Source of the DNA: Escherichia coli
GTDB taxonomy: Bacteria > Pseudomonadota > Gammaproteobacteria > Enterobacterales > Enterobacteriaceae
Strand: one strand, 5' to 3'
Assembly: GCF_041886205.1 (NCBI RefSeq)
Contig: NZ_CP169029.1
Length of the DNA stretch: 64,000 nucleotides
Shown: positions 1-64,000 of the stretch, one piece after another
How the letters are laid out: each line of letters opens with the position of its first letter
Numbering within the stretch: position 1 is the first letter of the stretch
Translations under genes and position numbers: made by a program
Notes under the pieces: model-generated
What the model saw: only the letters and a program-made list of their open reading frames with translations
What the model was told of the DNA's origin: nothing
Database searches by the model: none

Positions 1-114
1 GCAAGCCTGACTACAGGGAGCGTCATGACATAATAAACAGCGAGAGGCTTCTTTAATCGCCAGTAAAGGCGTAAAAGCCGGAGTGAGTTCATCCAGATAA
101 TTTTGTTGCGGCAT
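1..114 (-). CDS. preT: NAD-dependent dihydropyrimidine dehydrogenase subunit PreT (YeiT). Only the first 38 codons are present; the gene runs off the left edge.
   Basis: Hand translation of the minus strand from the ATG at 114 gives MPQQNYLDELTPAFTPLLAIKEASRCLLCHDAPCSQAC. I recognise this as the PreT/YeiT N-terminus. It is absent from the ORF track because it is truncated. Confidence 0.8.
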   Translation of the reverse strand, partial: MPQQNYLDELTPAFTPLLAIKEASRCLLCHDAPCSQAC

Positions 115-307
115 GTGATCTTCCTTAATGCTATGAGTAATTAAGGCGAACGCTAAATAAATATTGCGTGCTGATATTAAGGCTAAGCGTGTGGGGAAAT
201 TTAAACTGTGAAAGGATTCACAATTAGCTGCGGTTCAGAATGTTATATCCGCAGCTTATTGAGTGAAGTAATAATTATTCTCAATAATTAACAGAAAAGA
301 GAAAATA

Positions 308-2303
<1,996 letters not shown>

Positions 2304-2432
2304 GGCGTTGCCTCATAATCATGTAATGGGATAACAGTTTACGAACCCGTTATGGCTTTATATGTGATCTGAATCTCATTAATTATGCAACGCGTGAAAC
2401 TTACATCAAAAATGCGCGACGCATCGCAAATT

Positions 2433-3559
<1,127 letters not shown>

Positions 3560-3653
3560 TTAATTCGTAAAACGTGCTACCGATCACATTAAGAATTCTC
3601 AGCATAGTTGAATTTTAGGGAAGTAACCTCGGGCGATCGCCCAGTTCAGCACA

Positions 3654-4562
3654 CTAATTCTGCTGTAAAAAGTGCAGAAACTGACTTAAAGCATAAGAAG
3701 GCGTTTCGTTATTGCGCCAGAACACACCGACGCTGCCTTTCTGTTCTATCTTTGGCAGGTTGAGGATCACCAGTTGTCCCTGGCTGGCATAACGTTGCGC
3801 CAGGCGTAATGACAAAATAGAGATCATATCGCTGCTTTGTAACAGGTTGGTACTGACGTTCATCGACGCCGACTCAATCGTGTTTTCTGGCAGCATCACG
3901 CCGTGGTCTACCAGCGCATTATCAATGCTGATGCGGATGGGGGTACCTGTCGGCCAGACTATCCACCGCCAGTTAGCAAGATCATTCCAGCTGAGGGTGG
4001 CGTATTTCGCCAGTGGATGCTCAGGACGGGCGACAAAACACACCGGCTCGGTGTAGAGCACGCGATAATTCAGCGGCAGCTGCAACGCGCGACCGCCAAT
4101 TCGCCCAACCACCACATCGACAGAACCTGCCAACAGATCTTGCAGCAATGGGGTCATCACCTTCTCTTCGATATTCAGGTGTAGAGTTGGCATCTCCTTG
4201 AGCAAATGCAAAATCGCCTGGGATACGCAGTCAGTGGCGACGGGAGAACAGCCAATTTTCAGACTGCCGACCAGACCACCTTGTTTAAAACGGGCCAGTT
4301 CATGTTGCGAGCGCTCCATGTCATTGATTAACCGTTGGGCATGTTGCAATAACAATTTGCCGCCTTCAGTAGGACGAAGTCCTTTGCTGTGCCGCTCAAA
4401 AAGTGTGAGTCCGATCTCATCTTCCAGATGTGACAACCATTTCGAAAGCGCGGGTTGGGTGATATTCATCATCCGTGCGACATGGGTCAGATTACCCTGT
4501 TCACCCAGCGCCACCAGCATTTGCAGGTGATGAAGCTTTAGTTTCTGCGCCCAGTTTGCCAT
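3654..4562 (-). CDS. LysR-family transcriptional regulator, divergent from the gentisate operon (MhbR-like)
   Basis: 302-aa ORF. N-terminal HTH (LTHVARMMNITQPALSKWLSHLE) and a LysR substrate-binding body. Divergent arrangement is typical of catabolic LysR regulators. Confidence 0.8.
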   Translation of the reverse strand: MANWAQKLKLHHLQMLVALGEQGNLTHVARMMNITQPALSKWLSHLEDEIGLTLFERHSKGLRPTEGGKLLLQHAQRLINDMERSQHELARFKQGGLVGSLKIGCSPVATDCVSQAILHLLKEMPTLHLNIEEKVMTPLLQDLLAGSVDVVVGRIGGRALQLPLNYRVLYTEPVCFVARPEHPLAKYATLSWNDLANWRWIVWPTGTPIRISIDNALVDHGVMLPENTIESASMNVSTNLLQSSDMISILSLRLAQRYASQGQLVILNLPKIEQKGSVGVFWRNNETPSYALSQFLHFLQQN

Positions 4563-4567
4563 TTGCC

Positions 4568-4583
4568 ATAACCTTCAGGTTAT
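4568..4583. promoter_or_regulatory. Perfect palindrome ATAACC-N4-GGTTAT in the divergent promoter region; candidate LysR-regulator box
   Basis: ataaccttcaggttat read directly, starting 6 nt upstream of the LysR start codon. Resembles but does not exactly fit the T-N11-A spacing. Confidence 0.4.
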
Positions 4584-4688
4584 CTCTCTGCTCGAAATGC
4601 CATTGTACATTTCATCTCTTTAATCACAATATCGCAACATACACAAAACAAAAGAAACATCTACCTTACCTGCACTGAGGCATTTACT

Positions 4689-6047
4689 ATGACTCAACGA
4701 CGTGATCTACAAGCACTGATCGATGCCGCTCCGGTCGGCAAGATGCAGTGGCGCGTTATCATCTGCTGTTTTCTGGTGGTAATGCTCGATGGTTTTGACA
4801 CCGCGGCTATCGGCTTTATCGCCCCTGATATTCGCACTCACTGGCAACTCACCGCAGGCGATCTCGCCCCGCTTTTTGGCGCGGGTCTGCTGGGGTTAAC
4901 CGCAGGCGCACTGCTTTGTGGCCCGTTGTCCGATCGCTTTGGTCGCAAACGGGTGATTGAGCTGTGTGTCTTTTTGTTTGGCGCGTTAAGCCTTGCCTCG
5001 GCTTTCTCACCGGATCTGCAAACGCTGGTATTCCTGCGTTTCCTAACCGGCCTTGGGCTGGGTGGCGCGATGCCAAACACCATCACCATAACCTCGGAAT
5101 ATCTGCCTGCCCGCCGCCGCGGCGCGCTGGTGACGCTGATGTTTTGCGGCTTTACGCTGGGTTCGGCGTTTGGCGGGATTGTTAGCGCGCAGCTGGTGCC
5201 GGTGATTGGCTGGCACGGCATTCTGGTGTTGGGGGGCGTGTTACCGCTGATGCTGTTTGTCGCACTGCTGGTAGTTCTGCCGGAATCGCCACGCTGGCAG
5301 GTGCGCCGCCAGCTACCGCAGGCGGTGATTGCGAAAACCGTCAGCGCCATCACCCGCGAGCGTTATGTCGATACCCACTTTTATCTCATTGAATCAGCCT
5401 CCGTTACAAAAGGCAGCATTCGTCAACTGTTTATGGGACGTCAGTTACCCATCACGTTGATGCTGTGGGTAGTGTTCTTTATGAGCCTGCTGATTATTTA
5501 CCTGCTCTCAAGCTGGATGCCGACGCTACTGAACCATCGCGGCATCGACCTGCAACACGCGTCCTGGGTCACCGCCGCGTTCCAGATTGGTGGTACGTTA
5601 GGCGCGCTGGCGCTGGGTGTGCTGATGGATAAGTTCAATCCTTTCCGCGTACTGGCACTGAGCTATGCCATAGGCGCTGTATGCATCGTGATGATTGGCT
5701 TAAGCCAGGACGGATTATGGCTGATGGCGCTGGCGATTTTCGGCACCGGCATTGGTATTAGCGGATCGCAGGTGGGGCTGAATGCGCTGACCGCCACACT
5801 TTATCCAACACAAAGTCGCGCCACGGGCGTGAGTTGGTCAAACGCCGTGGGTCGCTGCGGTGCGATTGTTGGCTCGCTTTCTGGCGGCGTGATGATGGCG
5901 ATGAATTTCTCTTTCGACACCCTGTTTTTCATTATCGCTGTGCCCGCGGCGATCAGTGCGGTGATGTTAGCCTTGCTGATTACCGTGGTTCGCCAGTCGA
6001 CCTCTGTCCCTGACTCACTGCCTCGCGCAGGCGTTGTGAACGAATAA
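4689..6047 (+). CDS. MFS aromatic-acid:H+ symporter family transporter (3-hydroxybenzoate/gentisate transporter, MhbT-like)
   Basis: 452-aa 12-TM ORF with the MFS loop motif [11 protein letters not shown]. It is the first gene of the catabolic operon. Confidence 0.8.
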
Positions 6048-6058
6048 GGAGCATCCTA

Positions 6059-7087
6059 ATGACTGATAACAATCAAAATAGCCGCGAACAATTTTATCAG
6101 CACATTTCCGGGCAAAACCTGACCCCGCTGTGGGAGTCACTACACCATCTGGTGCCGAAAACGCCCAACGCTAACTGTGTGCCAGCGTACTGGAATTATC
6201 AGGAGATCCGCCCGCTGCTGCTGGAGAGCGGCAGCCTGATTGGCGCGAAAGAGGCGGTGCGCCGCGTGCTGGTGCTGGAAAACCCGGCGCTGCGCGGGCA
6301 GTCTTCCATCACCGCGACTTTATATGCCGGTTTGCAACTGATCATGCCGGGCGAAGTGGCACCGAGTCATCGCCATAACCAGTCGGCGCTGCGTTTTATT
6401 GTTGAAGGCAAAGGGGCATTTACCGCCGTTGACGGCGAACGCACGCCAATGAATGAGGGCGATTTTATCCTCACTCCGCAGTGGCGCTGGCACGATCACG
6501 GTAACCCTGGCGACGAACCAGTTATCTGGCTCGATGGGCTGGATCTGCCATTAGTGAATACTCTGGGCTGCGGTTTTGCCGAAGATTACCCGGAAGAGCA
6601 ACAACCGGTAACGCGTAAAGAGGGCGATTATCTGCCGCGTTACGCTGCCAATATGTTGCCGCTGCGCCATCAGACCGGGAACTCCTCACCCATCTTTAAC
6701 TACCGTTATGACCGCAGCCGCGAAGTGCTGCACGATTTAACCCGCCTGGGCGATGCCGATGAGTGGGATGGCTACAAAATGCGCTACGTCAACCCGGTCA
6801 CCGGTGGCTATCCGATGCCGTCGATGGGCGCTTTCCTGCAACTGCTGCCGAAAGGGTTCGCCTCCCGCGTGGCGCGTACCACTGACAGCACCATCTATCA
6901 CGTGGTGGAAGGCGGCGGGCAGGTCACCATCGGCAATGAAACCTTCAGCTTTAGTGCAAAAGATATCTTCGTGGTGCCGACCTGGCACGGCGTGTCGTTC
7001 CAGACCACGCAAGATACCGTGTTATTCAGTTTTTCGGACAGACCGGTACAAGAAGCCCTGGGACTGTTCCGCGAAGCGCGTTATTAA
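6059..7087 (+). CDS. Gentisate 1,2-dioxygenase (bicupin)
   Basis: 342-aa ORF. The cupin metal motif [17 protein letters not shown] is typical of gentisate dioxygenases. Operon context supports the call. Confidence 0.8.
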
Positions 7088-7102
7088 TTTGGGAGAGAAA
7101 AA

Positions 7103-7804
7103 ATGACTCAATACGTATTCGAACCACAAGCGCCCGTTACCGTACCGGTTGTTGGCAGTGATGAACAATTCCCCGTGCGCCGCGTGTACTGCGTCGGACG
7201 TAACTATGCCGCCCACGCCCGCGAAATGGGCTTTGATCCGGATCGTGAACCGCCATTCTTCTTCTGCAAACCGGCGGATGCCGTTGTTCCGGTTGCCGCT
7301 GGCGAAACGCTGGCGCTGCCGTATCCGGCGCAGACCGATAACTACCATTACGAAATTGAACTGGTGGTGGCGATTGGTAAAAAGGGCAGTGATATCCCGC
7401 TGGAAAACGCCCATGAATATGTCTGGGGTTATGCCACGGGTCTTGATATGACTCGTCGTGACCGTCAAATGGAAATGCGCCAGATGGGCCGCCCGTGGGA
7501 AATCGGCAAAGCGTTTGATCTCTCGGCCCCCATCGCGCCGCTGCACAAAGCCAGCGAAACCGGCGGTATTGATAACGCGCCAATCTGGTTACAGGTTAAC
7601 GGCGAAGATCATCAGCGCAGCGATATTCGCCATCTCATCTGGTCAGTGAATGAAACCATCAGCTACCTGTCCGGCTTTTTTGAACTGCAACCGGGCGATC
7701 TGATCTTCACCGGTACGCCGGAAGGGGTTGGCCCGGTAGTGAAAGGTGATGTGATCACGGGCAACGTCGAGGGCTTAACGCCTATCGCGGTGAAAATTGT
7801 CTGA
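7103..7804 (+). CDS. Fumarylacetoacetate-hydrolase family protein, probable fumarylpyruvate hydrolase
   Basis: 233-aa ORF with the FAH-family signature ([13 protein letters not shown] ... FTGTPEGVG). Located between the dioxygenase and isomerase genes. Confidence 0.75.
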
Positions 7805-7809
7805 GGTGC

Positions 7810-8457
7810 ATGATGAAGCTGTACAGTTTTTTTAATAGTTCAGCATCGTACCGGGTACGCATTGCGCTGGCGCTGAAAGGCATTGATTACCATACCGAAG
7901 GGGTGAATATCCGCATTGGTCAGCAAAATGAACTGGCCTACCGGCGGATGAATCCGGTCGGGCTGGTGCCGACGCTGCTGACTGACGAGGGCGAATCACT
8001 TGGACAATCGCTGGCGATTATTGACTGGCTGGATCGTCACTACCCCCAAGTTCCGCTGATGCCGCAGGAAGAGCCGGCCCGCAACAAGGTGCTGGAAATT
8101 GTCTATGCCATCGCCTGTGATATTCATCCACTGAATAACCTGCGCGTGCTGCGCTACCTGACCGAAGAGCTGAACGTCAGTGAAGAAGATAAAAAACGCT
8201 GGTATGCGCACTGGATCCAGCAAGGGTTAAGCGCGGTGGAACAGCTGTTGCGCCAGAGCCAGTCGGGGCAATTTTGCGTGGGCGAGACGCCGACGCTGGC
8301 AGATTGCTGCCTTGTCCCGCAGTGGGCGAACGCGCTACGCATGAACTGCGATCTGAGTGGGTATCCGCGCTGCAAAGCGGTGTACGACGCCTGCACGCAG
8401 CTGCCAGCGTTCATTGCCGCAGCGCCAGAAAATCAACAAGATAAAATTTCAGCCTGA
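7810..8457 (+). CDS. Zeta-class glutathione S-transferase, probable maleylpyruvate isomerase
   Basis: 215-aa ORF with the zeta-GST N-terminal motif SSASYRVRIALALKG. The start could be the second ATG at 7813. Confidence 0.75.
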   Translation: MMKLYSFFNSSASYRVRIALALKGIDYHTEGVNIRIGQQNELAYRRMNPVGLVPTLLTDEGESLGQSLAIIDWLDRHYPQVPLMPQEEPARNKVLEIVYAIACDIHPLNNLRVLRYLTEELNVSEEDKKRWYAHWIQQGLSAVEQLLRQSQSGQFCVGETPTLADCCLVPQWANALRMNCDLSGYPRCKAVYDACTQLPAFIAAAPENQQDKISA

Positions 8458-8468
8458 CCAGGAGAACC

Positions 8469-9665
8469 ATGATGACTAAAGTGACACGCGCAGTAATTGT
8501 GGGAGGCGGGATCGGCGGTGCGGCAACTGCGCTGTCACTGGCCCGCCAGGGGATCAAAGTGGTGCTGCTGGAAAAGGCGCATGAGATTGGTGAGATTGGC
8601 GCGGGCATCCAGTTGGGGCCAAATGCGTTTTCGGCGTTGGATAGCCTCGGCGTCGGCGAAATCGCCCGCCAGCGCGCGGTATTCACCGATCACATCACCA
8701 TGATGGATGCGGTAAACGCCGAAGAAGTGGTGCGCATTGAAACCGGTCAGGCCTTTCGCGACCATTTCGGCGGCCCTTACGCGGTGATCCACCGGGTTGA
8801 TATTCACGCCTCGGTGTGGGAAGCGGTACTGACGCATCCGGACGTGGAATATCACACCTCCACCAACGTCGTGGATATTCGTGAGACGGAAGACGATGTC
8901 ACCGTGTTTGACGATCGCGGCAATAGCTGGAGCGGCGATATTCTGATTGGCTGTGATGGCGTGAAGTCAGTGGTGCGCCAGAGCTTATTAGGCGATGCGC
9001 CGCGCGTCACCGGACATGTGGTCTACCGCGCAGTTATCGATTGTGCGGATATGCCGGAAGATTTGCGCATTAACGCACCAGTACTGTGGGCGGGGCCGCA
9101 CTGTCACCTGGTGCATTACCCTTTGCGCGGCGGCAAGCAGTATAACCTGGTGGTGACATTCCACAGCCGCCAGCAGGAAGAGTGGGGCGTGAAGGATGGC
9201 AGTAAAGAGGAAGTGCTCTCTTACTTTGAAGGGATTCACCCCCGTCCTCGCCAGATGCTGGATAAACCGACCTCCTGGCGACGCTGGTCAACCGCCGACC
9301 GTGAACCGGTAGCGAAGTGGGGAACGAAGCGCATTACGCTGGTTGGCGATGCGGCCCATCCGGTGGCGCAGTATATGGCGCAGGGTGCCTGTATGGCGTT
9401 GGAAGACGCGGTAACGCTCGGCAAGGCGCTGGCGCAGTGTGAGGGGGATGCGGCGCAAGCCTTTGCACTGTATGAGTCGGTACGTATTCCGCGCACCGCG
9501 CGCATCGTCTGGTCGACCCGTGAAATGGGGCGGGTTTATCACGCCGCAGGAGTAGAGCGCCAGGTACGAAACCTGCTGTGGAAAGGTAAATCGCAGGCAG
9601 AGTTTTACCGCGGCATGGAGTGGCTGTACGGCTGGAAAGAAGATAACTGTCTGCAACCACGCTGA
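8469..9665 (+). CDS. FAD-dependent aromatic monooxygenase, probable 3-hydroxybenzoate 6-hydroxylase
   Basis: 398-aa ORF. Contains the GxGxxG fold ([12 protein letters not shown]), the DG motif ([10 protein letters not shown]) and the GD motif ([22 protein letters not shown]) of group A flavin monooxygenases. Confidence 0.8.
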
Positions 9666-9685
9666 GTACTTTAATCCGCTGACCG

Positions 9686-9714
9686 GAGGCGCTAACATAG
9701 CGCCTCATTTTTTT
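9686..9714 (+). terminator. Rho-independent terminator after the gentisate operon
   Basis: gaggcgct-aacat-agcgcctc is an 8-bp stem followed by attttttt. Confidence 0.7.
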
Positions 9715-9726
9715 GCGGGTGATGAT

Positions 9727-10674
9727 ATGCGTGTGTTACTGGCGCCGATGGAGGGTGTGCTTGACTCTCTGGTGCGTGAATTGCTGACCGAAGTTAACGA
9801 CTACGATCTGTGCATCACCGAGTTTGTCCGCGTGGTGGATCAACTGCTGCCGGTAAAAGTCTTTCATCGCATTTGCCCTGAGCTACAAAACGCCAGCCGG
9901 ACACCATCCGGTACGCGGGTGCGCGTTCAGTTGTTAGGTCAGTTCCCACAATGGCTGGCAGAGAACGCCGCCCGTGCGGTGGAATTAGGTTCCTGGGGCG
10001 TGGATCTCAATTGCGGCTGCCCGTCGAAAACGGTTAACGGCAGCGGCGGCGGGGCGACGTTACTCAAAGATCCTGAACTCATCTACCAGGGTGCAAAAGC
10101 GATGCGTGAAGCTGTACCGGCGCATTTGCCCGTCAGCGTGAAAGTGCGTCTGGGCTGGGACAGCGGTGAGAAGAAATTTGAAATCGCCGATGCGGTTCAA
10201 CAGGCTGGTGCTACGGAGCTGGTGGTGCATGGACGGACAAAAGAGCAGGGTTACCGCGCGGAGCATATTGACTGGCAGGCGATTGGCGAGATTCGCCAGC
10301 GGCTGAATATTCCGGTGATTGCCAACGGTGAAATCTGGGACTGGCAGAGTGCGCAACAATGCATGGCGATCAGCGGCTGCGACGCAGTGATGATTGGTCG
10401 CGGGGCGCTCAATATTCCCAACCTGAGCCGGGTGGTAAAATATAACGAACCGCGAATGCCGTGGCCGGAGGTGGTTGCTTTGCTGCAAAAATATACCCGT
10501 CTGGAAAAGCAGGGCGATACCGGGTTATATCACGTAGCGCGGATTAAACAGTGGTTGAGTTATTTGCGTAAAGAATACGATGAAGCAACAGAATTATTTC
10601 AGCATGTTCGGGTGTTGAATAATCCCCCTGATATTGCAAGGGCTATTCAGGCAATTGATATCGAGAAACTCTAA
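9727..10674 (+). CDS. dusC: tRNA-dihydrouridine(16) synthase DusC
   Basis: 315-aa ORF beginning [14 protein letters not shown], with the catalytic region DLNCGCPSK. Matches E. coli DusC (YohI). Confidence 0.93.
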
Positions 10675-10719
10675 TAAACCATAGTGATGTTTTTTGACAA
10701 TGTGTTAGCTCTTTATCAA

Positions 10720-10990
10720 TAGGCCGCACGGTTGTTTGGTGGCGTCAAAATTGCCGAGGCGTTCCCTGAAGGCCGGGGCAGCCCACATGGATGTGGGCTG
10801 AGGGCGCGTTTTACAGGGATGTTACCTCGCGCCCGACCCGGTAGCCGTAAGGGATAAGCCGAGGGCACCGCGCAGCGGCGATTTTGTTCGCCAGAGCCCG
10901 GGGGTGCAGGGGGCGGCGGCGATTGGCCGCCCCCTGCGCGCTCCTTGCGCCAGTGATTATATGAAGCAATGCACATGACAGGAGCGCAAC
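10720..10990. other. GC-rich, hairpin-dense intergenic element of unidentified family
   Basis: Hairpins read directly: an 8-bp stem at 10779-10800; an 11-13-bp GC stem cagggggcggc/gccgccccctg at 10907-10936; and gcgctcct (10938-45) pairing with aggagcgc (10980-87). Flanks are AT-rich. The 86-aa track ORF here is low-complexity and rich in P, G and R. Confidence 0.4.
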
Positions 10991-11046
10991 AGGATGAGAG
11001 ACTGAAATATTCTCGTTATTTTCGGACCTGATGACATTAATTAATT

Positions 11047-11130
11047 TTAAAATATCATCTTAAATACGCCAGTCACCACCAGTAGCCCAATCAGGAAAAT
11101 AATCAATACAGCCCAGAGTATAATTTTCAT
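11047..11130 (-). CDS. yohP: 27-aa small membrane protein YohP
   Basis: Hand translation gives MKIILWAVLIIFLIGLLVVTGVFKMIF*, preceded by aaaggaacgcca (SD). Not in the ORF track because it is shorter than 60 aa. Confidence 0.8.
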   Translation of the reverse strand: MKIILWAVLIIFLIGLLVVTGVFKMIF

Positions 11131-11353
11131 TGGCGTTCCTTTATTTGTGAGTGCTGAATAAGTATAGGAAAAAACGAAGCCCTTTGCCGTTATCCATAAA
11201 CGATTAAGATAAATCGGAAGATATCATTCACTTAGTGTATATTTTTCTGGATATGTCGTTTTATTGCTACTGATGTATTGCCACGCGAAACTAAAAAATA
11301 TATCGCAACACACGGTAATCTCCGCGCACCTTTTCTTACCTGATTATTCCCCC

Positions 11354-12790
11354 ATGAATCGTGATTCCTTTTATCCCGCCATCGCCTGTTTTCCGCTGTT
11401 ACTGATGCTGGCCGGGTGTGCGCCTATGCATGAAACCCGCCAGGCGTTAAGCCAGCAAACGCCCGCTGCACAAGTTGACACCGCATTACCCACGGCGCTG
11501 AAAAATGGTTGGCCAGACAGCCAATGGTGGCTGGAGTATCACGATAATCAGCTCACTTCATTAATTAACAATGCACTACAGAACGCACCGGATATGCAGG
11601 TGGCTGAACAGCGCATTCAGCTAGCTGAAGCCCAGGCGAAGGCAGTTGCCACTCAGGATGGTCCGCAGATCGACTTTTCGGCGGATATGGAGCGGCAAAA
11701 AATGTCGGCAGAAGGCTTAATGGGGCCGTTTGCTCTGAACGATCCGGCCGCAGGTACGACCGGCCCGTGGTACACCAACGGTACTTTTGGCTTAACGGCG
11801 GGCTGGCATCTCGATATCTGGGGAAAGAATCGGGCGGAGGTTACTGCCCGCCTGGGTACGGTTAAAGCACGGGCGGCGGAACGCGAGCAAACCCGCCAAT
11901 TGCTGGCTGGCAGCGTAGCCCGCCTGTACTGGGAGTGGCAAACCCAGGCGGCGTTAAACACGGTCTTGCAGCAAATAGAAAAAGAGCAGAACACCATTAT
12001 CGCGACCGATCGCCAGCTATATCAGAACGGGATTACTTCTTCAGTTGAAGGTGTGGAAACCGATATTAATGCCAGCAAAACCCGGCAGCAGCTCAACGAT
12101 GTCGCGGGGAAAATGAAAATTATTGAGGCACGGTTAAGCGCACTTACAAATCACCAGACAAAGTCATTGAAGCTTAAACCGGTCGCGTTGCCGAAAGTGG
12201 CAAGCCAGCTTCCTGATGAACTGGGGTACTCCTTACTGGCCCGGCGGGCAGATTTGCAGGCGGCGCACTGGTACGTTGAGTCATCGCTAAGCACCATTGA
12301 TGCGGCAAAAGCGGCATTTTATCCTGACATCAACCTGATGGCCTTCCTGCAACAGGATGCGTTGCACTTAAGCGATCTGTTCCGTCATTCCGCGCAGCAA
12401 ATGGGCGTTACGGCAGGCCTGACGCTACCCATTTTCGATAGTGGTCGTCTTAACGCCAATCTCGATATCGCAAAAGCCGAAAGCAACTTGTCTATCGCCA
12501 GCTACAACAAAGCGGTGGTTGAAGCGGTGAATGACGTGGCGCGGGCAGCCAGTCAGGTTCAGACACTTGCGGAGAAAAACCAGCATCAGGCGCAAATTGA
12601 GCGCGATGCCTTGCGTGTGGTAGGTCTTGCGCAGGCGCGCTTTAACGCGGGCATCATTGCTGGTTCCCGCGTCAGCGAAGCCAGAATCCCCGCGCTGCGT
12701 GAGCGGGCCAATGGCCTGTTATTGCAAGGGCAGTGGCTGGATGCCTCCATTCAACTCACTGGTGTGTTGGGCGGGGGTTACAAACGCTGA
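11354..12790 (+). CDS. mdtQ: Outer-membrane efflux lipoprotein of the NodT/OprM family, MdtQ (YohG); apparently intact
   Basis: I use the internal start MNRDSFYPAIACFPLLLMLAGC (lipobox LAGC), giving 478 aa. The frame is uninterrupted. Confidence 0.85.
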   Translation: MNRDSFYPAIACFPLLLMLAGCAPMHETRQALSQQTPAAQVDTALPTALKNGWPDSQWWLEYHDNQLTSLINNALQNAPDMQVAEQRIQLAEAQAKAVATQDGPQIDFSADMERQKMSAEGLMGPFALNDPAAGTTGPWYTNGTFGLTAGWHLDIWGKNRAEVTARLGTVKARAAEREQTRQLLAGSVARLYWEWQTQAALNTVLQQIEKEQNTIIATDRQLYQNGITSSVEGVETDINASKTRQQLNDVAGKMKIIEARLSALTNHQTKSLKLKPVALPKVASQLPDELGYSLLARRADLQAAHWYVESSLSTIDAAKAAFYPDINLMAFLQQDALHLSDLFRHSAQQMGVTAGLTLPIFDSGRLNANLDIAKAESNLSIASYNKAVVEAVNDVARAASQVQTLAEKNQHQAQIERDALRVVGLAQARFNAGIIAGSRVSEARIPALRERANGLLLQGQWLDASIQLTGVLGGGYKR

Positions 12791-12842
12791 TGATATGCGC
12801 CTTCTATACTTAACGTTTATTCAGCGTTAAGTGGAGAACTCG

Positions 12843-13604
12843 ATGGCACAGGTTGCGATTATTACCGCCTCCGATTCGGGGATCGGCAAAGAGTGCGCGT
12901 TATTACTGGCGCAGCAGGGGTTTGATATTGGTATTACCTGGCACTCAGATGAAGAAGGGGCAAAAGATACCGCGCGTGAGGTAGTTAGCCACGGCGTACG
13001 TGCGGAGATCGTGCAGCTGGATCTCGGCAATCTACCAGAAGGGGCACTGGCGCTGGAGAAACTCATTCAACGGCTGGGGCGCATTGATGTGCTGGTGAAT
13101 AATGCGGGTGCAATGACCAAAGCGCCGTTTCTTGATATGGCTTTTGATGAGTGGCGCAAGATTTTTACCGTTGATGTCGATGGTGCATTCTTATGCTCGC
13201 AAATTGCGGCTCGTCAGATGGTGAAACAAGGGCAGGGCGGTCGCATCATCAACATTACGTCGGTACATGAACATACGCCGCTGCCGGATGCCAGCGCCTA
13301 CACAGCCGCTAAACATGCGCTCGGTGGGTTAACCAAAGCGATGGCGCTGGAGCTGGTCAGGCATAAGATTTTGGTGAACGCAGTCGCGCCTGGGGCGATC
13401 GCCACGCCAATGAATGGCATGGATGACAGCGACGTGAAGCCCGACGCGGAGCCTTCGATTCCCTTGCGGCGTTTTGGCGCAACGCATGAGATTGCCAGCC
13501 TGGTGGTGTGGCTTTGTTCGGAGGGCGCAAATTACACCACCGGGCAGTCGTTGATAGTGGATGGCGGCTTTATGTTGGCGAATCCACAGTTCAACCCAGA
13601 ATAG
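12843..13604 (+). CDS. yohF: Short-chain dehydrogenase/reductase YohF
   Basis: Start MAQVAIITASDSGIGKE (253 aa). Contains the TGxxxGIG-type cofactor motif and the YTAAK catalytic motif. Confidence 0.9.
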   Translation: MAQVAIITASDSGIGKECALLLAQQGFDIGITWHSDEEGAKDTAREVVSHGVRAEIVQLDLGNLPEGALALEKLIQRLGRIDVLVNNAGAMTKAPFLDMAFDEWRKIFTVDVDGAFLCSQIAARQMVKQGQGGRIINITSVHEHTPLPDASAYTAAKHALGGLTKAMALELVRHKILVNAVAPGAIATPMNGMDDSDVKPDAEPSIPLRRFGATHEIASLVVWLCSEGANYTTGQSLIVDGGFMLANPQFNPE

Positions 13605-13654
13605 CGCAGTGAGGTGCGTGGATATTTCATTGGGTAATATTTTGGTCGGCATGA

Positions 13655-13725
13655 AAAGACGCACAAGCGTCGTATCAGGCATGGTACTCCGGATGTCGGA
13701 TGCGGCGCGAACGCCTTATCCAGGG
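13655..13725. repeat. REP/BIME element
   Basis: gacgcacaagcgtcgtatcaggcat ... ggatgtcggatgcggcgcgaacgccttatcc lies between the convergent yohF and yohD. Confidence 0.65.
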
Positions 13726-13733
13726 CAATGGTT

Positions 13734-14312
13734 TTACGCCTGATGATCCGGCTTTTTCTTCCCGCGTCGTTTCAGCCACCAGCGCACGCCTACCACCAGA
13801 ACCACGACCAGAATCAACCAGACCCAGTGCTTCAAATGCTGGTCGAGATTGTGCAACCACGGCGCAATCACCTGACCACCAGCGTAACCGATAGTGGTAA
13901 AAATCAACGCCCAGGCAAATGCGCCGAGAATATTCAGCGGCAGAAAGATTTTCGGCGGCAGCTGGCTGGCACCAATCAGCGTCGGGCCAATCACCCGAAA
14001 GCCATACATAAAGCGCGTACCAATGACAAACAGATACGGATGGCGTTGGATAAGTTTCTGCGCCCGCTCAATTTTATCCTGATGTTTCGAGAAACGGCGT
14101 AACAGCTTGCCGCCAAACCGCCGCCCGCACAGATAGAGCACCTGGTCGCCAATCATGCCGCCAAGCGCCACAGAAAGTACCACCAGCGGGAACTTTAATA
14201 GCCCCTGATGCGCCGCAACGCCTCCCAGCAACGTCACGGTTTCACCTTCCGCCAGGCTACCGATCACCAGCGCGGCATAACCATATTGTGAGATGAGTGT
14301 ATTGAGATCCAT
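13734..14312 (-). CDS. yohD: DedA-family inner membrane protein YohD
   Basis: Internal start MDLNTLISQYGYAALVIGS gives the known 192 aa. DedA/SNARE-associated pattern. Confidence 0.88.
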   Translation of the reverse strand: MDLNTLISQYGYAALVIGSLAEGETVTLLGGVAAHQGLLKFPLVVLSVALGGMIGDQVLYLCGRRFGGKLLRRFSKHQDKIERAQKLIQRHPYLFVIGTRFMYGFRVIGPTLIGASQLPPKIFLPLNILGAFAWALIFTTIGYAGGQVIAPWLHNLDQHLKHWVWLILVVVLVVGVRWWLKRRGKKKPDHQA

Positions 14313-14481
14313 AAGCCAGTCTGTCTCCCTTTGGTTGCCTGTAAGCATACACCCTGTAAATCATTCACGCTGAAAAAGGACGTACATCAGACGGTGCAAA
14401 TTACATGAGCGAACAAAAAATAATCACAAGCTGACTTATACTTGAACTGTCAGGTTCATGAACTCACAACAAGGGGGCGGT

Positions 14482-15069
14482 ATGAGCCATGTCTGGGGAC
14501 TGTTTTCCCATCCCGATCGTGAAATGCAGGTGATTAATCGCGAAAACGAAACGATTTCTCACCATTACACCCACCACGTTTTGCTGATGGCGGCGATTCC
14601 GGTGATTTGCGCCTTCATTGGCACTACACAGATTGGCTGGAATTTTGGCGATGGCACTATCCTGAAGTTATCCTGGTTTACCGGACTGGCGCTGGCTGTC
14701 CTGTTTTATGGCGTTATGCTGGCTGGGGTTGCGGTAATGGGGCGGGTCATCTGGTGGATGGCGCGTAATTATCCGCAGCGTCCGTCACTTGCGCACTGCA
14801 TGGTCTTCGCGGGCTACGTTGCAACTCCGCTGTTTTTAAGCGGTCTGGTGGCGCTTTATCCACTGGTCTGGTTGTGTGCGCTGGTCGGCACGGTGGCGCT
14901 GTTTTACACCGGCTACCTGCTTTACCTTGGTATTCCGAGCTTCCTGAATATCAACAAAGAGGAAGGCCTTAGCTTCTCTAGTTCGACGCTGGCGATTGGC
15001 GTGCTGGTACTGGAAGTGCTGCTCGCCCTAACCGTTATACTATGGGGCTACGGTTATCGTTTGTTCTAG
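14482..15069 (+). CDS. yohC: Yip1-family inner membrane protein YohC
   Basis: Internal start MSHVWGLFSHPDREMQ gives 195 aa. Five hydrophobic helices. Confidence 0.88.
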   Translation: MSHVWGLFSHPDREMQVINRENETISHHYTHHVLLMAAIPVICAFIGTTQIGWNFGDGTILKLSWFTGLALAVLFYGVMLAGVAVMGRVIWWMARNYPQRPSLAHCMVFAGYVATPLFLSGLVALYPLVWLCALVGTVALFYTGYLLYLGIPSFLNINKEEGLSFSSSTLAIGVLVLEVLLALTVILWGYGYRLF

Positions 15070-15242
15070 AAAGTTCTTTGACGTTGCATTGCTGGCGTAA
15101 ATGTCAGCAATGCAGCATTTCCTCACGATTCTCCTTTGACGATCGCACTTTTTGCTCGTTATGATGGCGTCGCTAGCCTCAGTAAATCCTTACTCCGGCG
15201 GTGCGCAACCCGTGCGCGTGAACCACTATCTGAATGCTCATC

Positions 15243-16175
15243 ATGCCGAAATTTCGAGTTTCTTTATTTAGCCTGGCCCTGATGCTGGCTGTGCCTTTGG
15301 CACCGCAGGCCGTTGCGAAAACGGCAGCCGCTACCACCGCCTCACAACCGGAAATTGCCTCCGGTAGCGCGATGATTGTTGATCTGAATACCAACAAAGT
15401 GATCTATTCGAACCACCCGGATCTGGTGCGTCCGATTGCGTCTATCAGCAAATTAATGACCGCGATGGTCGTGCTGGATGCACGACTGCCGCTGGATGAA
15501 AAACTAAAAGTGGATATCAGCCAGACGCCGGAGATGAAAGGGGTCTATTCGCGCGTACGACTGAATAGCGAAATCAGCCGTAAAGATATGCTGTTGCTGG
15601 CGCTGATGTCTTCAGAAAACCGCGCGGCGGCAAGCCTTGCGCACCATTATCCCGGTGGTTACAAAGCCTTTATTAAGGCGATGAATGCGAAAGCGAAGTC
15701 GCTCGGAATGAACAACACGCGCTTTGTTGAACCGACCGGATTGTCGGTGCATAACGTTTCAACCGCCCGTGACTTAACCAAACTGCTCATTGCCAGCAAA
15801 CAATATCCGTTGATCGGGCAGTTAAGTACCACCCGGGAAGATATGGCAACCTTCTCTAACCCGACGTATACGCTGCCGTTCCGCAATACTAATCATCTGG
15901 TGTATCGCGATAACTGGAATATCCAGCTAACCAAAACCGGCTTTACCAATGCGGCGGGCCATTGTCTGGTGATGCGTACGGTTATCAATAATAAACCGGT
16001 GGCGCTGGTAGTGATGGATGCGTTTGGCAAATATACCCATTTTGCCGATGCCAGCCGCCTGCGTACCTGGATTGAAACCGGTAAAGTGATGCCTGTTCCG
16101 GCAGCAGCGTTGAGCTATAAAAAACAAAAAGCCGCCCAGATGGCGGCGGCGGGGCAGACGGCACAGAACGATTAA
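15243..16175 (+). CDS. pbpG: D-alanyl-D-alanine endopeptidase PBP7
   Basis: Start [15 protein letters not shown] (310 aa). Contains the SxxK (SISKLMT), SxN (SSEN) and KTG (LTKTGFT) penicillin-binding motifs. Confidence 0.93.
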
Positions 16176-16179
16176 GTGA

Positions 16180-16215
16180 ATTACGGATGGCGATACTCTG
16201 CCATCCGTAATTTTT
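16180..16215. terminator. Bidirectional intrinsic terminator shared by the convergent pbpG and dld
   Basis: attacggatggc-gatactct-gccatccgtaat is a 12-bp stem followed by tttt. Confidence 0.7.
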
Positions 16216-17929
16216 ACTCCACTTCCTGCCAGTTTTTCCGTTTACTGGTTTTACCGATCCCCGGATTCATGCTGTTGGTCGGATCGTTCTCGCGATAGAA
16301 CTTCTGCAACGTCTCCGGTGCTTTATACAAATGACCGACGTTATGCTCGGCAGGGTACTGCGCGCCGCGCTGCTGTAGCAGTTCTAGCATCTGTTCTTTT
16401 AACGCATGCACATCCACGCCTTTTTTAACGATGTAATCCTGATGGAAGACATAGCACATAAAATGGCCGTAATAGAGCTTGTGCACCAGCTGGCTGTCGA
16501 TCTCCGGCGGTAAATGCTCATACCACTCGGTGTCGTTACGCCGCAGAGCGATATCCAGCGCCAGAATGTCTTCGACTTCATCGGAATGCACCGCCTGATA
16601 ACGAATTGCTGCGCCCGCAGCGGCGAAACGGTGTAAAAACGCTTTGCTGCCTTCCTCCGGCGTACAGACAAAGAAATCGCCTTCGGCCTGTTTGAAATAA
16701 TCCACCAACCACGATTTGGCTTCGCCCACGCCATCGCCCGCCATTTTTAACAGCAGATGATGCTCGTATTTATCGCGCCAGTTTTTCATGCGCGGCGGTA
16801 AATGGCTGGGGAACAGGTGACCGAATTTTTGCATCGCACGGTCAGTAAAATGCGGACGGAAGAATTTCACTTTCTCCAGCATCGCATCGGTGCGTCCCTT
16901 GAGATTAAAGAAGAACGGCATCTTGTCGGTGCCTAACTTATCAATCATCAGGAAGGTGTCTTTGCCGTATTTTTCCGCAATATCGTAGATATCCCGGTGC
17001 ATATATTCCCCGGCAACCGGCAGATTTTCGAAGTTAGCCAGAATATGACGGCGGATTTCGGTCAGCACTTCCGGCTGGTTGGTGCCGATATAAAACACCT
17101 GCTGATTTTTTTCCGCTTCGAAGGTATCTAGACGTACTGCAAAGACCGCCAGCTTCCCGGCGCAACCAGAAGATTCAAATAACCGATCAGGATCGGCGTT
17201 ATAACGTGCGGGCGTGTCGGCTTCAATATCACGAACGCGGTGGACATAGTCATAATCGTGGGCGTGACGACCATCGTGACGCACATCGTCATCTTTGATG
17301 CGATCATCATCCAGCTTGCTAAGGATCTGCTCCGGCGTTTCGCCCAGATCAATCCCCAGATGGTTCACTAGCGTCAGTTTGCCGTCTTCATTTATACGCG
17401 CGAATAACGACATTTCGGTATACGCCGGGCCACGTTGCACCAGCGAGCCGCCGGAGTTGTTACAAATACCGCCGATGACCGATGCGCCTATACACGATGA
17501 TCCAATCACTGAGTGCGGTTCGCGTCCCAGCGGTTTGAGGGCTTTTTCCAGCGAATAGAGCGTGGTGCCCGGATAGGCCAGCACCTGTTCGCCCTTGCCA
17601 AGAACGTGCAGCTTGTCGAGACGCAGGGTGCTGATGATAACGACATCGCGATCATAATCGTTACCGTTTGGCGTCGATCCTTCGGTCAGGCCTGTATTGG
17701 CGGCCTGCATCAGAATAATTTTGTCGGCGGTGACGCAGGCTTTCAGCACCCGCCACAATTCCAGTAGTGAGCCAGGGAAAACGACAGCCAGCGCGTCGCC
17801 CTGACCAGAACGGAAGCCCTTGCGATAGCGGGCCGTTTTTGCGGGATCGGTGAGCAGGTGTGAAGAACCCACCAGACGAGCAAGTTCATTCAAAAAGGCT
17901 TTATTATCAGTTGTTGTCATGGAAGACAT
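16214..17929 (-). CDS. dld: FAD-dependent respiratory D-lactate dehydrogenase
   Basis: Internal start MSSMTTTDNKAFLNELARLVG gives 571 aa, the known Dld length. Synteny agrees. Confidence 0.92.
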   Translation of the reverse strand: MSSMTTTDNKAFLNELARLVGSSHLLTDPAKTARYRKGFRSGQGDALAVVFPGSLLELWRVLKACVTADKIILMQAANTGLTEGSTPNGNDYDRDVVIISTLRLDKLHVLGKGEQVLAYPGTTLYSLEKALKPLGREPHSVIGSSCIGASVIGGICNNSGGSLVQRGPAYTEMSLFARINEDGKLTLVNHLGIDLGETPEQILSKLDDDRIKDDDVRHDGRHAHDYDYVHRVRDIEADTPARYNADPDRLFESSGCAGKLAVFAVRLDTFEAEKNQQVFYIGTNQPEVLTEIRRHILANFENLPVAGEYMHRDIYDIAEKYGKDTFLMIDKLGTDKMPFFFNLKGRTDAMLEKVKFFRPHFTDRAMQKFGHLFPSHLPPRMKNWRDKYEHHLLLKMAGDGVGEAKSWLVDYFKQAEGDFFVCTPEEGSKAFLHRFAAAGAAIRYQAVHSDEVEDILALDIALRRNDTEWYEHLPPEIDSQLVHKLYYGHFMCYVFHQDYIVKKGVDVHALKEQMLELLQQRGAQYPAEHNVGHLYKAPETLQKFYRENDPTNSMNPGIGKTSKRKNWQEVE

Positions 17930-18124
17930 TTTCCACTCCTTGTGGTGGCGAAAAAATATCACAAACTAGAATAGCGCCTTGTATGACAATTCAGCGAGTG
18001 AATATTTTGAAAATTCAGACAATAAACTGAGCATTCTTTTTCTCTCTCCATCATGCTTATGGCAAACTACGGTTTTTGCACCATTTTCGCTGCCTCGTCG
18101 GGCAACAGAGGAAGAAAAATCCAT

Positions 18125-20422
18125 ATGAAATGGCTATGTTCAGTAGGAATCGCGGTGAGTCTGGCCCTGCAGCCAGCACTGGCGGATGATTTATTCGGCA
18201 ACCATCCATTAACGCCCGAAGCGCGGGATGCGTTCGTCACCGAACTGCTTAAGAAAATGACAGTTGATGAGAAAATTGGTCAGCTGCGCTTAATCAGCGT
18301 CGGCCCGGATAACCCGAAAGAGGCGATCCGCGAGATGATCAAAGACGGTCAGGTTGGGGCGATTTTCAACACCGTAACCCGTCAGGATATCCGCGCCATG
18401 CAGGATCAGGTGATGGAATTAAGCCGCCTGAAAATTCCTCTTTTCTTTGCTTACGACGTGCTGCACGGTCAGCGCACGGTGTTCCCGATTAGCCTCGGTC
18501 TGGCCTCGTCTTTTAACCTCGATGCAGTAAAAAAGGTCGGACGTGTCTCTGCTTATGAAGCGGCAGATGATGGCCTGAATATGACCTGGGCACCGATGGT
18601 CGATGTCTCGCGCGATCCGCGCTGGGGACGTGCTTCCGAAGGTTTTGGCGAAGATACGTATCTCACCTCAACAATGGGTAAAACCATGGTGGAAGCGATG
18701 CAGGGTAAAAGCCCGGCAGATCGCTACTCGGTGATGACCAGCGTCAAACACTTTGCCGCATACGGCGCGGTAGAAGGCGGTAAAGAGTACAACACCGTCG
18801 ATATGAGTCCGCAGCGCCTGTTTAATGATTATATGCCGCCGTACAAAGCGGGGCTGGACGCAGGCAGCGGCGCGGTGATGGTGGCGCTGAACTCGCTGAA
18901 CGGCACGCCAGCCACCTCCGATACCTGGCTGCTGAAAGATGTTCTGCGCGATCAGTGGGGTTTTAAAGGCATCACCGTTTCCGATCATGGTGCAATCAAA
19001 GAGCTGATTAAACATGGCACGGCGGCAGACCCGGAAGATGCGGTGCGCGTGGCGCTGAAATCCGGAATCAACATGAGCATGAGCGACGAGTACTACTCGA
19101 AGTATCTGCCTGGGTTGATCAAATCTGGCAAAGTGACGATGGCAGAGCTGGACGATGCTGCCCGCCATGTACTGAACGTTAAATATGATATGGGGTTGTT
19201 TAACGACCCATACAGCCATTTGGGGCCGAAAGAGTCTGACCCGGTGGATACCAATGCCGAAAGCCGCCTGCACCGTAAAGAAGCGCGTGAAGTGGCGCGT
19301 GAAAGCCTGGTGTTGCTGAAAAACCGTCTCGAAACGTTACCGCTGAAAAAATCGGCCACCATTGCGGTGGTTGGGCCACTGGCGGACAGTAAACGTGACG
19401 TGATGGGCAGCTGGTCCGCAGCCGGTGTTGCCGATCAATCCGTGACCGTACTGACCGGGATTAAAAATGCCGTCGGTGAAAACGGTAAAGTGCGGTACGC
19501 CAAAGGGGCGAACGTTACCAGTGACAAAGGCATTATCGATTTCCTGAATCAGTATGAAGAAGCGGTCAAAGTCGATCCGCGCTCGCCGCAAGAGATGATT
19601 GATGAAGCGGTGCAGACTGCGAAACAATCTGATGTGGTGGTGGCTGTGGTCGGTGAAGCACAAGGCATGGCGCACGAGGCCTCCAGCCGTACCGATATCA
19701 CTATTCCGCAAAGCCAACGTGACTTGATTGCGGCGCTGAAAGCCACTGGTAAACCGCTGGTGCTGGTGCTGATGAACGGGCGTCCGCTGGCGCTGGTGAA
19801 AGAAGATCAGCAGGCTGATGCGATTCTGGAAACCTGGTTTGCGGGGACTGAAGGCGGTAATGCAATTGCCGATGTATTGTTTGGCGATTACAACCCGTCC
19901 GGCAAGCTGCCAATGTCCTTCCCGCGTTCTGTCGGGCAGATCCCGGTGTACTACAGCCATCTGAATACCGGGCGTCCGTATAATGCCGACAAGCCGAACA
20001 AATACACTTCGCGTTATTTTGATGAGGCTAACGGGGCGCTGTATCCGTTCGGCTATGGTCTGAGCTATACCACTTTCACCGTCTCTGATGTGAAACTTTC
20101 TGCGCCGACCATGAAGCGTGACGGTAAAGTAACTGCCAGCGTGCAGGTGACGAACACCGGTAAGCGCGAAGGGGCGACGGTAGTCCAGATGTACTTGCAG
20201 GATGTGACGGCTTCCATGAGCCGTCCAGTGAAGCAGCTGAAAGGCTTTGAAAAAATCACCCTGAAGCCGGGCGAAACTCAGACCGTCAGCTTCCCGATTG
20301 ATATCGAGGCGCTGAAGTTCTGGAATCAACAGATGAAATATGACGCCGAGCCTGGCAAGTTCAATGTCTTTATCGGCACTGATTCCGCACGCGTTAAGAA
20401 AGGCGAGTTTGAGTTGCTGTAA
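18125..20422 (+). CDS. bglX: Periplasmic beta-glucosidase (GH3)
   Basis: Start MKWLCSVGIAVSLALQPALA (signal peptide), 765 aa. GH3 domain organisation. Confidence 0.93.
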   Translation: MKWLCSVGIAVSLALQPALADDLFGNHPLTPEARDAFVTELLKKMTVDEKIGQLRLISVGPDNPKEAIREMIKDGQVGAIFNTVTRQDIRAMQDQVMELSRLKIPLFFAYDVLHGQRTVFPISLGLASSFNLDAVKKVGRVSAYEAADDGLNMTWAPMVDVSRDPRWGRASEGFGEDTYLTSTMGKTMVEAMQGKSPADRYSVMTSVKHFAAYGAVEGGKEYNTVDMSPQRLFNDYMPPYKAGLDAGSGAVMVALNSLNGTPATSDTWLLKDVLRDQWGFKGITVSDHGAIKELIKHGTAADPEDAVRVALKSGINMSMSDEYYSKYLPGLIKSGKVTMAELDDAARHVLNVKYDMGLFNDPYSHLGPKESDPVDTNAESRLHRKEAREVARESLVLLKNRLETLPLKKSATIAVVGPLADSKRDVMGSWSAAGVADQSVTVLTGIKNAVGENGKVRYAKGANVTSDKGIIDFLNQYEEAVKVDPRSPQEMIDEAVQTAKQSDVVVAVVGEAQGMAHEASSRTDITIPQSQRDLIAALKATGKPLVLVLMNGRPLALVKEDQQADAILETWFAGTEGGNAIADVLFGDYNPSGKLPMSFPRSVGQIPVYYSHLNTGRPYNADKPNKYTSRYFDEANGALYPFGYGLSYTTFTVSDVKLSAPTMKRDGKVTASVQVTNTGKREGATVVQMYLQDVTASMSRPVKQLKGFEKITLKPGETQTVSFPIDIEALKFWNQQMKYDAEPGKFNVFIGTDSARVKKGEFELL

Positions 20423-20433
20423 TGCTTTAGCAA

Positions 20434-20490
20434 GGGCGCGACGTTTGCGCCCTTTGTAGGCCGGATAAGGCGCTCGCGCCGCATCCGGCA
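20434..20490. repeat. Terminator-like hairpin plus REP unit after bglX
   Basis: gggcgcgacgtttgcgccc hairpin, then taggccggataaggcgctcgcgccgcatccggca (REP consensus). Confidence 0.65.
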
Positions 20491-20632
20491 GGAAACGCCG
20501 GACCGAATATGCCTCTTAAGTATTTATCTGATTCTGCAACTGATTCCTTCCGCTCAGGCTAACCCCGCCATTATCAACTATGCTTTTCTCTTAATTCGCT
20601 GAAAACAACAGTAAAAGAATGAGGAAAGCATC

Positions 20633-21550
20633 ATGCCACTCTCAAAGGTCTGGGCAGGTTCACTGGTTTTGTTGGCAGCCGTGAGCCTGCCGCTGCACGC
20701 GGCTTCCCCCGTTAAAGTCGGTTCAAAAATCGATACCGAAGGCGCGCTACTCGGCAACATCATCTTGCAGGTGCTGGAAAGCCACGGCGTACCGACGGTC
20801 AATAAAGTCCAGTTGGGAACTACGCCGGTGGTACGCGGGGCAATTACTTCCGGTGAACTGGATATCTATCCGGAATATACCGGCAATGGCGCTTTCTTCT
20901 TTAAAGATGAAAACGATGCAGCGTGGAAAAATGCCGGGCAGGGCTACGAGAAAGTCAAAAAATTCGATGCAGAGCAAAACAAGTTAATCTGGCTGACGCC
21001 CGCGCCTGCAAATAACACCTGGACCATCGCCGTGCGTCAGGATGTGGCAGAGAAAAATAAACTCACTTCGCTTGCCGACCTGAGTCGTTATCTGAAAGAG
21101 GGCGGCACCTTCAAACTGGCAGCCTCGGCTGAGTTTATCGAACGCGCCGATGCCTTACCCGCTTTTGAAAAAGCCTACGACTTTAAACTCGATCAGGATC
21201 AGTTGCTGTCACTGGCGGGCGGTGACACGGCGGTAACGATTAAAGCCGCTGCCCAGCAAACTTCTGGCGTTAATGCCGCAATGGCTTACGGCACTGACGG
21301 TCCGGTCGCAGCGCTGGGGTTGCAAACCTTAAGCGATCCGCAAGGCGTGCAACCTATCTACGCGCCTGCACCAGTGGTGCGTGAGTCGGTGCTGAAAGAG
21401 TATCCGCAAATGGCACAGTGGCTACAGCCAGTCTTCGCCAGCCTCGATGCAAAAACATTGCAGCAACTGAATGCCAGCATTGCCGTTGAAGGACTGGATG
21501 CCAAAAAAGTGGCTGCCGACTACCTGAAACAAAAAGGGTGGACGAAGTAA
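20633..21550 (+). CDS. osmF: Periplasmic glycine betaine-binding protein of the OsmF-YehYXW ABC transporter
   Basis: 305-aa ORF with a signal peptide. First gene of the four-gene ABC operon (YehZ). Confidence 0.9.
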   Translation: MPLSKVWAGSLVLLAAVSLPLHAASPVKVGSKIDTEGALLGNIILQVLESHGVPTVNKVQLGTTPVVRGAITSGELDIYPEYTGNGAFFFKDENDAAWKNAGQGYEKVKKFDAEQNKLIWLTPAPANNTWTIAVRQDVAEKNKLTSLADLSRYLKEGGTFKLAASAEFIERADALPAFEKAYDFKLDQDQLLSLAGGDTAVTIKAAAQQTSGVNAAMAYGTDGPVAALGLQTLSDPQGVQPIYAPAPVVRESVLKEYPQMAQWLQPVFASLDAKTLQQLNASIAVEGLDAKKVAADYLKQKGWTK

Positions 21551-21556
21551 TTTCCC

Positions 21557-22714
21557 GTGACTTATCTACGTATTAATCCTGTTCTGGCGCTGCTGCTGTT
21601 GCTGACGGTAATCGCAGCGGCGCTGCCGTTTATCAGTTACGCGCCTAATCGTTTAGTCTCGGGTGAAGGGCGTCATCTCTGGCAACTGTGGCCGCAAACG
21701 ATCTGGATGCTGGTGGGCGTTGGTTGCGCCTGGCTGACAGCCTGTTTTATCCCCGCTAAAAAAGGCAGCATTTTTGCACTCATTCTGGCGCAATTCGTCT
21801 TCGTGTTACTGATATGGGGCGCAGGAAAGGCAGCGACGCAGCTGGCGCAAAATGGCAGTGCGCTGGCGCGTACCAGCCTCGGCAGTGGTTTCTGGCTGGC
21901 TGCGGCGCTGGCATTGCTGGCCTGTAGTGATGCCATTCGCCGAATCTCCGCGCATCCGCTGTGGCGCTGGTTGTTGCATATGCAGATTGCCATCATTCCG
22001 CTGTGGTTGCTGTACTCCGGCACGCTTAACGATCTCTCGCTAATGAAAGAATACGCCAACCGTCAGGATGTGTTTGACGACGCGCTGGCACAACATCTGA
22101 CGTTGCTGTTTGGTGCGGTGCTGCCTGCGTTAGTGATTGGTGTGCCGTTGGGCATCTGGTGCTACTTTTCCACTGCGCGGCAGGGGGCGATTTTTTCTCT
22201 GCTCAATGTCATTCAGACCGTGCCTTCGGTAGCGCTTTTTGGCCTGTTGATTGCGCCGCTTGCCGCGCTGGTTAAGGCCTTTCCGTGGCTGGGGAAGCTC
22301 GGCATAGCAGGAACAGGAATGACACCCGCACTGATTGCGCTGGTGCTCTATGCATTGCTGCCGCTGGTGCGCGGCGTGGTAGTCGGTTTGAACCAGATCC
22401 CGCGCGATGTGCTGGAGAGCGCCAGAGCGATAGGGATGAGCGGGGCGCAGCGTTTCCTGCATGTTCAGTTACCGCTGGCGTTACCGGTATTTCTGCGCAG
22501 CCTGCGGGTGGTGATGGTGCAAACTGTAGGTATGGCGGTGATTGCGGCGTTAATCGGTGCAGGCGGTTTTGGTGCGCTGGTTTTCCAGGGGCTGCTAAGC
22601 AGTGCCATTGATTTAGTGTTGCTGGGGGTGATCCCGGTAATTGTTCTGGCGGTGCTTACCGACGCGCTGTTCGATTTGCTTATCGCACTGCTGAAGGTGA
22701 AACGTAATGATTGA
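21557..22714 (+). CDS. yehY: ABC transporter permease YehY
   Basis: 385-aa polytopic ORF (GTG start). Overlaps yehX by 8 nt. Confidence 0.88.
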
Positions 22715-23633
22715 ATTTAGCCATGTCAGCAAACTGTTCGGCGCACAAAAAGCCGTTAACGATCTCAATCTCAATTTTCAGGAAGGGAGTTTTTCGGTGC
22801 TGATTGGCACATCTGGCTCCGGTAAATCCACCACCCTGAAAATGATTAACCGCCTGGTGGAGCATGACAGCGGCGTGATCCGCTTTGCCGGAGAAGAAAT
22901 TCGCTCGCTGCCAGTACTGGAGTTGCGCCGCCGGATGGGCTATGCCATTCAATCTATTGGCCTGTTCCCCCACTGGAGCGTGGCGCAAAACATCGCTACC
23001 GTGCCGCAATTACAAAAATGGTCGCGGGCACGGATTGACGATCGTATCGACGAATTAATGGCGCTACTGGGGCTGGAGTCAAATTTGCGTGAGCGTTATC
23101 CGCATCAGCTTTCCGGTGGTCAGCAGCAACGTGTGGGAGTGGCGCGCGCACTGGCTGCCGATCCGCAAGTCTTACTGATGGATGAACCTTTTGGCGCACT
23201 GGACCCGGTAACGCGCGGCGCGTTGCAACAAGAGATGACGCGCATTCACCGTTTGCTGGGGCGCACTATTGTGCTGGTCACTCATGATATTGATGAGGCG
23301 CTACGGCTGGCAGAACATTTGGTATTGATGGATCACGGTGAAGTGGTGCAGCAGGGCAATCCGCTGACGATGCTGACTCGTCCGGCGAATGATTTTGTCC
23401 GCCAGTTTTTTGGACGTAGTGAACTGGGTGTGCGCCTGCTTTCGTTACGTAGTGTGGCGGATTACGTGCGTCGCGAAGAACGTGCAGAAGGTGAGGCACT
23501 GGCAGAAGAGATGACGCTACGCGATGCGCTCTCCCTGTTTGTCGCGCGGGGATGCGAGGTGCTGCCGGTGGTGAACATGCTGGGCCAGCCTTGCGGCACG
23601 CTGCATTTTCAGGATCTGCTGGTGGAGGCGTAA
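22707..23633 (+). CDS. yehX: ABC transporter ATP-binding protein YehX
   Basis: Walker [10 protein letters not shown], signature LSGGQQQRV and Walker [13 protein letters not shown]-terminal CBS-like region. Confidence 0.92.
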
Positions 23634-23637
23634 ACGT

Positions 23638-24369
23638 ATGAAGATGTTGCGCGATCCGCTGTTCTGGCTCATTGCTCTGTTTGTGGCACTGATTTTCTGG
23701 CTGCCTTACAGCCAGCCGCTGTTTGCTGCCTTGTTCCCACAACTGCCACGACCCGTTTATCAGCAAGAAAGTTTTGCAGCTCTGGCACTGGCTCATTTCT
23801 GGCTGGTGGGAATTTCGAGTTTGTTTGCGGTGATCATTGGTACTGGTGCCGGAATTGCAGTCACTCGCCCGTGGGGCGCGGAATTTCGCCCACTGGTGGA
23901 AACTATTGCCGCCGTTGGGCAGACTTTTCCGCCTGTCGCAGTGCTGGCGATTGCTGTTCCGGTGATCGGCTTTGGTCTGCAACCAGCGATTATCGCCTTG
24001 ATCCTGTACGGCGTGCTGCCCGTCCTGCAGGCGACACTTGCCGGGCTGGGAGCGATTGATGCCAGCGTGACAGAAGTTGCGAAGGGTATGGGAATGAGTC
24101 GTGGTCAGCGACTGCGTAAGGTCGAGCTACCGCTGGCGGCTCCGGTGATTCTGGCGGGCGTGCGAACTTCGGTGATTATCAACATTGGTACGGCGACGAT
24201 CGCCTCAACGGTAGGGGCCAGCACGCTGGGTACGCCCATCATCATCGGGCTTAGCGGATTTAATACCGCGTATGTGATCCAGGGGGCGTTACTGGTGGCA
24301 ATGGCGGCGATCATTGCAGACCGCCTGTTTGAAAGGCTGGTGCAGGCGCTTAGCCAGCACGCAAAATAA
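23638..24369 (+). CDS. yehW: ABC transporter permease YehW
   Basis: 243-aa permease ORF. Last gene of the operon. Confidence 0.9.
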
Positions 24370-24457
24370 AGGTATAACCTGCGAGCATGACGCCACCAAT
24401 TCCGCCTAACGCCATAAACAGGAACAGGGCGATGACCCCAATTTTAGCTATGCGCAT
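24350..24457 (-). CDS. yohO: 35-aa small membrane protein YohO (UPF0387)
   Basis: Hand translation gives [35 protein letters not shown], preceded by aaggagtgcatt (SD). Its 3' end overlaps the 3' end of yehW by 20 nt. Not in the ORF track. Confidence 0.8.
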
Positions 24458-24516
24458 AATGCACTCCTTATGTTAACGAAAGGATTGTACAGTAAAGCGC
24501 ATTTGTTAACGAATCA

Positions 24517-25248
24517 TTAAATGCCGAGTGGGAAAATATCATAGCCTTGTTCTTGCCAACTGGTGAGTTGCTGTTGTTGGGCGGAGGTTCGATTTTCACC
24601 GCACCACACCAGCAATGTACGGCCTTCAAACAGTTCAGGGCGTAGTTGATTGAGTGAGTGGGCGAGGACATCAATGCGCCAGCCTTGTTGACTGGCAATC
24701 CAGCCCTCCAGCCACAGACGGGTGGTATCGTGAATATTCCAGCCAACCACCAGCGCATCTTTACCCTGTTTTTTACGTGCCGAAGCCAGACAGATGGCGA
24801 TGTAGTTGATCAGTACGCCGTCGAGGATCGCCAGCAGCGCCTGGAGAGTCGGTTGTTGGCACTGAAGCCGTCGGCGCAGAGGAATAAACAGATGTGTGGT
24901 GAGTGTCTGGGCGGGGTAATCCTGACCACGCTCTTTGATCCACGTTCGCAGGCTATGCAGATTGCCGCTTTGCAGGTAAGTCAGTAATGTTTCTTGCTGA
25001 TCGCGCCAGCCATTCTGCACATCAACATTTTCATTACTGAGCAGCATTTTTACTTTGCTGACCTGCACGCCGTTGTCGATCCAGCGTTTAATCTCGCGGA
25101 TCCGGTCAATATCGGCATCGTTGAACAGCCGATGACCGCCGTCTGTCCGTTGCGGTTTCAGCAATCCGTAACGCCTCTGCCACGCGCGTAACGTGACAGG
25201 GTTAATATCACAAAGCAACGCCACTTCACCAATTGTGTAAAGCGCCAT
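24517..25248 (-). CDS. mlrA: MerR-family regulator of csgD/curli, MlrA
   Basis: 243-aa ORF. MerR HTH YTIGEVALLCDINPVTLRAWQRRYGLL. Confidence 0.92.
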   Translation of the reverse strand: MALYTIGEVALLCDINPVTLRAWQRRYGLLKPQRTDGGHRLFNDADIDRIREIKRWIDNGVQVSKVKMLLSNENVDVQNGWRDQQETLLTYLQSGNLHSLRTWIKERGQDYPAQTLTTHLFIPLRRRLQCQQPTLQALLAILDGVLINYIAICLASARKKQGKDALVVGWNIHDTTRLWLEGWIASQQGWRIDVLAHSLNQLRPELFEGRTLLVWCGENRTSAQQQQLTSWQEQGYDIFPLGI

Positions 25249-25469
25249 CGTCTCACCCTTGCTCGCGAGGTCCCGGTTTAACTTTAGACGCAGTTTTGCG
25301 AACCAGGTAGTTTTGCCCGTTTTTTGTGCATCTATAGGGTGATTTTATTTTTGCCAGGCGATTTTGAGTGATCATACTCACGAATTCTCATTTTTCTGCA
25401 AGAGTTCAAAGAAAGTTAAACGCAGGCAATGTATGTTACGCGTTTTAAAGGGAAGTGTGGTTTGCGGGT

Positions 25470-27155
25470 ATGTACGATTTTAATCTGGTGTTGCTGCTGC
25501 TTCAGCAGATGTGCGTTTTTTTAGTCATTGCATGGTTAATGAGTAAAACGCCATTATTCATACCGTTAATGCAGGTCACGGTTCGTCTGCCGCATAAATT
25601 TCTCTGCTACATCGTCTTTTCCATCTTCTGCATCATGGGCACCTGGTTTGGGTTGCACATTGACGATTCTATTGCCAATACCCGTGCGATAGGCGCGGTA
25701 ATGGGCGGCTTACTCGGCGGTCCGGTCGTCGGTGGGCTGGTTGGTCTGACCGGCGGGTTACATCGATATTCGATGGGGGGCATGACCGCGTTAAGTTGCA
25801 TGATCTCGACCATCGTTGAAGGATTGCTCGGCGGCCTGGTACACAGCATCCTGATCCGCCGCGGGCGCACTGATAAAGTCTTTAACCCCATTACCGCCGG
25901 TGCCGTCACGTTCGTCGCTGAAATGGTGCAAATGCTGATCATCCTGGCGATCGCCCGACCTTATGAAGATGCGGTGCGTCTGGTGAGTAATATTGCTGCG
26001 CCAATGATGGTCACCAATACCGTCGGCGCGGCGCTGTTTATGCGTATATTGCTCGATAAACGCGCGATGTTTGAAAAATACACTTCGGCTTTTTCTGCCA
26101 CTGCGCTGAAAGTGGCGGCCTCGACGGAAGGCATTTTGCGCCAGGGGTTTAACGAAGTGAACAGCATGAAAGTGGCACAGGTGCTGTATCAGGAGCTGGA
26201 TATTGGTGCAGTCGCGATTACCGATCGAGAGAAATTGCTGGCCTTTACCGGAATTGGTGACGACCACCATTTACCCGGCAAACCGATTTCTTCGACTTAC
26301 ACCTTAAAAGCGATTGAAACCGGTGAAGTGGTCTACGCTGATGGCAACGAAGTACCTTATCGTTGCTCTTTGCATCCGCAATGCAAACTGGGGTCGACGC
26401 TGGTAATTCCGTTGCGTGGTGAAAATCAGCGGGTGATGGGCACCATCAAATTGTATGAAGCCAAAAACCGTTTATTCAGTTCAATCAACCGCACGCTGGG
26501 CGAGGGGATTGCGCAACTGCTTTCGGCGCAGATCCTCGCCGGGCAATATGAGCGGCAAAAAGCGATGCTCACCCAGTCAGAGATCAAACTGCTTCACGCC
26601 CAGGTGAACCCCCATTTTTTGTTTAATGCGCTTAACACCATTAAAGCGGTGATTCGCCGCGACAGCGAACAGGCCAGCCAGCTGGTGCAATATCTTTCCA
26701 CTTTTTTCCGCAAAAACTTAAAGCGGCCTTCGGAGTTTGTTACTCTCGCCGACGAAATTGAACATGTGAACGCTTATCTGCAAATTGAAAAGGCGCGCTT
26801 CCAGTCGCGGTTGCAGGTCAACATTGCTATTCCGCAAGAATTATCCCAGCAGCAATTGCCCGCGTTTACCCTGCAACCGATAGTGGAAAACGCCATTAAA
26901 CATGGGACATCACAACTGCTGGATACAGGGCGAGTGGCAATCAGCGCCCGACGTGAGGGGCAACATTTGATGCTGGAGATCGAAGACAATGCCGGTTTGT
27001 ATCAACCGGTAACCAATGCCAGTGGGCTGGGGATGAATCTGGTGGATAAGCGTTTACGTGAACGGTTTGGCGATGACTATGGGATAAGCGTCGCCTGTGA
27101 GCCTGATAGTTACACCCGAATAACGTTACGACTACCATGGAGGGACGAGGCATGA
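25470..27155 (+). CDS. btsS: LytS-type sensor histidine kinase BtsS (YehU)
   Basis: ATG start [13 protein letters not shown] gives 561 aa. 5TM-LytS N-terminus, GAF region and the histidine-kinase box [10 protein letters not shown]. Confidence 0.92.
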
Positions 27156-27871
27156 TTAAAGTCTTAATTGTCGATGATGAACCGTTAGCACGGGAGAATC
27201 TGCGCGTATTTTTGCAGGAGCAGAGCGATATTGAAATCGTTGGTGAGTGTTCAAACGCCGTGGAAGGGATCGGCGCGGTGCATAAACTGCGCCCGGATGT
27301 GCTGTTTCTCGATATCCAGATGCCGCGCATCAGTGGTCTGGAAATGGTGGGGATGCTCGACCCGGAACATCGTCCGTATATTGTTTTTCTCACCGCGTTT
27401 GACGAATACGCTATTAAAGCCTTTGAAGAACATGCCTTTGACTATCTGCTGAAGCCAATTGATGAAGCGCGACTGGAGAAAACGCTGGCGCGTTTGCGTC
27501 AGGAACGCAGCAAGCAGGATGTTTCGCTGTTACCGGAAAATCAACAGGCGCTGAAATTTATCCCTTGTACGGGGCATAGTCGGATTTATTTGCTGCAAAT
27601 GAAAGATGTGGCATTTGTCAGCAGTCGGATGAGCGGTGTCTACGTTACCAGCCACGAAGGGAAAGAGGGCTTTACCGAATTGACATTACGTACCCTGGAA
27701 AGTCGTACACCACTACTGCGCTGCCATCGTCAGTATCTGGTTAACCTCGCGCATTTACAGGAGATTCGTCTGGAAGATAACGGCCAGGCCGAGTTGATTT
27801 TGCGTAATGGCTTAACCGTGCCGGTCAGCCGCCGTTATCTGAAAAGCTTAAAAGAGGCGATTGGCCTGTAA
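27152..27871 (+). CDS. btsR: LytTR-family response regulator BtsR (YehT)
   Basis: Start [16 protein letters not shown] gives 239 aa. ATGA overlap with the btsS stop. C-terminal LytTR domain. Confidence 0.92.
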
Positions 27872-27917
27872 AAGACTGCTAAAATGGCTTTTTGCCTCAT
27901 CAACACCTGAAGGCCTC

Positions 27918-28388
27918 ATGCTAAGTAACGATATTCTGCGCAGCGTGCGCTACATTTTGAAAGCCAATAATAATGACCTGGTGCGTATTCTGGCGCTGGG
28001 TAATGTCGAAGCCACCGCGGAACAGATCGCCGTCTGGCTACGTAAAGAAGACGAAGAGGGTTTTCAGCGTTGTCCGGACATTGTTTTGTCGTCATTCCTC
28101 AATGGCCTGATTTATGAAAAACGCGGCAAGGATGAGTCTGCTCCGGCACTGGAGCCGGAACGTCGCATTAATAACAACATCGTGCTGAAAAAATTACGCA
28201 TCGCGTTTTCGCTGAAAACCGATGACATTCTGGCGATCCTCACCGAACAGCAGTTCCGCGTTTCGATGCCGGAAATTACAGCGATGATGCGTGCACCGGA
28301 TCATAAAAACTTCCGCGAATGCGGCGATCAATTTTTACGTTATTTTCTGCGTGGACTGGCAGCGCGCCAGCATGTGAAGAAAAGCTAA
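27918..28388 (+). CDS. yehS: DUF1456-family protein YehS
   Basis: Internal start MLSNDILRSVRYILK gives the known 156 aa. Internal duplication of a roughly 70-aa module. Confidence 0.85.
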   Translation: MLSNDILRSVRYILKANNNDLVRILALGNVEATAEQIAVWLRKEDEEGFQRCPDIVLSSFLNGLIYEKRGKDESAPALEPERRINNNIVLKKLRIAFSLKTDDILAILTEQQFRVSMPEITAMMRAPDHKNFRECGDQFLRYFLRGLAARQHVKKS

Positions 28389-28428
28389 GACGGGTATGGC
28401 GGCCATGCGAAACATGGCCGCCGACAGA

Positions 28429-28890
28429 TTATTTCACTTCTTTAAAACCAGCGGCTTTCATCACCAGTTCCATTTGCGCCATAGTGATACCTTTTTTGGC
28501 ATCTTCAGCAGAAACGTTGATTCCTGAAATACCCTGCAGGGCTTTAAAATCCACTTTTTCCATATCGATAGTCACGTTTTCCTGCGCGTAGGTATCGGTA
28601 TAGGTTAATTTTTCTTCAACACCCGCGATGTTTTTGTATTTGGCGCTTAACGGCTCAAGTGTCTTGGCAGCATCTTCTTTGGTGGTTGCACCAATGGAGG
28701 CAAATTGAATTTTGGTTTCAGAAGATTGCTTAAGCACCTTGTCACCTTTGTAGACATAGGTAATGGCAATTTCAGTGCCGTTCAGATTGGCGCTGAATTT
28801 CTTCGATTCTTCTTTGTCACCGCAGCCAGCAAGAGAGAAAACCAGAACAGATGCAACAACGAGGGAAAACAGCTTATTGAAAGCCTTCAT
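28429..28890 (-). CDS. yehR: Lipoprotein YehR (DUF1307)
   Basis: Start MKAFNKLFSLVVASVLVFSLAGC (lipobox), 153 aa. Confidence 0.88.
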   Translation of the reverse strand: MKAFNKLFSLVVASVLVFSLAGCGDKEESKKFSANLNGTEIAITYVYKGDKVLKQSSETKIQFASIGATTKEDAAKTLEPLSAKYKNIAGVEEKLTYTDTYAQENVTIDMEKVDFKALQGISGINVSAEDAKKGITMAQMELVMKAAGFKEVK

Positions 28891-29014
28891 GTAAAACTCC
28901 ATTTTATTTAATCAAGAAACTGGTGACTCTCACCAGGGGCTATATAGGATATGCCTAATACCGTGGCGTGAGCAGTCCGGAACTGGAGTAGAACTCTTAG
29001 TAAAAAGCACTATT

Positions 29015-31015
29015 TCATCCTTGTTGCTGAAGCATGGGGAATAATTGTTCGCAAAGCAAAACACCGTTATTCATTGCTTCTACCCGAGCCTCGCTTTCTG
29101 TATTACGAAATTGTGCCAATACATGTGCCAGCCGATAAAAACCCATCGCGGTGAGGTCATTCGCCAGCAACTCTGCCTGACCAATAGCACTCTGTTCCTG
29201 ATAGCGCCAGCCGTTATGGAGCAGTTGAATAAGTAACGCCTGGCAGCGCATCAGCAACTGAGGAGCGGTAGACGGCACAGGCAGAACGCTGGCAGAAGGT
29301 AGCGGTGCCACAGGCGTAGTTTCTGCGTCCAGCGCCCAGGCGCGGGTTTTTGTCATCATCACCCGTGGTTCCAGTGTCAATTGCCCCTCAACAAAACTGA
29401 CAAAGCCAGAAACCAGACTCACGGGGTCCTCTGTTTGTTGTAACAGAGCTGCCATGCGTTCAACAGCAAAGGGCGAACAGGTAGAGGCTGGTAGGGATAA
29501 TGTCAGCACGTTATCTTCACCTTCGCCGCTGATTACCTGCGCATCCAGCGTTTGGCGGCTGCTATCCCAACCGAGTGAAATACACTCAGCGACCGGCAGA
29601 ATAAATAAGTTATCGACCTGATTAAGAGGCCGTATGCAGGCGGGGGGACGCTGGCGTAAATATTCCCGCAAAGCCACAATGCCCGGCTGGCGTAACGGCG
29701 CGCTCAACATTTGCCAGGCATCAGGCGACAGCGGCACAACGCTGCTTAAGCGGTTGCGGGTAGCTAACAGCAGCTCGCCATCGGCACTGCGTTTTGCTGC
29801 TTGTGAAACAATTTGCCCGCCCGCTAGTGCGCCAGCCTGAAAACTAAACAGCCGACGCGTAGCTGCCGGTGAGTTTTCCTGTTCACTTCGCGGCCAACTG
29901 CGCGAAAGGTGCAAAATACTGCCGGTGTCGGGATCGGTAAACCAGATGCGTAAACCATAATGCTCAATATCCTGCCAGCAACGCATACCTAAAGACACCA
30001 GCCGCAGATGATCAAGCTTTGCTTCTCCGGCAATGCCAGAGCCAACGACCGTGCGCCACGGCACAGGAGGAACTTCACCAATACTGTCGCGCCGGGCCAT
30101 CTCTTGTGCGCAATTTAATCGACTGTTTAATGCCGCAAGCTGACGTAAGCATTCTCCGGCATGATAGTGGCTGGCGCGGGCGTGGAAGGCATCAACGCTT
30201 GCCCGTAGCTGTCGTAGTGATTCACTCACCCATCGCCAGTTGCAGCGTTCCGCCGCCTGCTGCGCGCGACTAAAAGCGGCCTCGTAGTGAATAAGCGGCT
30301 GGCTGATGCCGCCCAGCCATAATGCCTGGCTTAATTGCTGAACATATTGACGACACGCGTTACCCTCGTCGTTGGCAAACGGATCGTTAGATGATGTGAC
30401 GTGTTCGCTGCGCATCTGCCAGATTAAATGAGTCAATTCCGCTTGCTGCGCTTTTGCCTGGACAAAGGCCTGTACTGCCAGTACGACATGTTCGCAAAGT
30501 GTGCCTTCAATACAATCACAACGGGCGAAACGAATGCTGCTACGGGAATAAAAACGCACATCGCTCATCGGTAAGCGGGCAGAGGGAATTTCGCCCGGCG
30601 TACAGAACAACTCAATGGTGATGCCTTTAGCGACCAGCGCCTGTGCGCGTTTGCGGGTAGCATCGGGAAGGGTAGCCAGTTCTTCCAGCCAGATTGCCGG
30701 ATCCCACTCTTCTTCTTTTTCCGTAGACTGAGTGGTGGCACAAAGTCGTTGATAACTTAACACCAGCATCACGCGATGACGGCACATACCGTTGGCCCCG
30801 CAACTGCACTGAGCCTCTTTCAGTGCCTGGCCGTTCGCCAGCTGGGTACGGACACCGTCACTGAAGGTGGCGATTAAAGCGTCGTTCTCATGGCTGATCT
30901 CCGGGACGTTGCCATTTTCCAGTTCCTTAAGACTGCGCTTAACAAAACCGGCATTGCTTAACGCCGTCAGGGCCTGCGGTGTCAGTTCTAATAATTCCGG
31001 ACGTAGTGAATTCAT
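29015..31015 (-). CDS. yehQ: SWIM zinc-finger protein YehQ (two SWIM motifs)
   Basis: The start MNSLRPELLEL at 31015 makes an ATGA overlap with the yehP stop. Two CxC-x5-CxH motifs: CSCGANGMCRH and CDCIEGTLCEH. Confidence 0.85.
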   Translation of the reverse strand: MNSLRPELLELTPQALTALSNAGFVKRSLKELENGNVPEISHENDALIATFSDGVRTQLANGQALKEAQCSCGANGMCRHRVMLVLSYQRLCATTQSTEKEEEWDPAIWLEELATLPDATRKRAQALVAKGITIELFCTPGEIPSARLPMSDVRFYSRSSIRFARCDCIEGTLCEHVVLAVQAFVQAKAQQAELTHLIWQMRSEHVTSSNDPFANDEGNACRQYVQQLSQALWLGGISQPLIHYEAAFSRAQQAAERCNWRWVSESLRQLRASVDAFHARASHYHAGECLRQLAALNSRLNCAQEMARRDSIGEVPPVPWRTVVGSGIAGEAKLDHLRLVSLGMRCWQDIEHYGLRIWFTDPDTGSILHLSRSWPRSEQENSPAATRRLFSFQAGALAGGQIVSQAAKRSADGELLLATRNRLSSVVPLSPDAWQMLSAPLRQPGIVALREYLRQRPPACIRPLNQVDNLFILPVAECISLGWDSSRQTLDAQVISGEGEDNVLTLSLPASTCSPFAVERMAALLQQTEDPVSLVSGFVSFVEGQLTLEPRVMMTKTRAWALDAETTPVAPLPSASVLPVPSTAPQLLMRCQALLIQLLHNGWRYQEQSAIGQAELLANDLTAMGFYRLAHVLAQFRNTESEARVEAMNNGVLLCEQLFPMLQQQG

Positions 31016-32148
31016 GACTGAAGATTCTCCGCAAGCCATGATGCCAGCTCGCCCGGCGTCATGGCGGCTATTTGTGCGCCGACATTAACCAGCGCCTGGG
31101 CCGTATCGTGGTCATAGCAAGGTGTTGCGTTGCTATCGAGCGCCGCCAGTCCCAGCACTTTGATGCCGCTCTGGACACACTTTTTCACCTGATGCGTGAG
31201 TAATGATGATGAACCCCCTTCGTAAAAATCGCTCACGAGGATAATGACGCTTTTTGCTGGTTGTTCAATAAGTTGCCGACCATATTCCACGGCACTGGCG
31301 ATATTGGTTCCGCCGCCTAATTGCACTTTCATTAATAACTCTACCGGATCGGCAACGTCTGCCGTGAGATCGACGACGCTGGTGTCAAACGCCACCAGAT
31401 GGGTACGAATACCGGGTAACTGCCATAAACAGGCCGCCATCACCGCTGAGTGGATCACCGAGTCCACCATTGATCCGCTTTGATCAACCAGTAAGACCAG
31501 TTGCCATTGTTCACTGTGGCGCTTAATACGGCTGTTAAAGCGGGGGGATTCGATATACAACTTGCCGTGTTGCGGGTGCCAGTGTTGCAGGTTGGCGCGC
31601 AGAGTACTTTTGAAATCAAAGTTTCGCGCCAGTAGAATAAATGAGCGGCGACGGCGATCGCGGACACCAGAAAAAGCCTGACGAACCTCCTTTGCCAGTT
31701 GTGCCATAATTTCTTCCACAACCTGGCGCACTATCCGGCGGGCGGCAGCCAGTACTTCGGGATTCATCAGATGTTTGGTGTGCAAAACGGCGCGTAGCAG
31801 GCTTTCAGAAGGCTGCATACGTTCCAGCACGTCGAGATTCGTCACCACATCTTCAATGCCATAGCGCAGTACGGCATCGCTTTCCAGCCGCTCAATCACC
31901 TGTTGCGGAAACAGCGTGTGAATACTGTTGATCCACTCAGGAGTGGTGAGATTTGAGCCACCTAATCCACCGGAGCGTTCACCACGCTGGAGCCGTTCAG
32001 GATCGCGCCCATACAGCCACTCCAGCGCGTGGTCTATCTGCCGGGCGTTGTCATCCAGCCCACAAAGGGTCGTTTCTGCCGCTTCGCCAAGAATTAATCG
32101 CCAGCGTTGTAGCTCACGGGTGGTCAGAAGATCGTTCAGTTCAGACAT
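31012..32148 (-). CDS. yehP: von Willebrand factor A domain protein YehP
   Basis: Internal start MSELNDLLTTRELQRW gives 378 aa. MIDAS motif DQSGS (LLVDQSGSMVD), plus the later GGGT and SDFYEG elements. 8-nt overlap with the yehM stop. Confidence 0.87.
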   Translation of the reverse strand: MSELNDLLTTRELQRWRLILGEAAETTLCGLDDNARQIDHALEWLYGRDPERLQRGERSGGLGGSNLTTPEWINSIHTLFPQQVIERLESDAVLRYGIEDVVTNLDVLERMQPSESLLRAVLHTKHLMNPEVLAAARRIVRQVVEEIMAQLAKEVRQAFSGVRDRRRRSFILLARNFDFKSTLRANLQHWHPQHGKLYIESPRFNSRIKRHSEQWQLVLLVDQSGSMVDSVIHSAVMAACLWQLPGIRTHLVAFDTSVVDLTADVADPVELLMKVQLGGGTNIASAVEYGRQLIEQPAKSVIILVSDFYEGGSSSLLTHQVKKCVQSGIKVLGLAALDSNATPCYDHDTAQALVNVGAQIAAMTPGELASWLAENLQS

Positions 32149-34420
32149 GGAAAACTCCCCAGTGTTGCAGCGATGCCAGTGCCTGCTGTTCGAGTTGTTG
32201 ATGATGTGCAATGGCTTGCGGTGGACAATGCAACGGTATTTGCAGCGCCGAAACGGGAAGTTGCGCCAGTTGATAATGCTCAAGCACCTGATGCGCCAGC
32301 GTCCCGCGTTCTCGTGGTGGTAGCCAGGCCATCGCCGCGCGTAAATCGGGCAGGGCATTGATAAAATCGGCATCACTCAGTTGATTTAAATGACTGCTGA
32401 AACCGGCGATAAATGCCGGCTGACAAGCCAGTTGATGACGGGCTAATGCCAGCAAACCGTGCAGCGCCTCGCCGGATTGGGCCGGGGATAACTGCGTCAG
32501 CATTGTCAGCGCCGCTTCGGCACTAGCGTTGGGATGTTCCAGACGCATCAGTGCGCCAAGAGTCGCGCCGCGATCCAGCGCCGGGGCATGAATCGCCTGA
32601 CTGCGGCGCTCCAGTAAGGCTACCGCCGCAGAAAGCGAAACGCCGGATAAGTTAACGCCGCTATGTAGATCGCGCAGGATATGGCAAAGCGCTTGCCAGC
32701 TATGCAGGTGAGCGTGAAACTCCTTTTCATCCGGTCTGCCGTTGGATTCACACAGCCACAGCGTGCGATCGATAGCCGCGCATAACGTCGTTTGTAATAT
32801 CTGCGCGCCTTGCATACCGCTAATTTCATCCAGCCGCCATAAGGCATATAGCACTTCCAGCGCCTGGCCCATTTCGGCAAATTGATTTTCCTGGGCGATT
32901 AATAATGTGAGTTGTTCCAGTAATTGCTCACTAAAGCTCGCCAGGCCCGCTAACGCCGCCTGGCTAAGACATGCGGTAATGCTGCCGATTCCACCCGCGT
33001 CCAGCATATCGGCTTCTAATTTATTGCGTGCGGCTTCCTGGAGTGTTGCACCAAAGCAGGCGGCCTCAATCAATGCCGCATGCTGGCTAAGCGGGCGGGT
33101 TAATTTCCAGCGTTCTTCACCGTTGCCTGCAAGTGTCAGTGTACTTCCCTGCTGGCGTAAAATCCCTGGGATCTCCAGTATTGCCAGCCGATGTAACACC
33201 TGACTTTGCGCTAGTCCATTGGGGTTAAAGCGATTTAAGGTAAGCTGCGCCGGAAGAGAGATTCCGGTACGTTCCAGTTCGCAGGTGACATCTTTTGGCA
33301 GAGGCGGTTGTGGCGTGGAGGGGGCAAGTTTACCGAATCCGTCACCCGCTAATGTGTCTATCAACGTTAGCAGAATCGGATCGGTATCGGGATGAATAAC
33401 TCCGCGATAGCTCCACGGCAACGGCGCGTTCAAGGCTTCTTTAATCAGCGAGCCTGCTATGGCATCCAGCCAGTCAGTGCGTAACGGTAGTGTATGACCG
33501 CGCAACTGTGCCAGTGCCATTGCATGCAGATGTGCGGCAGCCATATCAGCGGTAGAAGCGGGCAATTTGTGCTGGCGCAAACGGGTGAGAACCGTTTTTA
33601 GCAGTTGTTCTCCCGCCTGCTGTAAGCCCCACTGCCAGCACCAGTTTTGCCAGACCGGAGCAGGCATTCCGGAAAGGTATCCTGCCAGCACATCAAGGCG
33701 CTTTTCGCTGTATGGCGTGAGATAACAACCTGTAACGGCATCATCCTGTGAGGGCAATTCTGGCTTGTTAATTTCCTGCGGGCATTCGCGCCACATTTTT
33801 GCCAGTGCCGGAGCGTGCCAGCCACCGCAGACGACTAACACGTCGCCATTGTTTTGCAGCATCGCCCATCCAATCCAGCGGGCCATAAAGGCTTCGCGCT
33901 GACGATTGAGAGCATCTCCGGGGGAATCGCCCCGCAGTTGGGCAAAATAGTGCGCCAGCGCAGAGGGTAATGCAGTTTGCTGGCTTTCATCTTCGAATAA
34001 GTGATCCCACAGGGTGTCGCTGTTATCCATGCGGGTGGCACGCAGCAGCAAGGCCTGGCTTTCCTCTTGCGTATCAGGCGAATCGTCCTCTTCTTCACTC
34101 TGCGCCCAGCAAGGCAAATCGATGAAGTAAGTTTGTGCCTGAATACGACGTGCGGCTTGTAGCGCCTGCCACTCCGGCGAAAATTCAGCAAATGGCGTCC
34201 AGGCACCGCGCCCGGGGGCCGTACCGTCCTGATACTGGCAATAACTGTAAATAGCTACCGGAAGCTGGTGGGCTAAAAACAGTTCGTCTACCCGGTCATT
34301 AAAATCAGCCGGGCCTTCAATCAACACGTATCGTGGCCGCTGGCTTTCGATTAACGATTTCACCAGCCGGGCGCTGGCCGGGCTATGATGCCGGATGCCG
34401 ACAATTAACGGCTCGCTCAT
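32141..34420 (-). CDS. yehM: Large uncharacterised protein YehM (759 aa)
   Basis: Internal start MSEPLIVGIRHHSPASARL gives 759 aa and lies 10 nt after the yehL stop. I can see no recognisable catalytic motif. The C-terminal half is mostly helical and Leu/Ala-rich. Confidence 0.85.
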   Translation of the reverse strand: MSEPLIVGIRHHSPASARLVKSLIESQRPRYVLIEGPADFNDRVDELFLAHQLPVAIYSYCQYQDGTAPGRGAWTPFAEFSPEWQALQAARRIQAQTYFIDLPCWAQSEEEDDSPDTQEESQALLLRATRMDNSDTLWDHLFEDESQQTALPSALAHYFAQLRGDSPGDALNRQREAFMARWIGWAMLQNNGDVLVVCGGWHAPALAKMWRECPQEINKPELPSQDDAVTGCYLTPYSEKRLDVLAGYLSGMPAPVWQNWCWQWGLQQAGEQLLKTVLTRLRQHKLPASTADMAAAHLHAMALAQLRGHTLPLRTDWLDAIAGSLIKEALNAPLPWSYRGVIHPDTDPILLTLIDTLAGDGFGKLAPSTPQPPLPKDVTCELERTGISLPAQLTLNRFNPNGLAQSQVLHRLAILEIPGILRQQGSTLTLAGNGEERWKLTRPLSQHAALIEAACFGATLQEAARNKLEADMLDAGGIGSITACLSQAALAGLASFSEQLLEQLTLLIAQENQFAEMGQALEVLYALWRLDEISGMQGAQILQTTLCAAIDRTLWLCESNGRPDEKEFHAHLHSWQALCHILRDLHSGVNLSGVSLSAAVALLERRSQAIHAPALDRGATLGALMRLEHPNASAEAALTMLTQLSPAQSGEALHGLLALARHQLACQPAFIAGFSSHLNQLSDADFINALPDLRAAMAWLPPRERGTLAHQVLEHYQLAQLPVSALQIPLHCPPQAIAHHQQLEQQALASLQHWGVFHV

Positions 34421-34430
34421 GCATCTTTCC

Positions 34431-35519
34431 TCACGGCAGGCGGTGGCGGGCTTGATAATAAGCCTGCCAGTGAGCTTCTTTATGTGTGGCGACTCGCTGT
34501 TCGAAGTAACGGCGCAGACGAGCGCGATCTTCTTCGTTATCTTTGACGATGGTTCCGGCAATACAGTCCACCAGATCGGCTGGCTCACCTGCGCGATTCG
34601 CTAAAAACCAGGCGCGGACGCCCACAGCGTGGGCCACGTTCACGGCTTCAGCGGTGGACATAATCGCTGTTAGTGTATCCATTGACGTTTTCTTTTCGCC
34701 GTTGGCACGCAGATCGCGGAAGGTGCGGACCAGTAACTCCAGTACCGCGTCAGGCACTTTATGCGGAATACCGCTATGGGCCAGCAAACGCGCCGAAGCA
34801 CTGGCGACCAGTTCCAGCTCCTGAGCGAAATCCATAATCGGAAAGACAGTTTCAAAATCGAAGCGACGCTTTAGCGCAGCACTCATCTCATTGACGCCGC
34901 GATCGCGCGTATTGGCAGTGGCAATAATATTAAAGCCTTCCCGCGCATAGAGTTGACTGGCTTCACCAGTGAGTTCCGGCACCGTCATCACCCTGTCAGA
35001 AAGCATACCTAACAGACAGTCTTGCACTTCCAGCGGTGTACGCGTTATCTCTTCAAAACGGACGATTTTGCCGTCGCGCATTCCCTGGTAAAGCGGGGCA
35101 GGGACCAGCGCTTCCGTTGATGGACCATGATTGATAAGCAGAGCGTAGTTCCAGCCGTACTTGATTTGATCTTCAGTGGTAAATGCGCCGCCCTGGATGG
35201 TTAACCCGGCATCGCCGCTAATAGCGGTTGCCAGTAATTCAGACAGGAGAGATTTTGCGGTGCCCGGTTCCCCCACCAACATCAAACCGCGCCCGGTGGC
35301 AAGAGTGACTAACATACGTTCGACAGCAGAGGGACTAATCACGACTTTACGGCTAATATTTTGCGCGCTATCGCCAAGGATAAAAGCACGTGCCGCAGGC
35401 AAACTTAACTGCCAACCGGGCGGGCAAGGTGCGTTATCATTTTGTTTTAATTTTGCCAGTTCATCGGCGTATAACACAGCGGCAGGCGGACGCTGCAGAT
35501 GATTATTCTGCGGTGACAT
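34431..35519 (-). CDS. yehL: MoxR-type (AAA_5-like) AAA+ ATPase YehL
   Basis: Internal start MSPQNNHLQRPP gives 362 aa. Walker A GEPGTAKS, a Walker B-like KIVRFEE, and sensor-1 IIATAN. Confidence 0.88.
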   Translation of the reverse strand: MSPQNNHLQRPPAAVLYADELAKLKQNDNAPCPPGWQLSLPAARAFILGDSAQNISRKVVISPSAVERMLVTLATGRGLMLVGEPGTAKSLLSELLATAISGDAGLTIQGGAFTTEDQIKYGWNYALLINHGPSTEALVPAPLYQGMRDGKIVRFEEITRTPLEVQDCLLGMLSDRVMTVPELTGEASQLYAREGFNIIATANTRDRGVNEMSAALKRRFDFETVFPIMDFAQELELVASASARLLAHSGIPHKVPDAVLELLVRTFRDLRANGEKKTSMDTLTAIMSTAEAVNVAHAVGVRAWFLANRAGEPADLVDCIAGTIVKDNEEDRARLRRYFEQRVATHKEAHWQAYYQARHRLP

Positions 35520-35630
35520 ATATTCATCCCTGAAATGTATTAATGAAATAAACGATATTTTACGCGCAATAAATGTTTGGCGCATTAGTTGTTTGAGCGA
35601 AAAATATCTGGAAAGCAGATCACAGTAAAT

Positions 35631-35660
35631 AAAAAAACCTGCTGGTGAGGCAGGTTCTTT
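35631..35660 (-). terminator. Strong intrinsic terminator between yehK and yehL
   Basis: On the minus strand: aacctgc-ctcacca-gcaggtt followed by ttttttt. An A-run on the other side makes it potentially bidirectional. Confidence 0.7.
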
Positions 35661-35825
35661 TATTTACTATTTTCAGGCCTAACACCACAGCCTGTGCAAC
35701 ATCGTGTTCCAACGAACGAATTATAACCACGGCTGGACCCCGTTGCAATTAAGATAATGAGATTTATAATCCAGACCGTTGGGACGTTGCGCCGGATCGG
35801 ACCAATTTGAATTATTTAGAGTATA

Positions 35826-36143
35826 TTATTCTATTTCTTGGTTGAATATATTCTGTAGTTCACGATTAAAAATTGCTATTACAGTTTCAGGTGATTCACC
35901 TCGTAATTTCCGCTCATCAATACACTCATCTCTTATATAAATCAACGCATCATTTATTAGCGGGTCAGCATCTTCTCGATCACGTTGATGAAATGTTGGA
36001 TGTAGCCGGAATCGCTCCAGTCGATAGACGGAACCTGTAAATAATTCAGAGCATTTATGGATCTCAAGTCTGAAGGAAAACGGATCTTCAGGTACAGGGA
36101 CCTCATAATCGTAAATAGCAACCAGCTCTTTTTGCACGATCAT
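35826..36143 (-). CDS. yehK: Small uncharacterised protein YehK (105 aa)
   Basis: 105-aa ORF, visibly AT-rich compared with its neighbours. No signal peptide or TM segment. Acidic. Confidence 0.75.
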   Translation of the reverse strand: MIVQKELVAIYDYEVPVPEDPFSFRLEIHKCSELFTGSVYRLERFRLHPTFHQRDREDADPLINDALIYIRDECIDERKLRGESPETVIAIFNRELQNIFNQEIE

Positions 36144-36171
36144 CGCTTTCCCGTTGGTAAGTCGTGTTGAA

Positions 36172-36197
36172 AACGGGCAGTCGCATCACTGCCCGTT
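36172..36197 (-). terminator. Hairpin (possible attenuator or weak terminator) between yehI and yehK
   Basis: aacgggcagt-(6 nt)-actgcccgtt is a 10-bp stem. On the minus strand it runs into ttttc only. Confidence 0.4.
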
Positions 36198-36202
36198 GTG
36201 TT

Positions 36203-39200
36203 TTAATGGAAAATGACGTCGGGTGCGCTTAACGCCTCACTCAAATCAAACACATCAAGTGCGGCAAAAGTGACGGATTTATTGTCACGGTACACCCGAA
36301 GAGAACGGAAGCTCATCAGCGCTTTGCTATCAGCACTGTAGTAGTTAAAACCGGGTGAAAACTTAAGGACCAGCCGGTACTCACCTAAGTCATAGACAAA
36401 TGCGTCCTCATAGCCTGACTCCCAGCCTTTGTATCGCATTCCCATAAGCTGCCCAACGGTAGCGGATTTACCTTCCCAGCGAGTCAGGCTGTTACTGGTT
36501 GACTCGTCAGGTGTGAGCAGCACCGTGCGGCGCGACAACTGGCGAAAAGGCGGCATAATTTCGTAATCGGCAAAAAGCTGTGCAAATTCACTGCGCATTT
36601 CTGCTGTCATTTCTAACGGGTGGGCAATGCCAATCAGAGCGTCCGCAGGCAGGTCAATGGGCTCATCTTGTGCATTGCAGAATTCCCCCTCTGCGGCCAC
36701 ACGAAAGGTGTTGAGTAAACGACGTGGTTCATTTGCCGGATAAACCCCCCATATTAATCGCTGGGTAACCAGGCGGGTAAAGGGATGATTAACAAAAAGA
36801 GAATGAAAATCTGCCAGCGACCAGCGTCGGGTGGTGCGTAGGGCAGTTTCAAGACGCGGGAGCAGGTTTTTGCTCACCTGAGTGGCATCTTTTTTTAGCC
36901 CTTTTAGTCGGGCCAGTGCCTCGGGCGCTTTCAGTTGATCGTCATCGGCGCGCAACCGGGGAACACTTTTCTGGCGAACGTTTTGTTGATCGTAGATAAC
37001 CGGGTTGAGGTTTTCATCGAAGCGAACGGTAAACTGCCGGGGACCAAAATCAAAAATCAACGCCTGCGGATCATCAAGACCCAGTGTTGGGACTAATCTG
37101 TCCGCTAACTCTTCCTGGCTTAGCCCGCGATTTTCTGCGACCACCTGAAGAAATTCCGCTGCGTTTTCACGTAATGAAGAGGATTTCGCCCGTTGTGATA
37201 CATGATGCAGCTGTATCAGCGCCATATCATTATTCATCAGGGTGAGTATATTCAGACCACTGACAGCACGGGCAGATTTGCCTTCTTGTGGCCAAGCGAG
37301 GATCTGTGTTGTTAGATCCCGTGCCGTGCTTTCGTCACCAAAGAGACTTAACGCCAGAAATGCCCAGTTGTCTTTTGCGGGGGCACCAGCTTGTTGCCAT
37401 GCGGTGAAGAGATCCCAGGCAAAAGCTGCCAGCGTTTGCGGCTGGCAGAACGTTTTCAGTTGTTCCAGCCCGCTATAAAAACGTCCCCCTTGGGTAAAGC
37501 GCAGCATTTCGCCAATAATTTCCAGAGCGTCATCGGTAACAGGTTGATTATTAGTGATAAGGCGCGGCCTGGACCACATTTGCGGATGCCAGAAATCAGG
37601 GGCTTTTGGAATGCGTGCCGGGTAAATCTCTATTGGACTCTGTTTAAGTAATTGTTCCAGGGCAGGCCATACATCAGCGCGATCCCAGCGGTTTGCCACG
37701 GTTTGTAGTAATACGCCATGTCCCTGTTCGTAAAGTAAACGCAGGGCAAGTAATGCAGCTTCGCTATTATCGCTGGATTTAGTGAAGACAAGAGGGATAA
37801 GTGCAGTAGCCGTATGTTCCGGCCATTGTAAAATCCACTGGCGAGCCAGATCACGCTGCGCCGCGAAACGTCGCCAGACGCGGGCAACAGGCAGCGCCAG
37901 TTCTGTTGCGCCGAAATGAATCAGCAGCGGAAATATCTCTTGTGGATGTCGGGCAAAGGCGGTGTTTAATCCAGGCAAAGCATCGGTAGCCAGCACACTT
38001 AACAGATATTCCACCCCAGTGTAATGAAAATCAGCATCGACAATTTGTTGCCAGCACGATACCGCCATTTCGCGCGGCATCTGCGCGATAAGGTACAGAT
38101 TCCAAATCCCCCAACGCTTTTCATTACCATAGTAAAATTCGTGCTGAAAAGTTCGCCACCCTTCCATCAACGCAATGCAATCTTGTGCCAGTAATGCTTT
38201 GGTGGCTTCTTCACGATACTGTTTAGATTTGGCCTGATGCGCGTGATAAGTACGCAATAGTCCTATTGATGTGTATTCTTGCAGTTGCTGAGCATCAAAG
38301 GCATCCAACTGTCCATTAAGAAGATGCTTATTAAATTCCAGGCTATGAACGTCAAAACCTAATTCCCGCAAGAAGGTATCCGCCCCTCTCTTAGCAATAC
38401 GTTCGTCAAAAGACATGGCGCTAAAATGGTCAATTGCAGTTTGCTGTTCCGGCGTCCAGTGTTTATTCGGCGACCTGTACGTTTGCGGTGCAAGCGTAAG
38501 ATCAGGCAGCGAAAAGTGAGGTATGGAAGTCTTTTTCTTCCTCCCACGCCATGGTGGTGAAACGAGGATTTCAGGCATTTGGCTGTTATCGGTACTATCA
38601 ATAACCGGTTTGGGCGGTGCCAATAAATAACTATTCAGTACTGCCCGGGCTTGAGTACTTAACCACTGCATCACCTCTTCTGCCAGTTGTGGCTGCGATG
38701 CCATCAGCGTTTGTAACAGCGTACGCCAGTATTCATCTCGAGCTTTTTGCTGGGCAGGCAGCTTTTTGTCTTCGATGATTGGATAACCAGGGCGGGCTGG
38801 TGGTTCTTTTAACGCCAACAGTTCTGCCAGTGCCGCGAGCGTCGCGTGGGGGAAGTTTTTACTGTATTTAGCCACACGTTGCAGGCTGGGTTTGTTTTTA
38901 TCAGCCACCAGTAGCAAGGTGCGGATGACCTGCGGATGGTTAATTTGTACCAACAGACTGCCGCAATCTTCTTTATGGGCATACATCGCGAGGCGCGGAA
39001 TGGCTGCCAGTCCTTGTTCGCGCAAAAGGGCGGCGCAGGCCGCGTAGCCGAAGTGGTTTTCATGCGACATGTAGCTGGCTTCGCGATCGCTAAATATATC
39101 CTGACTCCAGTAGTGATCGAGTTTCCTCACCGCTGTGGGGTCATTAGCAACAACTTTTAGCCACTCCTTAGAATGATAATGAGTCCGTGGGCATTCAAGG

Positions 39201-39850
39201 CCTATCAACTCATTGGCGATTTCTGGTTTTTCCGGGAGGATCAGCGCAATAAAAGGGCGGCGAACTTTGGTTATTCCTGGCAGTGCGGCAATGAGTTTGT
39301 CGGCGCAACGCTGCCAGCAGCTTTCCTCTGCCAGAGAGAGATGCTTACGCAGTCGGAGATCGAATTCGTTATAGGTTTCTGATCGATAACCATAGCCATA
39401 GTCCTCGTTCTGATACTGCAATGTCACTACCAGAGGATCACTCTCATAACACCGCGCAATAAACTGGCGTGCAATCACCACCTCAGTCGCATATTCCAGT
39501 CCCTCTTGTTGGACGATTTCGTCGAGCAACTGTTGGCTGTCATTTTGCGCGATACAGGCTAGTGCCGCCATTGTGCGGGCCGGGACTGAGGGTTTGTGTT
39601 CGCCGATCAAGTTGATGGCCTGCGTAATGGCGGACTGCCACTCCAGTGAAAAATTTTCATAACGCCAGACAATGTTTTTTTTCTTCTCAGCTTTTTGTAG
39701 CAATTCATCACCCAGTGTCTGAATGATGCTTTCAGTGATAACAGGCACCGGTTCGCCCGGCCATTTGCGATGACTGAGTGGTGTTTTGCCTTTTTTATAT
39801 TTCAGTTCCAGTTGGGCGTTATCCGCCAGCCACGGTAATTCCTTGTCCAT
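36203..39850 (-). CDS. yehI: MolR/YehI-family giant protein YehI (1215 aa); lacks the N-terminal WGR-like module
   Basis: Uninterrupted 1215-aa ORF. It aligns to the upstream paralogue from about residue 97 (LPWLADNAQ vs LPWLADGAQ) through the C-terminus. The start is 9 nt after the upstream stop, and that spacer contains aggaaagag (SD). Confidence 0.88.
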   Translation of the reverse strand: MDKELPWLADNAQLELKYKKGKTPLSHRKWPGEPVPVITESIIQTLGDELLQKAEKKKNIVWRYENFSLEWQSAITQAINLIGEHKPSVPARTMAALACIAQNDSQQLLDEIVQQEGLEYATEVVIARQFIARCYESDPLVVTLQYQNEDYGYGYRSETYNEFDLRLRKHLSLAEESCWQRCADKLIAALPGITKVRRPFIALILPEKPEIANELIGLECPRTHYHSKEWLKVVANDPTAVRKLDHYWSQDIFSDREASYMSHENHFGYAACAALLREQGLAAIPRLAMYAHKEDCGSLLVQINHPQVIRTLLLVADKNKPSLQRVAKYSKNFPHATLAALAELLALKEPPARPGYPIIEDKKLPAQQKARDEYWRTLLQTLMASQPQLAEEVMQWLSTQARAVLNSYLLAPPKPVIDSTDNSQMPEILVSPPWRGRKKKTSIPHFSLPDLTLAPQTYRSPNKHWTPEQQTAIDHFSAMSFDERIAKRGADTFLRELGFDVHSLEFNKHLLNGQLDAFDAQQLQEYTSIGLLRTYHAHQAKSKQYREEATKALLAQDCIALMEGWRTFQHEFYYGNEKRWGIWNLYLIAQMPREMAVSCWQQIVDADFHYTGVEYLLSVLATDALPGLNTAFARHPQEIFPLLIHFGATELALPVARVWRRFAAQRDLARQWILQWPEHTATALIPLVFTKSSDNSEAALLALRLLYEQGHGVLLQTVANRWDRADVWPALEQLLKQSPIEIYPARIPKAPDFWHPQMWSRPRLITNNQPVTDDALEIIGEMLRFTQGGRFYSGLEQLKTFCQPQTLAAFAWDLFTAWQQAGAPAKDNWAFLALSLFGDESTARDLTTQILAWPQEGKSARAVSGLNILTLMNNDMALIQLHHVSQRAKSSSLRENAAEFLQVVAENRGLSQEELADRLVPTLGLDDPQALIFDFGPRQFTVRFDENLNPVIYDQQNVRQKSVPRLRADDDQLKAPEALARLKGLKKDATQVSKNLLPRLETALRTTRRWSLADFHSLFVNHPFTRLVTQRLIWGVYPANEPRRLLNTFRVAAEGEFCNAQDEPIDLPADALIGIAHPLEMTAEMRSEFAQLFADYEIMPPFRQLSRRTVLLTPDESTSNSLTRWEGKSATVGQLMGMRYKGWESGYEDAFVYDLGEYRLVLKFSPGFNYYSADSKALMSFRSLRVYRDNKSVTFAALDVFDLSEALSAPDVIFH

Positions 39851-39859
39851 GCTCTTTCC

Positions 39860-42800
39860 TTATTCAAACAGGGCTTCAATATCGTTAATTAGCTCGCTGG
39901 CGGTGATGGCATCGAGTACGGAGAACTGCGCTTCCTGTGTTGAATTACTCCCCCAGCCATAGCTTTCCGCTTTGCCTTCCCATAACCACAGCTTGCTTAA
40001 GAGCTGCTCAGCGCTAAGTTCGGCTGGTGACATACCCACCGCAAAACCTTCGTCGATTTCCATGATTAACGACCAGCGACCCAAAGGTTTGATCATCCAT
40101 CCGATCCAGCCTCCATCCTGTGGTTCGCCCTTTATCCAGCCTTTATTCGCCAGCCCCATGACCCGACCACTCGGGCATTTTCTGCCTGCCCAGCGGGTCA
40201 GTTCACTGGCATTGCGCTCGGCTTCTGTCAGGGCGTAGCTGTTACGGTCGAGCTGGCGGAACGGTGGTAGCAGTTCGTAGTCGGCAAAAAGCTGACCAAA
40301 GGCGGCAGCATCCGTTGGTGATATTTCCAGAACGTGAGGAGTGCCGATAGAGATATCGCCTTCCGGCAGGGTGAAAAGATCATCGTCAGCGGTGCTGTAG
40401 CTGTTATCTTCTGCTACGCGAAAGCAAGCCAGTAGCTGGTTTTCGGCGCTATAAACGCCCCAAATCAGACGGCGGGTTAAGTGACGAACCAGCGGATGCT
40501 CAACCAGGAAGAGCTGGAAGTTTTCCAGCGACCAGCGGCGGCGCAGGCACATGGCGGATTCCAGCCTTGCTACCTGCTGGGCGGCGACGGTACGCGCATC
40601 TTTTTTCAGCAGTTTGTAGCGGTTAACAGCATCGTTCGCCTGTGATTCATCATCGCTTTTGTTTGGTTTGGGCAGGTCTTTCAGACGGCTGCCGGAAGCG
40701 TCACGCACAAACGGTTTTAAGGTTTCATCAAAGCTGACGGTGAACTGGCGTGGGCCGAAATCCAGCAGCAACGAACCGTTATCATCCAGACCGAGATCTG
40801 GTGCTAACCGATCTTCAAGCTCCGCCACCGTGAGTTCGCGGCTCTCGGCAATATCGGCAATTTTCTCTTTTGCCCGCTCCTGTAAAGCTTTGAATTTCAG
40901 TTTCTGAGCAATGCCGTTAAGCTGCATCAGAGCAATATCACTACCGATAGCGGCGAGGATATCAAGCCCGACGGTGGCGCGTTTATGCTGGGATTCGCCA
41001 GGCCAGGCGCGGATTAATGGCGTCAGTTTGCGGGCGGTGTCATCGTTACCGAGAACGCCTAACGCAGTGAACGCCCAACTCTCTTTCGACGGCGCGCCAG
41101 CGGTCTGCCAGGCGGTAAACAGATCCCAGGCAAATTCAGCCAGTGAGTCGGCGGTACAGGCGTCTTTCACCTGTAATATTCCCGGATACAGAACCTCTTC
41201 CTGAGGGAAGCGGAGCATTTCACCGAGGTGGAGGAGGGCTCTATCTGGCAGTGATTGGGCGTTTGCTTTTAATACCGGGCGCGTCCAGAGCGATGGTTGA
41301 TAAAAGGCCGGAAGAGTGGGGATTTTTGTCGGGTGATTATCTAAGGGATCGAGCGCAAGCAGAGCGTTCACCGCATCGGTTACTTCCGGCTGGTTATAAC
41401 GTCGGGCGATTTCTTGCAGTAATGGCTGATGACCGTTTTCGGTAAGCATACGCAAGGCAGCGCGGGCGTTATCCTGTGCTTCACCGGCTTTGCCGAGCGC
41501 CGCAGGCAGCAGGCCGGTAAGGGCATGTTCCGGGTATTTCAACAGCCAGCTACGGGCGTTTTCGCGTAGCGTTTTGAGTTTGTTGAAGGCACGGGCAATC
41601 AGTGGCGCTAATTCGATAGCCGCAAAATATTGTGCTACAGGCAGCGCTTCTTGCGGATAGCGAGATGCTGAGTGGATAAAACCTGTTAAACCAGCAAGTC
41701 GAAGATGCAACATTACTTGTGTTGCACCTGTATGTGGTTCTTTACTAAGGATGTTCCACATCTCGATAGCTTTATTAATGGGTAAAACATGGAGTGAAGA
41801 AAGATTCCATTCGCCCTGATAAGGGGAGTTATAGGACTTAAAAGCATCAATCAGCGCTGAATAATCTTCACGCTGCAAGGCATCCAGTGCTATTTCTGGA
41901 ACATCAATATAGCCTCTATGTTTGTTCCAATCCCAGCGGTTGAATCCCAGGGAGGTCAGAAAAGCTTTTTCTCCCTCAGCTTGCTGATGAGGTTGCCAGT
42001 TATGCTGCACTTGCAGTGTTTTGCTTTTTGTTTCATTTATTGTACAGAAGGATTCTAGGGATAATGGTGCTAAATCCAGCACCGAAATCGTCGATTTTTT
42101 CTTTTTAGCCAGCCAGGGCGGTGAGACTAATACGGCAGGCAGCATATCAGCGTTCGCATAAACTGAAGGTTGTGTCAGTTGTTGCTGGCATGACTTAAGA
42201 ACGGTAACTGCCGGGGCAGATAGCCAGGAGATTACCCGTTCTGCTAATGTTGGTTGTGAGATAAGCATTGTCATTAGCATCATGCGCCAGCGCTTTTCAT
42301 CTTTTTTTGCCAGAAGTTCTGCTAATGCCGCCAGCGCTGCATGTGGAAAGCGAACGAAAGCCTTTGTCATGCGATCGTGGCAACGCTTTCCCTGCTCGCT
42401 TGCATGGATAAGTAGTGTAAGTGCCTGCGGGTGGTTGATATGCATCAACACTTCACCACATGTGTCACCAGCAGCGTAAGGAGCAAAACGGGCCAGCGCA
42501 GCGACACCTTGCTCCTTGAGTATCGTTGCGCACCAGATTTTACCTCCGTAATAATCATCAAATACCTGCCCAGGCTGTCCTGGATAGTATTTTCCCAGTT
42601 CTGCCAATACCTGCTCGTCAGCGGCCGTCAGTTTTAGCCATTCCAGCGCATATAACCCTTTTTGTCCGCAAAGATGTCTGGCAATCTCATGAGCTATTTC
42701 TGGTTTTTCCGGCAACAATAGTGCAACCAGCGGCTGGTGCCAGGTGGGCATGTTTCCGAGAGCGGCAATCAGTTTGTCGGCGCAGCGCTGCCATACATCG

Positions 42801-43618
42801 TCATTTGCAAGTGAGAGATGCTTACGCAGGCGCATTTCAACCGAAGCGAAGCGTAACAGATAGCCAGGCTGCCTGTTATCCGGGGTAACCGTAATGAGAT
42901 GGGCATCATAATCCCAGTCGAAGCGGATGAATTGCAATGCAATGACAACCTCAGTGGCATATTCCAGACCACCTTCCTGGACAATTTGATCCATTAACTC
43001 TTCATGATCGTTACGATTGAAGCCTTGTTCCAGCGCAACCAGTACCGCCAGTACCATCGGAGGTAGCGTGGTGCTAATTGGCGAGTCGATAAGGCCTACT
43101 GCTTGTGTAATTGCCTGCTGCCAGTCGAGTGAACAGGTACTGTAATCGAAGGTGAGCACCTTTTTAAAACGCCGGTGAGTATTCGCGGCAACGGTGCGTA
43201 GCAGGGTTAATTCATCCTCCTGCTGCACCGGATCGCCAGGCCAGCGTCGATGACTGAGTGTGGTTGGCGCAATCTCTGTCGGTAACATGATTTGGGCACC
43301 GTCTGCCAGCCAGGGGAGGAGGTCACCAGCAAATGCTGGTTTGTCTTGTGGCAAAGGGGTAATTTCAGGGCATTCAATAACCTGGCCGGGTGCAAATGTC
43401 GCTGTCATCACGGATACTTCTTCTACGTAGCCCTTTTTTGTTTTCTCCGCAATCAGCTTCAGCTCCGCTTTTTCCGCCGCCGCAGCATCTGCAAAGCTTT
43501 TTACCTGACTTTGCCCGTTACTGCCGACTTTACCCCAGTTAATATGCAGCTCGTTTCCCTGCTGCTCCACCGCCCAGAATTTATGTGATTTTTCGTCCTG
43601 ATAAATATAGGTTTTCAT
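39860..43618 (-). CDS. Intact MolR-family protein (1252 aa): N-terminal WGR-like domain plus a long helical/DUF4132-type body
   Basis: Uninterrupted ORF. The N-terminus MKTYIYQDEKSHKFWAVEQQGNELHINWGKVGSNGQSQVKSF fits the WGR-domain pattern (FW..., WG+xG..GQ). The C-terminal roughly 500 aa are about 75-80% identical to the neighbouring split paralogue. Confidence 0.85.
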   Translation of the reverse strand: MKTYIYQDEKSHKFWAVEQQGNELHINWGKVGSNGQSQVKSFADAAAAEKAELKLIAEKTKKGYVEEVSVMTATFAPGQVIECPEITPLPQDKPAFAGDLLPWLADGAQIMLPTEIAPTTLSHRRWPGDPVQQEDELTLLRTVAANTHRRFKKVLTFDYSTCSLDWQQAITQAVGLIDSPISTTLPPMVLAVLVALEQGFNRNDHEELMDQIVQEGGLEYATEVVIALQFIRFDWDYDAHLITVTPDNRQPGYLLRFASVEMRLRKHLSLANDDVWQRCADKLIAALGNMPTWHQPLVALLLPEKPEIAHEIARHLCGQKGLYALEWLKLTAADEQVLAELGKYYPGQPGQVFDDYYGGKIWCATILKEQGVAALARFAPYAAGDTCGEVLMHINHPQALTLLIHASEQGKRCHDRMTKAFVRFPHAALAALAELLAKKDEKRWRMMLMTMLISQPTLAERVISWLSAPAVTVLKSCQQQLTQPSVYANADMLPAVLVSPPWLAKKKKSTISVLDLAPLSLESFCTINETKSKTLQVQHNWQPHQQAEGEKAFLTSLGFNRWDWNKHRGYIDVPEIALDALQREDYSALIDAFKSYNSPYQGEWNLSSLHVLPINKAIEMWNILSKEPHTGATQVMLHLRLAGLTGFIHSASRYPQEALPVAQYFAAIELAPLIARAFNKLKTLRENARSWLLKYPEHALTGLLPAALGKAGEAQDNARAALRMLTENGHQPLLQEIARRYNQPEVTDAVNALLALDPLDNHPTKIPTLPAFYQPSLWTRPVLKANAQSLPDRALLHLGEMLRFPQEEVLYPGILQVKDACTADSLAEFAWDLFTAWQTAGAPSKESWAFTALGVLGNDDTARKLTPLIRAWPGESQHKRATVGLDILAAIGSDIALMQLNGIAQKLKFKALQERAKEKIADIAESRELTVAELEDRLAPDLGLDDNGSLLLDFGPRQFTVSFDETLKPFVRDASGSRLKDLPKPNKSDDESQANDAVNRYKLLKKDARTVAAQQVARLESAMCLRRRWSLENFQLFLVEHPLVRHLTRRLIWGVYSAENQLLACFRVAEDNSYSTADDDLFTLPEGDISIGTPHVLEISPTDAAAFGQLFADYELLPPFRQLDRNSYALTEAERNASELTRWAGRKCPSGRVMGLANKGWIKGEPQDGGWIGWMIKPLGRWSLIMEIDEGFAVGMSPAELSAEQLLSKLWLWEGKAESYGWGSNSTQEAQFSVLDAITASELINDIEALFE

Positions 43619-43630
43619 TGCTAAATCCTT

Positions 43631-45820
43631 TTAATCAAACAGTGATTCAATATCGTTAATCAGCTCGCTGGCGGTGATGTCGTCGAGCACGGAGAAGGGA
43701 TAAACCGATTTGCGCGGCGTCAGTTTGCACAACTGAATGTGCTCAATTTTTTGGCTATCGCTGATTTCGGTGACGGGCAATCCAACGCAGAAGCCTGGTG
43801 TCACACTCAGTTCGACGTAGCCATCATCCACAGATTTATAAAATGAGTAATAGCCGCCACCATCCAGCACATCGCCCCGTTGCCAGCCTTTATTCATCAG
43901 CCCGGCGACGCGCCCACTCGCTGCCTGGCGACCAGCCCAGCGCTGCAAATCGCTGCTGCTTTTTTCTGTCTCAGAGAGCTGAGACCAGGGGCGATCAAGT
44001 TGACTGAATGGTGGCAATAGTTCGTAGTCAGAGAACAGTTGTGCAAATTCAGCAGCCTGCGGGGCCGGGATTTCCAGTACATGCGGGATACCGATACTGC
44101 CCTGCGCAAGGGTTAACGGGTTATCCTGACCGTCGCTAAAACTGCCATCCTCCGCCACGCGGAAACAGGAAATAAGCTGATTATCAGCGTCATAAATGCC
44201 CCACATCAGACGTTGGGTGATATGACGAACCAGGGGATGCTCAACCAGAAACAGGCGGAACTGTTCTGCAGTCCAGCGGCGACGCTGACACATGGCGGCT
44301 TCCAGACGCGAAATCTGTTGTGCAGCTACCGTGCGGACATCTTTTTTCAACAACTTGTAGCGATTTACCGCTTCCTCAGCCAGCGTTTCATCATCGCTTT
44401 TGTTCGGTTTGGGCAGATCTTTCAGACGGTTGCCGGAAGCTTCGCGCACAAACGGTTTTAAGGATTCATCAAAGCTGACGGTGAACAGGCGTGGGCCGAA
44501 ATCCAGCAGTAGTGAGCCGTTATCATCCAGACCGAGATCGGGGGCTAACCGGTCTTCCATCTCTGCGACGGTGAGCTGGCGGCTTTCGGCAATCTGGGCG
44601 ATTTTAGTTCTAGCCTGATCCTGCAAGGCTTTAAATTTTAGCTTTTGCGCAATACCGTTAAGTTGCATCAGGGCGATATCGCTGCCGATAGCAGCAAGAA
44701 TATCCAGCCCGACAGTGGCGCGTTTATGCTGAGATTCCCCCGGCCATGCGCGGATGAGCGGGGTGAGTTTGCGGGCGGTGTCATCGTTACCCAGAATCCC
44801 CAGTGCGGTAAATGCCCAGTTATCTTTGGCTGACCCGCTTGCAATCTCCCAGCTCAAGAAGAGATCCCAGGCGAAATCGGCAAGAGACTGCGGGGTACAG
44901 GCCTCGATTACCTGTGTTATCCCCGGGTAAAGGGTGGCTTCGCGGGGAAAAGAGAGCATGGTGCACAGTTGCAGGATAGCTGAATCCGGAAGTGCCTTGC
45001 CGTTACTGCGCAGAAGCGGGCGGTGCCATACTTCAGGGGTACACCAGGCGGGGAGTTTAGCGATTTTCTGCGGAAAATTATCGAGGGGGTCGCTGTTAAG
45101 AACATCTAACAAACCCGTAAGCACTTCTGCCTGATTATAGCGGTGGGCAATTTCTTCCATTAACGGCTGATGCCCATGATGAGCCAGATAGCGAATTGCC
45201 GTAGCGGCGTCTTCACGCTCACTACCTGCTTTTCCCAGCACGGAAGGCAGCAGGCCCGTAATGGCATGTTCCGGATAGGTTAACAACCAACGTTCAGCAA
45301 CATCACGTACAGATTTAAGCTGACGAAAGGCGCGAGCCATTAAGGGGGCTACTTCGGTTGCGCCAAAACGTGCCGCTAAAGGAATGGCTTCCTGAGGTAC
45401 GACTAAGGCGCGACGCAGCAAGCCGGGCAATGTCGGAAGACCGTAATATTCCACTACTTCACATGCGTTAATCAGATGTAGGTGAGTCAGTGCGTTCCAT
45501 ATTTTCAGTGCTTTATTTTCTGATAACTGAAGCAATACCGACACATTGACAAGGATATGACTTGCCCACCGAGGTTTATCCCAGATCTTTAATAAAGCTT
45601 CGTAATTGTCCTGCTCGAAAAAATCAATGGCAGCCTGAGGTATACCCCAACCAAGCTCTTCGCAATGGAAGTTCAACAAATCCAGGATATCTTTCGCTGA
45701 TGGGGATGGCGCAGATGGCTCAGTCAGATTTTTTGTTGCGGGGATAGATTCAGGGGGGGAAGAGGTAATACCCGGAGAGTGAGGTTGATACCAGCAATCT
45801 TTTTCTTTTTTTCCAACCAT
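43631..45820 (-). pseudogene. C-terminal portion (729-codon ORF) of a third MolR-family gene, split by a frameshift
   Basis: Homologous to residues of about 530-1252 of the intact paralogue. Overlaps the N-terminal ORF by 97 nt in another frame. Adding one C to the C7 run at 45753-45759 fuses both ORFs into 1246 codons. Confidence 0.75.
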
Positions 45821-47370
45821 GAAGGGGCGATCAATATACTGGGTAATTCATTCTTATGAGCAATTTTTTCGATGGACATAAGCTGAGGAAAATAACTAAA
45901 TAAAATTTGTTGCTGTTTTTCGTCAAGCCAGGGAAGCGTTTTATGTAAGGCTTGCGCATTACCCAAGATGATGCGCTGCAGTAAACGATAATAGTGAGAG
46001 TTATTTGTGTAATTTAAGGCTTTTGTTAATGCATAAAGTGCAGCTTCAGGATGTAAATTTGTTGCGTGTTCCACTTCACTGATACATTCTTCTTTTATTA
46101 ATATATTAATGGCGTCAGGATGATTAACTTGTGTAATTAGATTTTTAACTGAATAACTATCCTTTATCCATGGCTGAAGAAGTGGAAGAGCTTTTACCCC
46201 TCGTTCACGCAGTAATGTCGCAGTGCATTTTTCCGCCGTCTGCCAGTCGTTATAGCGCTTAAGTTGGTTAAGATTCATCAATTCATTGAGTGCCTGCGGA
46301 TCTGTGGCAACGATATCCAACCATTCCATTTCTGGGTAATTAGCACATTGCACTAAGTCAAAGACAATTTGATTAGCAATTTCAGGTTGTTCAGGCAAAA
46401 GAAAACCTATTAAAGGGCGTTTACGTGGAGACAGGGAAGGCAACGCTTGAGTAAGCTTTTTCATGCACCGTTGCCATGTTTTTTCATCAATACGCGAGAG
46501 ATGATTTCGCAAGTGAAAATCTACAGTGCTGAAGCCGAATTCAAAACGTTGTTCTGATATTGTGTTACTTAGAATAAGCGTTGGTACGCAATTTTTTGTA
46601 AAAAAATTGTATCCCATGCGAACATACAAAAGGCATTTATCTAAAGCTTCACAATTTCCCGGATCTTGATTTTGATCATCTGATATCTGAATTTGCTGTA
46701 ATAGCAAGACTAATTCGGTCGCGTATTCTACCCCATGCTGTTGCGCCAGATAATCAAAAAGATCATTAGCGCTATCGCTATCTTGCATAAGAAACTTGAC
46801 CAGCAAAAAGAATGCATTGGAGAAAATCGAACCGTCTATATTTTTCTGCTGAACGCGCATGATTGCTTCATCCCGGCCTCGTTGCCATTCCGGGCGGCAG
46901 TCACTCACATCAAAATGCTGTAATTGTGCAAGAAAATAGTATTCCTCATATTTGTTTTCCCATAAGAGTGACCATAACGAGATATCTTTAGCAAACGTCC
47001 TGACACTGTCGGCTGGGAATTTCCTACTGCTAAATACTCTCTTTGTTTCGAGAATGATTGGTTCAAGGTCCGCAATCCACGGTGGTGTGTCGACATCAGT
47101 AATAATTGGATGTTGTTCGCTATCATCAGCTGTGGTGGGAACAGTTATCAGCATGTTTATATCGTCAGTCGATTTTACATACCCCTTCTTCACCTTCTCC
47201 GCAATCAACTTCAGCTCCGCTTTTTCCGCCGTTGCAGCATCCGCAAAACTTTTTACCTGGCTTTGCCCTTGGGTGCCAACTTTTCCCCAACTGATATGCA
47301 ACTCGTTTCCCTGTTGCTCCACCGCCCAGAATTTATGTGATTTTTCGTCCTGATAGATAAAGCGTCTCAT
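45724..47370 (-). pseudogene. N-terminal portion (548-codon ORF) of the split MolR-family gene: WGR-like domain plus an AT-rich divergent region
   Basis: N-terminus MRRFIYQDEKSHKFWAVEQQGNELHISWGKVGTQGQSQVKSF. It ends just after PSWLEKKKKIAGINLTL, which is homologous to PPWLAKKKKSTISVLDL in the intact copy. Confidence 0.75.
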
Positions 47371-47470
47371 TCTGCATCCCTGTAATTTTATCCAGTTGAA
47401 TGCAGATGCTACCAGTATTTATGCGGGTTAGAGAGAGACAAAATCGCAAGAAAACAACTTTAGGAATTTA

Positions 47471-47501
47471 TAAAGAAAAGGCGCTGTCGATGCAGCGCCT
47501 T
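47471..47501 (-). terminator. metG intrinsic terminator
   Basis: On the minus strand: aaggcgctg-catcga-cagcgcctt followed by ttctttat. It lies 10 nt after the metG stop. Confidence 0.7.
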
Positions 47502-47510
47502 GAAGGGGGA

Positions 47511-49544
47511 TTATTTCACCTGATGACCCGGTTTAGCACCGGCATCCGGGCTTAGCAGGAAGATATCTTTCCCGCCAGGACCAGCAGCCATTACCATGCC
47601 TTCGGAGATACCAAAGCGCATTTTACGCGGCGCCAGGTTAGCCACCATAATGGTGTGACGACCAATCAGAGCCTGCGGATCCGGGTAAGCAGAACGAATG
47701 CCGGAGAAAACATTACGTTTTTCACCGCCGAGATCCAGTGTCAGTCGCAGCAGTTTGTCAGAACCTTCAACAAACTCTGCATTTTCAATCAGCGCCACGC
47801 GCAGGTCAACTTTAGCGAAGTCGTCAAAGGTGATGGTTTCCTGAATCGGATCGTCTGCCAGCGGGCCAGTAACTGTCGCGGCAGCTGCTTTCACTTCTTC
47901 TTTAGAGGCTTCCACCAGTGCTTCAACCTGCTTCATATCGATGCGGTTATACAGCGCCTTGAACGGATTCACTTTGTGGCCCAGCAGCGGTTGCTGGATA
48001 CCATCCCAGGTCAGTTCCGTATTGAGGAATGCTTCTGCACGCTCGGTCAGTTTCGGCAGTACCGGCTTCAGGTAAGTCATCAGCACGCGGAACAGGTTTA
48101 TGCCCATTGAGCAAATTGCCTGCAGGTCGGCATCGCGGCCTTCCTGTTTCGCCACAACCCACGGAGCCTGTTCATCGACATAGCGGTTAGCCAGATCAGC
48201 CAGCGCCATGATTTCGCGCACGGCTTTACCAAATTCGCGGCTTTCCCACGCTTCACCAATCACTTCAGCGGCATCAGTGAAGGTTTTGTACAACTGCGGG
48301 TCAGCCAGTTCGCTTGCCAGCACACCGTCAAAACGCTTGTTGATAAAGCCCGCATTACGAGAGGCCAGGTTAACCACTTTGTTAACGATATCGGCATTCA
48401 CGCGCTGAACGAAATCTTCCAGGTTGAGATCGATATCATCAATGCGCGAAGAGAGTTTCGCAGTGTAGTAGTAACGCAGGCTGTCAGCGTCAAAATGATT
48501 CAGCCAGGTGCTGGCTTTAATAAAGGTACCGCGAGACTTAGACATCTTCGCGCCGTTCACCGTCACATAGCCATGAACAAACAGGTTGGTCGGCTTGCGG
48601 AAGTTGCTGCCTTCCAGCATTGCTGGCCAGAACAGACTGTGGAAGTAAACAATATCTTTACCGATGAAGTGGTACAGCTCGGCGGTGGAGTCTTTCTTCC
48701 AGTATTCATCGAAGCTTACGCTGTCGCCGCGCTTGTCGCACAGATTCTTGAAAGAACCCATATAGCCAATCGGCGCATCTAGCCAGACGTAGAAATATTT
48801 ACCCGGCGCGTTCGGAATTTCAAAACCGAAGTACGGCGCGTCGCGGGAGATATCCCACTGTTGCAGGCCGGATTCAAACCACTCCTGCATTTTATTTGCC
48901 ACCTGCTCCTGCAACGCACCGCTGCGGGTCCATGCCTGCAACATTTCGCTGAAAGAGGGCAGATCAAAGAAGAAGTGTTCAGAATCACGCATTACCGGCG
49001 TAGCGCCAGAAACCACCGATTTCGGCTCGATCAATTCAGTCGGGCTGTAGGTCGCGCCGCAAACTTCGCAGTTATCGCCGTATTGATCCGGGGATTTACA
49101 TTTCGGGCAGGTGCCTTTCACAAAACGGTCCGGCAGGAACATGCCTTTTTCCGGATCGTACAGCTGAGAGATGGTGCGGTTTTTAATAAAACCGTTTTCT
49201 TTCAAGCGAGTATAGATAAGCTCAGACAACTGGCGGTTCTCTTCGCTGTGCGTCGAGTGATAGTTGTCATAGCTGATGTTAAAGCCTGCGAAATCAGTCT
49301 GATGCTCCTGACTCATTTCGCCAATCATCTGCTCCGGGGTGATACCAAGCTGCTGAGCTTTCAGCATGATTGGCGTACCGTGGGCATCGTCGGCGCAGAT
49401 GAAGTTGACCTCGTGGCCGCGCATTCGCTGGTAACGGACCCAGACATCAGCCTGGATGTGCTCCAGCATATGGCCGAGGTGGATTGAGCCGTTAGCGTAC
49501 GGCAGTGCGCACGTCACCAGAATTTTCTTCGCGACTTGAGTCAT
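47511..49544 (-). CDS. metG: Methionine--tRNA ligase
   Basis: Start [25 protein letters not shown] (677 aa). HIGH-type HLGH motif, KMSKS motif, and zinc knuckles CPKC...CEVC. Confidence 0.96.
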
Positions 49545-49675
49545 AGTAGGCATTACTTCTTAATAGTGAAAAGGGGTTAGATAGTACCAAATGGGAAAAT
49601 GTTAAGTAAGTACTTCTCTATATTCTTCAGGTAAACTATCAGCTGATGGTTTATCTATACAAAAAAGGAGTCGGG

Positions 49676-50785
49676 ATGAACGAACAATCCCAGGCCAAAT
49701 CACCAGAAGCCTTGCGCGCAATGGTCGCCGGGACACTGGCCAATTTTCAGCACCCAACCCTGAAGCATAACCTCACCACGCTGAAAGCGTTGCACCATGT
49801 CGCCTGGATGGACGACACGTTGCATGTGGAACTGGTTATGCCATTCGTCTGGCATAGCGCGTTTGAAGAGTTAAAAGAGCAATGTAGCGCCGAACTGCTG
49901 CGTATCACCGGGGCGAAAGCTATCGACTGGAAACTGTCGCACAATATCGCCACCTTAAAACGCGTGAAGAATCAGCCGGGTATTAATGGCGTGAAGAACA
50001 TCATTGCGGTCAGTTCCGGTAAAGGCGGCGTGGGTAAATCCTCCACGGCGGTAAACCTGGCGCTGGCACTGGCGGCGGAAGGGGCGAAAGTCGGCATTCT
50101 GGACGCCGATATCTACGGCCCATCAATTCCCACCATGCTGGGCGCAGAAAATCAGCGTCCAACTTCGCCGGACGGTACCCATATGGCACCGATTATGTCT
50201 CATGGCCTGGCAACCAATTCAATTGGTTATCTGGTCACTGACGACAATGCGATGGTGTGGCGTGGACCGATGGCGAGCAAGGCGTTAATGCAGATGTTGC
50301 AGGAAACCTTGTGGCCGGATCTGGACTATCTGGTACTCGACATGCCGCCAGGAACCGGTGACATTCAGCTGACGCTGGCGCAGAACATTCCGGTGACTGG
50401 TGCGGTAGTGGTCACCACCCCGCAGGACATCGCGCTGATCGATGCGAAAAAAGGCATTGTGATGTTCGAGAAAGTCGAAGTTCCGGTGCTCGGTATTGTC
50501 GAGAACATGAGTGTGCATATTTGCAGTAACTGTGGTCACCATGAACCGATTTTCGGTACCGGTGGTGCAGAGAAACTGGCTGAAAAATACCACACACAGC
50601 TGCTGGGGCAGATGCCGTTACACATCTCCTTACGTGAGGATCTCGATAAAGGCACGCCAACGGTTATCAGCCGTCCGGAGAGCGAATTTACCGCTATCTA
50701 TCGCCAGCTGGCTGACCGCGTTGCAGCTCAGCTCTACTGGCAGGGTGAAGTCATTCCCGGCGAGATTTCCTTCCGCGCGGTCTAA
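49676..50785 (+). CDS. mrp: Fe-S cluster carrier ATPase Mrp/ApbC
   Basis: Start MNEQSQAKSPEALRAM gives 369 aa. Deviant Walker A SGKGGVGKSS and a CSNCGH motif. Confidence 0.93.
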   Translation: MNEQSQAKSPEALRAMVAGTLANFQHPTLKHNLTTLKALHHVAWMDDTLHVELVMPFVWHSAFEELKEQCSAELLRITGAKAIDWKLSHNIATLKRVKNQPGINGVKNIIAVSSGKGGVGKSSTAVNLALALAAEGAKVGILDADIYGPSIPTMLGAENQRPTSPDGTHMAPIMSHGLATNSIGYLVTDDNAMVWRGPMASKALMQMLQETLWPDLDYLVLDMPPGTGDIQLTLAQNIPVTGAVVVTTPQDIALIDAKKGIVMFEKVEVPVLGIVENMSVHICSNCGHHEPIFGTGGAEKLAEKYHTQLLGQMPLHISLREDLDKGTPTVISRPESEFTAIYRQLADRVAAQLYWQGEVIPGEISFRAV

Positions 50786-51047
50786 CGCCTATTAACCATT
50801 CTGGTTATTTTTCATACACCGCAGAGATGTTACATTGATGCGGTGTATTTGTTTTTGCCGCATTAATGAACACTTATTTAATACTGCGAATATTCTGCGG
50901 ACCTTCGTCCGAAACTCTACAAAGTCGATTGATCGTACAGGCAATGCTTCATTATCATCCTTCGTGGCTGTGTAGTGGATGTACAGCTATAGTTTGTTAT
51001 GCACTCATTCTATCCAGGCATAACCTTTACTACAGGGATAACGTTCA

Positions 51048-51329
51048 ATGAATAAGTATTGGCTGTCAGGAATTATTTTTCTTGCCTATGGATTGGCTTC
51101 TCCCGCATTCTCTTCACAGACTGCCACATTATCGATTAATGGCAGGATCAGTCCCCTAACATGCAGTATGACTATGGTTAATAGTCAACCTCAACAGCAT
51201 TGTGGTCAGTTAACGTATAATGTCGATACCCGTCATCAGGTTTCTTCGCCCGTCAAAGGTGTAAAGACAGAAGTGGTTGTTGCAGGTAGTGATAGCAAAC
51301 GTCGAATCGTGTTAAATCGATACGATTAA
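51048..51329 (+). CDS. yehE: Small secreted protein YehE (DUF2574)
   Basis: 93-aa ORF with the signal peptide MNKYWLSGIIFLAYGLASPAFS. Synteny upstream of yehD. Confidence 0.75.
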   Translation: MNKYWLSGIIFLAYGLASPAFSSQTATLSINGRISPLTCSMTMVNSQPQQHCGQLTYNVDTRHQVSSPVKGVKTEVVVAGSDSKRRIVLNRYD

Positions 51330-51360
51330 TTTGGCAACCTGATTTTAATTGCATTTAGAA

Positions 51361-51399
51361 AGCCGAAATCATTTATATAAATGATTTCGGCTTTTTTTA
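51361..51399 (+). terminator. Intrinsic terminator after yehE
   Basis: agccgaaatcattt-atat-aaatgatttcggct is a 14-bp stem followed by ttttttt. Confidence 0.8.
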
Positions 51400-51622
51400 T
51401 TGATATCAATAATACCATTTACATAAATCTACATTAATTAATAGATGCGATAAATATTTAATACTCTTAAGTATTTGTTGTATTTATATTGCATTGGTTA
51501 ATTTGTTTTAAATCAATAAAACAATATGTTTACATTGCGGCAACTTTTTTGATGTGAGAAATTTGTTTCCAAGAGATACAGACTCTTAACAACCAAAAAT
51601 AAATTTTATTAAGGAACATATT

Positions 51623-52165
51623 ATGAAACGTTCAATTATTGCTGCCGCTGTCTTTTCTTCTTTTTTTATGAGCGCTGGAGTATTTGCTGCAGACGTTGAT
51701 ACCGGAACATTAACCATTAAAGGAAATATTGCAGAATCTCCGTGTAAATTCGAAGCGGGTGGTGATTCAGTAAGTATTAATATGCCGACTGTACCAACCA
51801 CTGTCTTTGAAGGTAAAGCTAAATATTCTACCTATGATGATGCAGTCGGTGTAACCAGCAGCATGTTAAAAATTAGCTGCCCGAAAGAAGTTGCTGGTGT
51901 AAAACTCTCGTTGATTACCAACGATAAAATAACTGGTAACGATAAGGCGATAGCCAGTAGCAACGATACCGTGGGGTACTATCTCTATTTAGGTGATAAC
52001 AGCGATATCCTGGATATTTCTGCACCTTTTAACATTGAGAGTTATAAAACAGCGGAAGGTCAATATGCTATTCCGTTTAAAGCAAAATACCTGAAACTGA
52101 CAGATAACTCAGTGCAATCAGGTGATGTGTTATCTTCTCTGGTTATGCGTGTGGCGCAGGATTAA
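51623..52165 (+). CDS. yehD: Fimbrial major-subunit-like protein YehD
   Basis: 180-aa ORF. Signal peptide, conserved Cys pair, and a fimbrial C-terminal beta-strand. Long AT-rich upstream region. Confidence 0.88.
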   Translation: MKRSIIAAAVFSSFFMSAGVFAADVDTGTLTIKGNIAESPCKFEAGGDSVSINMPTVPTTVFEGKAKYSTYDDAVGVTSSMLKISCPKEVAGVKLSLITNDKITGNDKAIASSNDTVGYYLYLGDNSDILDISAPFNIESYKTAEGQYAIPFKAKYLKLTDNSVQSGDVLSSLVMRVAQD

Positions 52166-52203
52166 TAAATAAAAATTGCAAGTTTCTCCAGGTAATAAAC
52201 ATG

Positions 52204-52228
52204 GCCGCTATCCCCATGGCGGCTTTTT
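52204..52228 (+). terminator. Intra-operon terminator/attenuator between the fimbrial subunit and chaperone genes
   Basis: gccgctat-cccc-atggcggc (8-bp stem including one G-U pair) followed by ttttt. Confidence 0.6.
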
Positions 52229-52246
52229 AATTTAAGAGGCATTAAG

Positions 52247-52921
52247 ATGAAAGGATTATTATCTTTACTCATTTTTTCTATGGTCCTTCCTGCGCATGCC
52301 GGAATTGTTATCTACGGGACGCGCATTATTTACCCGGCAGAAAATAAAGAAGTGATGGTGCAGTTGATGAACCAGGGAAACCGTTCTTCGCTGCTGCAGG
52401 CGTGGATTGATGATGGCGATACGTCGTTACCACCAGAAAAAATTCAGGTTCCTTTCATGTTAACGCCACCAGTGGCAAAAATAGGGGCAAATTCCGGGCA
52501 GCAAGTAAAAATCAAAATTATGCCGAATAAACTGCCCACTAATAAAGAAAGCATTTTTTATCTGAATGTTCTGGATATTCCACCAAATAGTCCAGAACAA
52601 GAAGGTAAGAATGCACTGAAGTTTGCGATGCAAAACAAAATCAAATTGTTTTACCGGCCGGCGGGTATTGCTCCGGTAAATAAAGCGACCTTTAAAAAGT
52701 TACTGGTAAATCGCAGTGGCAATGGATTGGTGATAAAAAATGACTCAGCTAATTGGGTGACGATTTCGGATGTCAAAGCTAATAATGTCAAAGTCAATTA
52801 TGAAACTATTATGATTGCCCCCTTAGAAAGTCAGAGTGTTAATGTCAGAAGTAATAATGCAAATAACTGGTATCTGACCATTATCGATGACCACGGTAAC
52901 TATATTAGTGACAAAATTTAA
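52247..52921 (+). CDS. yehC: Periplasmic fimbrial chaperone YehC
   Basis: 224-aa ORF from MKGLLSLLIFSMVLPAHA, PapD-like. The longer upstream start cannot apply here because of an in-frame TAA. Confidence 0.88.
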   Translation: MKGLLSLLIFSMVLPAHAGIVIYGTRIIYPAENKEVMVQLMNQGNRSSLLQAWIDDGDTSLPPEKIQVPFMLTPPVAKIGANSGQQVKIKIMPNKLPTNKESIFYLNVLDIPPNSPEQEGKNALKFAMQNKIKLFYRPAGIAPVNKATFKKLLVNRSGNGLVIKNDSANWVTISDVKANNVKVNYETIMIAPLESQSVNVRSNNANNWYLTIIDDHGNYISDKI

Positions 52922-54956
52922 TTGCAGGAGCTGCCTATGTTGAGAATGACCCCACTTGCATCAGCAATCGTAGCGTTATTGCTCGGCATTGAAGCTTATG
53001 CAGCTGAAGAAACCTTTGATACCCATTTTATGATAGGTGGAATGAAAGACCAGCAGGTTGCAAATATTCGTCTTGATGATAATCAACCCTTACCTGGGCA
53101 GTATGACATCGATATTTATGTCAATAAGCAATGGCGCGGGAAATATGAGATTATTGTTAAAGACAACCCGCAAGAAACATGTTTATCAAGAGAGGTTATC
53201 AAGCGGTTAGGCATTAATAGCGATAACTTCGCCAGCGGTAAGCAATGTTTAACATTTGAGCAACTTGTTCAGGGTGGGAGCTATACCTGGGATATCGGGG
53301 TTTTTCGTCTCGATTTCAGTGTCCCGCAGGCCTGGGTGGAAGAACTGGAAAGTGGCTATGTTCCACCGGAAAACTGGGAGCGGGGTATTAATGCGTTTTA
53401 TACCTCTTATTATCTGAGTCAGTATTACAGTGACTATAAAGCGTCGGGTAATAGTAAGAGTACATATGTACGTTTTAACAGCGGGTTAAATTTACTGGGG
53501 TGGCAACTGCATTCTGATGCCAGTTTCAGTAAAACAAATAACAATCCAGGGGTGTGGAAAAGTAATACCCTGTATCTGGAACGTGGATTTGCCCAACTTC
53601 TCGGCACGCTTCGCGTGGGTGATATGTACACATCAAGCGATATTTTTGATTCTGTTCGCTTCAGCGGTGTGCGGTTGTTTCGTGATATGCAGATGTTGCC
53701 TAACTCGAAACAAAATTTTACGCCACGGGTGCAGGGGATTGCTCAGAGTAACGCGCTGGTAACTATTGAACAGAACGGTTTTGTCGTTTATCAGAAAGAG
53801 GTTCCTCCTGGCCCGTTCGCGATTACAGATTTGCAGTTGGCCGGTGGTGGAGCAGATCTTGATGTCAGCGTGAAAGAGGCGGACGGCTCGGTAACCACCT
53901 ATCTGGTGCCTTATGCAGCGGTGCCAAATATGCTGCAACCCGGCGTGTCGAAATATGATTTTGCGGCGGGTCGTAGCCATATTGAAGGGGCGAGCAAACA
54001 AAGTGATTTTGTCCAGGCGGGTTATCAGTATGGTTTTAATAATTTATTGACGCTGTATGGTGGCTCGATGGTCGCGAATAATTATTACGCGTTTACTTTG
54101 GGGACTGGCTGGAATACACGCATTGGTGCCATTTCCGTCGATGCCACGAAGTCGCATAGTAAACAAGACAACGACGATGTGTTTGACGGGCAAAGTTATC
54201 AAATTGCCTACAACAAATTTGTGAGCCAAACGTCGACGCGTTTTGGTCTGGCGGCCTGGCGTTATTCATCGCGTGATTACCGGACATTTAATGATCACGT
54301 TTGGGCAAACAATAAAGATAATTATCGCCGTGATGAAAACGATGTCTATGACATTGCCGATTATTACCAGAACGATTTTGGCCGTAAAAATAGCTTCTCT
54401 GCCAATATGAGCCAGTCATTGCCAGAAGGCTGGGGGTCTGTGTCCTTAAGTACGTTATGGCGAGATTACTGGGGGCGTAGCGGCAGCAGTAAGGATTATC
54501 AGTTGAGTTATTCCAATAACTGGCGGCGGATAAGCTATATCCTCGCGGCAAGCCAGGCGTATGACGAGAATCATCATGAAGAGAAACGTTTTAATATTTT
54601 TATATCGATTCCCTTTGATTGGGGTGATGACGTTACGACGCCTCGTCGGCAAATATATATGTCTAACTCAACGACGTTTGATGATCAGGGGTTTGCCTCA
54701 AATAATACGGGATTATCAGGAACCGTTGGAAGCCGGGATCAGTTTAACTATGGGGTCAACCTGAGTTATCAGAATCAGGGAAATGAAACGACAGCTGGGG
54801 CGAATTTGACCTGGAACGCGCCGGTTGCGACAGTGAATGGCAGTTATAGTCAGTCGAGTACTTATCGACAGGCTGGAGCCAGTGTTTCAGGGGGCATTGT
54901 CGCCTGGTCGGGGGGCGTTAATCTGGCGAACCGTCTTTCCGGGTAATGACTCCAAC

Positions 54957-55460
54957 TTATTGATAGTGTTTTATGTTCAGATAATGCCCGATAACTTTGT
55001 CATGCAGCTCCACCGATTTTGAGAACGACAGTGACTTCCTGCCCAGCCTTGCCAGATGCTGCCTCAGATTCAGGTTATGCCGCTCAATGCGCTGCGTATA
55101 TCGCTTGCTGATAACGTGCAGTTCTCCCTTCAGGCGTGATTCATAAAGCGGCCAGCCATCCGTCATCCATACCACGACCTCAAAGGCCGACAGCAGGCCC
55201 AGAAGACGCTCCAGCGTCGCCATAGTGCGTTCACCGAATACGTGCGCAACAACCGTCTTCCGGAGCCTGTCATACGCGTAAAACAGCCAGCGCTGGCGCG
55301 ATTTAGCCCCGACATAGCCCCACTGTTCGTCCATTTCCGCGCAGACGATGACGTCACTGCCCGGCTGTATGCGCGAGGTTACCGACTGCGGCCTGAGTTT
55401 TTTAAGTGACGTAAAATCGTGTTGAGGCCAACGCCCATAATGCGGGCAGTTGCCCGGCAT
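54957..55460 (-). CDS. insB: IS1 InsB' frame (fused to InsA by -1 frameshifting to give the InsAB' transposase)
   Basis: 167-aa ORF overlapping the insA 3' end in the -1 frame. Confidence 0.93.
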
Positions 55461-55654
55461 CCAACGCCATTCATGGCCATATCAATGATTTTCTGGTGCG
55501 TACCGGGTTGAGAAGCGGTGTAAGTGAACTGCAGTTGCCATGTTTTACGGCAGTGAGAGCAGAGATAGCGCTGATGTCCGGCGGTGCTTTTGCCGTTACG
55601 TACCACCCCGTCAGTAGCTGAACAGGAGGGACAGCTGATAGAAACAGAAGCCAC
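55379..55654 (-). CDS. insA: IS1 InsA (transposition inhibitor / N-terminal part of the transposase)
   Basis: 91-aa [42 protein letters not shown] (zinc finger plus HTH). Confidence 0.95.
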
Positions 55655-56204
55655 TGGAGCACCTCAAAAACACCATCATACACTAAATCAGTAAGTTGGC
55701 AGCATCACCGTCTTTCCGAAACGTTTGCTGTGATGAATGCGCCAGGAATTAAAGATGCTTATGTCAATGGGCAAAAATATCGCACAACAAACCTTAATGG
55801 AGTGGTGGTATACGACGGAATGACACCTTATCGGGAAAATCACCTGATGCTGGATGTGTCGCAAAGCGATAGCGAAGCAGAATTACGTGGCAACCGGAAA
55901 ATTGCCGCCCCTTATCGCGGCGCGGTTGTACTGGTTAATTTTGATACCGATCAGCGCAAGCCATGGTTTATAAAAGCGTTAAGAGCAGATGGGCAACCAT
56001 TAACGTTTGGTTATGAAGTCAATGATATCCATGGTCATAATATTGGCGTTGTCGGCCAGGGAAGTCAGTTATTTATTCGCACCAATGAAGTACCGCCAGC
56101 GGTTAATGTAGCAATTGATAAGCAACAAGGACTTTCATGCACAATCACCTTCGGTAATGAGATTGATGAAAGTAGAAATTATATCTGTCGGTGAGAGGTG
56201 GAAT

Positions 56205-57239
56205 ATGATGTTCAGAAATGGAATGTTACTAATATTTATTTTATGGGCTAATTTTACCTGGGCTGGATGTCGTACCACTGCATCATTAAATATTACAGAT
56301 AGTATTAATGTGGGGGAGATTTTAGCGAATGAGGTTTCCTTTAGTAAAAATGTCGTGTTTACTGGGATATCTTGTGATACGAGCACGGATAAAATAGTTT
56401 ATAAAAATATCCAAAGTGATTGGGTTGAAGTTGGGCCTTTTGGTAATGGTGAAAAGTTAAAGGTTAAAATAGAGTCTTTAGGTAAAACCAGTGAGACGAT
56501 TGGGAAATCCAGCAATGCGCAGGCAGAATTACCCTATGTGGTTAAAATTGCCAGAGGTACACTTGATTTTACTGGAGAAAGAAAACCAACCTGGTTTCTT
56601 TCAGATACTGTGATTGCAAATATTGGCGGTGAGTCATCTACATCCATCGACTTTTGGTTGGGAATTTGTAAGACATTGAAGATTAACTGGTGTGTAAGTT
56701 ATCTCACCAGTAAACTGGCGGGGGATACATTTACGCTTGGGTTAAGCATTTCCTATTATCCTAAAAATACGACCTGTAAGCCTGAAAACATAATAATAAA
56801 AGTAGATGATATTGCCTTGTCCCAGCTCAGAAGTCAGGGAAAGATTACGGCGAACAGTAAGGAAGGAGTAATTACGTTGAAATGTGATAATCTTTTCGGC
56901 GACAAAAACCAAGCATCGCGGAATATGGTCGTATATCTTTCCAGCAGTGACTTAGTTACAGGAAGCAATACAATTTTGCGTGGAAATATAGATAATGGTG
57001 TAGGATTTGTGTTGGATCTAAAAGAACCACCAAAAGGGACTGAAGCTGCCATCAAAATTTCTGCTAGCGGCAATCAGGGCGCGGCGACATCATTATGGAA
57101 AACAGATAAACCTGGGACTTCTTTAAATAGCAATATTATTAATATACCAATCATGGCCAGTTACTACGTCTACGATACAAACAAAGTTAAATCTGGCGCA
57201 CTGGAGGCAACCGCATTAATCAACGTGAAATACGACTAA
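56205..57239 (+). CDS. yehA: Fimbrial adhesin-like protein YehA
   Basis: Internal start MMFRNGMLLIFILWANFTWA gives 344 aa. Last gene of the chaperone-usher operon. Confidence 0.85.
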   Translation: MMFRNGMLLIFILWANFTWAGCRTTASLNITDSINVGEILANEVSFSKNVVFTGISCDTSTDKIVYKNIQSDWVEVGPFGNGEKLKVKIESLGKTSETIGKSSNAQAELPYVVKIARGTLDFTGERKPTWFLSDTVIANIGGESSTSIDFWLGICKTLKINWCVSYLTSKLAGDTFTLGLSISYYPKNTTCKPENIIIKVDDIALSQLRSQGKITANSKEGVITLKCDNLFGDKNQASRNMVVYLSSSDLVTGSNTILRGNIDNGVGFVLDLKEPPKGTEAAIKISASGNQGAATSLWKTDKPGTSLNSNIINIPIMASYYVYDTNKVKSGALEATALINVKYD

Positions 57240-57295
57240 TAACAAGCAAGACGAGCAAGTGGCTAATAATAAAAAATAACAAGGTGTCTGCATTT

Positions 57296-57322
57296 CCCCC
57301 TCATGATGAGGGGGCTTTTTTT
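57296..57322 (+). terminator. Intrinsic terminator after yehA
   Basis: ccccctca-tga-tgaggggg followed by ctttttttt. Confidence 0.75.
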
Positions 57323-57659
57323 AGCGATGATAAAAAATCTCACCGTCGTAGGCTTTAATGATTTTACCGTCGGTGTCGCTGATCAACACGTACGCGCCAC
57401 CCATATAGGTCCAGTGCGTCCCGGCATCAGGCGCGGGCAGGTTACGTAACTGCCACTGCTTAATGTTGTACTCATCGGTGCGGTACATCTCTGGGACGGT
57501 ATCGCCTGGTTTGAAATGCTTAAAGTCAGCAATGAAACTGCTTAACTCATACTTAGAAATTCCCGAGGTATTGGTCGAACCCGCGGTGGCTGGTGCGGCC
57601 CAGGCGGCACTGGTAACCAGCAAAAGCGCACCCAGTGACATCTTATTTTTAATGGTCAT
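57321..57659 (-). CDS. rcnB: Periplasmic Ni/Co homeostasis protein RcnB (YohN)
   Basis: Internal start MTIKNKMSLGALLLVTSAAWA gives 112 aa. ATG confirmed at 57657-57659. Confidence 0.88.
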   Translation of the reverse strand: MTIKNKMSLGALLLVTSAAWAAPATAGSTNTSGISKYELSSFIADFKHFKPGDTVPEMYRTDEYNIKQWQLRNLPAPDAGTHWTYMGGAYVLISDTDGKIIKAYDGEIFYHR

Positions 57660-57880
57660 AAACTCTCCACTTTGGGGATCTGTAATATCAGTCGCATATC
57701 TTTCCTGCCATACAATATAACTGACAAGCGATATTTTGTTAGTGATCCCATGATTTCGTAAAAAGTGTAAATGAAAGGATGCCCTAAAAGCATCCTTAGC
57801 GAGCAGAGAGTCAGCGGAAATAGCTGATTTAAGAATCATCCTGGGCTGAAGATAACATGCAAGCCTAAAGGATTGAGTTA

Positions 57881-58727
57881 TCACATTATGCCCATGAAGC
57901 CATGTACGCCCATATACACACCGACTAAGCCAATCAACAGACTGGAAAAATAGGGGGCGCGTTTAGCGAGAGTGTTAAATCCGCTCCAGCGTTTTGCGAC
58001 CTGCTGAACGCTGATTGCTGCGCCAACGCCTACGGTGACAAGCGTTAACGCCAGGCCAATGCTGAAACTGACGACCAGTGTTGCGCCCAGTGTCAGGGCT
58101 TTCAACTGAATGCATATCAACAGCACGGTAATTGCTGCCGGGCAGGGGATAAGGCCACCGGTTAAGCCAAATAACAAAATTTGCCAGTTGGTGACCTCTC
58201 TACCATCAAAGCGTCGTTTAATGTCATTGGCATGGGCTCGTGCATGGGCATCCTGATACTCGCCATGTTCGTGATGGTGATGATGTCCATGGTCGAGGTG
58301 ATGTTCGTGGTCTTGATGATGTTCGTGATCGTGATGATGGTGATGATGCTCATAATCATGCCCGTGCATATTCTCCAGCCAGTTGCGTTCGCCGCGCCAG
58401 GTACGCCAGAACATCCAGAACGCGGTGCCAATAATGATCACTGCGGAAATCAGCTGGAGCCACGGTTCTGCTGATTGAGCAGTAAAGCGCTTACTGATCA
58501 CCATCCCGCCAAAGGCAATCAACCAGACCACCGCGGTATGCGAAATGGTTGCTGCCAGTCCGAGCATCACCGCCTGTTTAATGGTGCCTTTGGATGGCGA
58601 TGATAAACGCCGCCATCATCGTTTTTGAGTGCCCTGGTTCCAGGCCATGAAGCGCACCAAGTAAGATGGCGCTGGGGATGAAGAACCAGGCGTTTCCTTG
58701 CTGAAGAAGAGTTGTAAATTCGGTCAT
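57881..58727 (-). pseudogene. rcnA: Ni/Co efflux protein RcnA, frameshifted by a 1-nt insertion near codon 46
   Basis: From the ATG at 58727: MTEFTTLLQQGNAWFFIPSAILLGALHGLEPGHSKTMMAAFIIAI, then QRHH*. The frame of the rest (…VMLGLAATISHTAVVW to the end, track ORF 57881..58570) is reached by deleting one G of the GG at 58592-58593. His-rich loop present. Confidence 0.85.
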
Positions 58728-58764
58728 GATAATAATTCTTAGTATTAATTCGGCAATCTGATTC

Positions 58765-58799
58765 TACTCCCCCCCAGTACCTGATACTCCCCCCCAGTA
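58765..58799. promoter_or_regulatory. Two RcnR operator dyads (TACT-G6-N-AGTA type) in the rcnA-rcnR divergent promoter
   Basis: tactcccccccagta occurs at 58765-58779 and again at 58785-58799. This matches the published RcnR recognition pattern. Confidence 0.85.
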
Positions 58800-58847
58800 G
58801 ATTAATAGTGCTATGATTTTTCATATTCTTGTTAACCAGGTGTTGCC

Positions 58848-59120
58848 ATGTCTCATACAATCCGTGATAAACAGAAACTGAAAGCGCGTGCCAGTAAGAT
58901 TCAGGGCCAGGTCGTGGCGCTCAAGAAAATGCTCGACGAACCGCACGAATGCGCTGCAGTTTTACAACAGATTGCTGCTATCCGTGGAGCGGTAAACGGT
59001 CTGATGCGGGAAGTGATTAAAGGTCATCTGACGGAACACATCGTTCACCAGGGGGATGAGCTAAAACGTGAAGAAGATCTGGATGTCGTTCTGAAGGTGC
59101 TGGATTCATATATCAAATAA
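58848..59120 (+). CDS. rcnR: Ni/Co-responsive repressor RcnR (CsoR/RcnR family)
   Basis: 90-aa [25 protein letters not shown]. Family-typical His/Cys ligands. Confidence 0.93.
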
Positions 59121-59214
59121 TTTATTAACGCGATTGTAAAACTGCCGTTTTTCCTCGTTTACAACGGGTGCGCTGGACATTACCATCCTCCTCTGCGATT
59201 TATCATCGCAACCA

Positions 59215-59342
59215 AACGACTCGGGGTGCCCTTCTGCGTGAAGGCTGAGAAATACCCGTATCACCTGATCTGGATAATGCCAGCGTAGGGAAGTCACGGA
59301 CCACCAGGTCATTGCTTCTTCACGTTATGGCAGGAGCAAACT
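59215..59342 (+). promoter_or_regulatory. TPP (thi-box) riboswitch controlling thiM translation
   Basis: gactcggggtgcccttctgcgtgaaggctgagaaatacccgtatcacctgatctggataatgccagcgtagggaagtc matches the E. coli thiM aptamer. The platform reaches the SD ggagcaaactATG. Confidence 0.92.
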
Positions 59343-60131
59343 ATGCAAGTCGACCTGCTGAGTTCAGCGCAATCTGCGCACGCGTTACACCTTTTTCACC
59401 AACATTCCCCTCTTGTGCACTGCATGACCAACGATGTGGTGCAAACCTTTACTGCCAATACCTTGCTGGCGCTCGGTGCATCGCCAGCGATGGTTATCGA
59501 AACCGAAGAGGCCAGTCAGTTTGCGGCTATTGCTAGTGCGTTGCTGATTAACGTTGGCACGCTGACGCAGCCACGCGCACAGGCGATGCGTGCCGCCGTT
59601 GAGCAAGCAAAAAGCTCTCAAACCCCCTGGACGCTTGATCCAGTAGCGGTTGGTGCGCTCGATTATCGCCGCCATTTTTGTCATGAACTTTTATCTTTTA
59701 AACCGGCAGCGATACGTAGTAATGCTTCGGAAATCATGGCATTAGCTGGCGTTGCTAATGGCGGACGGGGAGTGGAAACCACTGACGCCGCAGCTAACGC
59801 GATACCCGCTGCACAAACACTGGCACGGGAAACTGGCGCAATCGTCGTGGTCACAGGCGAGGTGGATTATGTTACCGATGGGCATCGTATCGTTGGCATT
59901 CACGGTGGCGATCCGCTAATGACCAAAGTGGTAGGAACTGGCTGTGCATTATCGGCGGTTGTTGCTGCCTGTTGTGCGTTACCAGGCGATACGCTGGAAA
60001 ATGTCGCATCTGCCTGTCACTGGATGAAACAAGCCGGAGAACGCGCAGTCGCCAGAAGCGAGGGACCAGGCAGTTTTGTTCCACATTTCCTTGATGCGCT
60101 CTGGCAATTGACGCAGGAGGTGCAGGCATGA
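59343..60131 (+). CDS. thiM: Hydroxyethylthiazole kinase
   Basis: 262-aa ORF downstream of the riboswitch. 4-nt overlap with thiD. Confidence 0.93.
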
Positions 60132-60928
60132 CACGAATTAACGCTCTGACGATTGCCGGTACTGATCCGAGTGGTGGTGCGGGGATTCAGGCCGATCTTA
60201 AAACCTTCTCGGCACTTGGCGCTTATGGTTGCTCAGTTATTACTGCACTGGTGGCGCAAAATACCCGTGGCGTACAGTCGGTGTATCGCATTGAGCCTGA
60301 TTTTGTTGCCGCCCAGCTCGATTCGGTGTTCAGCGATGTGCGAATCGACACCACTAAAATCGGTATGTTGGCGGAAACCGATATTGTTGAAGCGGTGGCA
60401 GAACGGTTGCAACGTTATCAGATCCAAAACGTGGTACTCGACACCGTTATGCTGGCAAAAAGCGGCGATCCGCTGCTTTCACCTTCGGCGGTTGCCACGC
60501 TACGCAGTCGATTATTGCCACAGGTTTCATTAATAACGCCAAACTTGCCCGAAGCTGCCGCCTTGCTCGACGCGCCACACGCGCGCAACGAACAGGAAAT
60601 GCTGGAACAAGGGCGATCGCTGTTGGCGATGGGCTGTGGCGCAGTGCTAATGAAAGGTGGTCATCTGGATGATGAGCAAAGCCCGGACTGGCTGTTTACT
60701 CGCGAGGGTGAACAACGGTTTACCGCACCGCGCATTATGACCAAAAACACCCACGGCACTGGTTGTACGCTCTCTGCGGCGTTGGCTGCACTACGCCCGC
60801 GCCATACAAACTGGGCTGACACCGTACAGGAGGCAAAAAGCTGGCTTTCATCGGCGTTAGCCCAGGCCGACACGCTGGAAGTTGGTCACGGTATTGGTCC
60901 GGTTCACCACTTCCACGCCTGGTGGTGA
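60128..60928 (+). CDS. thiD: Hydroxymethylpyrimidine / phosphomethylpyrimidine kinase
   Basis: 266-aa ORF. Ribokinase-like fold motifs ([24 protein letters not shown]). Confidence 0.93.
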
Positions 60929-60992
60929 GCACCGTACTATAGCTGCTTTGGTTATTGTCAGCCTTTGGCACTGACATTCAGGGATGAAACCA

Positions 60993-61811
60993 ATGCAGCT
61001 AAGAATCACCAGTCGAAAAAAACTCACCGCTTTATTATGCGCTCTTGGGCTAATTTCCATCGTTGCGATTCATCCGCGTCAGACGGTGAATTTTTTCTAT
61101 TCGACAGCAATTCAGATTAAAGACTACATCCACTTCTACGGTTATCGCCCGGTTAAATCTTTCGCTATTCGCATTCCTGCCAGTTACACCATTCACGGAA
61201 TAGATGTTTCGCGCTGGCAGGAACGGATCGACTGGCAGCGGGTGGCAAAAATGCGCGATAACGGTATTCGCTTACAATTTGCCTTTCTTAAGGCGACGGA
61301 AGGCGAAAAGCTGGTGGACCCCTATTTTTCGCGTAACTGGCAACTAAGCCGCGAAAATGGCCTGCTGCGCGGGGCGTATCATTATTTTTCCCCGTCGGTA
61401 TCCGCTTCAGTTCAGGCGAGATTATTTCTGCAAACGGTGGATTTCTCACAAGGCGATTTCCCTGCCGTACTGGACGTAGAAGAACGGGGAAAATTATCGG
61501 CAAAAGAATTACGCAAGCGGGTAAGTCAGTGGCTAAAAATGGTAGAAAAACGCACGGGAAAAAAGCCGATTATTTACTCAGGAGCCGTTTTTTATCACAC
61601 GAATCTGGCGGGCTATTTTAATGAATATCCGTGGTGGGTGGCTCACTATTATCAACGTCGTCCGGACAATGACGGAATGGCCTGGCGCTTCTGGCAGCAT
61701 TCCGACCGTGGACAGGTAGATGGCATCAATGGTCCGGTGGATTTTAATGTGTTTAATGGCACGGTGGAGGAGTTGCAGACATTCGTTGATGGGATTAAAG
61801 AAACGCCTTAA
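60993..61811 (+). CDS. yegX: GH25-family lysozyme-like protein YegX
   Basis: ORF with an N-terminal anchor and a GH25 pattern (GIDVSRWQ...DW...). I prefer the start MQLRITSRKK (272 aa). The track start at 60984 is an alternative. Confidence 0.8.
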   Translation: MQLRITSRKKLTALLCALGLISIVAIHPRQTVNFFYSTAIQIKDYIHFYGYRPVKSFAIRIPASYTIHGIDVSRWQERIDWQRVAKMRDNGIRLQFAFLKATEGEKLVDPYFSRNWQLSRENGLLRGAYHYFSPSVSASVQARLFLQTVDFSQGDFPAVLDVEERGKLSAKELRKRVSQWLKMVEKRTGKKPIIYSGAVFYHTNLAGYFNEYPWWVAHYYQRRPDNDGMAWRFWQHSDRGQVDGINGPVDFNVFNGTVEELQTFVDGIKETP

Positions 61812-61862
61812 ATAAGAAGCAGTGATATACTCCCACCAGACTCCCCGGCAGGAAAAAGACAA

Positions 61863-62609
61863 ATGGAACAAGCGCATACCCAGCTGATTGCCCAACTGAA
61901 CGAGCGTATTTTAGCGGCGGATAACACGCCGCTTTATATTAAGTTTGCCGAAACGGTAAAAAATGCCGTGCGCAGCGGGGTGCTGGAGCATGGCAATATT
62001 TTGCCCGGTGAGCGTGATTTAAGTCAGTTAACCGGCGTTTCGCGCATTACGGTGCGCAAGGCGATGCAGGCGCTGGAAGAAGAGGGTGTGGTGACGCGTT
62101 CGCGCGGTTACGGCACGCAGATCAACAACATCTTCGAATACTCGTTGAAAGAAGCGCGAGGTTTTTCTCAGCAGGTGGTATTGCGCGGGAAAAAGCCCGA
62201 TACGCTATGGGTTAACAAGCGTGTCGTGAAATGTCCCGAAGAAGTCGCGCAGCAGCTGGCGGTCGAAGCAGGAAGTGATGTCTTTTTGCTTAAGCGTATT
62301 CGCTATGTCGATGAAGAAGCGGTATCGATTGAGGAATCGTGGGTTCCGGCGCATTTAATTCATGATGTTGATGCCATCGGGATTTCACTTTATGACTATT
62401 TCCGCAGCCAGCACATTTACCCACAACGTACGCGTTCCCGCGTTAGCGCCCGGATGCCGGATGCCGAGTTTCAGTCACATATTCAGTTAGATAGCAAAAT
62501 ACCGGTGCTGGTGATCAAGCAAGTGGCGCTTGACCAACAGCAACGGCCTATTGAGTACAGCATTAGCCACTGTCGCAGCGATCTATACGTTTTTGTGTGC
62601 GAGGAGTAG
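61863..62609 (+). CDS. yegW: GntR/HutC-family transcriptional regulator YegW
   Basis: 248-aa ORF. Winged HTH (LPGERDLSQLTGVSRITVRKAMQALEEEG) plus a UTRA-like C-terminus. Confidence 0.9.
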   Translation: MEQAHTQLIAQLNERILAADNTPLYIKFAETVKNAVRSGVLEHGNILPGERDLSQLTGVSRITVRKAMQALEEEGVVTRSRGYGTQINNIFEYSLKEARGFSQQVVLRGKKPDTLWVNKRVVKCPEEVAQQLAVEAGSDVFLLKRIRYVDEEAVSIEESWVPAHLIHDVDAIGISLYDYFRSQHIYPQRTRSRVSARMPDAEFQSHIQLDSKIPVLVIKQVALDQQQRPIEYSISHCRSDLYVFVCEE

Positions 62610-63548
62610 TTCCTCGCGCGTTGGCGCACAATCACCGCCCCGATGCCCGACAACCCACGACGCCACTGCATTGCCCAGTAATACGGCATCCGCCAGTGGC
62701 AGACCAGAGGCCAGCCCGGCAAGTACGCCACCGGCATGACTGTCGCCCGCCCCAATGGTGTCGACAACTTGCGTTGGAAATGCCGGAATGCAGCCAGAAG
62801 CGTCGTTGCTGAAATACCATGCGCCTTCTTTATCGAGACGAACGATCAACGGCGCGGCAAATTTCTCCTGCCATTGCTTGCCAAGTGTTGTTATCTCTGC
62901 GGATAAAGCAAAACGTTCGGCGGCAATCTCAGCCTCTTGACGATTGAGCGACACTAAAGGTCGACAGGCCATGATCCGCGCCAGTAATGCATCCGGGATA
63001 TCGCCAATACGTGGGCCAAAATCGATAAACGGCGTCACGTCTTGCAGCTCTTCCAGCCACTCCACTAACAATTCGCCGCAGGGCGAGGCCAGTTGATAAC
63101 CGGAAAAATAGAGCAGGCTGCCAGGCGCAACGGTTAATCGCGCCAGCCACTGGCGATTCCACTGATTTTCAACACCGCTGAATGACATAAAAGTGCGTTC
63201 GCCATCCGGCTCAACCAGCGCCAGACACCAGCCGTTATCACCTTCGGCGTTATCGATCAGGCTGATTAAGCCCTCTTTTGCCATCCGGTTGCGAATAATC
63301 TCCGCCCACACGCCCTGACCGAGCGGCAAGGCATTACCCGCTTCGATGCCGAGGCGCTTTAACGCCACGGCAATATTCAGTGCGCAGCCGCCAACGTTAA
63401 CGCTCTGCTGTTTCAGTTCGATATCGCACCCACGCCAGGGGAGGGCATAAGCGTCGGCGATCACATCAATGACCGCCGCGCCGACGACCATCACCGGCTG
63501 ACGCGAGGTTAATTCAGGCAGCAGCGTGTGTAATCGAGCGCCGCTCAT
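62583..63548 (-). CDS. yegV: PfkB-family sugar/nucleoside kinase YegV
   Basis: 321-aa ORF. PfkB signature DTIGAGDSHAGG. 27-nt convergent overlap with yegW and 4-nt overlap with yegU. Confidence 0.9.
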   Translation of the reverse strand: MSGARLHTLLPELTSRQPVMVVGAAVIDVIADAYALPWRGCDIELKQQSVNVGGCALNIAVALKRLGIEAGNALPLGQGVWAEIIRNRMAKEGLISLIDNAEGDNGWCLALVEPDGERTFMSFSGVENQWNRQWLARLTVAPGSLLYFSGYQLASPCGELLVEWLEELQDVTPFIDFGPRIGDIPDALLARIMACRPLVSLNRQEAEIAAERFALSAEITTLGKQWQEKFAAPLIVRLDKEGAWYFSNDASGCIPAFPTQVVDTIGAGDSHAGGVLAGLASGLPLADAVLLGNAVASWVVGHRGGDCAPTREELLLAHKNV

Positions 63549-64000
63549 ACCGCCTCCCGTTGTTGACGATATTTCGCCAGCGCTGTGGCATAGCGGTTGA
63601 AATCAAGCTGATTTACCGCATCCAGTTCCGCCTTTAACGCAGGATCGATAGCGTTAACGCCATGCAACGCGCCGCAAATCGCCGTCGCCATAGCGCCGAT
63701 GGTGTCTGTGTCGCCGCCAAGGTTAGCGCACAGGACGGCGCAGCGATTCGGGTCGGTTTGTGCCAGTTCAACCAGCGCAATGGCGCACGGAACGGACTCA
63801 ATAGTGCTGGTACCTGCGCCAACGACCTGGTAAAGCTGTTCGCTGGCGGATTCGGTGCCGTCGGCATTGCGCACAATTTTCAGCGCAATCTCCAGACGTG
63901 CTGCCAGTGAGGCGCTGAAGGTAGTGATGCGTTTTTGCTGTGCATGTCGCGCAATTGAAGGCAGGGAATCAACAATCGCTGACCAGCTTTCTCCGTCAAT
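63545..64000 (-). CDS. yegU: ADP-ribosylglycohydrolase-family protein YegU; C-terminal part only, the gene continues beyond the right edge
   Basis: The C-terminal sequence ...NLGGDTDTIGAMATAICGALHG is the ARH-family metal-binding motif. The frame is open to the window end. Confidence 0.85.
   Translation of the reverse strand: MDGESWSAIVDSLPSIARHAQQKRITTFSASLAARLEIALKIVRNADGTESASEQLYQVVGAGTSTIESVPCAIALVELAQTDPNRCAVLCANLGGDTDTIGAMATAICGALHGVNAIDPALKAELDAVNQLDFNRYATALAKYRQQREAV

What the first reader, a model, noticed from the sequence alone, without database searches (positions are those of the whole stretch)
29015..47370. Candidate undescribed multi-component system: MolR/YehI-family array + YehK, next to a MoxR-AAA+/YehM/vWA/double-SWIM operon
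About 18 kb on one strand encodes only proteins with no established function, and the parts fit together suspiciously well. Upstream unit: three tandem 1215-1252-codon paralogues, two with an N-terminal WGR-like module. WGR is a nucleic-acid- or nucleotide-associated domain known from PARPs and polyphosphate-linked proteins. These are joined by 9-12-nt spacers carrying SD sequences and are followed by the small AT-rich yehK. Downstream unit: separated by a strong intrinsic terminator (35631-35660), it contains yehL (Walker A GEPGTAKS, MoxR/AAA_5-like), yehM (759 aa, no motif I can place), yehP (vWA with MIDAS DQSGS) and yehQ (two CxC-x5-CxH SWIM fingers). Its start/stop overlaps of 8 and 4 nt imply stoichiometric co-translation. 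MoxR-AAA+ plus vWA pairs are the core of chelatases/maturases and, in comparative-genomic work, of NTP-dependent conflict (defence-like) systems. Duplicated, diversified giant sensor-like proteins are also typical of conflict systems. That the two units act together, and any function proposed for them, is my inference. The locus sits in a core-genome context (metG to btsSR), not an obvious mobile island, which argues for caution.
Basis: partly seen in the sequence, partly recalled or inferred. Interest (0 to 1): 0.85.

Follow-up and report, generated by a model that had tools for sequence, protein, structure and literature searches.

The report
Conserved MolR-array plus YehLMPQ ATPase machine
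This E. coli stretch encodes one conserved but uncharacterised machine: a MoxR-type ATPase with three partner proteins, plus one to four giant, fast-diversifying "MolR-family" proteins that always travel with it; its function is still unknown.

Summary
Three corrections apply. The first paralogue carries a 1-nt frameshift in this window. The "strong terminator" is the 3' end of an orphan Orz antitoxin sRNA gene. YehM is DUF5682, with a TraB/ChaN/EreA-like N-terminal domain.

In 80 species-level genomes of gamma-, beta- and delta-Proteobacteria, and in Acidobacteriota and metagenome contigs, yehL-yehM-yehP-yehQ sits directly next to 1-4 WGR/DUF4132 genes, usually as a single operon. yehK and orz are Escherichia-only inserts.

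Within E. coli, yehLMPQ is near-core and conserved. The MolR genes vary in copy number and carry two hypervariable cassettes. Their promoter has the published molR LexA (SOS) box.

No PADLOC model matches, no paper describes the system, and its flanks are not defence islands.

Best reading: an ATP-driven MoxR/vWA remodelling complex that uses interchangeable MolR proteins as sensor or adaptor subunits. Its biological role is unproven: invader surveillance, DNA-damage handling or cofactor insertion. I rate it a new variant of a known kind, of moderate to high interest.

The parts
47380..47395 (-). LexA (SOS) box-like CTG-N10-CAG (CTGGATAAAATTACAG), 10-25 nt upstream of the paralogue A start codon
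   Evidence: Read directly from the sequence. The 20-mer AACTGGATAAAATTACAGGG is identical upstream of K-12 yehF/molR. molR is listed among LexA-regulated genes with a known SOS box (PMC6590174). A box at the same position occurs in Klebsiella grimontii and Intestinirhabdus. The bare motif is common in the window (41 copies), so its position and identity to K-12 carry the weight.
43631..47370 (-). MolR-family paralogue A (WGR + alpha-solenoid + DUF4132). It is frameshifted here into ORFs 45724-47370 (548 aa) and 43631-45820 (729 aa).
   Evidence: Its variable half occurs in only 10 of 5426 complete E. coli genomes. GC is 0.385-0.43 across 45400-47200.
39860..43618 (-). MolR-family paralogue B (1252 aa; WGR 7-67, DUF4132 976-1161)
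   Evidence: AlphaFold2 model of residues 75-1252: pLDDT 86.7. It shows a HEAT/karyopherin-like solenoid plus a C-terminal alpha/beta region with no solved relative. Hypervariable cassettes lie at aa 61-360 and 481-660 among Escherichia alleles.
36203..39850 (-). MolR-family paralogue C (YehI type, 1215 aa, no WGR, DUF4132 959-1143)
   Evidence: It is 39% identical to paralogue B over 1190 aa. Only 48 of 5426 genomes cover at least 80% of its N-terminal half.
36172..36197 (.). 10-bp GC-rich hairpin between paralogue C and yehK. The T-run is on the plus strand only.
   Evidence: Function not tested.
35826..36143 (-). yehK, a 105-aa lineage-specific gene that is not part of the conserved system
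   Evidence: No Pfam, NCBIfam or PADLOC hit. Among the 80 related loci it occurs only in Escherichia. It has 40 representatives among 1.84 billion proteins.
35631..35748 (-). Orphan orz gene. Promoter-like site at 35748-35720, Orz sRNA at 35706-35631 including its terminator at 35660-35631. No zor toxin ORF is present.
   Evidence: K-12 has the same spacer. Strain SC476 carries two complete zorO/zorP-orz modules at this site. Orz-only loci are reported in more than 30% of E. coli genomes (PMC11264685).
34431..35519 (-). yehL, MoxR-type AAA+ ATPase (AAA_5), Walker A GEPGTAKS
   Evidence: The closest solved sequences are midasin AAA modules. Walker A is kept in 78 of 78 orthologues.
32141..34420 (-). 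yehM, DUF5682: N-terminal TraB/ChaN/EreA-like domain plus C-terminal helical repeats
31012..32148 (-). yehP, VWA_CoxE protein with MIDAS motif DQSGS
   Evidence: The MIDAS motif is kept in 77 of 77 orthologues.
29015..31015 (-). yehQ, 666 aa, two SWIM zinc fingers and an uncharacterised C-terminal region
   Evidence: Both fingers are kept in 74 of 75 orthologues. No solved relative.
28920..28936 (-). Terminator-like hairpin plus T-run downstream of yehQ
   Evidence: Consensus match only.

Best explanation
The MolR-family genes and yehLMPQ form one conserved functional module.

**Proposed roles of the parts (all inferred)**
- YehL probably forms a MoxR-type AAA+ ring, by analogy with other MoxR proteins.
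- YehP is its vWA partner. Its MIDAS site would grip an acidic residue of a client protein.
- YehM would be a scaffold. Its N-terminal TraB/TIKI/ChaN/EreA-like pocket has invariant His, Glu and Asp residues and is the only candidate catalytic or ligand-binding output.
- YehQ would be a double-SWIM zinc-finger adaptor.
- The MolR proteins would be interchangeable sensor or adaptor subunits. Each has a WGR domain, a long HEAT-like solenoid with two hypervariable cassettes, and a strongly conserved block (about aa 841-1020, running into DUF4132). I propose that this block docks onto the common machinery.

**Proposed action (inferred)**
When a MolR protein binds its ligand, ATP hydrolysis by YehL, transmitted through YehP, remodels the complex or its target.

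**Regulation**
In Enterobacteriaceae the MolR array carries a LexA box and so should be SOS-inducible. In K-12, yehL and yehM are upregulated when H-NS/StpA are deleted, so the yehLMPQ unit appears to be H-NS-silenced.

**Role**
I think the most likely role is surveillance of foreign or damaged nucleoprotein, that is, a conflict-type system.

**What is shown and what is not**
Shown: gene linkage, domain content, motif conservation and the pattern of diversification. Inferred: all physical interactions, the order of events and the biological role.
For: **Linkage**
- All informative loci among 80 species-level genomes have yehL-M-P-Q contiguous, with 1-3 DUF4132 genes directly adjacent.
- The same operon occurs in a Thermoanaerobaculia contig and in three metagenome contigs with 1-4 paralogues.
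- No other gene family is conserved across genera around it.

**Constraint on the parts**
- Walker A 78/78, Walker B-like 76/78, MIDAS 77/77, two SWIM fingers 74/75, YehM GG[YWF]HA 79/79.
- The YehM model is confident and matches TraB, ChaN, HopBA1 and EreC. Its His/Glu/Asp set is invariant.

**Sensor-like evolution of the MolR proteins**
- Between paralogues A and B, the WGR domain and the aa 841-1020 block are 83-88% identical although 34-47% of the identical codons differ synonymously. This points to purifying selection. The solenoid is only 22-37% identical.
- Within Escherichia, variation is confined to aa 61-360 and 481-660.
- The variable halves of A, B and C are covered at 80% or more in 8, 689 and 48 of 5426 genomes. 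yehLMPQ reaches that in 5202.

**Regulation**
- SOS box. H-NS control of yehL and yehM (PMC3686432).
- Deinococcus WGR and DUF4132 genes belong to the DdrO DNA-damage regulon (PMC8533742).

**General principle**
vWA-MoxR pairs capture and remodel a client protein (PMC7159879).
Against: - There is no experimental datum on any of these proteins, and no interaction was tested.
- No PADLOC family matches.
- The 96 nearest flanking ORFs of 32 genus-level loci are mostly housekeeping genes. The few PADLOC hits look like DnaG, sigma-70, IscS-type, FtsK or RtcR cross-matches. The classic defence-island signal is therefore absent.
- The module is near-core in E. coli, which is unusual for a defence system.
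- No recognisable toxic effector is present.
- The LexA box is found only in Escherichia, Klebsiella and Intestinirhabdus, not in Erwinia, Serratia or Betaproteobacteria.
- One locus (L058, Desulfuromonadaceae) has yehLMPQ with no adjacent DUF4132 gene in the DNA available.
- The match of YehM's conserved residues to catalytic residues of EreC or TIKI rests on my own reading, not on a superposition.
Confidence: 0.42

Rival explanations
1. It is a chelatase-like or maturase-like housekeeping chaperone. The giant MolR proteins would hold a cofactor or apo-enzyme, and YehL/YehP would drive metal or cofactor insertion. Models are CobN-CobS-CobT, BchH-BchI-BchD and CoxD-CoxE. The historic "molybdate metabolism regulator" name fits this reading.
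For: - YehP is a strong VWA_CoxE match (238 bits) and has a weak cobaltochelatase hit.
- YehL is AAA_5, like other MoxR maturases, with weak GvpN and MadB hits.
- The layout of a roughly 1250-aa subunit plus an AAA protein plus a vWA protein mirrors class I chelatases (my own knowledge).
- Flanking genes are housekeeping.
Against: - No CobN/BchH-type domain, no cox genes and no molybdoenzyme genes are nearby.
- Intraspecific hypervariable cassettes and copy-number variation are not expected for a metabolic chelatase.
- WGR domains and SOS control do not fit.
- K-12 carries yehH as a pseudogene, so the 1990 molR phenotype may not map to this gene.
Confidence: 0.13
2. It is an SOS-induced DNA-damage machine rather than an anti-invader system. 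WGR domains would find DNA breaks or adducts. The AAA+/vWA motor would extract trapped proteins. YehM's TraB/TIKI-like domain would cut them. This would be functionally analogous to p97 working with SPRTN or Wss1 in DNA-protein crosslink repair.
For: - molR is in the LexA regulon, and the box is present here.
- Deinococcus WGR and DUF4132 genes are in the DdrO regulon.
- The MolR WGR profile matches the PARP3 WGR domain (E 2.4e-4).
- YehM has a hydrolase-superfamily fold with invariant His/Glu residues.
- YehL's closest solved relatives are midasin modules.
Against: - The LexA box is restricted to one enterobacterial sub-lineage.
- Hypervariable solenoid cassettes are hard to explain for a repair factor.
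- Distribution among Enterobacteriaceae is patchy: no Salmonella, Citrobacter or Enterobacter appears among the best 80 loci.
- No nuclease or helicase partner is conserved.
Confidence: 0.15
3. In E. coli the two units are no longer one system. The MolR array is a decaying or independently used SOS gene set, yehLMPQ is a separately silenced operon, and their adjacency is only inherited.
For: - Regulation is separate: LexA and BglJ-RcsB act on molR, while H-NS acts at yehL.
- yehK plus zor/orz modules are inserted between the units.
- Pseudogenes are seen: K-12 yehF/yehH and a yehQ that is shorter in K-12 (614 aa against 666 aa here), and the frameshift in this window.
Against: - yehLMPQ is kept at 95-99% identity in 5202 of 5426 genomes, and all functional motifs are intact.
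- At least one intact MolR gene lies next to it in the E. coli records examined.
- The conserved MolR block is under purifying selection.
Confidence: 0.1

Closest known systems
MoxR AAA+ / vWA chaperone pairs (RavA-ViaA, CbbQ-CbbO, NorQ-NorD, CoxD-CoxE); YehL is one of the seven named MoxR subfamilies
   Same: An AAA_5 ATPase is encoded beside a vWA protein with an intact MIDAS motif. YehL is already named as a MoxR subfamily of unknown role (PMC3893208).
   Different: Three further obligatory partners are present: DUF5682, a double-SWIM protein, and 1-4 giant WGR/DUF4132 proteins. No known client enzyme is encoded nearby.
MoxR-vWA ternary conflict systems (VMAP, iSTAND, FtsH and beta-propeller classes; Kaur et al. 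2020, PMC7159879)
   Same: A MoxR-vWA core is combined with extra dedicated components and diversifying, repeat-rich proteins.
   Different: None of the four defining third components is present. The bpMoxR hit is below threshold (18.7 against 27 bits). No effector domain is fused to the vWA protein. The paper does not mention SWIM, WGR, YehL or TraB.
Class I chelatases (CobN-CobS-CobT, BchH-BchI-BchD)
   Same: A subunit of about 1250 aa, sometimes in several paralogues, is combined with an AAA+ motor and a vWA/MIDAS subunit (my own knowledge; weak hits).
   Different: The MolR proteins show no homology to CobN or BchH. YehM and YehQ have no counterpart.
Midasin/Rea1
   Same: It has dynein-related AAA modules, which are the closest solved sequences to YehL (E 1.7e-9), and a MIDAS domain that grips a client.
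   Different: Midasin is a single giant eukaryotic polypeptide acting on pre-ribosomes. Here the parts are separate proteins in bacteria.
TraB/PrgY/TIKI/ChaN/EreA superfamily
   Different: There is no detectable sequence similarity. The domain is fused to a roughly 450-aa helical-repeat region. Its activity is unknown.
zor-orz type I toxin-antitoxin locus
   Same: The sRNA at 35631-35706 is a full-length OrzO-P match.
   Different: No zor toxin gene is present, so this is an orz-only haplotype. It is an insert, not part of the MolR-YehLMPQ system.

Membership tests
MoxR AAA+ family (YehL subfamily) | AAA_5-type ATPase domain with Walker A and Walker B | tested here: met
   PF07728, 119.7 bits. 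GEPGTAKS and FEEI are present and conserved in 78/78 and 76/78 orthologues.
MoxR AAA+ family (YehL subfamily) | A vWA/MIDAS partner gene in the same operon | tested here: met
   yehP: VWA_CoxE, 238 bits, DQSGS motif. It is adjacent in all related loci.
MoxR AAA+ family (YehL subfamily) | Hexameric ring and ATPase activity stimulated by the vWA partner | not testable with these tools
   Needs biochemistry or complex modelling.
MoxR-vWA ternary conflict systems (Kaur et al. 2020) | Third component is VMAP, an inactive STAND, FtsH or a beta-propeller-fused vWA | tested here: not met
   Pfam finds none of these. bpMoxR scores 18.7 bits against a cut-off of 27.
MoxR-vWA ternary conflict systems (Kaur et al. 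2020) | Variable effector domains fused to the vWA or third component | tested here: not met
   YehP is 378 aa with only VWA_CoxE. No effector family was found in the operon.
Known anti-phage defence systems (PADLOC-DB 2.0.0) | Match to a defence-system protein model | tested here: not met
   No hit for eight of the nine ORFs. The only hit is a chance-level DpdF match for YehP (E 0.0068).
Known anti-phage defence systems (PADLOC-DB 2.0.0) | Location in defence islands | tested here: not met
   96 flanking ORFs from 32 loci gave few PADLOC hits, mostly housekeeping look-alikes. Pfam shows sigma factors, response regulators and tRNA synthetase.
Known anti-phage defence systems (PADLOC-DB 2.0.0) | Protection against phage or plasmid challenge | not testable with these tools
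   Requires experiment.
CoxD/CoxE-type maturation system | vWA protein of the CoxE family | tested here: met
   PF05762, full-length match, E 8.3e-71.
CoxD/CoxE-type maturation system | Linked client enzyme genes (CO dehydrogenase or another metalloenzyme) | tested here: not met
   No conserved neighbour beyond the five families.
LexA (SOS) regulon | SOS box at the promoter | tested here: met
   CTGGATAAAATTACAG at 47380-47395, identical to the K-12 molR upstream 20-mer. molR is listed with a known SOS box.
LexA (SOS) regulon | LexA-dependent induction in this strain | not testable with these tools
   Requires expression data.
TraB/TIKI/ChaN/EreA superfamily (YehM N-terminal domain) | Shared fold | tested here: met
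TraB/TIKI/ChaN/EreA superfamily (YehM N-terminal domain) | Catalytic His/Glu residues in equivalent positions | tested here: inconclusive
   H11, H12, E35 and H202 are invariant. No residue-level superposition was available.
OrzO-P antitoxin sRNA / zor-orz locus | Covariance-model match above the gathering score | tested here: met
   99.9 bits against 60, model positions 1-76 of 76.
OrzO-P antitoxin sRNA / zor-orz locus | Cognate 29-aa Zor toxin gene encoded divergently | tested here: not met
   No such ORF in 35520-36210. It is present in strain SC476 at the same site.

The most novel reading that the evidence does not exclude
The MolR-YehLMPQ module is a previously unrecognised class of bacterial immune or surveillance system. 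Germline-encoded, hypervariable HEAT-repeat receptors, each headed by a PARP-like WGR domain, would hand foreign or damaged nucleoprotein to a midasin-like AAA+/MIDAS motor that carries a TraB/TIKI-type hydrolase. It would be near-core in E. coli and SOS-armed.
Probability: 0.3. Interest if true: 0.85.

Novelty: new variant of a known kind. Interest (0 to 1): 0.62.

Why it matters
- About 18 kb of the best-studied bacterial genome, including a canonical SOS gene (molR) and one of only two E. coli MoxR ATPases (YehL), still has no function.
- The MolR genes and yehLMPQ form one conserved five-part module. It has a constant motor and interchangeable, diversifying giant subunits. This turns seven separate unknown genes into one testable system.
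- It points to the parts to mutate: YehL K89, the YehP MIDAS site, YehM H11/E35/H202, and the MolR block at aa 841-1020.
- K-12 is a poor model because yehH is a pseudogene there and its yehQ is shorter (614 aa against 666 aa here).
- If the role proves to be immunity or DNA-protein damage control, it would add a new architecture to the MoxR-vWA systems.

Tried and rejected
- **PADLOC on all nine ORFs:** nothing.
- **NCBIfam:** only sub-threshold GvpN, MadB, McrB and cobaltochelatase hits.
- **PHROGs:** full-length, near-identical hits for YehK, YehQ, YehM and paralogue B. I rejected these as evidence of phage origin. The families look like copies of these same E. coli chromosomal genes, and the locus is chromosomal in all genomes examined.
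- **PDB sequence and profile searches:** nothing for YehM, YehP, YehQ or YehK. For MolR only the WGR domain matched.
- **Search for a further conserved neighbour, such as an effector, across 80 loci:** none beyond within-genus synteny.
- **LexA box conservation:** only in Escherichia, Klebsiella and Intestinirhabdus. The bare CTG-N10-CAG motif is too common to count on its own.
- **Defence-island test on flanks:** negative.
- **Apparent YehL-YehM and YehM-YehP fusion proteins:** single-member, roughly 96%-identical E. coli sequences. I treated them as read-through artefacts.
- **Literature searches** for yehL/M/P/Q, DUF4132, DUF5682 and the YehL subfamily: no functional study.

Full report
**What is there**

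The window is E. coli chromosome between metG and btsSR. All genes of the finding lie on the minus strand. In transcription order they are:

| Gene | Coordinates | Size |
|---|---|---|
| paralogue A | 43631-47370 | frameshifted (see below) |
| paralogue B | 39860-43618 | 1252 aa |
| paralogue C | 36203-39850 | 1215 aa |
| yehK | 35826-36143 | 105 aa |
| yehL | 34431-35519 | 362 aa |
| yehM | 32141-34420 | 759 aa |
| yehP | 31012-32148 | 378 aa |
| yehQ | 29015-31015 | 666 aa |

It also places YehM in DUF5682. The Walker A motif, the MIDAS motif, the two CxCx5CxH fingers, the SD-bearing 12-nt and 9-nt spacers, and the 8-nt and 4-nt overlaps are all exactly as described.

**Three corrections to the observation**

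1. *Paralogue A is frameshifted.* One G is missing beside a C7 run at about 45751, compared with the intact 3741-nt gene in strain 2017.06.05CC. The result is ORFs of 548 and 729 aa. I cannot say whether this is a real mutation or a sequencing error.
2. *The "strong terminator" is part of an sRNA gene.* The hairpin at 35631-35660 is the 3' end of a full-length OrzO-P antitoxin sRNA (99.9 bits against a gathering score of 60). A promoter-like TTGCAA-17-TATAAT site lies upstream.
   - No zor toxin ORF is present.
   - K-12 has the same spacer.
   - Strain SC476 carries two complete zorO/zorP-orz modules at exactly this site.
   - Orz-only loci are already reported in over 30% of E. coli genomes (PMC11264685).
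3. *yehK is a lineage-specific insert.* Among the 80 related loci it occurs only in Escherichia. Its family has just 40 representatives among 1.84 billion proteins, many of them fragments.

**Do the two units belong together?**

Yes. A scan of one genome per species with a YehM profile found 401 relatives, of which the best 80 loci were kept. They cover Enterobacterales, Lysobacterales, Moraxellaceae, Burkholderiales, Neisseriales and two deltaproteobacteria.
- In every locus with enough flanking DNA, yehL-yehM-yehP-yehQ are contiguous on one strand, with 1-3 DUF4132 genes directly adjacent.
- These usually lie immediately upstream, with the last one ending a few bases before yehL. In Burkholderia they lie downstream.
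- The only informative exception is a Desulfuromonadaceae contig (L058).
- 80 of 99 long DUF4132 ORFs carry an N-terminal WGR domain.
- Distant MolR homologues from a Thermoanaerobaculia genome and from metagenomes sit in the same operon, with 1-4 tandem paralogues and overlapping stops and starts.
- No other gene family is conserved around the module across genera.

The conserved unit is therefore MolR(1-4)-YehL-YehM-YehP-YehQ. E. coli is unusual in having yehK and zor/orz inserted into it.

**What the parts look like**

- *YehL.* Its closest solved sequences are the AAA modules of midasin.
- *YehM.* The model is confident (pLDDT 85.8, pTM 0.81).
  - R10, H11, H12, E35, E83, D101, R175, E176, G199, G200 and H202 are invariant down to a 26%-identical homologue.
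  - This is what one expects of an active or ligand-binding pocket. Equating these residues with the His/Glu sites of EreC or TIKI is my inference.
- *Paralogue B.* Residues 75-1252 model well (pLDDT 86.7).
  - The model is a long HEAT/karyopherin-like solenoid followed by an alpha/beta region.
  - Only the WGR domain has solved homologues: 2ra8 and the PARP3 WGR domain.
- *YehQ.* It has no solved relative.
- *Motif conservation.* Functional motifs are kept in essentially all orthologues, so the ATPase, MIDAS site and zinc fingers are under selection.

**How it evolves**

Within E. coli, yehLMPQ is near-core. 5202 of 5426 complete genomes cover at least 80% of it, mostly at 95-99% identity. 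Its divergence from K-12 (96.1%) equals that next to metG (95.8%).

The MolR genes behave differently.
- The variable halves of A, B and C are covered at 80% or more in only 8, 689 and 48 genomes.
- Only 5 genomes share the whole three-paralogue arrangement.
- K-12 has two copies, one of them broken (yehF plus the pseudogene yehH), and a shorter yehQ (614 aa against 666 aa here).
- Among Escherichia alleles of paralogue B, identity falls to 33-67% in two cassettes (aa 61-360 and 481-660). WGR and everything from aa 661 onward stay roughly 85-100% identical.
- Between paralogues A and B, WGR and the block at aa 841-1020 are 83-88% identical, although 34-47% of the identical codons differ synonymously. 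This indicates purifying selection rather than recent gene conversion. The solenoid is only 22-37% identical.

This pattern of constant ends and hypervariable middle, with changing copy number, is typical of recognition subunits that serve a common machine.

Distribution in Enterobacteriaceae is patchy. No Salmonella, Citrobacter or Enterobacter appears among the best 80 loci.

**Regulation**

- A CTG-N10-CAG box with an AT-rich spacer lies 10-25 nt upstream of paralogue A. It is identical to the K-12 sequence upstream of yehF/molR.
- molR is listed among LexA-regulated genes with a known SOS box (PMC6590174). BglJ-RcsB also activates its promoter (PMC3950696).
- A box at the same position occurs in Klebsiella grimontii and Intestinirhabdus, but not in more distant genera.
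- yehL and yehM are derepressed in hns/stpA mutants, and H-NS binds the intergenic region (PMC3686432).
- In Deinococcus, a WGR gene and a DUF4132 gene are strongly induced on DdrO depletion (PMC8533742).

**What it most likely does**

All characterised MoxR-vWA pairs remodel a client protein that the vWA MIDAS site holds (PMC7159879; PMC3893208). I therefore read the module as follows:
- an ATP-driven remodelling complex of YehL and YehP;
- two dedicated partners: YehM as scaffold with a TraB/EreA-like pocket, and YehQ as a double-SWIM adaptor;
- MolR proteins as interchangeable sensor or adaptor subunits that dock through their conserved C-terminal block.

The layout parallels class I chelatases (a giant subunit, an AAA_5 motor and a vWA subunit) and a split midasin. 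These are analogies, not homology.

The biological role is not established.
- *For a conflict-type role:* the diversification, copy-number variation, pseudogenisation, patchy distribution and SOS control.
- *Against it:* no PADLOC match, no defence-island context, near-core status in E. coli, and no obvious toxic effector.

Rival readings are listed in the report: a chelatase-like maturase, an SOS DNA-damage or DNA-protein crosslink machine, and functional uncoupling of the two units in E. coli.

**Comparison with what is known, and novelty**

- YehL is a named but uncharacterised MoxR subfamily.
- The other proteins are Pfam DUFs.
- molR is a known SOS gene of unknown role.
- The orz-only locus is published.

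None of the four MoxR-vWA ternary conflict classes fits, and no paper in the searched library treats these genes as a system.

New here:
- the demonstration that the module is conserved across phyla;
- the fold assignment for YehM;
- the constant-versus-hypervariable anatomy of the MolR proteins;
- the separation of yehK and orz from the system.

I rate it a new variant of a known kind. Interest is moderate to high because it makes a long-standing blank in the E. coli genome directly testable.

Noticed in passing
window 35631-35748 (-): Orphan Orz antitoxin sRNA gene with its own promoter-like site and no zor toxin. The yehK-yehL spacer is the zor-orz locus, and strain SC476 carries two full modules there.
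   Followed up: yes
window ~45751 (-): A single-base deletion beside a C7 homopolymer splits paralogue A into two ORFs. It could be a real pseudogene or a sequencing error.
   Followed up: partly
window 45400-47200: The N-terminal half of paralogue A has GC 0.385-0.43, against 0.51-0.57 for its neighbours. It is found in only 10 of 5426 complete E. coli genomes, which suggests acquisition from a lower-GC donor.
   Followed up: partly
window 31275-31290 (-): The published yehP +1 ribosomal frameshift cassette GTGGAGTATGGTCGGC (PMC2790909) reads GTGGAATATGGTCGGC here. The change weakens the SD-like GGAG.
   Followed up: no
window 36172-36197: A 10-bp GC-rich hairpin lies between paralogue C and yehK. 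Its T-run is on the plus strand, that is, antisense to the operon. Function unknown.
   Followed up: no
window 15158-15238 (+) and 59212-59308 (+): Rfam gathering-level matches outside the finding: a Peptidase-S11 RNA motif and a TPP riboswitch.
   Followed up: no
P0330 (protein): A 2094-aa protein contains 13 tandem YehK-like stretches, and two proteins of about 220 aa contain two each. None has a Pfam domain.
   Followed up: partly
L086 1-9861: In one metagenome contig the module lies directly downstream of RtcR, RtcB, RtcA and a Ro60-type vWA gene, which are RNA-repair genes. This may be coincidence.
   Followed up: no
PHROG families 36295, 29006, 30700, 33984, 20839: These phage-protein families are full-length copies of chromosomal E. 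coli yehK, yehQ, yehM and molR-type genes. They are probably prophage-boundary overcalls in the source data.
   Followed up: partly
L058 (Desulfuromonadaceae MAG): yehLMPQ occurs with no DUF4132 gene within the available 2.6 kb upstream and 6.7 kb downstream. This is the only informative exception to the linkage.
   Followed up: no

Follow-up and report, generated by a model that had tools for sequence, protein, structure and literature searches.

The genes of the RavA-ViaA, CbbQ-CbbO, NorQ-NorD and CoxD-CoxE systems share a simple layout, in which a single-module AAA+ gene adjoins a gene for a vWA protein with a complete MIDAS. Midasin/Rea1, which acts in eukaryotic ribosome assembly on UBL-domain assembly factors of pre-60S particles, combines an ATPase ring, a long helical solenoid and a MIDAS domain in one chain of 4,700-4,900 residues with six concatenated AAA modules. 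YehL of Escherichia coli already gives its name to the 'YehL subfamily', one of seven MoxR subfamilies (PMC3893208), so the AAA+/vWA resemblance of its locus is textbook knowledge and not new.

We analyzed yehLMPQ and its neighbors in a 64,000-nucleotide stretch of E. coli DNA (contig NZ_CP169029.1; hereafter, the window). YehL and YehP have the layout of the MoxR-vWA pairs, and YehP belongs to the CoxE-named Pfam family of the CoxD-CoxE vWA protein. Unlike these pairs, YehL and YehP have three more near-obligate partners (a DUF5682 protein with a predicted TraB/Tiki-like domain, a double-SWIM protein with a putative OB module, and WGR-DUF4132 proteins), lack a linked client metalloenzyme, and carry Glu-Glu in the Walker B motif. 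Midasin resembles the YehL sequence more closely than any solved CbbQ, NorQ or RavA does, and YehL, YehM and YehP together would supply the three elements of Midasin; in some bacteria the solenoid and MIDAS proteins form one chain. In contrast to Midasin, each component has its own gene, the ring would be homo-oligomeric, and a predicted hydrolase-like domain and DNA-type partner domains are added. Nothing in PADLOC or the NCBIfam equivalogs matches the module, the PDB holds no sequence relatives of YehM, YehP or YehI, and we found no functional paper on the yehLMPQ proteins, which bears out the original prediction that the combination corresponds to no characterized machine. We propose, with about even confidence, that yehLMPQ and the WGR/DUF4132 proteins form a self-contained remodeler of MoxR/Midasin type, with five components and driven by ATP, that works on DNA-associated protein targets in the DNA-damage response.

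Gene organization and conservation

Table 1. Features of the yehLMPQ locus and upstream genes in the window.
Feature	Position	Strand	Description
yehQ	29015..31015	(-)	666 aa; two SWIM fingers
yehP	31012..32148	(-)	378 aa; CoxE-type vWA protein
yehM	32141..34420	(-)	759 aa; DUF5682
yehL	34431..35519	(-)	362 aa; TGA at 34433-34431; AAA_5 (MoxR, YehL-subfamily) ATPase
Hairpin + T-run, intrinsic-terminator-like	35632..35662	(-)	3' of yehK; aaaagaacctgcctcaccagcaggttttttt; same stem listed by scan
yehK	35826..36143	(-)	105-aa orphan between yehI and yehL
yehI	36203..39850	(-)	DUF4132 giant, 1215 aa; Pfam DUF4132 3.8e-47
yehH-like	39860..43618	(-)	WGR + DUF4132 giant, 1252 aa; Pfam WGR 1.1e-17, DUF4132 1.6e-51
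molR-like	43631..47370	(-)	WGR + DUF4132 giant; ORF list + Pfam
LexA (SOS) box	47378..47397	(-)	AACTGGATAAAATTACAGGG, CTG-N10-CAG; read directly; ends 8 nt before molR ATG

A gap of 10 nt separates the yehL stop from the yehM ATG, which is preceded by a GAGGAA Shine-Dalgarno sequence. yehM and yehP overlap by 8 nt (ATGTCTGA, 32148-32141), and yehP and yehQ have an ATGA in common (31015-31012). Longer mechanical ORFs (384, 815, 454 and 674 aa) are upstream extensions of yehL, yehM, yehP and yehQ. The internal starts chosen in the original prediction are consistent with ortholog N-termini and identical to those in the PGAP annotation (NCBI RefSeq) of an E. coli genome with 100% identity over this stretch; the coordinates, coupled starts and lengths for YehL, YehM and YehP in the original prediction are correct. 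With starts chosen heuristically, 65 of 76 loci have a -4 junction at P/Q, and about 39 of 77 have one at M/P. Junction overlaps are kept far above chance expectation.

The order YehL-YehM-YehP-YehQ is kept in all related loci with room for it (72/72). At 73 of 74 loci, one to four DUF4132 giants, usually with an N-terminal WGR domain, lie next to the core. The tight coupling of yehLMPQ stands as predicted, but the unit has five components and not four, the WGR/DUF4132 giants being near-obligate. The module is found in alpha-, beta-, gamma- and delta-proteobacteria, Actinobacteria and Bacillus, and all five genes are present in Bacillus mycoides, Streptomyces and Agrobacterium, the last with its DUF4132 gene inside the operon. 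Deinococcus, Rhizobium and Hymenobacter have a second, variant operon (SWIM, DUF5691, AAA, DUF5682, vWA) without WGR/DUF4132. The five gene families are inherited together in at least five phyla, in one constant order and with translation coupled at their junctions.

Of 5426 complete E. coli genomes, 5202 (96%) carry the module, at a fixed place on the chromosome. The ATPase (~75% identity) and vWA protein (~69%) are far more conserved than YehQ (~35%) and DUF4132 (~32%), and dN/dS of the four core genes (0.02-0.14) indicates purifying selection within Escherichia and beyond.

The ATPase, vWA and DUF5682 proteins

YehL matches Pfam AAA_5 (1.2e-34) and has the full set of AAA+ catalytic motifs, with a Glu-Glu Walker B that is specific to the family. 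Walker A reads GEPGTAKS (G83-S90, nt 35250-35273); Walker B is V153-R-F-E-E157 (nt 35049-35063), where Glu-Glu replaces Asp-Glu. The original prediction was right to call this motif unusual. Both motifs are invariant among 18 diverse orthologs, and Glu-Glu is retained in Gram-positive and variant-type partners at 39-63% identity. YehL is 72-77% identical over proteobacteria and actinobacteria (dN/dS 0.02-0.05), and its nearest solved sequence is Midasin (E 1.7e-9). YehP (VWA_CoxE, 8.3e-71; 61-70% identity across phyla; dN/dS 0.05-0.08) has a complete MIDAS, D222-Q-S-G-S226 (nt 31471-31485) with T281 and D307, of which D222-x-S-x-S226, T281 and D307 are invariant. The pairing of an AAA+ with a MIDAS-vWA protein is correct, and profile searches of Pfam agree with the domain calls (AAA_5, DUF5682, VWA_CoxE and SWIM).

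YehM does not remain the 'unknown giant' it was taken for. It matches DUF5682 (2e-98), and modeling predicts a TraB/Tiki/ChaN/EreA-like domain at residues ~1-235 (nt 33716-34420) and a HEAT/ARM-like solenoid at ~445-759 (nt 32144-33088). Invariant residues of the N-domain are R10-H11-H12, E35, S81-P-E83, D101, R175-E176 and G199-G-x-H202, and the model places an invariant candidate His/Glu/His site on the TraB/Tiki/ChaN-like fold. Pfam TraB_PrgY_gumN reaches 13.2 bits, well short of its 26.8-bit cut-off. Unlike its TraB/PrgY/Tiki/ChaN/EreA relatives, the N-domain, predicted to be hydrolase-like, is fused to ~500 more residues in an AAA+/vWA operon. Natural YehM-YehP (DUF5682-VWA_CoxE) fusions occur in five separate 50%-identity clusters.

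The original prediction left two functional readings in competition. In one, yehLMPQ would be a chaperone for metal-cofactor insertion or metalloenzyme maturation (CoxD/CoxE, NorQ/NorD, CbbQ/CbbO, CobS/CobT or RavA/ViaA type), whose AAA+ ring and MIDAS protein open a client enzyme for loading of its metal center. This is the mode of all characterized MoxR-vWA pairs (PMC3893208), and it agrees with the families of YehP (CoxE-named) and YehL (AAA_5/MoxR), with the best structural match of the YehM N-domain model, the haem-binding protein ChaN, and with the historical name of an adjoining gene, 'molybdate metabolism regulator'. NCBIfam also returns a weak likeness to GvpN and a cobaltochelatase subunit, but at scores well under cut-offs (33 vs 267 bits; 17 vs 779). 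We nevertheless consider metal insertion quite unlikely. No neighbor outside the module, and no metalloenzyme or cofactor-synthesis gene in particular, is conserved in seven annotated contexts from five phyla or among 129 flanking proteins drawn from 26 genera, of which no family accounts for more than 6. The partners that do recur constantly are SWIM, OB-like, WGR and DUF4132 proteins, and cofactor loading is hard to square with the DNA-damage operators described below. The second reading, nucleic-acid-linked substrate recognition, is favored because of the RPA/HIN-like OB model of YehQ, the WGR partners, the damage operators and the lack of a metalloenzyme neighbor. Its regulation and the domains of its partners suggest that the machine acts on damaged DNA rather than inserting metal.

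YehQ and the WGR/DUF4132 giants

Two SWIM fingers about 90 residues apart had been predicted in YehQ, and we measure a spacing of 96 residues between C70-x-C72-x5-C78-x-H80 (nt 30776-30808) and C166-x-C168-x5-C174-x-H176 (nt 30488-30520), both invariant. Pfam SWIM matches YehQ at 9e-8; the second finger alone scores 17.7 bits, slightly below the 19.6-bit cut-off. Residues 200-666 have no Pfam match. Beyond the fingers, the YehQ model contains two helical bundles, one at ~216-311 and one at the C-terminus, with a tandem OB-like beta module (~330-562, nt 29330-30028) between them. Foldseek relates the OB module to p202 HIN1 and RPA70 DBD-A/B with probability 0.97-0.99, and all top matches are DNA-binding tandem-OB proteins, although TM-scores are low (0.32-0.36 on target) and the match rests on a predicted model. 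The central beta-rich part aligns over ~230 columns with RPA70 DBD-A/B and HIN-200 proteins (AIM2, p202, MNDA), but it shares no sequence similarity with them and is flanked by the two SWIMs and helical bundles. DNA binding by YehQ is putative; OB folds bind proteins and sugars too.

molR, yehH and yehI lie directly upstream of yehLMPQ. A canonical WGR (WGRIGTxGQ...KGY) begins MolR, YehH and most DUF4132 partners; we count the domain in 77 of 111 DUF4132 ORFs and at 72 of 78 loci. yehI is a WGR-less paralogue that begins at a 'PWL' motif, placed in relatives after the WGR and a linker. In PARP1-3, WGR is the domain that touches DNA breaks. MolR and YehH share the canonical WGR with PARP-type proteins but lack the PARP catalytic domain; in the DUF4132 partners, WGR is followed by ~1,100 residues ending in DUF4132, for which we found no solved or detectable relatives. 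SWIM and WGR proteins in bacteria are only presumptive DNA binders.

Regulation of the locus

molR has a known SOS box and is counted in the LexA regulon (PMC6590174), and similar LexA boxes lie ahead of the first DUF4132 gene in Klebsiella. In D. radiodurans, WGR and DUF4132 genes are DdrO/IrrE- and mitomycin-induced by experiment (PMC8533742). Deinococcus taeanensis has an exact RDRM 20 nt before the operon, overlapping the -10 element (0 of 500 shuffles match). In Streptomyces, an exact site that we take to be RecA-NDp-like lies 57 nt before the first operon gene (2 exact sites vs 0.025 expected). The module therefore has DNA-damage operators ahead of it in Enterobacteriaceae (LexA) and Deinococcus (RDRM) and a putative one in a third lineage, Streptomyces (RecA-NDp-like). 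Beta-proteobacterial, alpha-proteobacterial and other actinobacterial loci yielded no site for a damage regulator.

Against a DNA-damage role, the E. coli LexA box precedes molR, and a hairpin and an H-NS-silenced region lie before yehLMPQ, so SOS induction of yehLMPQ itself is only putative. The terminator-like hairpin divides the DUF4132/yehK unit from yehLMPQ. H-NS binds the AT-rich intergenic region (GC 0.43-0.45), and yehL and yehM go up in hns/stpA mutants (PMC3686432). yehK, which probably stands outside the conserved module, has no match in Pfam, NCBIfam or PADLOC, and its tblastn matches are confined to four Escherichia loci (L002-L005).

The partner proteins are often damaged in E. 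coli, which fits a dispensable function. In the window, a frameshift splits molR into 45724-47370 (WGR) and 43631-45820 (DUF4132), and the gene is annotated intact (1246 aa) in NZ_AP045833. In-frame duplications and deletions of YehQ are numerous among E. coli strains, and in ST131 the DUF4132 region tolerates insertion of a transposon. Together with H-NS silencing, these observations could describe a horizontally acquired locus that is cryptic, decaying and now functionless in E. coli. We regard this as very improbable, given the strong purifying selection on the core genes, the integrity of every catalytic motif, the retention of the operon in nearly all complete genomes and the preserved coupled starts.

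Silencing also bears on an anti-phage or other conflict system, which would use the WGR, SWIM and OB modules as sensors of foreign or damaged DNA and have the AAA+/MIDAS core activate the YehM TraB/Tiki-like domain or the DUF4132 giants as effectors. A conserved core with fast-evolving YehQ and DUF4132 proteins, the latter in one to four tandem copies, suits such a system, as do occurrence on megaplasmids, a zorO-orzO toxin-antitoxin pair and a resistance transposon at the locus in other E. coli strains, the innate-immune DNA sensor HIN-200 as the best match of the YehQ OB module, and MoxR-vWA cores known from conflict systems (Pfam bpMoxR, a weak match). This explanation is unlikely, however: none of six proteins has a significant PADLOC match, the module, at its fixed site in E. 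coli, is core and not patchy, and the flanks are not defense islands, with only scattered PADLOC matches among the 129 flanking proteins. Moreover, the module is essentially absent from phage genomes and has no recognizable nuclease, TIR, pore or NADase effector.

A possible mechanism

In the proposed remodeler, a YehL hexamer would be the source of force. YehM and YehP may form a solenoid-plus-MIDAS arm, like the linker and MIDAS of Midasin but split across polypeptides, that holds an acidic residue of the client. YehQ, through its SWIM and OB modules, and the WGR/DUF4132 giants could bring the machine to DNA that is single-stranded or broken. Alternatively, YehQ and the giants may themselves be the clients. 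The hydrolase-like site of YehM may cleave or free the client, and the net outcome would be the removal or remodeling of proteins on damaged DNA.

Gene organization and translational coupling

The genes of this region all lie on the minus strand, in the order metG, a molR-like gene, a yehH-like gene, yehI, yehK, yehL, yehM, yehP and yehQ, followed by yehR, yehS and btsRS. The original prediction held that yehL, yehM, yehP and yehQ are tightly coupled and use internal starts rather than those of longer open reading frames (ORFs). Direct reading of the junctions bears this out: the yehM ATG lies 10 nt past the yehL stop and has GAGGAA upstream, yehM and yehP overlap, and yehP and yehQ have an ATGA in common. 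With these starts the products are 362 (YehL), 759 (YehM), 378 (YehP) and 666 (YehQ) aa long. The same starts appear in the NCBI annotation of the identical genome NZ_AP045833.1, ortholog N-termini are consistent with them, and a Shine-Dalgarno-like run of purines lies 7-11 nt before each. The longer upstream ORFs were considered as real genes and are ruled out by ortholog N-termini, Shine-Dalgarno positions and PGAP annotation. Among relatives, the -4 overlap of yehP and yehQ is retained in 65/76 loci.

Features of the yeh region (window coordinates) and of related loci (coordinates of the record named)
Feature	Position	Strand	Remark
LexA (SOS) box, AACTGGATAAAATTACAGGG	47397-47378	-	8 nt 5' of molR ATG; direct sequence reading
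molR-like DUF4132 gene	43631-47370	-	frameshift; span 3740 nt, no multiple of 3
WGR-bearing N-terminal ORF of molR-like gene	45724-47370	-	
DUF4132-bearing C-terminal ORF of molR-like gene	43631-45820	-	
yehK	35826-36143	-	105 aa
yehK-yehL spacer	35520-35825		306 nt
Operon region compared among strains	29015-35700		
yehL stop	34433-34431	-	
yehM ATG	34420	-	
yehM/yehP overlap, ATGTCTGA	32148-32141	-	
ATGA common to yehP and yehQ	31015-31012	-	
Putative frameshift site in yehP	31275-31290	-	
Length-variable helical-bundle region of YehQ	29990-30450	-	residues ~190-340
Stand-alone DUF4132 gene, Rhodococcus pyridinivorans plasmid (locus L088)	5505-8813		
RecA-NDp-like site, Embleya sp. NBC_00896 (locus L091)	13491	+	TGTCGGTG-N8-TAGGGT; presumed consensus
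YehM match, MT835988.1	11208-12770		

Over the operon region the window matches NZ_AP045833.1 at 100% identity and most other strains at 95-97%. It represents a minority lineage, with identity of at least 99% in only 5 of 5,395 E. coli records and of 95-99% in 5,208; four of the matches sit on records labelled plasmids. Partners of the core genes are often damaged in E. coli, which could be read as decay of the locus in this species. That reading is contradicted by dN/dS values of 0.02-0.14 for each of yehL, yehM, yehP and yehQ and by the integrity of their motifs.

The orphan yehK, between the DUF4132 array and yehL, is confined to Escherichia by tblastn of the fetched loci and has no family in Pfam, NCBIfam or PADLOC. 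The spacer between yehK and yehL is as long as in K-12. It extends to ~700-780 nt in two of the fetched loci (L003 and L005), and in O157:H7 and many other E. coli it is 1.2 kb long and carries the zorO-orzO type I toxin-antitoxin pair (PMC2887945).

Conservation and distribution of the module

A YehM alignment used to scan a single genome of each species gave 374 confirmed relatives; we fetched 80 loci and counted matches to the six E. coli proteins in them by tblastn. The company of YehL is constant: the L, M, P and Q genes follow one another in the same order on one strand in 72/72 loci with enough sequence. At least one adjoining DUF4132 gene is present in 73/74 loci (one copy in 52, two in 10, three in 8 and four in 3), usually immediately 5' of yehL and, in Burkholderia, downstream. 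These loci come from Enterobacterales, Burkholderiales, Neisseriales, Xanthomonadales, Desulfuromonadaceae, a deltaproteobacterium, Aeromicrobium and Propionibacteriaceae. Annotated plasmid or chromid records of Streptomyces and Bacillus mycoides also hold all five genes, and in an annotated record of Agrobacterium vitis the DUF4132 gene lies between those for DUF5682 (the YehM family) and vWA. Median identity to the E. coli proteins is 75% for L, 69% for P, 46% for M, 35% for Q and 32% for DUF4132. Among 1.84 billion representatives, DUF5682 itself accounts for ~3,300 clusters at 50% identity.

Deinococcus taeanensis, Rhizobium etli and Hymenobacter carry a variant operon of SWIM, DUF5691, AAA, DUF5682 and vWA genes that is devoid of DUF4132 and, in 2/3, has a small ORF between AAA and DUF5682. 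When YehQ and DUF4132 were compared, profile against profile, with the variant SWIM and DUF5691 proteins, the SWIM finger alone aligned (E 0.005); DUF5691 showed no link to the YehQ C-terminus or to DUF4132. Phage genomes searched with YehM gave one weak match (27% identity over 515 residues), which argues against a phage association of the module. The match lies on MT835988.1 (Bacteriophage sp., 14.2 kb), an unannotated human-gut contig that may be a mis-binned bacterial fragment.

Predicted architecture of the components

Pfam profiles support the domain calls made from the sequence alone: AAA_5 in YehL (119.7 bits, cut-off 22), DUF5682 in YehM, VWA_CoxE in YehP (238.4 bits, cut-off 26.4) and SWIM in YehQ. 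Motif invariance was assessed in 18 orthologs from gamma-, beta- and delta-proteobacteria and actinobacteria. In all of them YehL has the Walker A GEPGTAKS, the sensor-1 region ATANTRD and the RRFDFE arginines. The Walker B described as unusual is just as constant, reading VRFEE, with Glu for Asp, in place of the canonical hhhhDE. A Glu-Glu Walker B is also present in the Bacillus, Streptomyces, Agrobacterium, Deinococcus, Hymenobacter and Rhizobium partners (39-63% identity) and is thus a hallmark of the whole subfamily and no local oddity. As Asp to Glu is a conservative change, YehL has probably kept its predicted ATPase activity. E. coli K-12 has just two MoxR ATPases, YehL among them, and both the AAA+/vWA pairing and a 'YehL subfamily' of MoxR are already known (PMC3893208).

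YehP, whose gene accompanies yehL in 72/72 loci, has a complete MIDAS: D222, S224, S226, T281 and D307 are invariant in the 18 orthologs (DQSGS, GGGT, S/T-D-F). A sequence search of the PDB found no relative of YehP. Among solved sequences the nearest relative of YehL is Midasin (E 1.7e-9), the CbbQ, NorQ and RavA chains all being weaker than 1e-5. Midasin/Rea1 concatenates six AAA modules and a MIDAS in one polypeptide, whereas YehL has a single module and the MIDAS is on YehP; the likeness is functional and architectural only. Within yehP, a change in the window weakens an internal Shine-Dalgarno-like stimulator of a putative frameshift site. The frameshift product would be without D307, the last MIDAS residue, and the peptide context at this site is not kept outside Escherichia.

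The AlphaFold2 model of YehM (pLDDT 82.7) has an N-domain whose predicted fold is that of the TraB/Tiki/ChaN/EreA-like superfamily; the Pfam profile TraB_PrgY_gumN scores 13.2 bits against YehM (E 0.083), below its cut-off of 26.8, and does not claim it as a member. In the model, the C-terminal 300 residues match the HEAT/ARM-type solenoids of TAF6, VPS35, CWC22 and symplekin. R10-H11-H12, E35, S81-P-E83, D101, R175-E176 and G199-G-x-H202 are invariant in 22 orthologs and are also kept in six phylum-level lineages at 24-35% identity, where the site residues G8-x-R-H11, E35 and G199-G-x-H202 are invariant. We take these residues to be the equivalent of the GxxH / E / GxxH catalytic or ligand-binding pattern of Tiki/TraB/EreB. 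The YehM profile found no relative in a PDB sequence search. Of the best 150 clusters, five separate ones consist of DUF5682-VWA_CoxE fusion proteins, and such fusions classically point to physical association.

For MoxR-vWA pairs the default reading is maturation of a metal cofactor, as in CoxD/E, NorQ/D, CbbQ/O and CobS/T. The CoxE family name of YehP and the structural match of YehM to ChaN are in keeping with this. However, neither seven annotated contexts nor 129 flanking proteins from 26 genera include a conserved gene for a client metalloenzyme or cofactor.

The signatures of the two SWIM fingers originally seen in YehQ hold: all 30 sequences compared keep C70/C72/C78/H80 and C166/C168/C174/H176, and both predicted CxCx5CxH zinc fingers are invariant in the 18-ortholog set. 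Finger 1 scores 31.9 bits (25.1 when scanned alone) and finger 2 alone 17.7 bits, slightly under the Pfam cut-off of 19.6. The structural model (pLDDT 87.4) consists of two SWIM units, then a bundle of helices, a beta-rich module (residues ~330-562) and, at the end, another bundle. The top Foldseek matches of this model are all tandem OB-fold DNA binders, led by p202 HIN1 (E 7.7e-4, probability 0.99) and including RPA70 DBD-A/B with ssDNA (E 2.5e-3, probability 0.97), the HIN domains of MNDA and AIM2, baculovirus LEF-3, archaeal and fungal RPA, POT1, CST and RADX. The TM-scores are modest, so these matches support the OB fold class and do not prove DNA binding. YehQ length is highly polymorphic within E. 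coli (605-709 aa) through in-frame events in the helical-bundle region. These include tandem duplication of 43 aa (variant P0270), a 23-aa duplication (P0273) and deletions of ~45-100 aa (P0288, P0318, P0328, P0332), and they leave the SWIM fingers and OB module intact.

The two giants upstream of yehI, yehH-like and molR-like, carry a WGR domain (Pfam E 1e-17 and 3e-18, respectively). An HMM seeded on these two domains finds an N-terminal WGR in 77/111 DUF4132 ORFs and 72/78 loci, with the canonical sequence RFE..G.S.KFWE...WGRIGT.GQ...KGY. YehI begins at the 'PWL' motif that follows WGR and linker in its relatives and is thus a WGR-less paralogue. PDB sequence searches with the DUF4132 profile and YehI found no solved relatives. 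The molR-like gene is frameshifted in the window and intact, at 1246 aa, in the annotation of the best-matching genome. On a Rhodococcus pyridinivorans plasmid a DUF4132 giant stands alone beside a RES-domain toxin pair, and AAA, DUF5682, vWA and SWIM genes were not found within 8 kb; the core is thus no prerequisite for a DUF4132 protein.

Sites of DNA-damage regulators

A LexA box immediately precedes molR in the window, and a published list of the LexA regulon includes molR with a known SOS box (PMC6590174). Two Klebsiella loci have similar boxes 5' of their first DUF4132 gene; a scan of the 80 loci found boxes in Escherichia and Klebsiella alone. No LexA box was found upstream of yehL in the window. 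In E. coli yehLMPQ lies past a terminator-like hairpin after yehK and an AT-rich region. H-NS binds this region, and hns/stpA mutants show de-repression of yehL and yehM (PMC3686432).

In D. radiodurans, RDRM operators belong to the genes of a WGR protein (DR2173) and of a DUF4132 protein (DRA0166, which shares an operon with DRA0165); mitomycin C induces both, and the induction depends on IrrE/DdrO (PMC8533742). In D. taeanensis, an exact RDRM-type palindrome, TTATGTTTCTGGCGTAA, lies 20 nt 5' of the variant operon's first gene; this operon includes AAA, DUF5682 and vWA. The palindrome and the -10 element of a TTGACA-17-TACAAT promoter overlap. It is the one site in the locus, against 0 in 500 shuffles.

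For actinobacteria, we take the RecA-NDp (PafBC) promoter consensus to be TGTCRGTG-N8-TAnnnT. In Streptomyces an exact match to this presumed consensus lies 57 nt 5' of the WGR-DUF4132 gene that opens a five-gene operon. The 142 kb of actinobacterial loci hold two exact sites, with 0.025 expected. The second, on an unannotated Embleya record, is ~4 kb 3' of a stand-alone DUF4132 gene. RecA-NDp is the motif of PafBC (PMC6789036, PMC8223512).

Other lineages gave no such sites. The presumed RecA-NDp motif was not found in the Aeromicrobium, Propionibacteriaceae and Nonomuraea loci, no alpha-proteobacterial GTTC-N7-GTTC boxes lie near the operons, and no damage-regulator sites were found in beta- and alpha-proteobacterial loci. 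A Cheo-like site in Bacillus has two mismatches and is statistically not distinctive.

A proposed remodelling machine

The five families form a co-inherited, translationally coupled module with intact ATPase, MIDAS, SWIM and His/Glu/His sites, conserved from Bacillus to Streptomyces. Its partner domains are of DNA type, and it is preceded by sites of three unrelated DNA-damage regulators, each in a different lineage. The parts annotated as unknown bear a Tiki/TraB-like site, a PARP-type WGR and, judging from the YehQ model, an RPA/HIN-like tandem OB module.

We consider it likely that the module is a Midasin-like five-part remodeller. The YehL ring would be the source of force, and the YehM solenoid with the YehP MIDAS could form an arm that grips the client, comparable to the linker and MIDAS of Midasin. 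YehQ and the WGR giants may recruit the machine to ssDNA or breaks, or may themselves be clients, and a client could be processed by the Tiki-like site of YehM. That the module acts in DNA damage is a more tentative proposal, to which we give slightly less than an even chance; the model as a whole, architecture and DNA damage together, stands in the balance. Its most explicit version is speculative and, in our estimation, unlikely: a bacterial AAA+/MIDAS machine of Midasin type, split over several chains and brought to ssDNA or DNA breaks by its RPA/HIN-like OB-SWIM subunit and PARP-type WGR giants, would extract or cleave proteins stuck on damaged DNA with the aid of the Tiki-like site, as an unrecognized damage-response arm independently controlled by LexA, DdrO and PafBC in three phyla.

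Searches on the gene names found no functional study. In the literature to mid-2026 we found nothing on the five-part module or the variant architecture, the YehM and YehQ fold assignments, the M-P fusions, the WGR rule or the convergent damage operators. The yehLMPQ genes are four of the larger remaining E. coli 'y-genes', and YehL is the type of an entire MoxR subfamily without known function. Where the annotation was unexplained, the remodeller model offers a concrete hypothesis, testable by standard E. coli, Streptomyces or Deinococcus genetics. If true, it would add a new ATP-driven player in bacterial DNA-damage tolerance and a simple prokaryotic model of how Midasin-type AAA+/MIDAS machines grip and extract clients.

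Alternatively, the module could be a defence or conflict system, a reading that fits its fast-evolving and amplified partners, the silencing of the locus by H-NS and the HIN-like module in YehQ. Yet the locus is core rather than patchy in E. coli (yehLMPQ sits at a single locus in 5202/5426 complete genomes), a recognizable effector is absent, and a PADLOC-DB 2.0 scan of the six proteins gave no match except one to DpdF (E 0.0068). An NCBIfam scan of the same six yielded nothing usable. The 129 flanking proteins do not make up defence islands and hold scattered defence matches only. The commonest families among them, in beta- and gamma-proteobacterial loci (L021-L068), are sigma-70 (6/129) and a PADLOC 'MzaA'-like family (5/129, best E 5e-78), two sets that may be the same proteins.

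Follow-up and report, generated by a model that had tools for sequence, protein, structure and literature searches.

A peptide identical between two deeply diverged WGR-DUF4132 paralogues of the Escherichia coli yeh locus and evidence for purifying selection on it

We analyzed a stretch of 64,000 nucleotides of Escherichia coli DNA (contig NZ_CP169029.1 of assembly GCF_041886205.1), hereafter the window. The window contains the metG-yeh locus of E. coli and is nearly identical to strain 2017.06.05CC (NZ_AP027790.1). The minus-strand order is metG, copy C, copy B, yehI, yehK, yehL, yehM, yehP and yehQ, and the three large genes (C, B and yehI) are separated by gaps of only 12 and 9 nt. The neighbours at the locus are metG, apbC, the yeh fimbrial genes and yehK. 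The features are the following:

29015..35519, minus strand: yehL (MoxR-type AAA_5 ATPase), yehM (DUF5682), yehP (CoxE-like vWA) and yehQ (SWIM), assigned with Pfam; single-copy, downstream and in the same orientation
35826..36143, minus strand: yehK, a small annotated gene of 105 aa between yehI and yehL
36203..39850, minus strand: yehI, the type-2 paralogue, 1215 aa, WGR-less, with a diverged block (Pfam: DUF4132 only)
37169..37321, minus strand: YehI counterpart of the 51 codons (RDLTTQILAWPQEGKSARAV...), 22/51 residues identical to B
39860..43618, minus strand: copy B, type-1 WGR + DUF4132 gene, 1252 aa (Pfam WGR at aa 7-67, DUF4132 at aa 976-1161)
40136..40693, minus strand: Pfam DUF4132 of B (aa 976-1161), with the block 63 residues upstream and outside the model
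40880..41032, minus strand: 51-codon block in the intact copy B (aa 863-913), from translation and codon comparison
40880..41053, minus strand: full 58-residue run in B (aa 856-913), identical in copy C
43631..47370, minus strand: copy C, the second type-1 WGR + DUF4132 gene, split here and intact (1246 aa) in NZ_AP027790.1
44621..44794, minus strand: the 58 residues in copy C (aa 860-917, numbered on the intact protein), identical in copy B

The DUF4132 model (PF13569) was matched by B, C and YehI with scores of 175, 164 and 161 bits, respectively (gathering cutoff of 27). The WGR model (PF05406) was matched at aa 7-68 of B and C with about 64 bits (cutoff of 22) and presented no match in YehI. 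YehL matched AAA_5 (1.2e-34), with bpMoxR reaching only 9.4e-4, below its cutoff, and YehP matched VWA_CoxE over its full length (8.3e-71). The paralogues fall into two types. Type-1 proteins mostly bear WGR and carry the canonical form of the block (...WPGE..H.RA...KFK.LQ). Type-2 proteins lack WGR and resemble YehI, and their block is diverged (...WPQEGKSARA...KAKS[KR]PL[QR]), and their genes are usually the last of the array, beside yehL.

E. coli K-12 contains one such gene, broken into yehF and the yehH pseudogene (formerly molR) and followed by yehI. The 3' half of copy B is the orthologue of K-12 yehH/molR (94.7% nucleotide identity over nt 1906-3759), but in its 5' part identity to K-12 yehH drops to about 70%. 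The split of copy C is due to one missing C close to position 45750, beside a run of seven G; the copy is otherwise identical to the gene of NZ_AP027790.1. The molR promoter is activated by BglJ-RcsB (PMC3950696), and the region is disrupted by a blaCTX-M-15 transposon in a successful ST131 sublineage (PMC9334617). The locus is dispensable, since it carries a pseudogene in K-12 and is transposon-disrupted in this ST131 sublineage. No functional study was found in the literature on DUF4132, yehLMPQ, molR/yehH/yehI/DUF5682 or the combination of WGR, MoxR and vWA.

The same 51-residue peptide is translated from positions 40880-41032 (copy B) and 44621-44773 (copy C), both on the minus strand. The identity between B and C reaches seven residues further upstream (LGNDDTA...): the initial annotation was right that a 51-codon block is protein-identical, but the identical run is 58 residues long. 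The next longest identical runs between the two proteins are of 23 and 22 residues. Comparing the two 153-nt segments codon by codon, we observed 27 nucleotide differences (17.6%) in 26 codons. Third positions account for 26 of them, and the remaining one lies at the first base of a leucine codon (TTA/CTC); none changes an amino acid. A count of 28 differences had been reported, all synonymous and all either at third positions or in the leucine swap. The number has to be corrected to 27, but the synonymy and the placement of the differences were both recovered. The longest nucleotide-identical stretch inside the 51-codon block is 17 nt. YehI, which had been described as more divergent in this region, is indeed so.

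We further compared B and C with a sliding Nei-Gojobori analysis. Divergence is extreme over aa ~50-750 (pN of 0.4-0.7), and a conserved zone extends over aa ~820-1060. The block presents a pS of 0.70, corresponding to 26 silent differences over 37.2 synonymous sites of 153 (Jukes-Cantor dS of about 2), and, across its 115.8 non-synonymous sites, zero true replacements. The method counts 1.0 "non-synonymous" difference in the block, which is a path-averaging artefact at the TTA/CTC codon. For comparison, the rest of aa 821-1060 presents a pS of 0.52 and a pN of 0.137, and the pS of the block is on par with the most diverged parts of the gene (0.70-0.77). When synonymous codons were drawn at random according to the usage of these genes, 28-31 ± 3.2 differing codons were expected, relative to 26 observed. 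Silent sites of the block are near saturation, which excludes recent gene conversion as well as constraint at the DNA or RNA level. The earlier argument against recent gene conversion is thus upheld by the higher pS of the block relative to the remaining conserved zone and by the number of differing codons.

The absence of replacements was evaluated in several ways. If the 27 changes were placed at random, the probability that all would be silent is about 0.243^27, roughly 3e-17. Assuming a uniform rate in the best-conserved region, an identical run of at least 58 residues has a probability of 3e-4 to 1e-3. With a site-rate model, whose per-site rates were estimated from 41 outgroup homologues, 8-12 changes were expected in the block and none was seen (P = 9e-5 to 2e-7 depending on the calibration). 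The block is the most extreme of all 58-residue windows of aa 640-1252 (expected 11.0, observed 0; P = 7.6e-7), in a test that assumes a single divergence time along the gene, while the gene is a recombination mosaic and saturation masks differences in age. Twenty positions that are variable in the 41 outgroup homologues are identical between B and C: L856, N858, D860, T861, K864, T866, L868, I869, A871, S876, Q877, K879, V883, A889, A890, S893, Q899, Q905, L907 and A911. K-12 yehH and dozens of Escherichia/Shigella protein clusters carry the same peptide as well, and at the nucleotide level four further alleles present 12-27 silent differences among them.

These results indicate that the identical peptide is almost certainly kept by purifying selection on the protein. 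The intense purifying selection proposed by the initial annotation is thereby confirmed, with no real replacement across the non-synonymous sites. Neither of the observations named in advance as contrary evidence was made: the block is not unexceptional within the C-terminal region, and the recount uncovered no non-synonymous difference. Selection had been claimed for both copies. Because copy C is one base short of an otherwise identical intact gene, its split is either very recent or a sequencing error and the signal of selection is historical. Conserved proteins often contain peptides that are kept while their silent sites saturate, and such a finding is unsurprising alone; the signal in B and C is real but fairly ordinary for a conserved protein segment.

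The tandem paralogues B and C are old and have diverged deeply, with a highly variable N-terminal two-thirds and a constant C-terminal module. The head of B was found with at least 90% identity in about 746 E. coli genomes and only as a partial match of 60-80% in about 2,991. The variable region of copy C was found in only 8 of 5,426 E. coli genomes. The block occurs in 5,334 of the 5,426 complete E. coli genomes. Next to the block, a patch of low dS (B aa 941-985) presents 8.1% nucleotide difference, where the block presents 17.6% and the flanks about 26%. Silent divergence below that of the flanks, as expected from gene conversion, was therefore found in this neighbouring patch and not in the block. 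The locus is a recombination mosaic throughout which the peptide of the block is unchanged. We also observed a yehH/yehI chimera (P0052) whose junction falls inside the block (...IRAWP|QEG...); it is known from one short-read assembly only and could be an artefact.

We then extended the comparison to the family. The C-terminal 613 residues of B yielded 926 relatives at E ≤ 1e-5 among 8,000 candidates scored, including proteins of Burkholderiales, Xanthomonadales, Myxococcota and mycobacteria with 50-60% identity. A 121-residue module around the block was found in 1,489 cluster representatives (E ≤ 1e-10), always about 300-430 residues from the C-terminus. Across 49 non-redundant homologues, the 51-aa block ranked 2nd of 563 in identity to B and 3rd of 563 for low entropy. 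Across 104 type-1 copies (5,274 codon-level pairs), it ranked 18th of 563 in pN, with the minimum at aa 894-944 and a plateau over about aa 856-980. The block had been called a functional core of the family. It does belong to the most conserved zone (aa ~856-980), but its rank in pN indicates that it is not unique there, and its excess of conservation is limited to Escherichia/Klebsiella.

Of 76 loci of other species, 22 contain at least two full copies, and the largest number, six, was found in Massilia. From Klebsiella to Massilia, Variovorax and Serratia, the genes keep the order [type 1]n-[type 2]-(yehK)-yehL-M-P-Q. Homologues of YehL and YehM are encoded within 10 kb of DUF4132 genes in 61 of the 76 other-species loci, and yehLMPQ homologues as a whole, in the same order and within the same distance, in 55-61 of them; yehK was found only in Escherichia/Shigella loci (3/76). 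Some homologues with a conserved block, for example that of Sandaracinus (P0106), present no yehLMPQ within 10 kb.

When all copies were pooled, the block did not stand out in paralogue pairs of other genera. Type-1 and type-2 copies were therefore separated, which gave a lineage-specific result. In within-genome type-1 pairs of Massilia, Duganella, Deefgea and others, the number of changes in the block equals the number expected from the site-rate model, which shows that this model is well calibrated. In contrast, Escherichia/Klebsiella type-1 pairs presented 4, 7 and 1 changes where 11.4, 15.7 and 6.6 were expected, respectively (P = 0.001-0.005). The total identity of B and C is an enterobacterial excess and not a general property of the family.

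We modelled B aa 640-1252 with AlphaFold2 from a 47-sequence alignment (mean pLDDT of 91.4). Within the run, helices were predicted at aa 859-871, 875-891 and 894-906, followed by the start of a helix at 910-926, forming helix-turn-helix hairpins. In the model, these last hairpins of a solenoid, which contain the block, are followed by a beta-meander, a long helix and the alpha/beta DUF4132 domain. Foldseek returned only alpha-solenoid matches, all weak (E of 8.5e-3 or worse). Many invariant residues of the block are small or hydrophobic and follow a HEAT-type pattern (A..GL..L..IG.D.AL..L). The WPGESQH loop, invariant or nearly so, was modelled with a pLDDT of 79 (model residues 231-240). Pfam searches of B aa 780-940 returned no family match at E ≤ 10, even to HEAT. 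The PDB searched by sequence yielded only spurious weak matches to ribosomal protein S33/eS28, and NCBIfam nothing beyond a match, below threshold, between the WGR end and a Leptospira family. From the model, the block likely represents a HEAT-like helical-repeat element at the junction of the solenoid and DUF4132. The initial annotation had envisaged an interaction surface or an active site; nothing in the predicted HEAT-like hairpins, which carry no catalytic signature, supports the latter.

Taken as a whole, the best explanation of the block, and one that we hold to be on balance probable, is that it represents the constant docking module of paralogues with varying heads. About two and a half HEAT-like hairpins (B aa 856-913) would end the alpha-solenoid directly before the beta-meander and DUF4132, and this segment would offer a putative protein-protein docking surface common to all type-1 paralogues. 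The putative partner, or partners, would be single-copy and encoded in the operon, among YehI, YehK, the MoxR ATPase YehL, YehM, the vWA protein YehP and the SWIM protein YehQ. We propose that no copy could drift because all copies in a genome would have to fit one partner. Such a shared partner would explain both why positions that vary in the family are frozen in Escherichia/Klebsiella and why variable heads stand alongside a frozen tail. Docking of the block onto a shared partner, as suggested by conservation and gene order, is possible rather than probable. Several observations are in its favor: the conserved order of the arrays with single-copy yehL-M-P-Q, the lineage-specific freezing, and the combination of a constant tail with a variable head. 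Other observations go against it. Part of the conservation of the block is structural, much of the invariant pattern being a requirement of the HEAT-type fold, and Sandaracinus P0106 and other homologues keep the block with no yehLMPQ set within 10 kb. Moreover, each Massilia array has a single yehLMPQ set, and still its blocks change as fast as expected, which weakens the simple rule that a shared partner freezes the block. The dispensability of the locus in K-12 and in the ST131 sublineage also speaks against this explanation.

The main rival to docking is a purely intramolecular constraint, in which the block would be the packing core of the last repeats against DUF4132 with no outside partner. 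The small and hydrophobic residues at the invariant positions fit such a core, the segment was modelled with high confidence beside the beta-meander and the DUF4132 domain, and some homologues keep the block without yehLMPQ nearby. A family-wide requirement of the fold, however, does not predict that 20 positions variable in the outgroups are frozen between B and C, nor that the deficit of changes is specific to one lineage, and the pLDDT of the conserved WPGESQH loop seems to fit an exposed loop better than a packed core. We consider this explanation somewhat unlikely.

The remaining rivals concern the nucleotide sequence and are far less probable. The chimera P0052 indicates that recombination within the block can occur, and, with a peptide that has to stay identical, silent differences might then be favored so that tandem copies avoid recombination and deletion. 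This appears very unlikely: the 26 differing codons are not above the 28-31 of neutral saturation, leaving no signal beyond drift, and the chimera itself, known from one short-read assembly, may be artefactual. Selection for additional silent divergence was rejected as unsupported. Less probable still is concerted evolution, by which gene conversion between the tandem copies would keep the block identical. Conversion would leave a tract with hardly any silent differences, whereas pS is higher in the block than in the flanking conserved zone and no stretch of identical nucleotides in the 51-codon block exceeds 17 nt. Finally, two plus-strand ORFs (40659-40907 and 40911-41204) overlap the region, and an overlapping feature (antisense ORF, RNA structure or regulatory site) might constrain the segment at the nucleotide level. 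Either a second frame or an RNA structure would be expected to hold back change at third positions, which are nearly saturated here. The probability of this explanation is negligible, and an antisense ORF or RNA constraint was rejected on these grounds.

The putative docking module can be compared with several known systems. For its predicted helical hairpins, the closest comparison is with HEAT/ARM alpha-solenoids (for example deoxyhypusine hydroxylase, Integrator subunit 4, symplekin and the artificial alphaRep proteins), but the Yeh block has no Pfam match, and conservation is far higher in these few repeats than in the remaining solenoid. Another comparison is provided by CoxD-CoxE, which activates metal-cluster insertion (PMC7159879): YehP is a CoxE-like vWA protein and YehL an AAA_5 MoxR-type ATPase. 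No gene for CO-dehydrogenase or another client metalloenzyme was found near the yeh locus, and, unlike CoxD-CoxE, the yeh operon has a DUF5682 protein, a SWIM protein and arrays of variable WGR-DUF4132 proteins. The MoxR-vWA ternary conflict systems are described by Kaur, Burroughs, Iyer and Aravind (2020, PMC7159879), who propose that the MoxR-vWA pair was recruited from CoxD-CoxE to serve as a regulatory switch. WGR, SWIM and Yeh proteins are not mentioned in that study (PMC7159879). The yeh locus resembles these systems in that yehL and yehP encode a MoxR-type AAA+ ATPase and a vWA protein together, along with a large, diversifying and repeat-containing third component. It differs from them in being part of the core genome of E. 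coli and not an island. No VMAP, iSTAND, beta-propeller or effector domain was found in the Yeh proteins, for which Pfam returned only DUF5682, SWIM, WGR and DUF4132 beside the domains of YehL and YehP, and PADLOC returned no model match for the seven Yeh proteins.

The HsdS subunits of type I restriction-modification systems combine variable recognition parts with conserved segments that dock onto invariant partner subunits. By analogy, the Yeh proteins may be similar in their constant and variable regions and in the deep allelic classes present within one species. The two are not related in sequence or fold, and docking of the Yeh block is inferred.

The block marks where selection is strongest, outside the annotated domains, and offers a precise target for interaction mapping and mutagenesis. 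Its module is present in more than a thousand protein clusters, and its value is that it draws attention to a module of a large uncharacterised family that is functionally important and lacks annotation. The variable heads, constant tail, tandem arrays and conserved linkage to MoxR-vWA also suggest an organisation of the system that can be tested. The yeh locus might represent an undescribed, widespread modular sensing or conflict system with interchangeable WGR-solenoid heads, one frozen docking module that includes the block, and a single MoxR ATPase-DUF5682-vWA-SWIM machine. This idea is speculative and we think it unlikely; behind it are the heads of E. coli, which fall into deep allelic classes, and the six tandem copies of Massilia.

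A short distance downstream of the 51-codon block that is protein-identical in B, the intact WGR + DUF4132 gene, and C, its split paralogue, we detected a patch of low silent divergence, located on the minus strand of both genes:

40664-40798 (-), B aa 941-985, patch in B
44405-44539 (-), corresponding patch in C

The silent-site difference (pS) between B and C is unusually low in this patch (0.07-0.3), with a nucleotide difference of 8.1%. Despite this low silent divergence, the two copies differ by four amino acids. The signature of the patch is opposite to that of the block. On these comparisons, the patch looks like a short gene-conversion tract. Within the otherwise constant C-terminal tail, B aa 1162-1219 (window 39962-40135) is a fast-evolving stretch: B and C present 43 changes in this segment, well above the 27.4 expected from the site rates of the family (P = 9e-7).

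The variable N-terminal and middle parts (heads) and the WGR-coding 5' ends of the two genes lie at these positions:

41900-43400 (-), head of B
45900-47100 (-), head of C
43424-43618 (-), WGR-coding 5' end of B
47177-47370 (-), WGR-coding 5' end of C

The heads of E. coli fall into deep allelic classes. The head of B was found with at least 90% identity in ~746 E. coli genomes and only as a partial match (60-80%) in ~2,991, and the head of C was found in only 8 of 5,426 genomes. The first 194 nt of K-12 yehF present 92.8% identity to C and only 83% to B, and the 3' half of the K-12 gene is B-like. Judged from these identities, the WGR-coding 5' ends of B and C are mosaic.

The split of copy C is due to a single absent C at window position ~45750 (plus strand, GATT[C]CAGGGGGGG). 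At every other base, this copy matches the intact gene of NZ_AP027790.1, which encodes 1246 aa. Either copy C became a pseudogene very recently, or the absent base is a sequencing error next to a homopolymer.

A Logan assembly also contained a clean yehH/yehI chimera (P0052, 903 aa), which is ~95% B-like up to ...IRAWP and ~95% YehI-like from QEGKSARA... onward, which places the junction within the block. Either a deletion truly fused the tandem paralogues, or the chimera is an artefact of the assembly.

Finally, the small gene yehK (window 35826-36143) presented no match in Pfam or PADLOC and was confined to Escherichia/Shigella among the 76 sampled loci. The gaps between the three large paralogues are just 9 nt (window 39851-39859) and 12 nt (43619-43630), which suggests that these genes are co-transcribed and possibly translationally coupled.

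Follow-up and report, generated by a model that had tools for sequence, protein, structure and literature searches.

A lost G beside a C7 run splits a WGR-DUF4132 paralogue in one Escherichia coli assembly

The name MolR is historical and comes from a supposed role in molybdate regulation. The closest described relative of the gene studied here is the molR (yehH/yehG) pseudogene of Escherichia coli K-12, which lies by yehI in the metG-yehI/yehK locus, combines a WGR domain with DUF4132 in about 1250 aa, is frameshifted, and has been described as "disrupted in K12" (PMC3950696). In ST131, a transposon (TnMB1860) is inserted in the region of the paralogue array (PMC9334617). Contingency loci with poly-G/C tracts, such as those of Neisseria, Haemophilus and Campylobacter, have a tract length that sets the gene ON or OFF and varies among close relatives, and genes of the dnaX type have an in-phase slippery heptamer (X_XXY_YYZ), a downstream RNA structure and conservation among homologues. 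Nanopore consensus errors in Enterobacteriaceae fell mainly into two classes, those at Dcm motifs and those in homopolymers (Wick et al. 2019; PMC6591954).

In this work, we analysed a window of 64,000 nucleotides of E. coli DNA, in which a WGR-DUF4132 gene (copy 1) is broken into two ORFs. Copy 1 shares with K-12 molR the two domains, the approximate length, the locus and a frameshift. However, molR matches copy 2 of the window and not copy 1, and it carries an internal stop and a frameshift near residue 938, for which reason a break at the same linker as in copy 1 was rejected. The lesion of copy 1, in contrast, lies at residue 541, affects a single base in one assembly and is accompanied by no other decay.

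The split gene and its paralogues

The window carries metG, copy 1 (split), copy 2, copy 3 (yehI-type) and then yehK-yehL-yehM-yehP-yehQ (Table 1). The minus-strand ORFs of 548 and 729 codons were recovered as an earlier note on this DNA had described them, overlapping by 97 nt in different frames, and the run of seven G on the plus strand was present where the note had placed it. The coding strand at the overlap reads ...CTCTTCCCCCCCTGAATC..., also given as ...GGAAAAAAAGAAAAAGATTGCTGGTATCAACCTCACTCTCCGGGTATTACCTCTTCCCCCCCTGAATC.... Both ORFs aligned with the intact copy 2, as had been claimed: the 548-aa ORF with residues 1-521 (E 3e-74), and residues 60-729 of the 729-aa ORF with residues 573-1252 at 59% identity. 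Pfam searches placed a WGR domain (PF05406) at residues 7-68 of the 548-aa ORF (E 3e-18, 66 bits against a cut-off of 22), a part that is also matched by PDB entry 2ra8, and DUF4132 (PF13569) at residues 463-646 of the 729-aa ORF (E 2e-48, 165 bits against a cut-off of 27). The note was right to see here a single WGR-DUF4132 gene that a -1 frameshift interrupts inside the overlap.

Table 1. Positions of the split gene, its paralogues and the features at the lesion in the window
Feature	Position	Strand	Remarks
Copy 1, WGR-DUF4132 ("MolR-like") paralogue	43631..47370	-	First gene after metG; frameshifted in the window
5' ORF, 548 aa	45724..47370	-	WGR domain and helical region; stop TGA at 45724-45726
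3' ORF, 729 aa (mechanical listing)	43631..45820	-	Carries DUF4132
A_AAA_AAG heptamer	45805..45811	-	In the overlap, in phase with the upstream frame; KKKK motif
C7 run (G7 on the plus strand)	45753..45759	-	Native in-frame length; encodes part of L-P-P; unchanged in the window
Lesion	45751..45751	-	Single G (C on the plus strand) where all relatives have GG
Copy 2, intact WGR-DUF4132 paralogue, 1252 aa	39860..43618	-	50% identical to copy 1; both domains; counterpart of the K-12 molR pseudogene
Copy 3, yehI-type DUF4132 paralogue, 1215 aa	36203..39850	-	Followed by yehK-yehL-yehM-yehP-yehQ

The frameshift falls after 541 native residues of copy 1, and the 548-aa ORF ends in a tail of 7 out-of-frame codons (NLSPQQKI). 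The native coding frame occupies only the part of the 729-aa ORF that lies 3' of position 45751. No Shine-Dalgarno sequence was visible at the ATG at 45820, and this start of the 729-aa ORF is an artefact of the ORF finder. The note's arithmetic, by which one added base gives 3741 nt, was correct, and the resulting ORF has 1246 codons; any single base inserted within the overlap gives the same length, and with one G put back, copy 1 measures 3741 nt and encodes 1246 aa.

Proteins of the MolR/YehI group are single polypeptides of about 1210-1270 aa encoded between metG and yehK-yehLMPQ. The position of copy 1 agrees with this according to the annotation of the near-identical region of strain wlxctx60, and its length agrees once the G is restored, although not as written (548 + 729). 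Judged by its domains, repaired length and locus, copy 1 is a member of the MolR/YehI WGR-DUF4132 family. NCBIfam and PDB searches matched nothing beyond the WGR domain, a PADLOC search with the three paralogues and yehL/M/P/Q gave no match to a defence system, and we found no evidence for a molybdate function of MolR-type proteins.

The WGR/DUF4132 tandem array (36203-47370) has two copies in K-12 and three in the window, and PT62, 6EVA, GF4-3 and Z142-6 carry further array copies upstream or downstream. The K-12 molR sequence is 67% identical to copy 2 over residues 1-939 and 98% identical over residues 938-1252, a mosaic pattern that suggests recombination or gene conversion among the paralogues.

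Position of the lesion and its state in relatives

To locate the lesion, we compared the window with the closest complete genome, wlxctx60. The results showed that the coding strand of the window reads CCCCCCC-TG-AATC where wlxctx60 reads CCCCCCC-TGG-AATC, so that CCCCCCCTGGAATC has become CCCCCCCTGAATC: one G of a GG pair was lost, two bases 3' of the C7 run. On the plus strand, the ancestral TTCCAGGGGGGG holds a Dcm motif, CCAGG, fused to the G7 run, and in the window, which reads TTCAGGGGGGG, this motif is destroyed. The sequence of the deleted state is CAGGGGGGG, and that of the undeleted state is CTGGAATC and CCAGGGGGGG. The native protein at the site reads LPLPPLESIPATK and not LPLPPPESIPATK.

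Fourteen sequences were read at the site: eight complete genomes, one metagenome contig, three drafts with 0 mismatches to the window over 13.6-15.8 kb, one draft with the same IS1 junction as the window and one IS-truncated copy. All fourteen keep TGG, and 12 of the 14 read C7 followed by TGG, among them wlxctx60, PT62, 2017.06.05CC, 6EVA, USMARC-49610, Z142-6, the metagenome contig, the three zero-mismatch drafts and GCA_000303635.2. Because these 12 relatives stay in frame, C7 is the normal in-frame length. GF4-3 reads TTTCCCCCC-TGG (TTTC6), a C-to-T change within the tract that preserves the reading frame, and its gene is intact. MB53 reads C6-TGG, in a copy 1 already truncated by IS1. The earlier note held that the gene is split exactly at the C7 run and that one extra C restores it; this has to be revised, given that the intact alleles also carry C7 and that the window has lost the adjacent G. 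The note had also set against its own reading the case of a non-homopolymer lesion, and this is essentially what we found, although the lesion lies two bases from the run and not at a distant site.

Protein look-ups distinguished the two repairs. The G-restored copy 1 had an exact protein match on 170 contigs and is annotated as an intact gene (WP_001252237.1) in wlxctx60 and 2017.06.05CC. The C8 repair proposed in the earlier note would read LPLPPPES at the site, where all members of the 90% cluster read across it have LPLPPLES, and the C8-repaired protein was absent from an exact look-up among about 15 billion proteins. Neither the 548-aa nor the 729-aa product was found by exact look-up among these proteins or 153 billion gene positions. 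A search for the site in the GTDB representative genomes, which let tract length and G count vary, returned 0 matches, a metagenome scan gave one contig in the intact state, and the copy-1 segment was carried by only 9 of 5426 complete E. coli genomes.

Two further observations were made among the relatives. The MB53 tract, near position 2600 of its segment, belongs to a copy that has lost its 5' half to IS1 and ISVsa5; its C6 is the only change of tract length seen among the relatives and reflects either the decay of a gene already dead or a sequencing error in the homopolymer. In USMARC-49610, RefSeq annotates copy 1 (NZ_CP104123.1, 1091-4831) as three partial pseudogene pieces, and independent lesions were considered there. 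They were rejected because the DNA is identical to that of the Z142-6 copy annotated as one intact 1246-aa CDS, so the pseudogene call is an annotation inconsistency and not decay.

We then assessed how old the deletion is. Over 63.2 kb, the window differs from wlxctx60 by 31 substitutions and exactly one indel, which is the copy-1 lesion, and copy 1 shows no other difference from the intact wlxctx60 allele across 3.7 kb. The note's statement that the distal part is conserved is borne out by this comparison, with the downstream half undecayed and 0 substitutions against the intact allele. GCA_000303635.2 has its yehB::IS1 junction in common with the window, is identical to it over 12,077 bp, and keeps the G. 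Since the relatives, the zero-mismatch drafts and this clone-mate all keep the G, the deletion is, on the assemblies compared, private to one of them and very recent; because GCA_000303635.2 has the junction yet keeps the G, the deletion arose later than the yehB::IS1 insertion or is not biological. An established pseudogene would carry a lesion common to several lineages and secondary lesions, neither of which was found here (0 mismatches to clone-mates over 12-16 kb). A fixed pseudogenising deletion, which the earlier note had offered as one explanation, is thus contradicted by a deletion that is private and is missing from the three 0-mismatch drafts and the yehB::IS1 assembly.

A complete IS1 of about 766 bp (54942-55706), with a duplicated CGTCTTTCC-type target, lies in the fimbrial usher gene yehB and truncates its product to 669 aa. 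The insertion is not in wlxctx60; its junction recurs in GCA_000303635.2 and, in Logan, in contigs from 11 samples, and is a useful clonal marker. Among the substitutions against wlxctx60, 4 of the 9 in the first 55 kb sit in copy 2 (3.8 kb), at 40544, 41721, 42954 and 43520, a local excess that may come from gene conversion or relaxed constraint. A further 20 of the 31 gather at 61469-63920, in the last 2.5 kb (yegX/yegW region), and this cluster looks like the boundary of a recombination tract. The substitutions within 33.9-55.0 kb are real polymorphisms and not basecalling noise, because independent drafts have them too, and none of the substitutions against wlxctx60, read by eye, fell within a Dcm motif.

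Phase variation and ribosomal frameshifting

The earlier note had also proposed slipped-strand phase variation, by which the C7 run would be a contingency tract that toggles the gene ON and OFF by its length. Several features recall the contingency loci of other bacteria: the gene belongs to a variable, multi-copy family and has a G/C homopolymer in its coding region, a frameshift lies within 2 nt of this run, and one relative, MB53, has C6. However, the OFF state here does not come from tract length; the tract is at its in-frame length of C7, unchanged, and the lost G lies outside it. The length is also near-invariant among close relatives, being C7 in 12 of 14, with the lone C6 in an IS1-truncated copy. 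GF4-3 interrupts the tract by a C-to-T change and is intact nonetheless, the opposite of selective tract maintenance, and copies 2 and 3 have no tract at the same linker. In addition, the exact intact protein is present on 170 contigs, and none of the members of the 90% cluster that were read ends at about 548 aa. Seven residues are a short tract for mismatch-repair-proficient E. coli. As far as the sequences compared here can tell, copy 1 is not a member of the contingency-locus class, and we consider phase variation at this site very improbable.

We next examined whether the break could be bypassed during translation. A -1 ribosomal slip at the A_AAA_AAG heptamer of the overlap would let the deleted allele make some full-length protein, its linker altered at about 19 residues. 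The heptamer, which lies 54 nt upstream of the lesion, is identical to that of dnaX and in the correct phase, and its -1 frame is that of the downstream ORF, open from 45820. A_AAA_AAG is reportedly the most slippery heptamer in E. coli. The other features of a dnaX-type site were not found, so that the likeness to dnaX is a resemblance only. The 80 nt after the site have an MFE of -8.3 kcal/mol, no better than that of shuffled sequences (mean -7.4, z -0.45), which indicates no stimulatory stem-loop, and no Shine-Dalgarno-like stimulator is visible upstream of the heptamer. The heptamer is also not conserved in copies 2 and 3, where KKKK/KKK is encoded in a non-slippery codon phasing. Moreover, the frameshift to be compensated is private to one assembly, and for this reason the heptamer cannot be its designed partner.

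Recoding as an explanation of the split is accordingly hard to credit. A combination in which the deletion is real and the gene is a pseudogene made leaky by the heptamer, the intact allele then making a WGR-only short isoform as in dnaX, is just as far-fetched. The heptamer is a coincidence of the KKKK motif and not a demonstrated recoding signal; it is possibly a site of low-level -1 slippage.

Consensus error or recent null mutation

The lost base was observed to be one G, outside the C7 run, in a single assembly and within a Dcm motif that abuts a homopolymer. We infer that the deletion most likely arose as an error of consensus or basecalling in a long-read assembly, with a probability of roughly 0.55. 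On the plus strand, the deleted C is the methylated cytosine of CCAGG or its neighbour, and a Dcm motif running straight into G7 is the hardest sequence context of the whole window, at which a base may have been dropped from the consensus. The organism would then make the normal 1246-aa protein, and there would be no biological split. The earlier note had counted a homopolymer sequencing error among its options, and we agree that a sequencing error is a live one.

The context of the lesion is exceptional within the window. The G-restored window holds 168 Dcm motifs, and the lesion site is the only one of them fused to a run longer than 5. Positions at most 3 nt from any homopolymer of at least 7 make up 0.37% of the window, and the closeness of the lesion to the C7 run is unlikely to be due to chance. 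A single-base indel that lies in a methylation-motif and homopolymer context, and that independent assemblies of the clone contradict, has the form of the nanopore errors described earlier (PMC6591954). In the data of 2019 the pattern was gross, whereas here the discrepancy is limited to 1 of 168 Dcm motifs, and an error would thus be residual after good basecalling or polishing. The window spans the complete IS1 and both of its flanks, where the short-read assemblies of relatives break, and thus it probably comes from a long-read assembly.

Runs of at least seven G or C occur three times in the window. Apart from the run at the lesion, they are TACT-C7-AGTA repeats in the rcnA-rcnR intergenic region, where two TACTCCCCCCCAGTA repeats lie 20 bp apart (58765-58799); we take these repeats to match the RcnR operator type (TACT-G6-N-AGTA). 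The neighbouring rcnA (about 57880-58720; 25606-26452 of the wlxctx60 segment) is "frameshifted" in the wlxctx60 annotation, and the window has the same sequence with no indel between the two. The rcnA frameshift is either a real feature common to both or an annotation effect of the His-rich repeat.

Some observations speak against a consensus error. The window matches its relatives at the other 17 homopolymers of at least 7 and at the remaining 167 Dcm motifs, which indicates a low per-base error rate of the assembly, and current R10.4.1 basecallers read CCWGG at about normal accuracy (PMC11610603). This accuracy weakens the methylation-error argument without removing it.

The deletion may instead be a real, very recent and isolate-specific null mutation, in which the change from GG to G leaves a WGR-only fragment. 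We regard this as possible, though we do not prefer it. The 63 kb compared contain no other indel, and copy 1 is dispensable, being carried by so few complete genomes. The array has been disrupted repeatedly in nature (K-12 molR, IS1 in MB53, the transposon in ST131), and Z142-6, 6EVA and PT62 have frameshifts or truncations in neighbouring copies; since array genes are often genuinely inactivated in E. coli, a real knockout would not be surprising. Against this, the allele is missing elsewhere, including the IS1-junction clone-mate and the three 0-SNP drafts, and with 0 SNPs to the nearest relatives very few true private indels are expected in 64 kb. Real -1 slippage mutations concentrate inside runs, which makes C7 a far likelier target than GG, and a GG dinucleotide beside a C7 run is a poor target for slippage. 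Finally, the lesion lies in the sole Dcm-plus-G7 context of the window, a location predicted by an error model and not by a mutation model.

A real deletion would leave a 548-aa WGR-only fragment as the product, and the distal 2.1 kb would probably be untranslated, given that no ribosome-binding site is visible at the ATG at 45820. Rho-dependent polarity on copies 2 and 3, which follow after gaps of 9-12 nt, may then result.

For the reading of assemblies, these results indicate that alleles should be compared before a homopolymer is blamed for a frameshift next to it: the "obvious" C8 repair leads to a nonexistent protein, while the correct repair leads to the one on 170 contigs. Where Dcm motifs are fused to homopolymers, long-read assemblies should be checked against the reads before a pseudogene or phase-variable locus is called. 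The split itself is a mundane single-base frameshift or consensus error, in a locus whose disruption is already known in K-12 and ST131. It would mean no more than the loss, in one isolate, of one of three redundant paralogues, and the finding carries little biological weight.

Follow-up and report, generated by a model that had tools for sequence, protein, structure and literature searches.

The split gene that follows metG in the analysed stretch of Escherichia coli DNA (64,000 nucleotides, hereafter the window) is probably a rare, old paralog, type C, from a tandem array of giant genes coding for proteins with a WGR domain, an alpha-solenoid and a DUF4132 domain. Its mosaic structure would result from homologous recombination between array copies at the gene ends and from gene conversion in the 3' half, with the frameshift as a separate event. 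The AT-rich centre, which a reading of the sequence alone had taken for a cassette of foreign or rapidly evolving DNA, is older and more stable than any other part of the C gene.

The window covers the E. coli metG–molR/yehI region. Three tandem genes of the DUF4132 family are located there on the minus strand: the split copy C, the intact copy B and copy A (Table 1). The type labels A to E were coined in the present analysis. With its frame repaired, C contains the Pfam domains WGR (PF05406, aa 7-68, E=1.8e-17) and DUF4132 (PF13569, aa 980-1163, E=3.7e-48). Both domains characterize the WGR + DUF4132 (MolR/YehI) family and both are present in B; A has DUF4132 alone. No mobility genes were found between metG and yehK, an interval occupied by DUF4132 genes only. 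Beyond copy A, yehK is followed by yehLMPQ, coding for an AAA_5/MoxR ATPase, a DUF5682 protein, a VWA_CoxE protein and a SWIM protein. The nearest genome, E. coli wlxctx60, is 99.97% identical to the window over 23.3 kb, with six substitutions and one single-base gap.

Table 1 Features of the metG–array region in the window
Feature	Coordinates	Strand	Details
metG	47511-49553	-	
metG-to-array intergenic region, promoter region of the first gene	47371-47510	-	same sequence (100% identity) in the window, ahead of molR in K-12 and ahead of type E in GF4-3
Split copy C	43631-47370	-	two ORFs: 45724-47370 and 43631-45820
5' part of the WGR module (gene nt 1-130), from the metG-proximal type E	47241-47370	-	identity to E genes
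E::C crossover interval	47234-47241	-	last E-diagnostic site nt 129, first C-diagnostic site nt 138
Rest of the WGR module, type-C allele	47173-47233	-	nt 131-198 100% identical to C orthologs
AT-rich type-C-specific core: predicted disordered linker, HEAT-like alpha-solenoid, Pro/Ser linker	45437-47172	-	40% GC
1-nt deletion splitting C	45751	-	gene strand CTGGAATC -> CTGAATC, beside a C7 run
3' half with normal GC, including DUF4132; patchwork common to D and B	43631-45436	-	53.7% GC
66-nt 3' tail, common to all WGR-bearing paralogs	43631-43696	-	83-100% identical among types B-E in E. coli
Spacer with ribosome-binding site between copies C and B	43619-43630	-	12 nt; junction alignment: conserved tail-spacer-ATG unit
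Copy B, intact, molR-like, WGR + DUF4132	39860-43618	-	1252 aa
Copy A, yehI-like, DUF4132, without WGR	36203-39850	-	1215 aa

An AT-rich middle, only distantly related to the other copies, had been described from the sequence alone, and both observations hold. The segment 45830-47150 has 39.4% GC in comparison to 51.1% for the window, which places it in the 2nd percentile among all 1321-nt windows, and the GC values of three 60-nt samples counted by hand (33.3%, 36.7% and 51.7%) were reproduced exactly. At the protein level, the centre of C shares 16-46% identity with B and A. The borders are located elsewhere than supposed. Normal composition had been thought to resume at about 45.8 kb; maximum-likelihood segmentation instead placed the GC change point at 45436 (support 45416-45496), with 54.7% GC on its 3' side and 41.1% on its 5' side. 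The rise at 45.7-45.8 kb is local, coinciding with the Pro/Ser-rich linker, and GC is then back to 41-44% until approximately 45.45 kb. Both borders of the block lie inside one continuous reading frame and carry no insertion scar. The highly conserved C-terminal body of the first description was recovered in part. Amino acid identity between C and B is 25-46% as far as about 45.4 kb and 46-62% from there to 44.85 kb, attains 80-92% between 44.85 and 44.4 kb only, drops to 24% near 43.8 kb and ends with 84% in the last 19 codons.

The central segment is not equally AT-rich throughout the family. Between gene nucleotides 199 and 1900, GC amounts to 0.406 in C (GC3 0.37), 0.445 in D, 0.465 in E, 0.490 in B and 0.497 in A, while the 3' halves of all types lie between 0.51 and 0.54. 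The centres of the other types are also divergent and lower in GC, and that of C is the lowest. The low-GC shift is specific to copy C, because the same part of B has 49% and that of A 50% GC. Local GC correlates with identity to the other types, with Spearman rho values of 0.67-0.70 for C, 0.61-0.65 for D, 0.40-0.45 for E and 0.25-0.32 for B. This correlation fits equally with recombination holding the shared segments at normal GC and with an anciently different source of the core. The low GC itself may be caused by the absence of recombination-associated GC bias, by relaxed constraint, or by both.

The 5' end of C is a hybrid of two types. The resemblance of the WGR ends noticed earlier was confirmed, the first 180 nt (47191-47370) being 85.6% identical to B and blastn giving 85.4% over 198 nt, and the closest relative of the first part is a third type. 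Gene nucleotides 1-130 agree completely (100% identity) with the E genes of strains PT62, 6EVA and GF4-3, with all informative sites concordant, and are 88.3% identical to the type-C genes in the E-C arrays of the same strains. From nt 131 onward (first diagnostic site 138), the sequence matches the C genes of the E-C strains at 100% identity. A MaxChi comparison of C and E peaked at nt 156, where identity falls from 0.974 to 0.509 (p<=0.002). The 140-nt spacer between metG and the array is invariant (100% identity) among arrays beginning with C, E or K-12 molR, and K-12 molR shows the E-like states of the first array position in its first ~146 nt. A crossover between two WGR modules (nt 130-138) in an E-C-B-A array would have deleted the promoter-proximal E gene, and its product would join nt 1-130 of E to the body of C behind the unchanged molR promoter. 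Such an array is present, undeleted, in strain 6EVA (E, C, B, A), whose MetG, YehK and A proteins are the same as those of wlxctx60. Insertion of an E gene into an array starting with C, or conversion of the first 130 nt alone, would produce an identical junction; a deletion is more parsimonious, and we infer that the E::C junction arose in this manner.

The 3' half shows exchange with two further paralogs. Compared with copy D of strain MB53, identity rises in steps, with 68% between nt 1911 and 2330, 93.5% between nt 2331 and 2780 and 100% over the rest of the gene (nt 2781, aa ~927, onward), the last ~960 nt of C and D being identical. MaxChi located breakpoints at nt 2298 versus D and at nt 1975 versus B (all p<=0.002). 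Between C alleles, the differences cluster in the WGR module (dS 0.48) and in the 3' half (dS 0.23). The 3' half may hence be viewed as patched by gene conversion with D and B while remaining at genomic GC, and the centre (47172-45437) as a putative non-recombining, type-specific core. The proposed replacement of a central cassette stands insofar as recombination has made the gene a mosaic and its centre is type-specific; the parts exchanged are, however, the ends, namely the 5' 130 nt from E and the 93.5-100% tracts with D from nt 2331.

The likeness of the gene ends is a property of the array as a whole. Among the WGR-bearing types of E. coli, the first ~195 nt are 82-93% identical across types, and WGR modules of different types reach 82-96%. 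WGR modules and 66-nt tails cluster according to species and array position and not according to paralog type. On L006, an enterobacterial metagenome contig with 57% GC, the WGR modules of two different types are 94% identical and the 66-nt tails of two different types 100% identical, compared with 68-77% for the WGR modules and 74-85% for the tails across genera. The pattern indicates that array ends have been homogenised within genomes and that the centres have retained old paralog identities, as judged from these sequence comparisons. Homologous recombination between copies would act on the junction unit of 66-nt tail, 9-12-nt spacer and ~195 nt of WGR. All features expected of concerted evolution in a tandem array were found: variable copy number, within-genome likeness of modules, and hybrids or identical tracts. 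Part of the conservation of WGR module and tail must also be due to purifying selection and not to conversion alone. A control pair that excludes C, B versus E, likewise diverges in the 5' half and is better conserved in the 3' half, and the mosaic is therefore partly plain family architecture.

The paralog types are older than the genera that carry them, because type-wise best matches and a partly shared gene order recur in other arrays. On L006, metG and a small gene are followed by E-like, C/D-like and B-like genes. The array of Klebsiella sp. MISC125 consists of E-like, B-like, C/D-like and B-like genes, an order that differs from that of E. coli by the B-like copy between the E-like and C/D-like genes.

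Within E. coli, the centre of C is rare and nearly invariant. It was found in 8 of 5,426 finished genomes with 95.5-100% identity; 5,416 had no nucleotide-level match and the other two had a partial match of 64%, while the flanks of the centre were matched in 5,419 of the same genomes. Identity is 99.7-100% in seven of the eight carriers and 95-96% in GF4-3 (95.5% over 45830-47150). Among C alleles, the centre is the quietest part of the gene (dS 0.097, dN/dS 0.28; dN/dS in the 3' half 0.12) and is under purifying selection. An ortholog of C with 75% amino acid identity and an internal stop occurs in Escherichia sp. MOD1-EC7003, a cryptic Escherichia. Its GC content is 0.40 in the centre (GC3 0.35) and 0.51 in the rest, and the low GC of C is therefore old within Escherichia. 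Nucleotide identity between the E. coli and the cryptic-Escherichia gene is 68% in the centre and 88% in the 3' half. When substitutions in the centre were polarised with this outgroup, which is only 68% identical, 13 changes from GC to AT and 22 from AT to GC were counted, with no sign of a continuing drift towards AT.

These data bear on the possibility that the central 1.3-1.7 kb of a molR-like gene was replaced by horizontally acquired low-GC DNA through recombination in conserved flanks, which we regard as unlikely. The composition of the centre is unlike that of the host (GC 40%, GC3 37%, in a genome of 51% GC), the centre occurs in the eight carriers only, and the flanks are common to other copies, with GC tracking the degree of sharing. 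A donor was, however, not found. A HMMER search with the 473-aa centre against 1.84 billion representative proteins gave 77 matches, and beyond the centre's own cluster the best was the L006 gene with 43% identity, followed by matches of 33% or less. The cluster itself has 123 members; of 40 that were read, 28 were named, all of them E. coli. A back-translated exact-pattern scan of genome contigs with the C centre gave no match, and a contig scan with an alignment of C, D and P0093 returned two loci only, the cryptic-Escherichia ortholog and a Klebsiella paralog. In a word-indexed protein search, the C centre had a single match, P0001; the same type of search with copy B gave only close Escherichia B-type proteins in the best 120 listed. 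Further points against an import are the place of the C/D lineage in related arrays of other genera, the equally AT-rich ortholog in the cryptic Escherichia, the lack of mobility genes in the array and of insertion scars at the borders, and the lower-GC, divergent centres of the other types. The sequence-only reading's proposal of a foreign cassette finds no support in these results. An ancient import of the C centre into an ancestor of Escherichia may have occurred.

Distinctly unlikely, in our judgement, is also a diversifying specificity module, in which positive or diversifying selection would act on the central solenoid, for instance within a conflict system, and AT-richness would be a by-product. 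It would account for a centre whose divergence between the E. coli and cryptic-Escherichia genes is ~2.7 times that of the 3' half (32% versus 12%) and whose dN/dS is the higher of the two, and for several very different types at one locus next to MoxR, VWA and SWIM genes. The dN/dS of the centre is nevertheless well below 1 and the type-C centre alleles are 95-100% identical, the divergence of the cryptic-Escherichia copy is inflated because that copy is a pseudogene, the array proteins and YehLMPQ have no PADLOC match, and MoxR/VWA partners are lacking next to distant family members, which occur as single genes. The strong differences between the paralog types in the centre may instead follow from the fold, because a HEAT-like solenoid is proposed to tolerate divergence.

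The frame break of C is unrelated to the mosaic. The sequence-only reading had placed the junction exactly at the frameshift; the deletion at 45751 lies 315 nt within the AT-rich block, away from any junction, in a linker predicted by AlphaFold2 to be disordered from aa ~515. On the plus strand, TTCCAGG of wlxctx60 is changed to TTCAGG, the sole indel in the 23.3-kb comparison of the two genomes. The deletion is confined to the window, because C is an uninterrupted gene of 3741 nt in all eight finished carrier genomes. It is a separate, recent and lineage-specific 1-nt deletion or a base-calling error and, if real, inactivates C. A programmed ribosomal frameshift was rejected, given the uninterrupted gene in 8/8 complete genomes, from which the window differs by one deleted base. 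That the mosaic as well as the frameshift might stem from mis-assembly of tandem repeats or from base-calling error is highly improbable: identical tracts make tandem paralogs difficult to assemble, the deletion adjoins a C7 homopolymer as the sole indel in 23 kb, and many members of the database cluster are marked 'partial', but the same mosaic is present with 94-100% identity in eight independently finished genomes, two of them with the C-B-A architecture. The mosaic itself is real because these genomes agree, which led us to reject assembly chimerism as its source; an error is possible for the 1-nt deletion only.

The rarity of type C is part of a wider variation of the array. Across nine annotated genomes, 2 to 5 copies were present between metG and yehK. 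After metG, K-12 has the molR pseudogene (yehF/G/H; B-like) and yehI; strains wlxctx60 and 2017.06.05CC have C, B and A; PT62 and LP5-1 have E and C followed by an IS1-mediated deletion; GF4-3 has E, C, D, B and A; and MB53 has an IS-truncated C, then D, B and A. The centre of type E was found in 1,636 genomes, that of type B was complete in 401 and partial in 3,770, and that of type D occurred in three genomes, plus two partial; these frequencies are defined by megablast coverage thresholds (at least 80% of the query) in a biased genome collection. Types C and D are present in less than 0.2% of finished genomes. The comparison shows that the locus annotated as molR pseudogene and yehI is the remnant of a copy-number-variable array with at least five old paralog types. 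A literature search returned no published account of such a copy-number-variable molR/yehI paralog array.

An AlphaFold2 model of aa 1-541 (pLDDT 86, pTM 0.73) has a WGR domain at aa 1-66, a disordered segment at aa 70-90, a helical solenoid at aa ~130-495 and the disordered linker mentioned above, and the centre of C is accordingly modelled as a HEAT-like solenoid. Specific structural relatives were obtained for the WGR domain only, namely 2ra8 (Q64V53 of Bacteroides fragilis) and the WGR domains of PARP1/2/3. A label as anti-phage defence system was rejected, as no model of PADLOC-DB 2.0 matched A, B, C, YehK, YehL, YehM, YehP or YehQ. The array adjoins the MoxR AAA+/VWA/DUF5682/SWIM genes in E. 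coli; two distant homologues, one from Chitinivorax and one from a betaproteobacterium, stand alone, with no MoxR/VWA genes nearby. A literature search on DUF4132, WGR, the yeh genes and MoxR/SWIM/vWA returned no functional study of DUF4132. A paper on conflict systems (Kaur et al. 2020) makes no mention of WGR, MolR or YehL, and in an ST131 paper the DUF4132 region appears solely as a transposon insertion site. For the putative H-NS silencing of the AT-rich stretch, the one relevant datum comes from K-12, a strain without the AT-rich centre. Its molR promoter is reported to be under activation by BglJ-RcsB, with no repression by H-NS/StpA, in a paper that does not deal with the AT-rich centre (PMC3950696). 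The K-12 molR promoter region is identical to the sequence upstream of C in the window. We consider it doubtful, and offer as speculation, that the tail-spacer-WGR junctions serve as recombination 'handles' with which E. coli lineages delete, reorder and hybridise HEAT-like recognition modules behind one BglJ-RcsB-activated promoter. The solenoid type next to the promoter would change in a slow, population-level cassette switching, possibly providing alternative client or sensor proteins for the adjacent YehLMPQ MoxR-VWA-SWIM machine in some biological conflict.

The preferred reading of C as a recombined array paralog explains the patchwork of the gene by an ordinary and well-understood process, recombination between tandem paralogs, and revises where the composition boundary and the frame break lie. 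It is of use for annotation, since array genes are often called partial or pseudogenes, and for assembly quality control at the molR/yehI locus. The gene also offers a clean natural example of the relation between local GC and recombination between gene copies. The result does not lead directly to the function of DUF4132 proteins.

Similar to the window, K-12 has the array at the metG locus with the same promoter region and domain architecture; its molR is a decayed gene, as is the split C, and the 5' part of its WGR module also has the character of the first array position. K-12 differs in its two copies only and in the complete absence of type C from a locus that is C-B-A in the window. Compared with PARPs, the array proteins have no PARP catalytic domain and combine WGR with a HEAT-like solenoid and DUF4132. 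O-antigen and capsule clusters are polymorphic loci in which a variable core of low GC lies between conserved flanks that recombine. By analogy, the array may be likened to them in its low-GC, type-specific core between recombining conserved flanks and in its patchy occurrence among strains. In contrast to these clusters, the alternatives are tandem paralogs located together in one array and not mutually replacing alleles, and no inter-species import was found for the array centre. Tandem multigene families undergo concerted evolution via unequal crossing-over and gene conversion. The molR/yehI array resembles them in its head-to-tail paralogs, copy-number polymorphism, mappable hybrids and within-genome likeness of modules, and is unlike them in that homogenisation is limited to short terminal modules and patches in the 3' half, while the 1.7-kb centres are type-specific.

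The intergenic region between metG and the array of tandem WGR/DUF4132 genes is 100% identical in the window, in K-12 and in GF4-3, and in K-12 corresponds to the molR promoter, which is activated by BglJ-RcsB (PMC3950696). The first array gene behind this identical region differs in type, being C in the window, B-like in K-12 and E, the metG-proximal type, in GF4-3. In the K-12 molR pseudogene, the sequence states are E-like (position-1) up to nt ~146 and B-like beyond that point. Judged from these sequence states, it looks like the product of a WGR-WGR recombination similar to that proposed for the type-C hybrid of the window.

In USMARC-49610, the type-C gene is annotated in RefSeq as three "incomplete" pseudogene fragments. 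Its frame of 3741 nt is nevertheless uninterrupted and shares 98% identity with the intact gene, and the pseudogene call is thus probably an annotation artefact for a rare type.

Six substitutions distinguish the window from its nearest strain, wlxctx60, over the 23.3 kb compared, and four of them lie in copy B; relaxed constraint or a short tract of conversion may account for this cluster. In the window, yehB, a fimbrial usher gene, is interrupted by an IS1 copy, flanked by a 9-bp target duplication (CGTCTTTCC) and absent from the otherwise near-identical wlxctx60. Directly after yehE, within a stretch of 23–25% GC upstream of yehD, a perfect 36-nt palindrome is followed by a T-run and looks like an intrinsic terminator hairpin.

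Repeated IS insertions were found in the array and its surroundings in other strains. Type C is truncated by IS1 and ISVsa5 in MB53, and B, A and yehK were lost through an IS1-linked deletion in PT62. In ST131, a blaCTX-M-15 transposon has been reported in this "DUF4132 region" (PMC9334617).

Coordinates of the features at the array and at compared loci
Feature	Locus	Position
metG-array intergenic region	window	47371-47510
	L002 (K-12)	12223-12362
	L004 (GF4-3)	16770-16909
molR pseudogene	L002 (K-12)	8427-12222
Type-C gene	L003 (USMARC-49610)	12197-15937
Copy B substitutions vs wlxctx60	window	40544, 41721, 42954, 43520
IS1 copy in yehB	window	54941-55707
Palindrome	window	51359-51394
IS-affected array sites, other strains	L005	11105-13561
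	L011	7580-8277
	L010	21068-21765
Distant homologues (Chitinivorax, betaproteobacterium)	L013	7800-11576
	L014	10001-14461

The WGR-DUF4132 homologues at the two distant loci examined, from Chitinivorax and one betaproteobacterium, are single genes, and MoxR/VWA/SWIM neighbours are absent beside both. Among the loci examined, the tandem array and its linkage to yehLMPQ are confined to Escherichia and Klebsiella-like loci.
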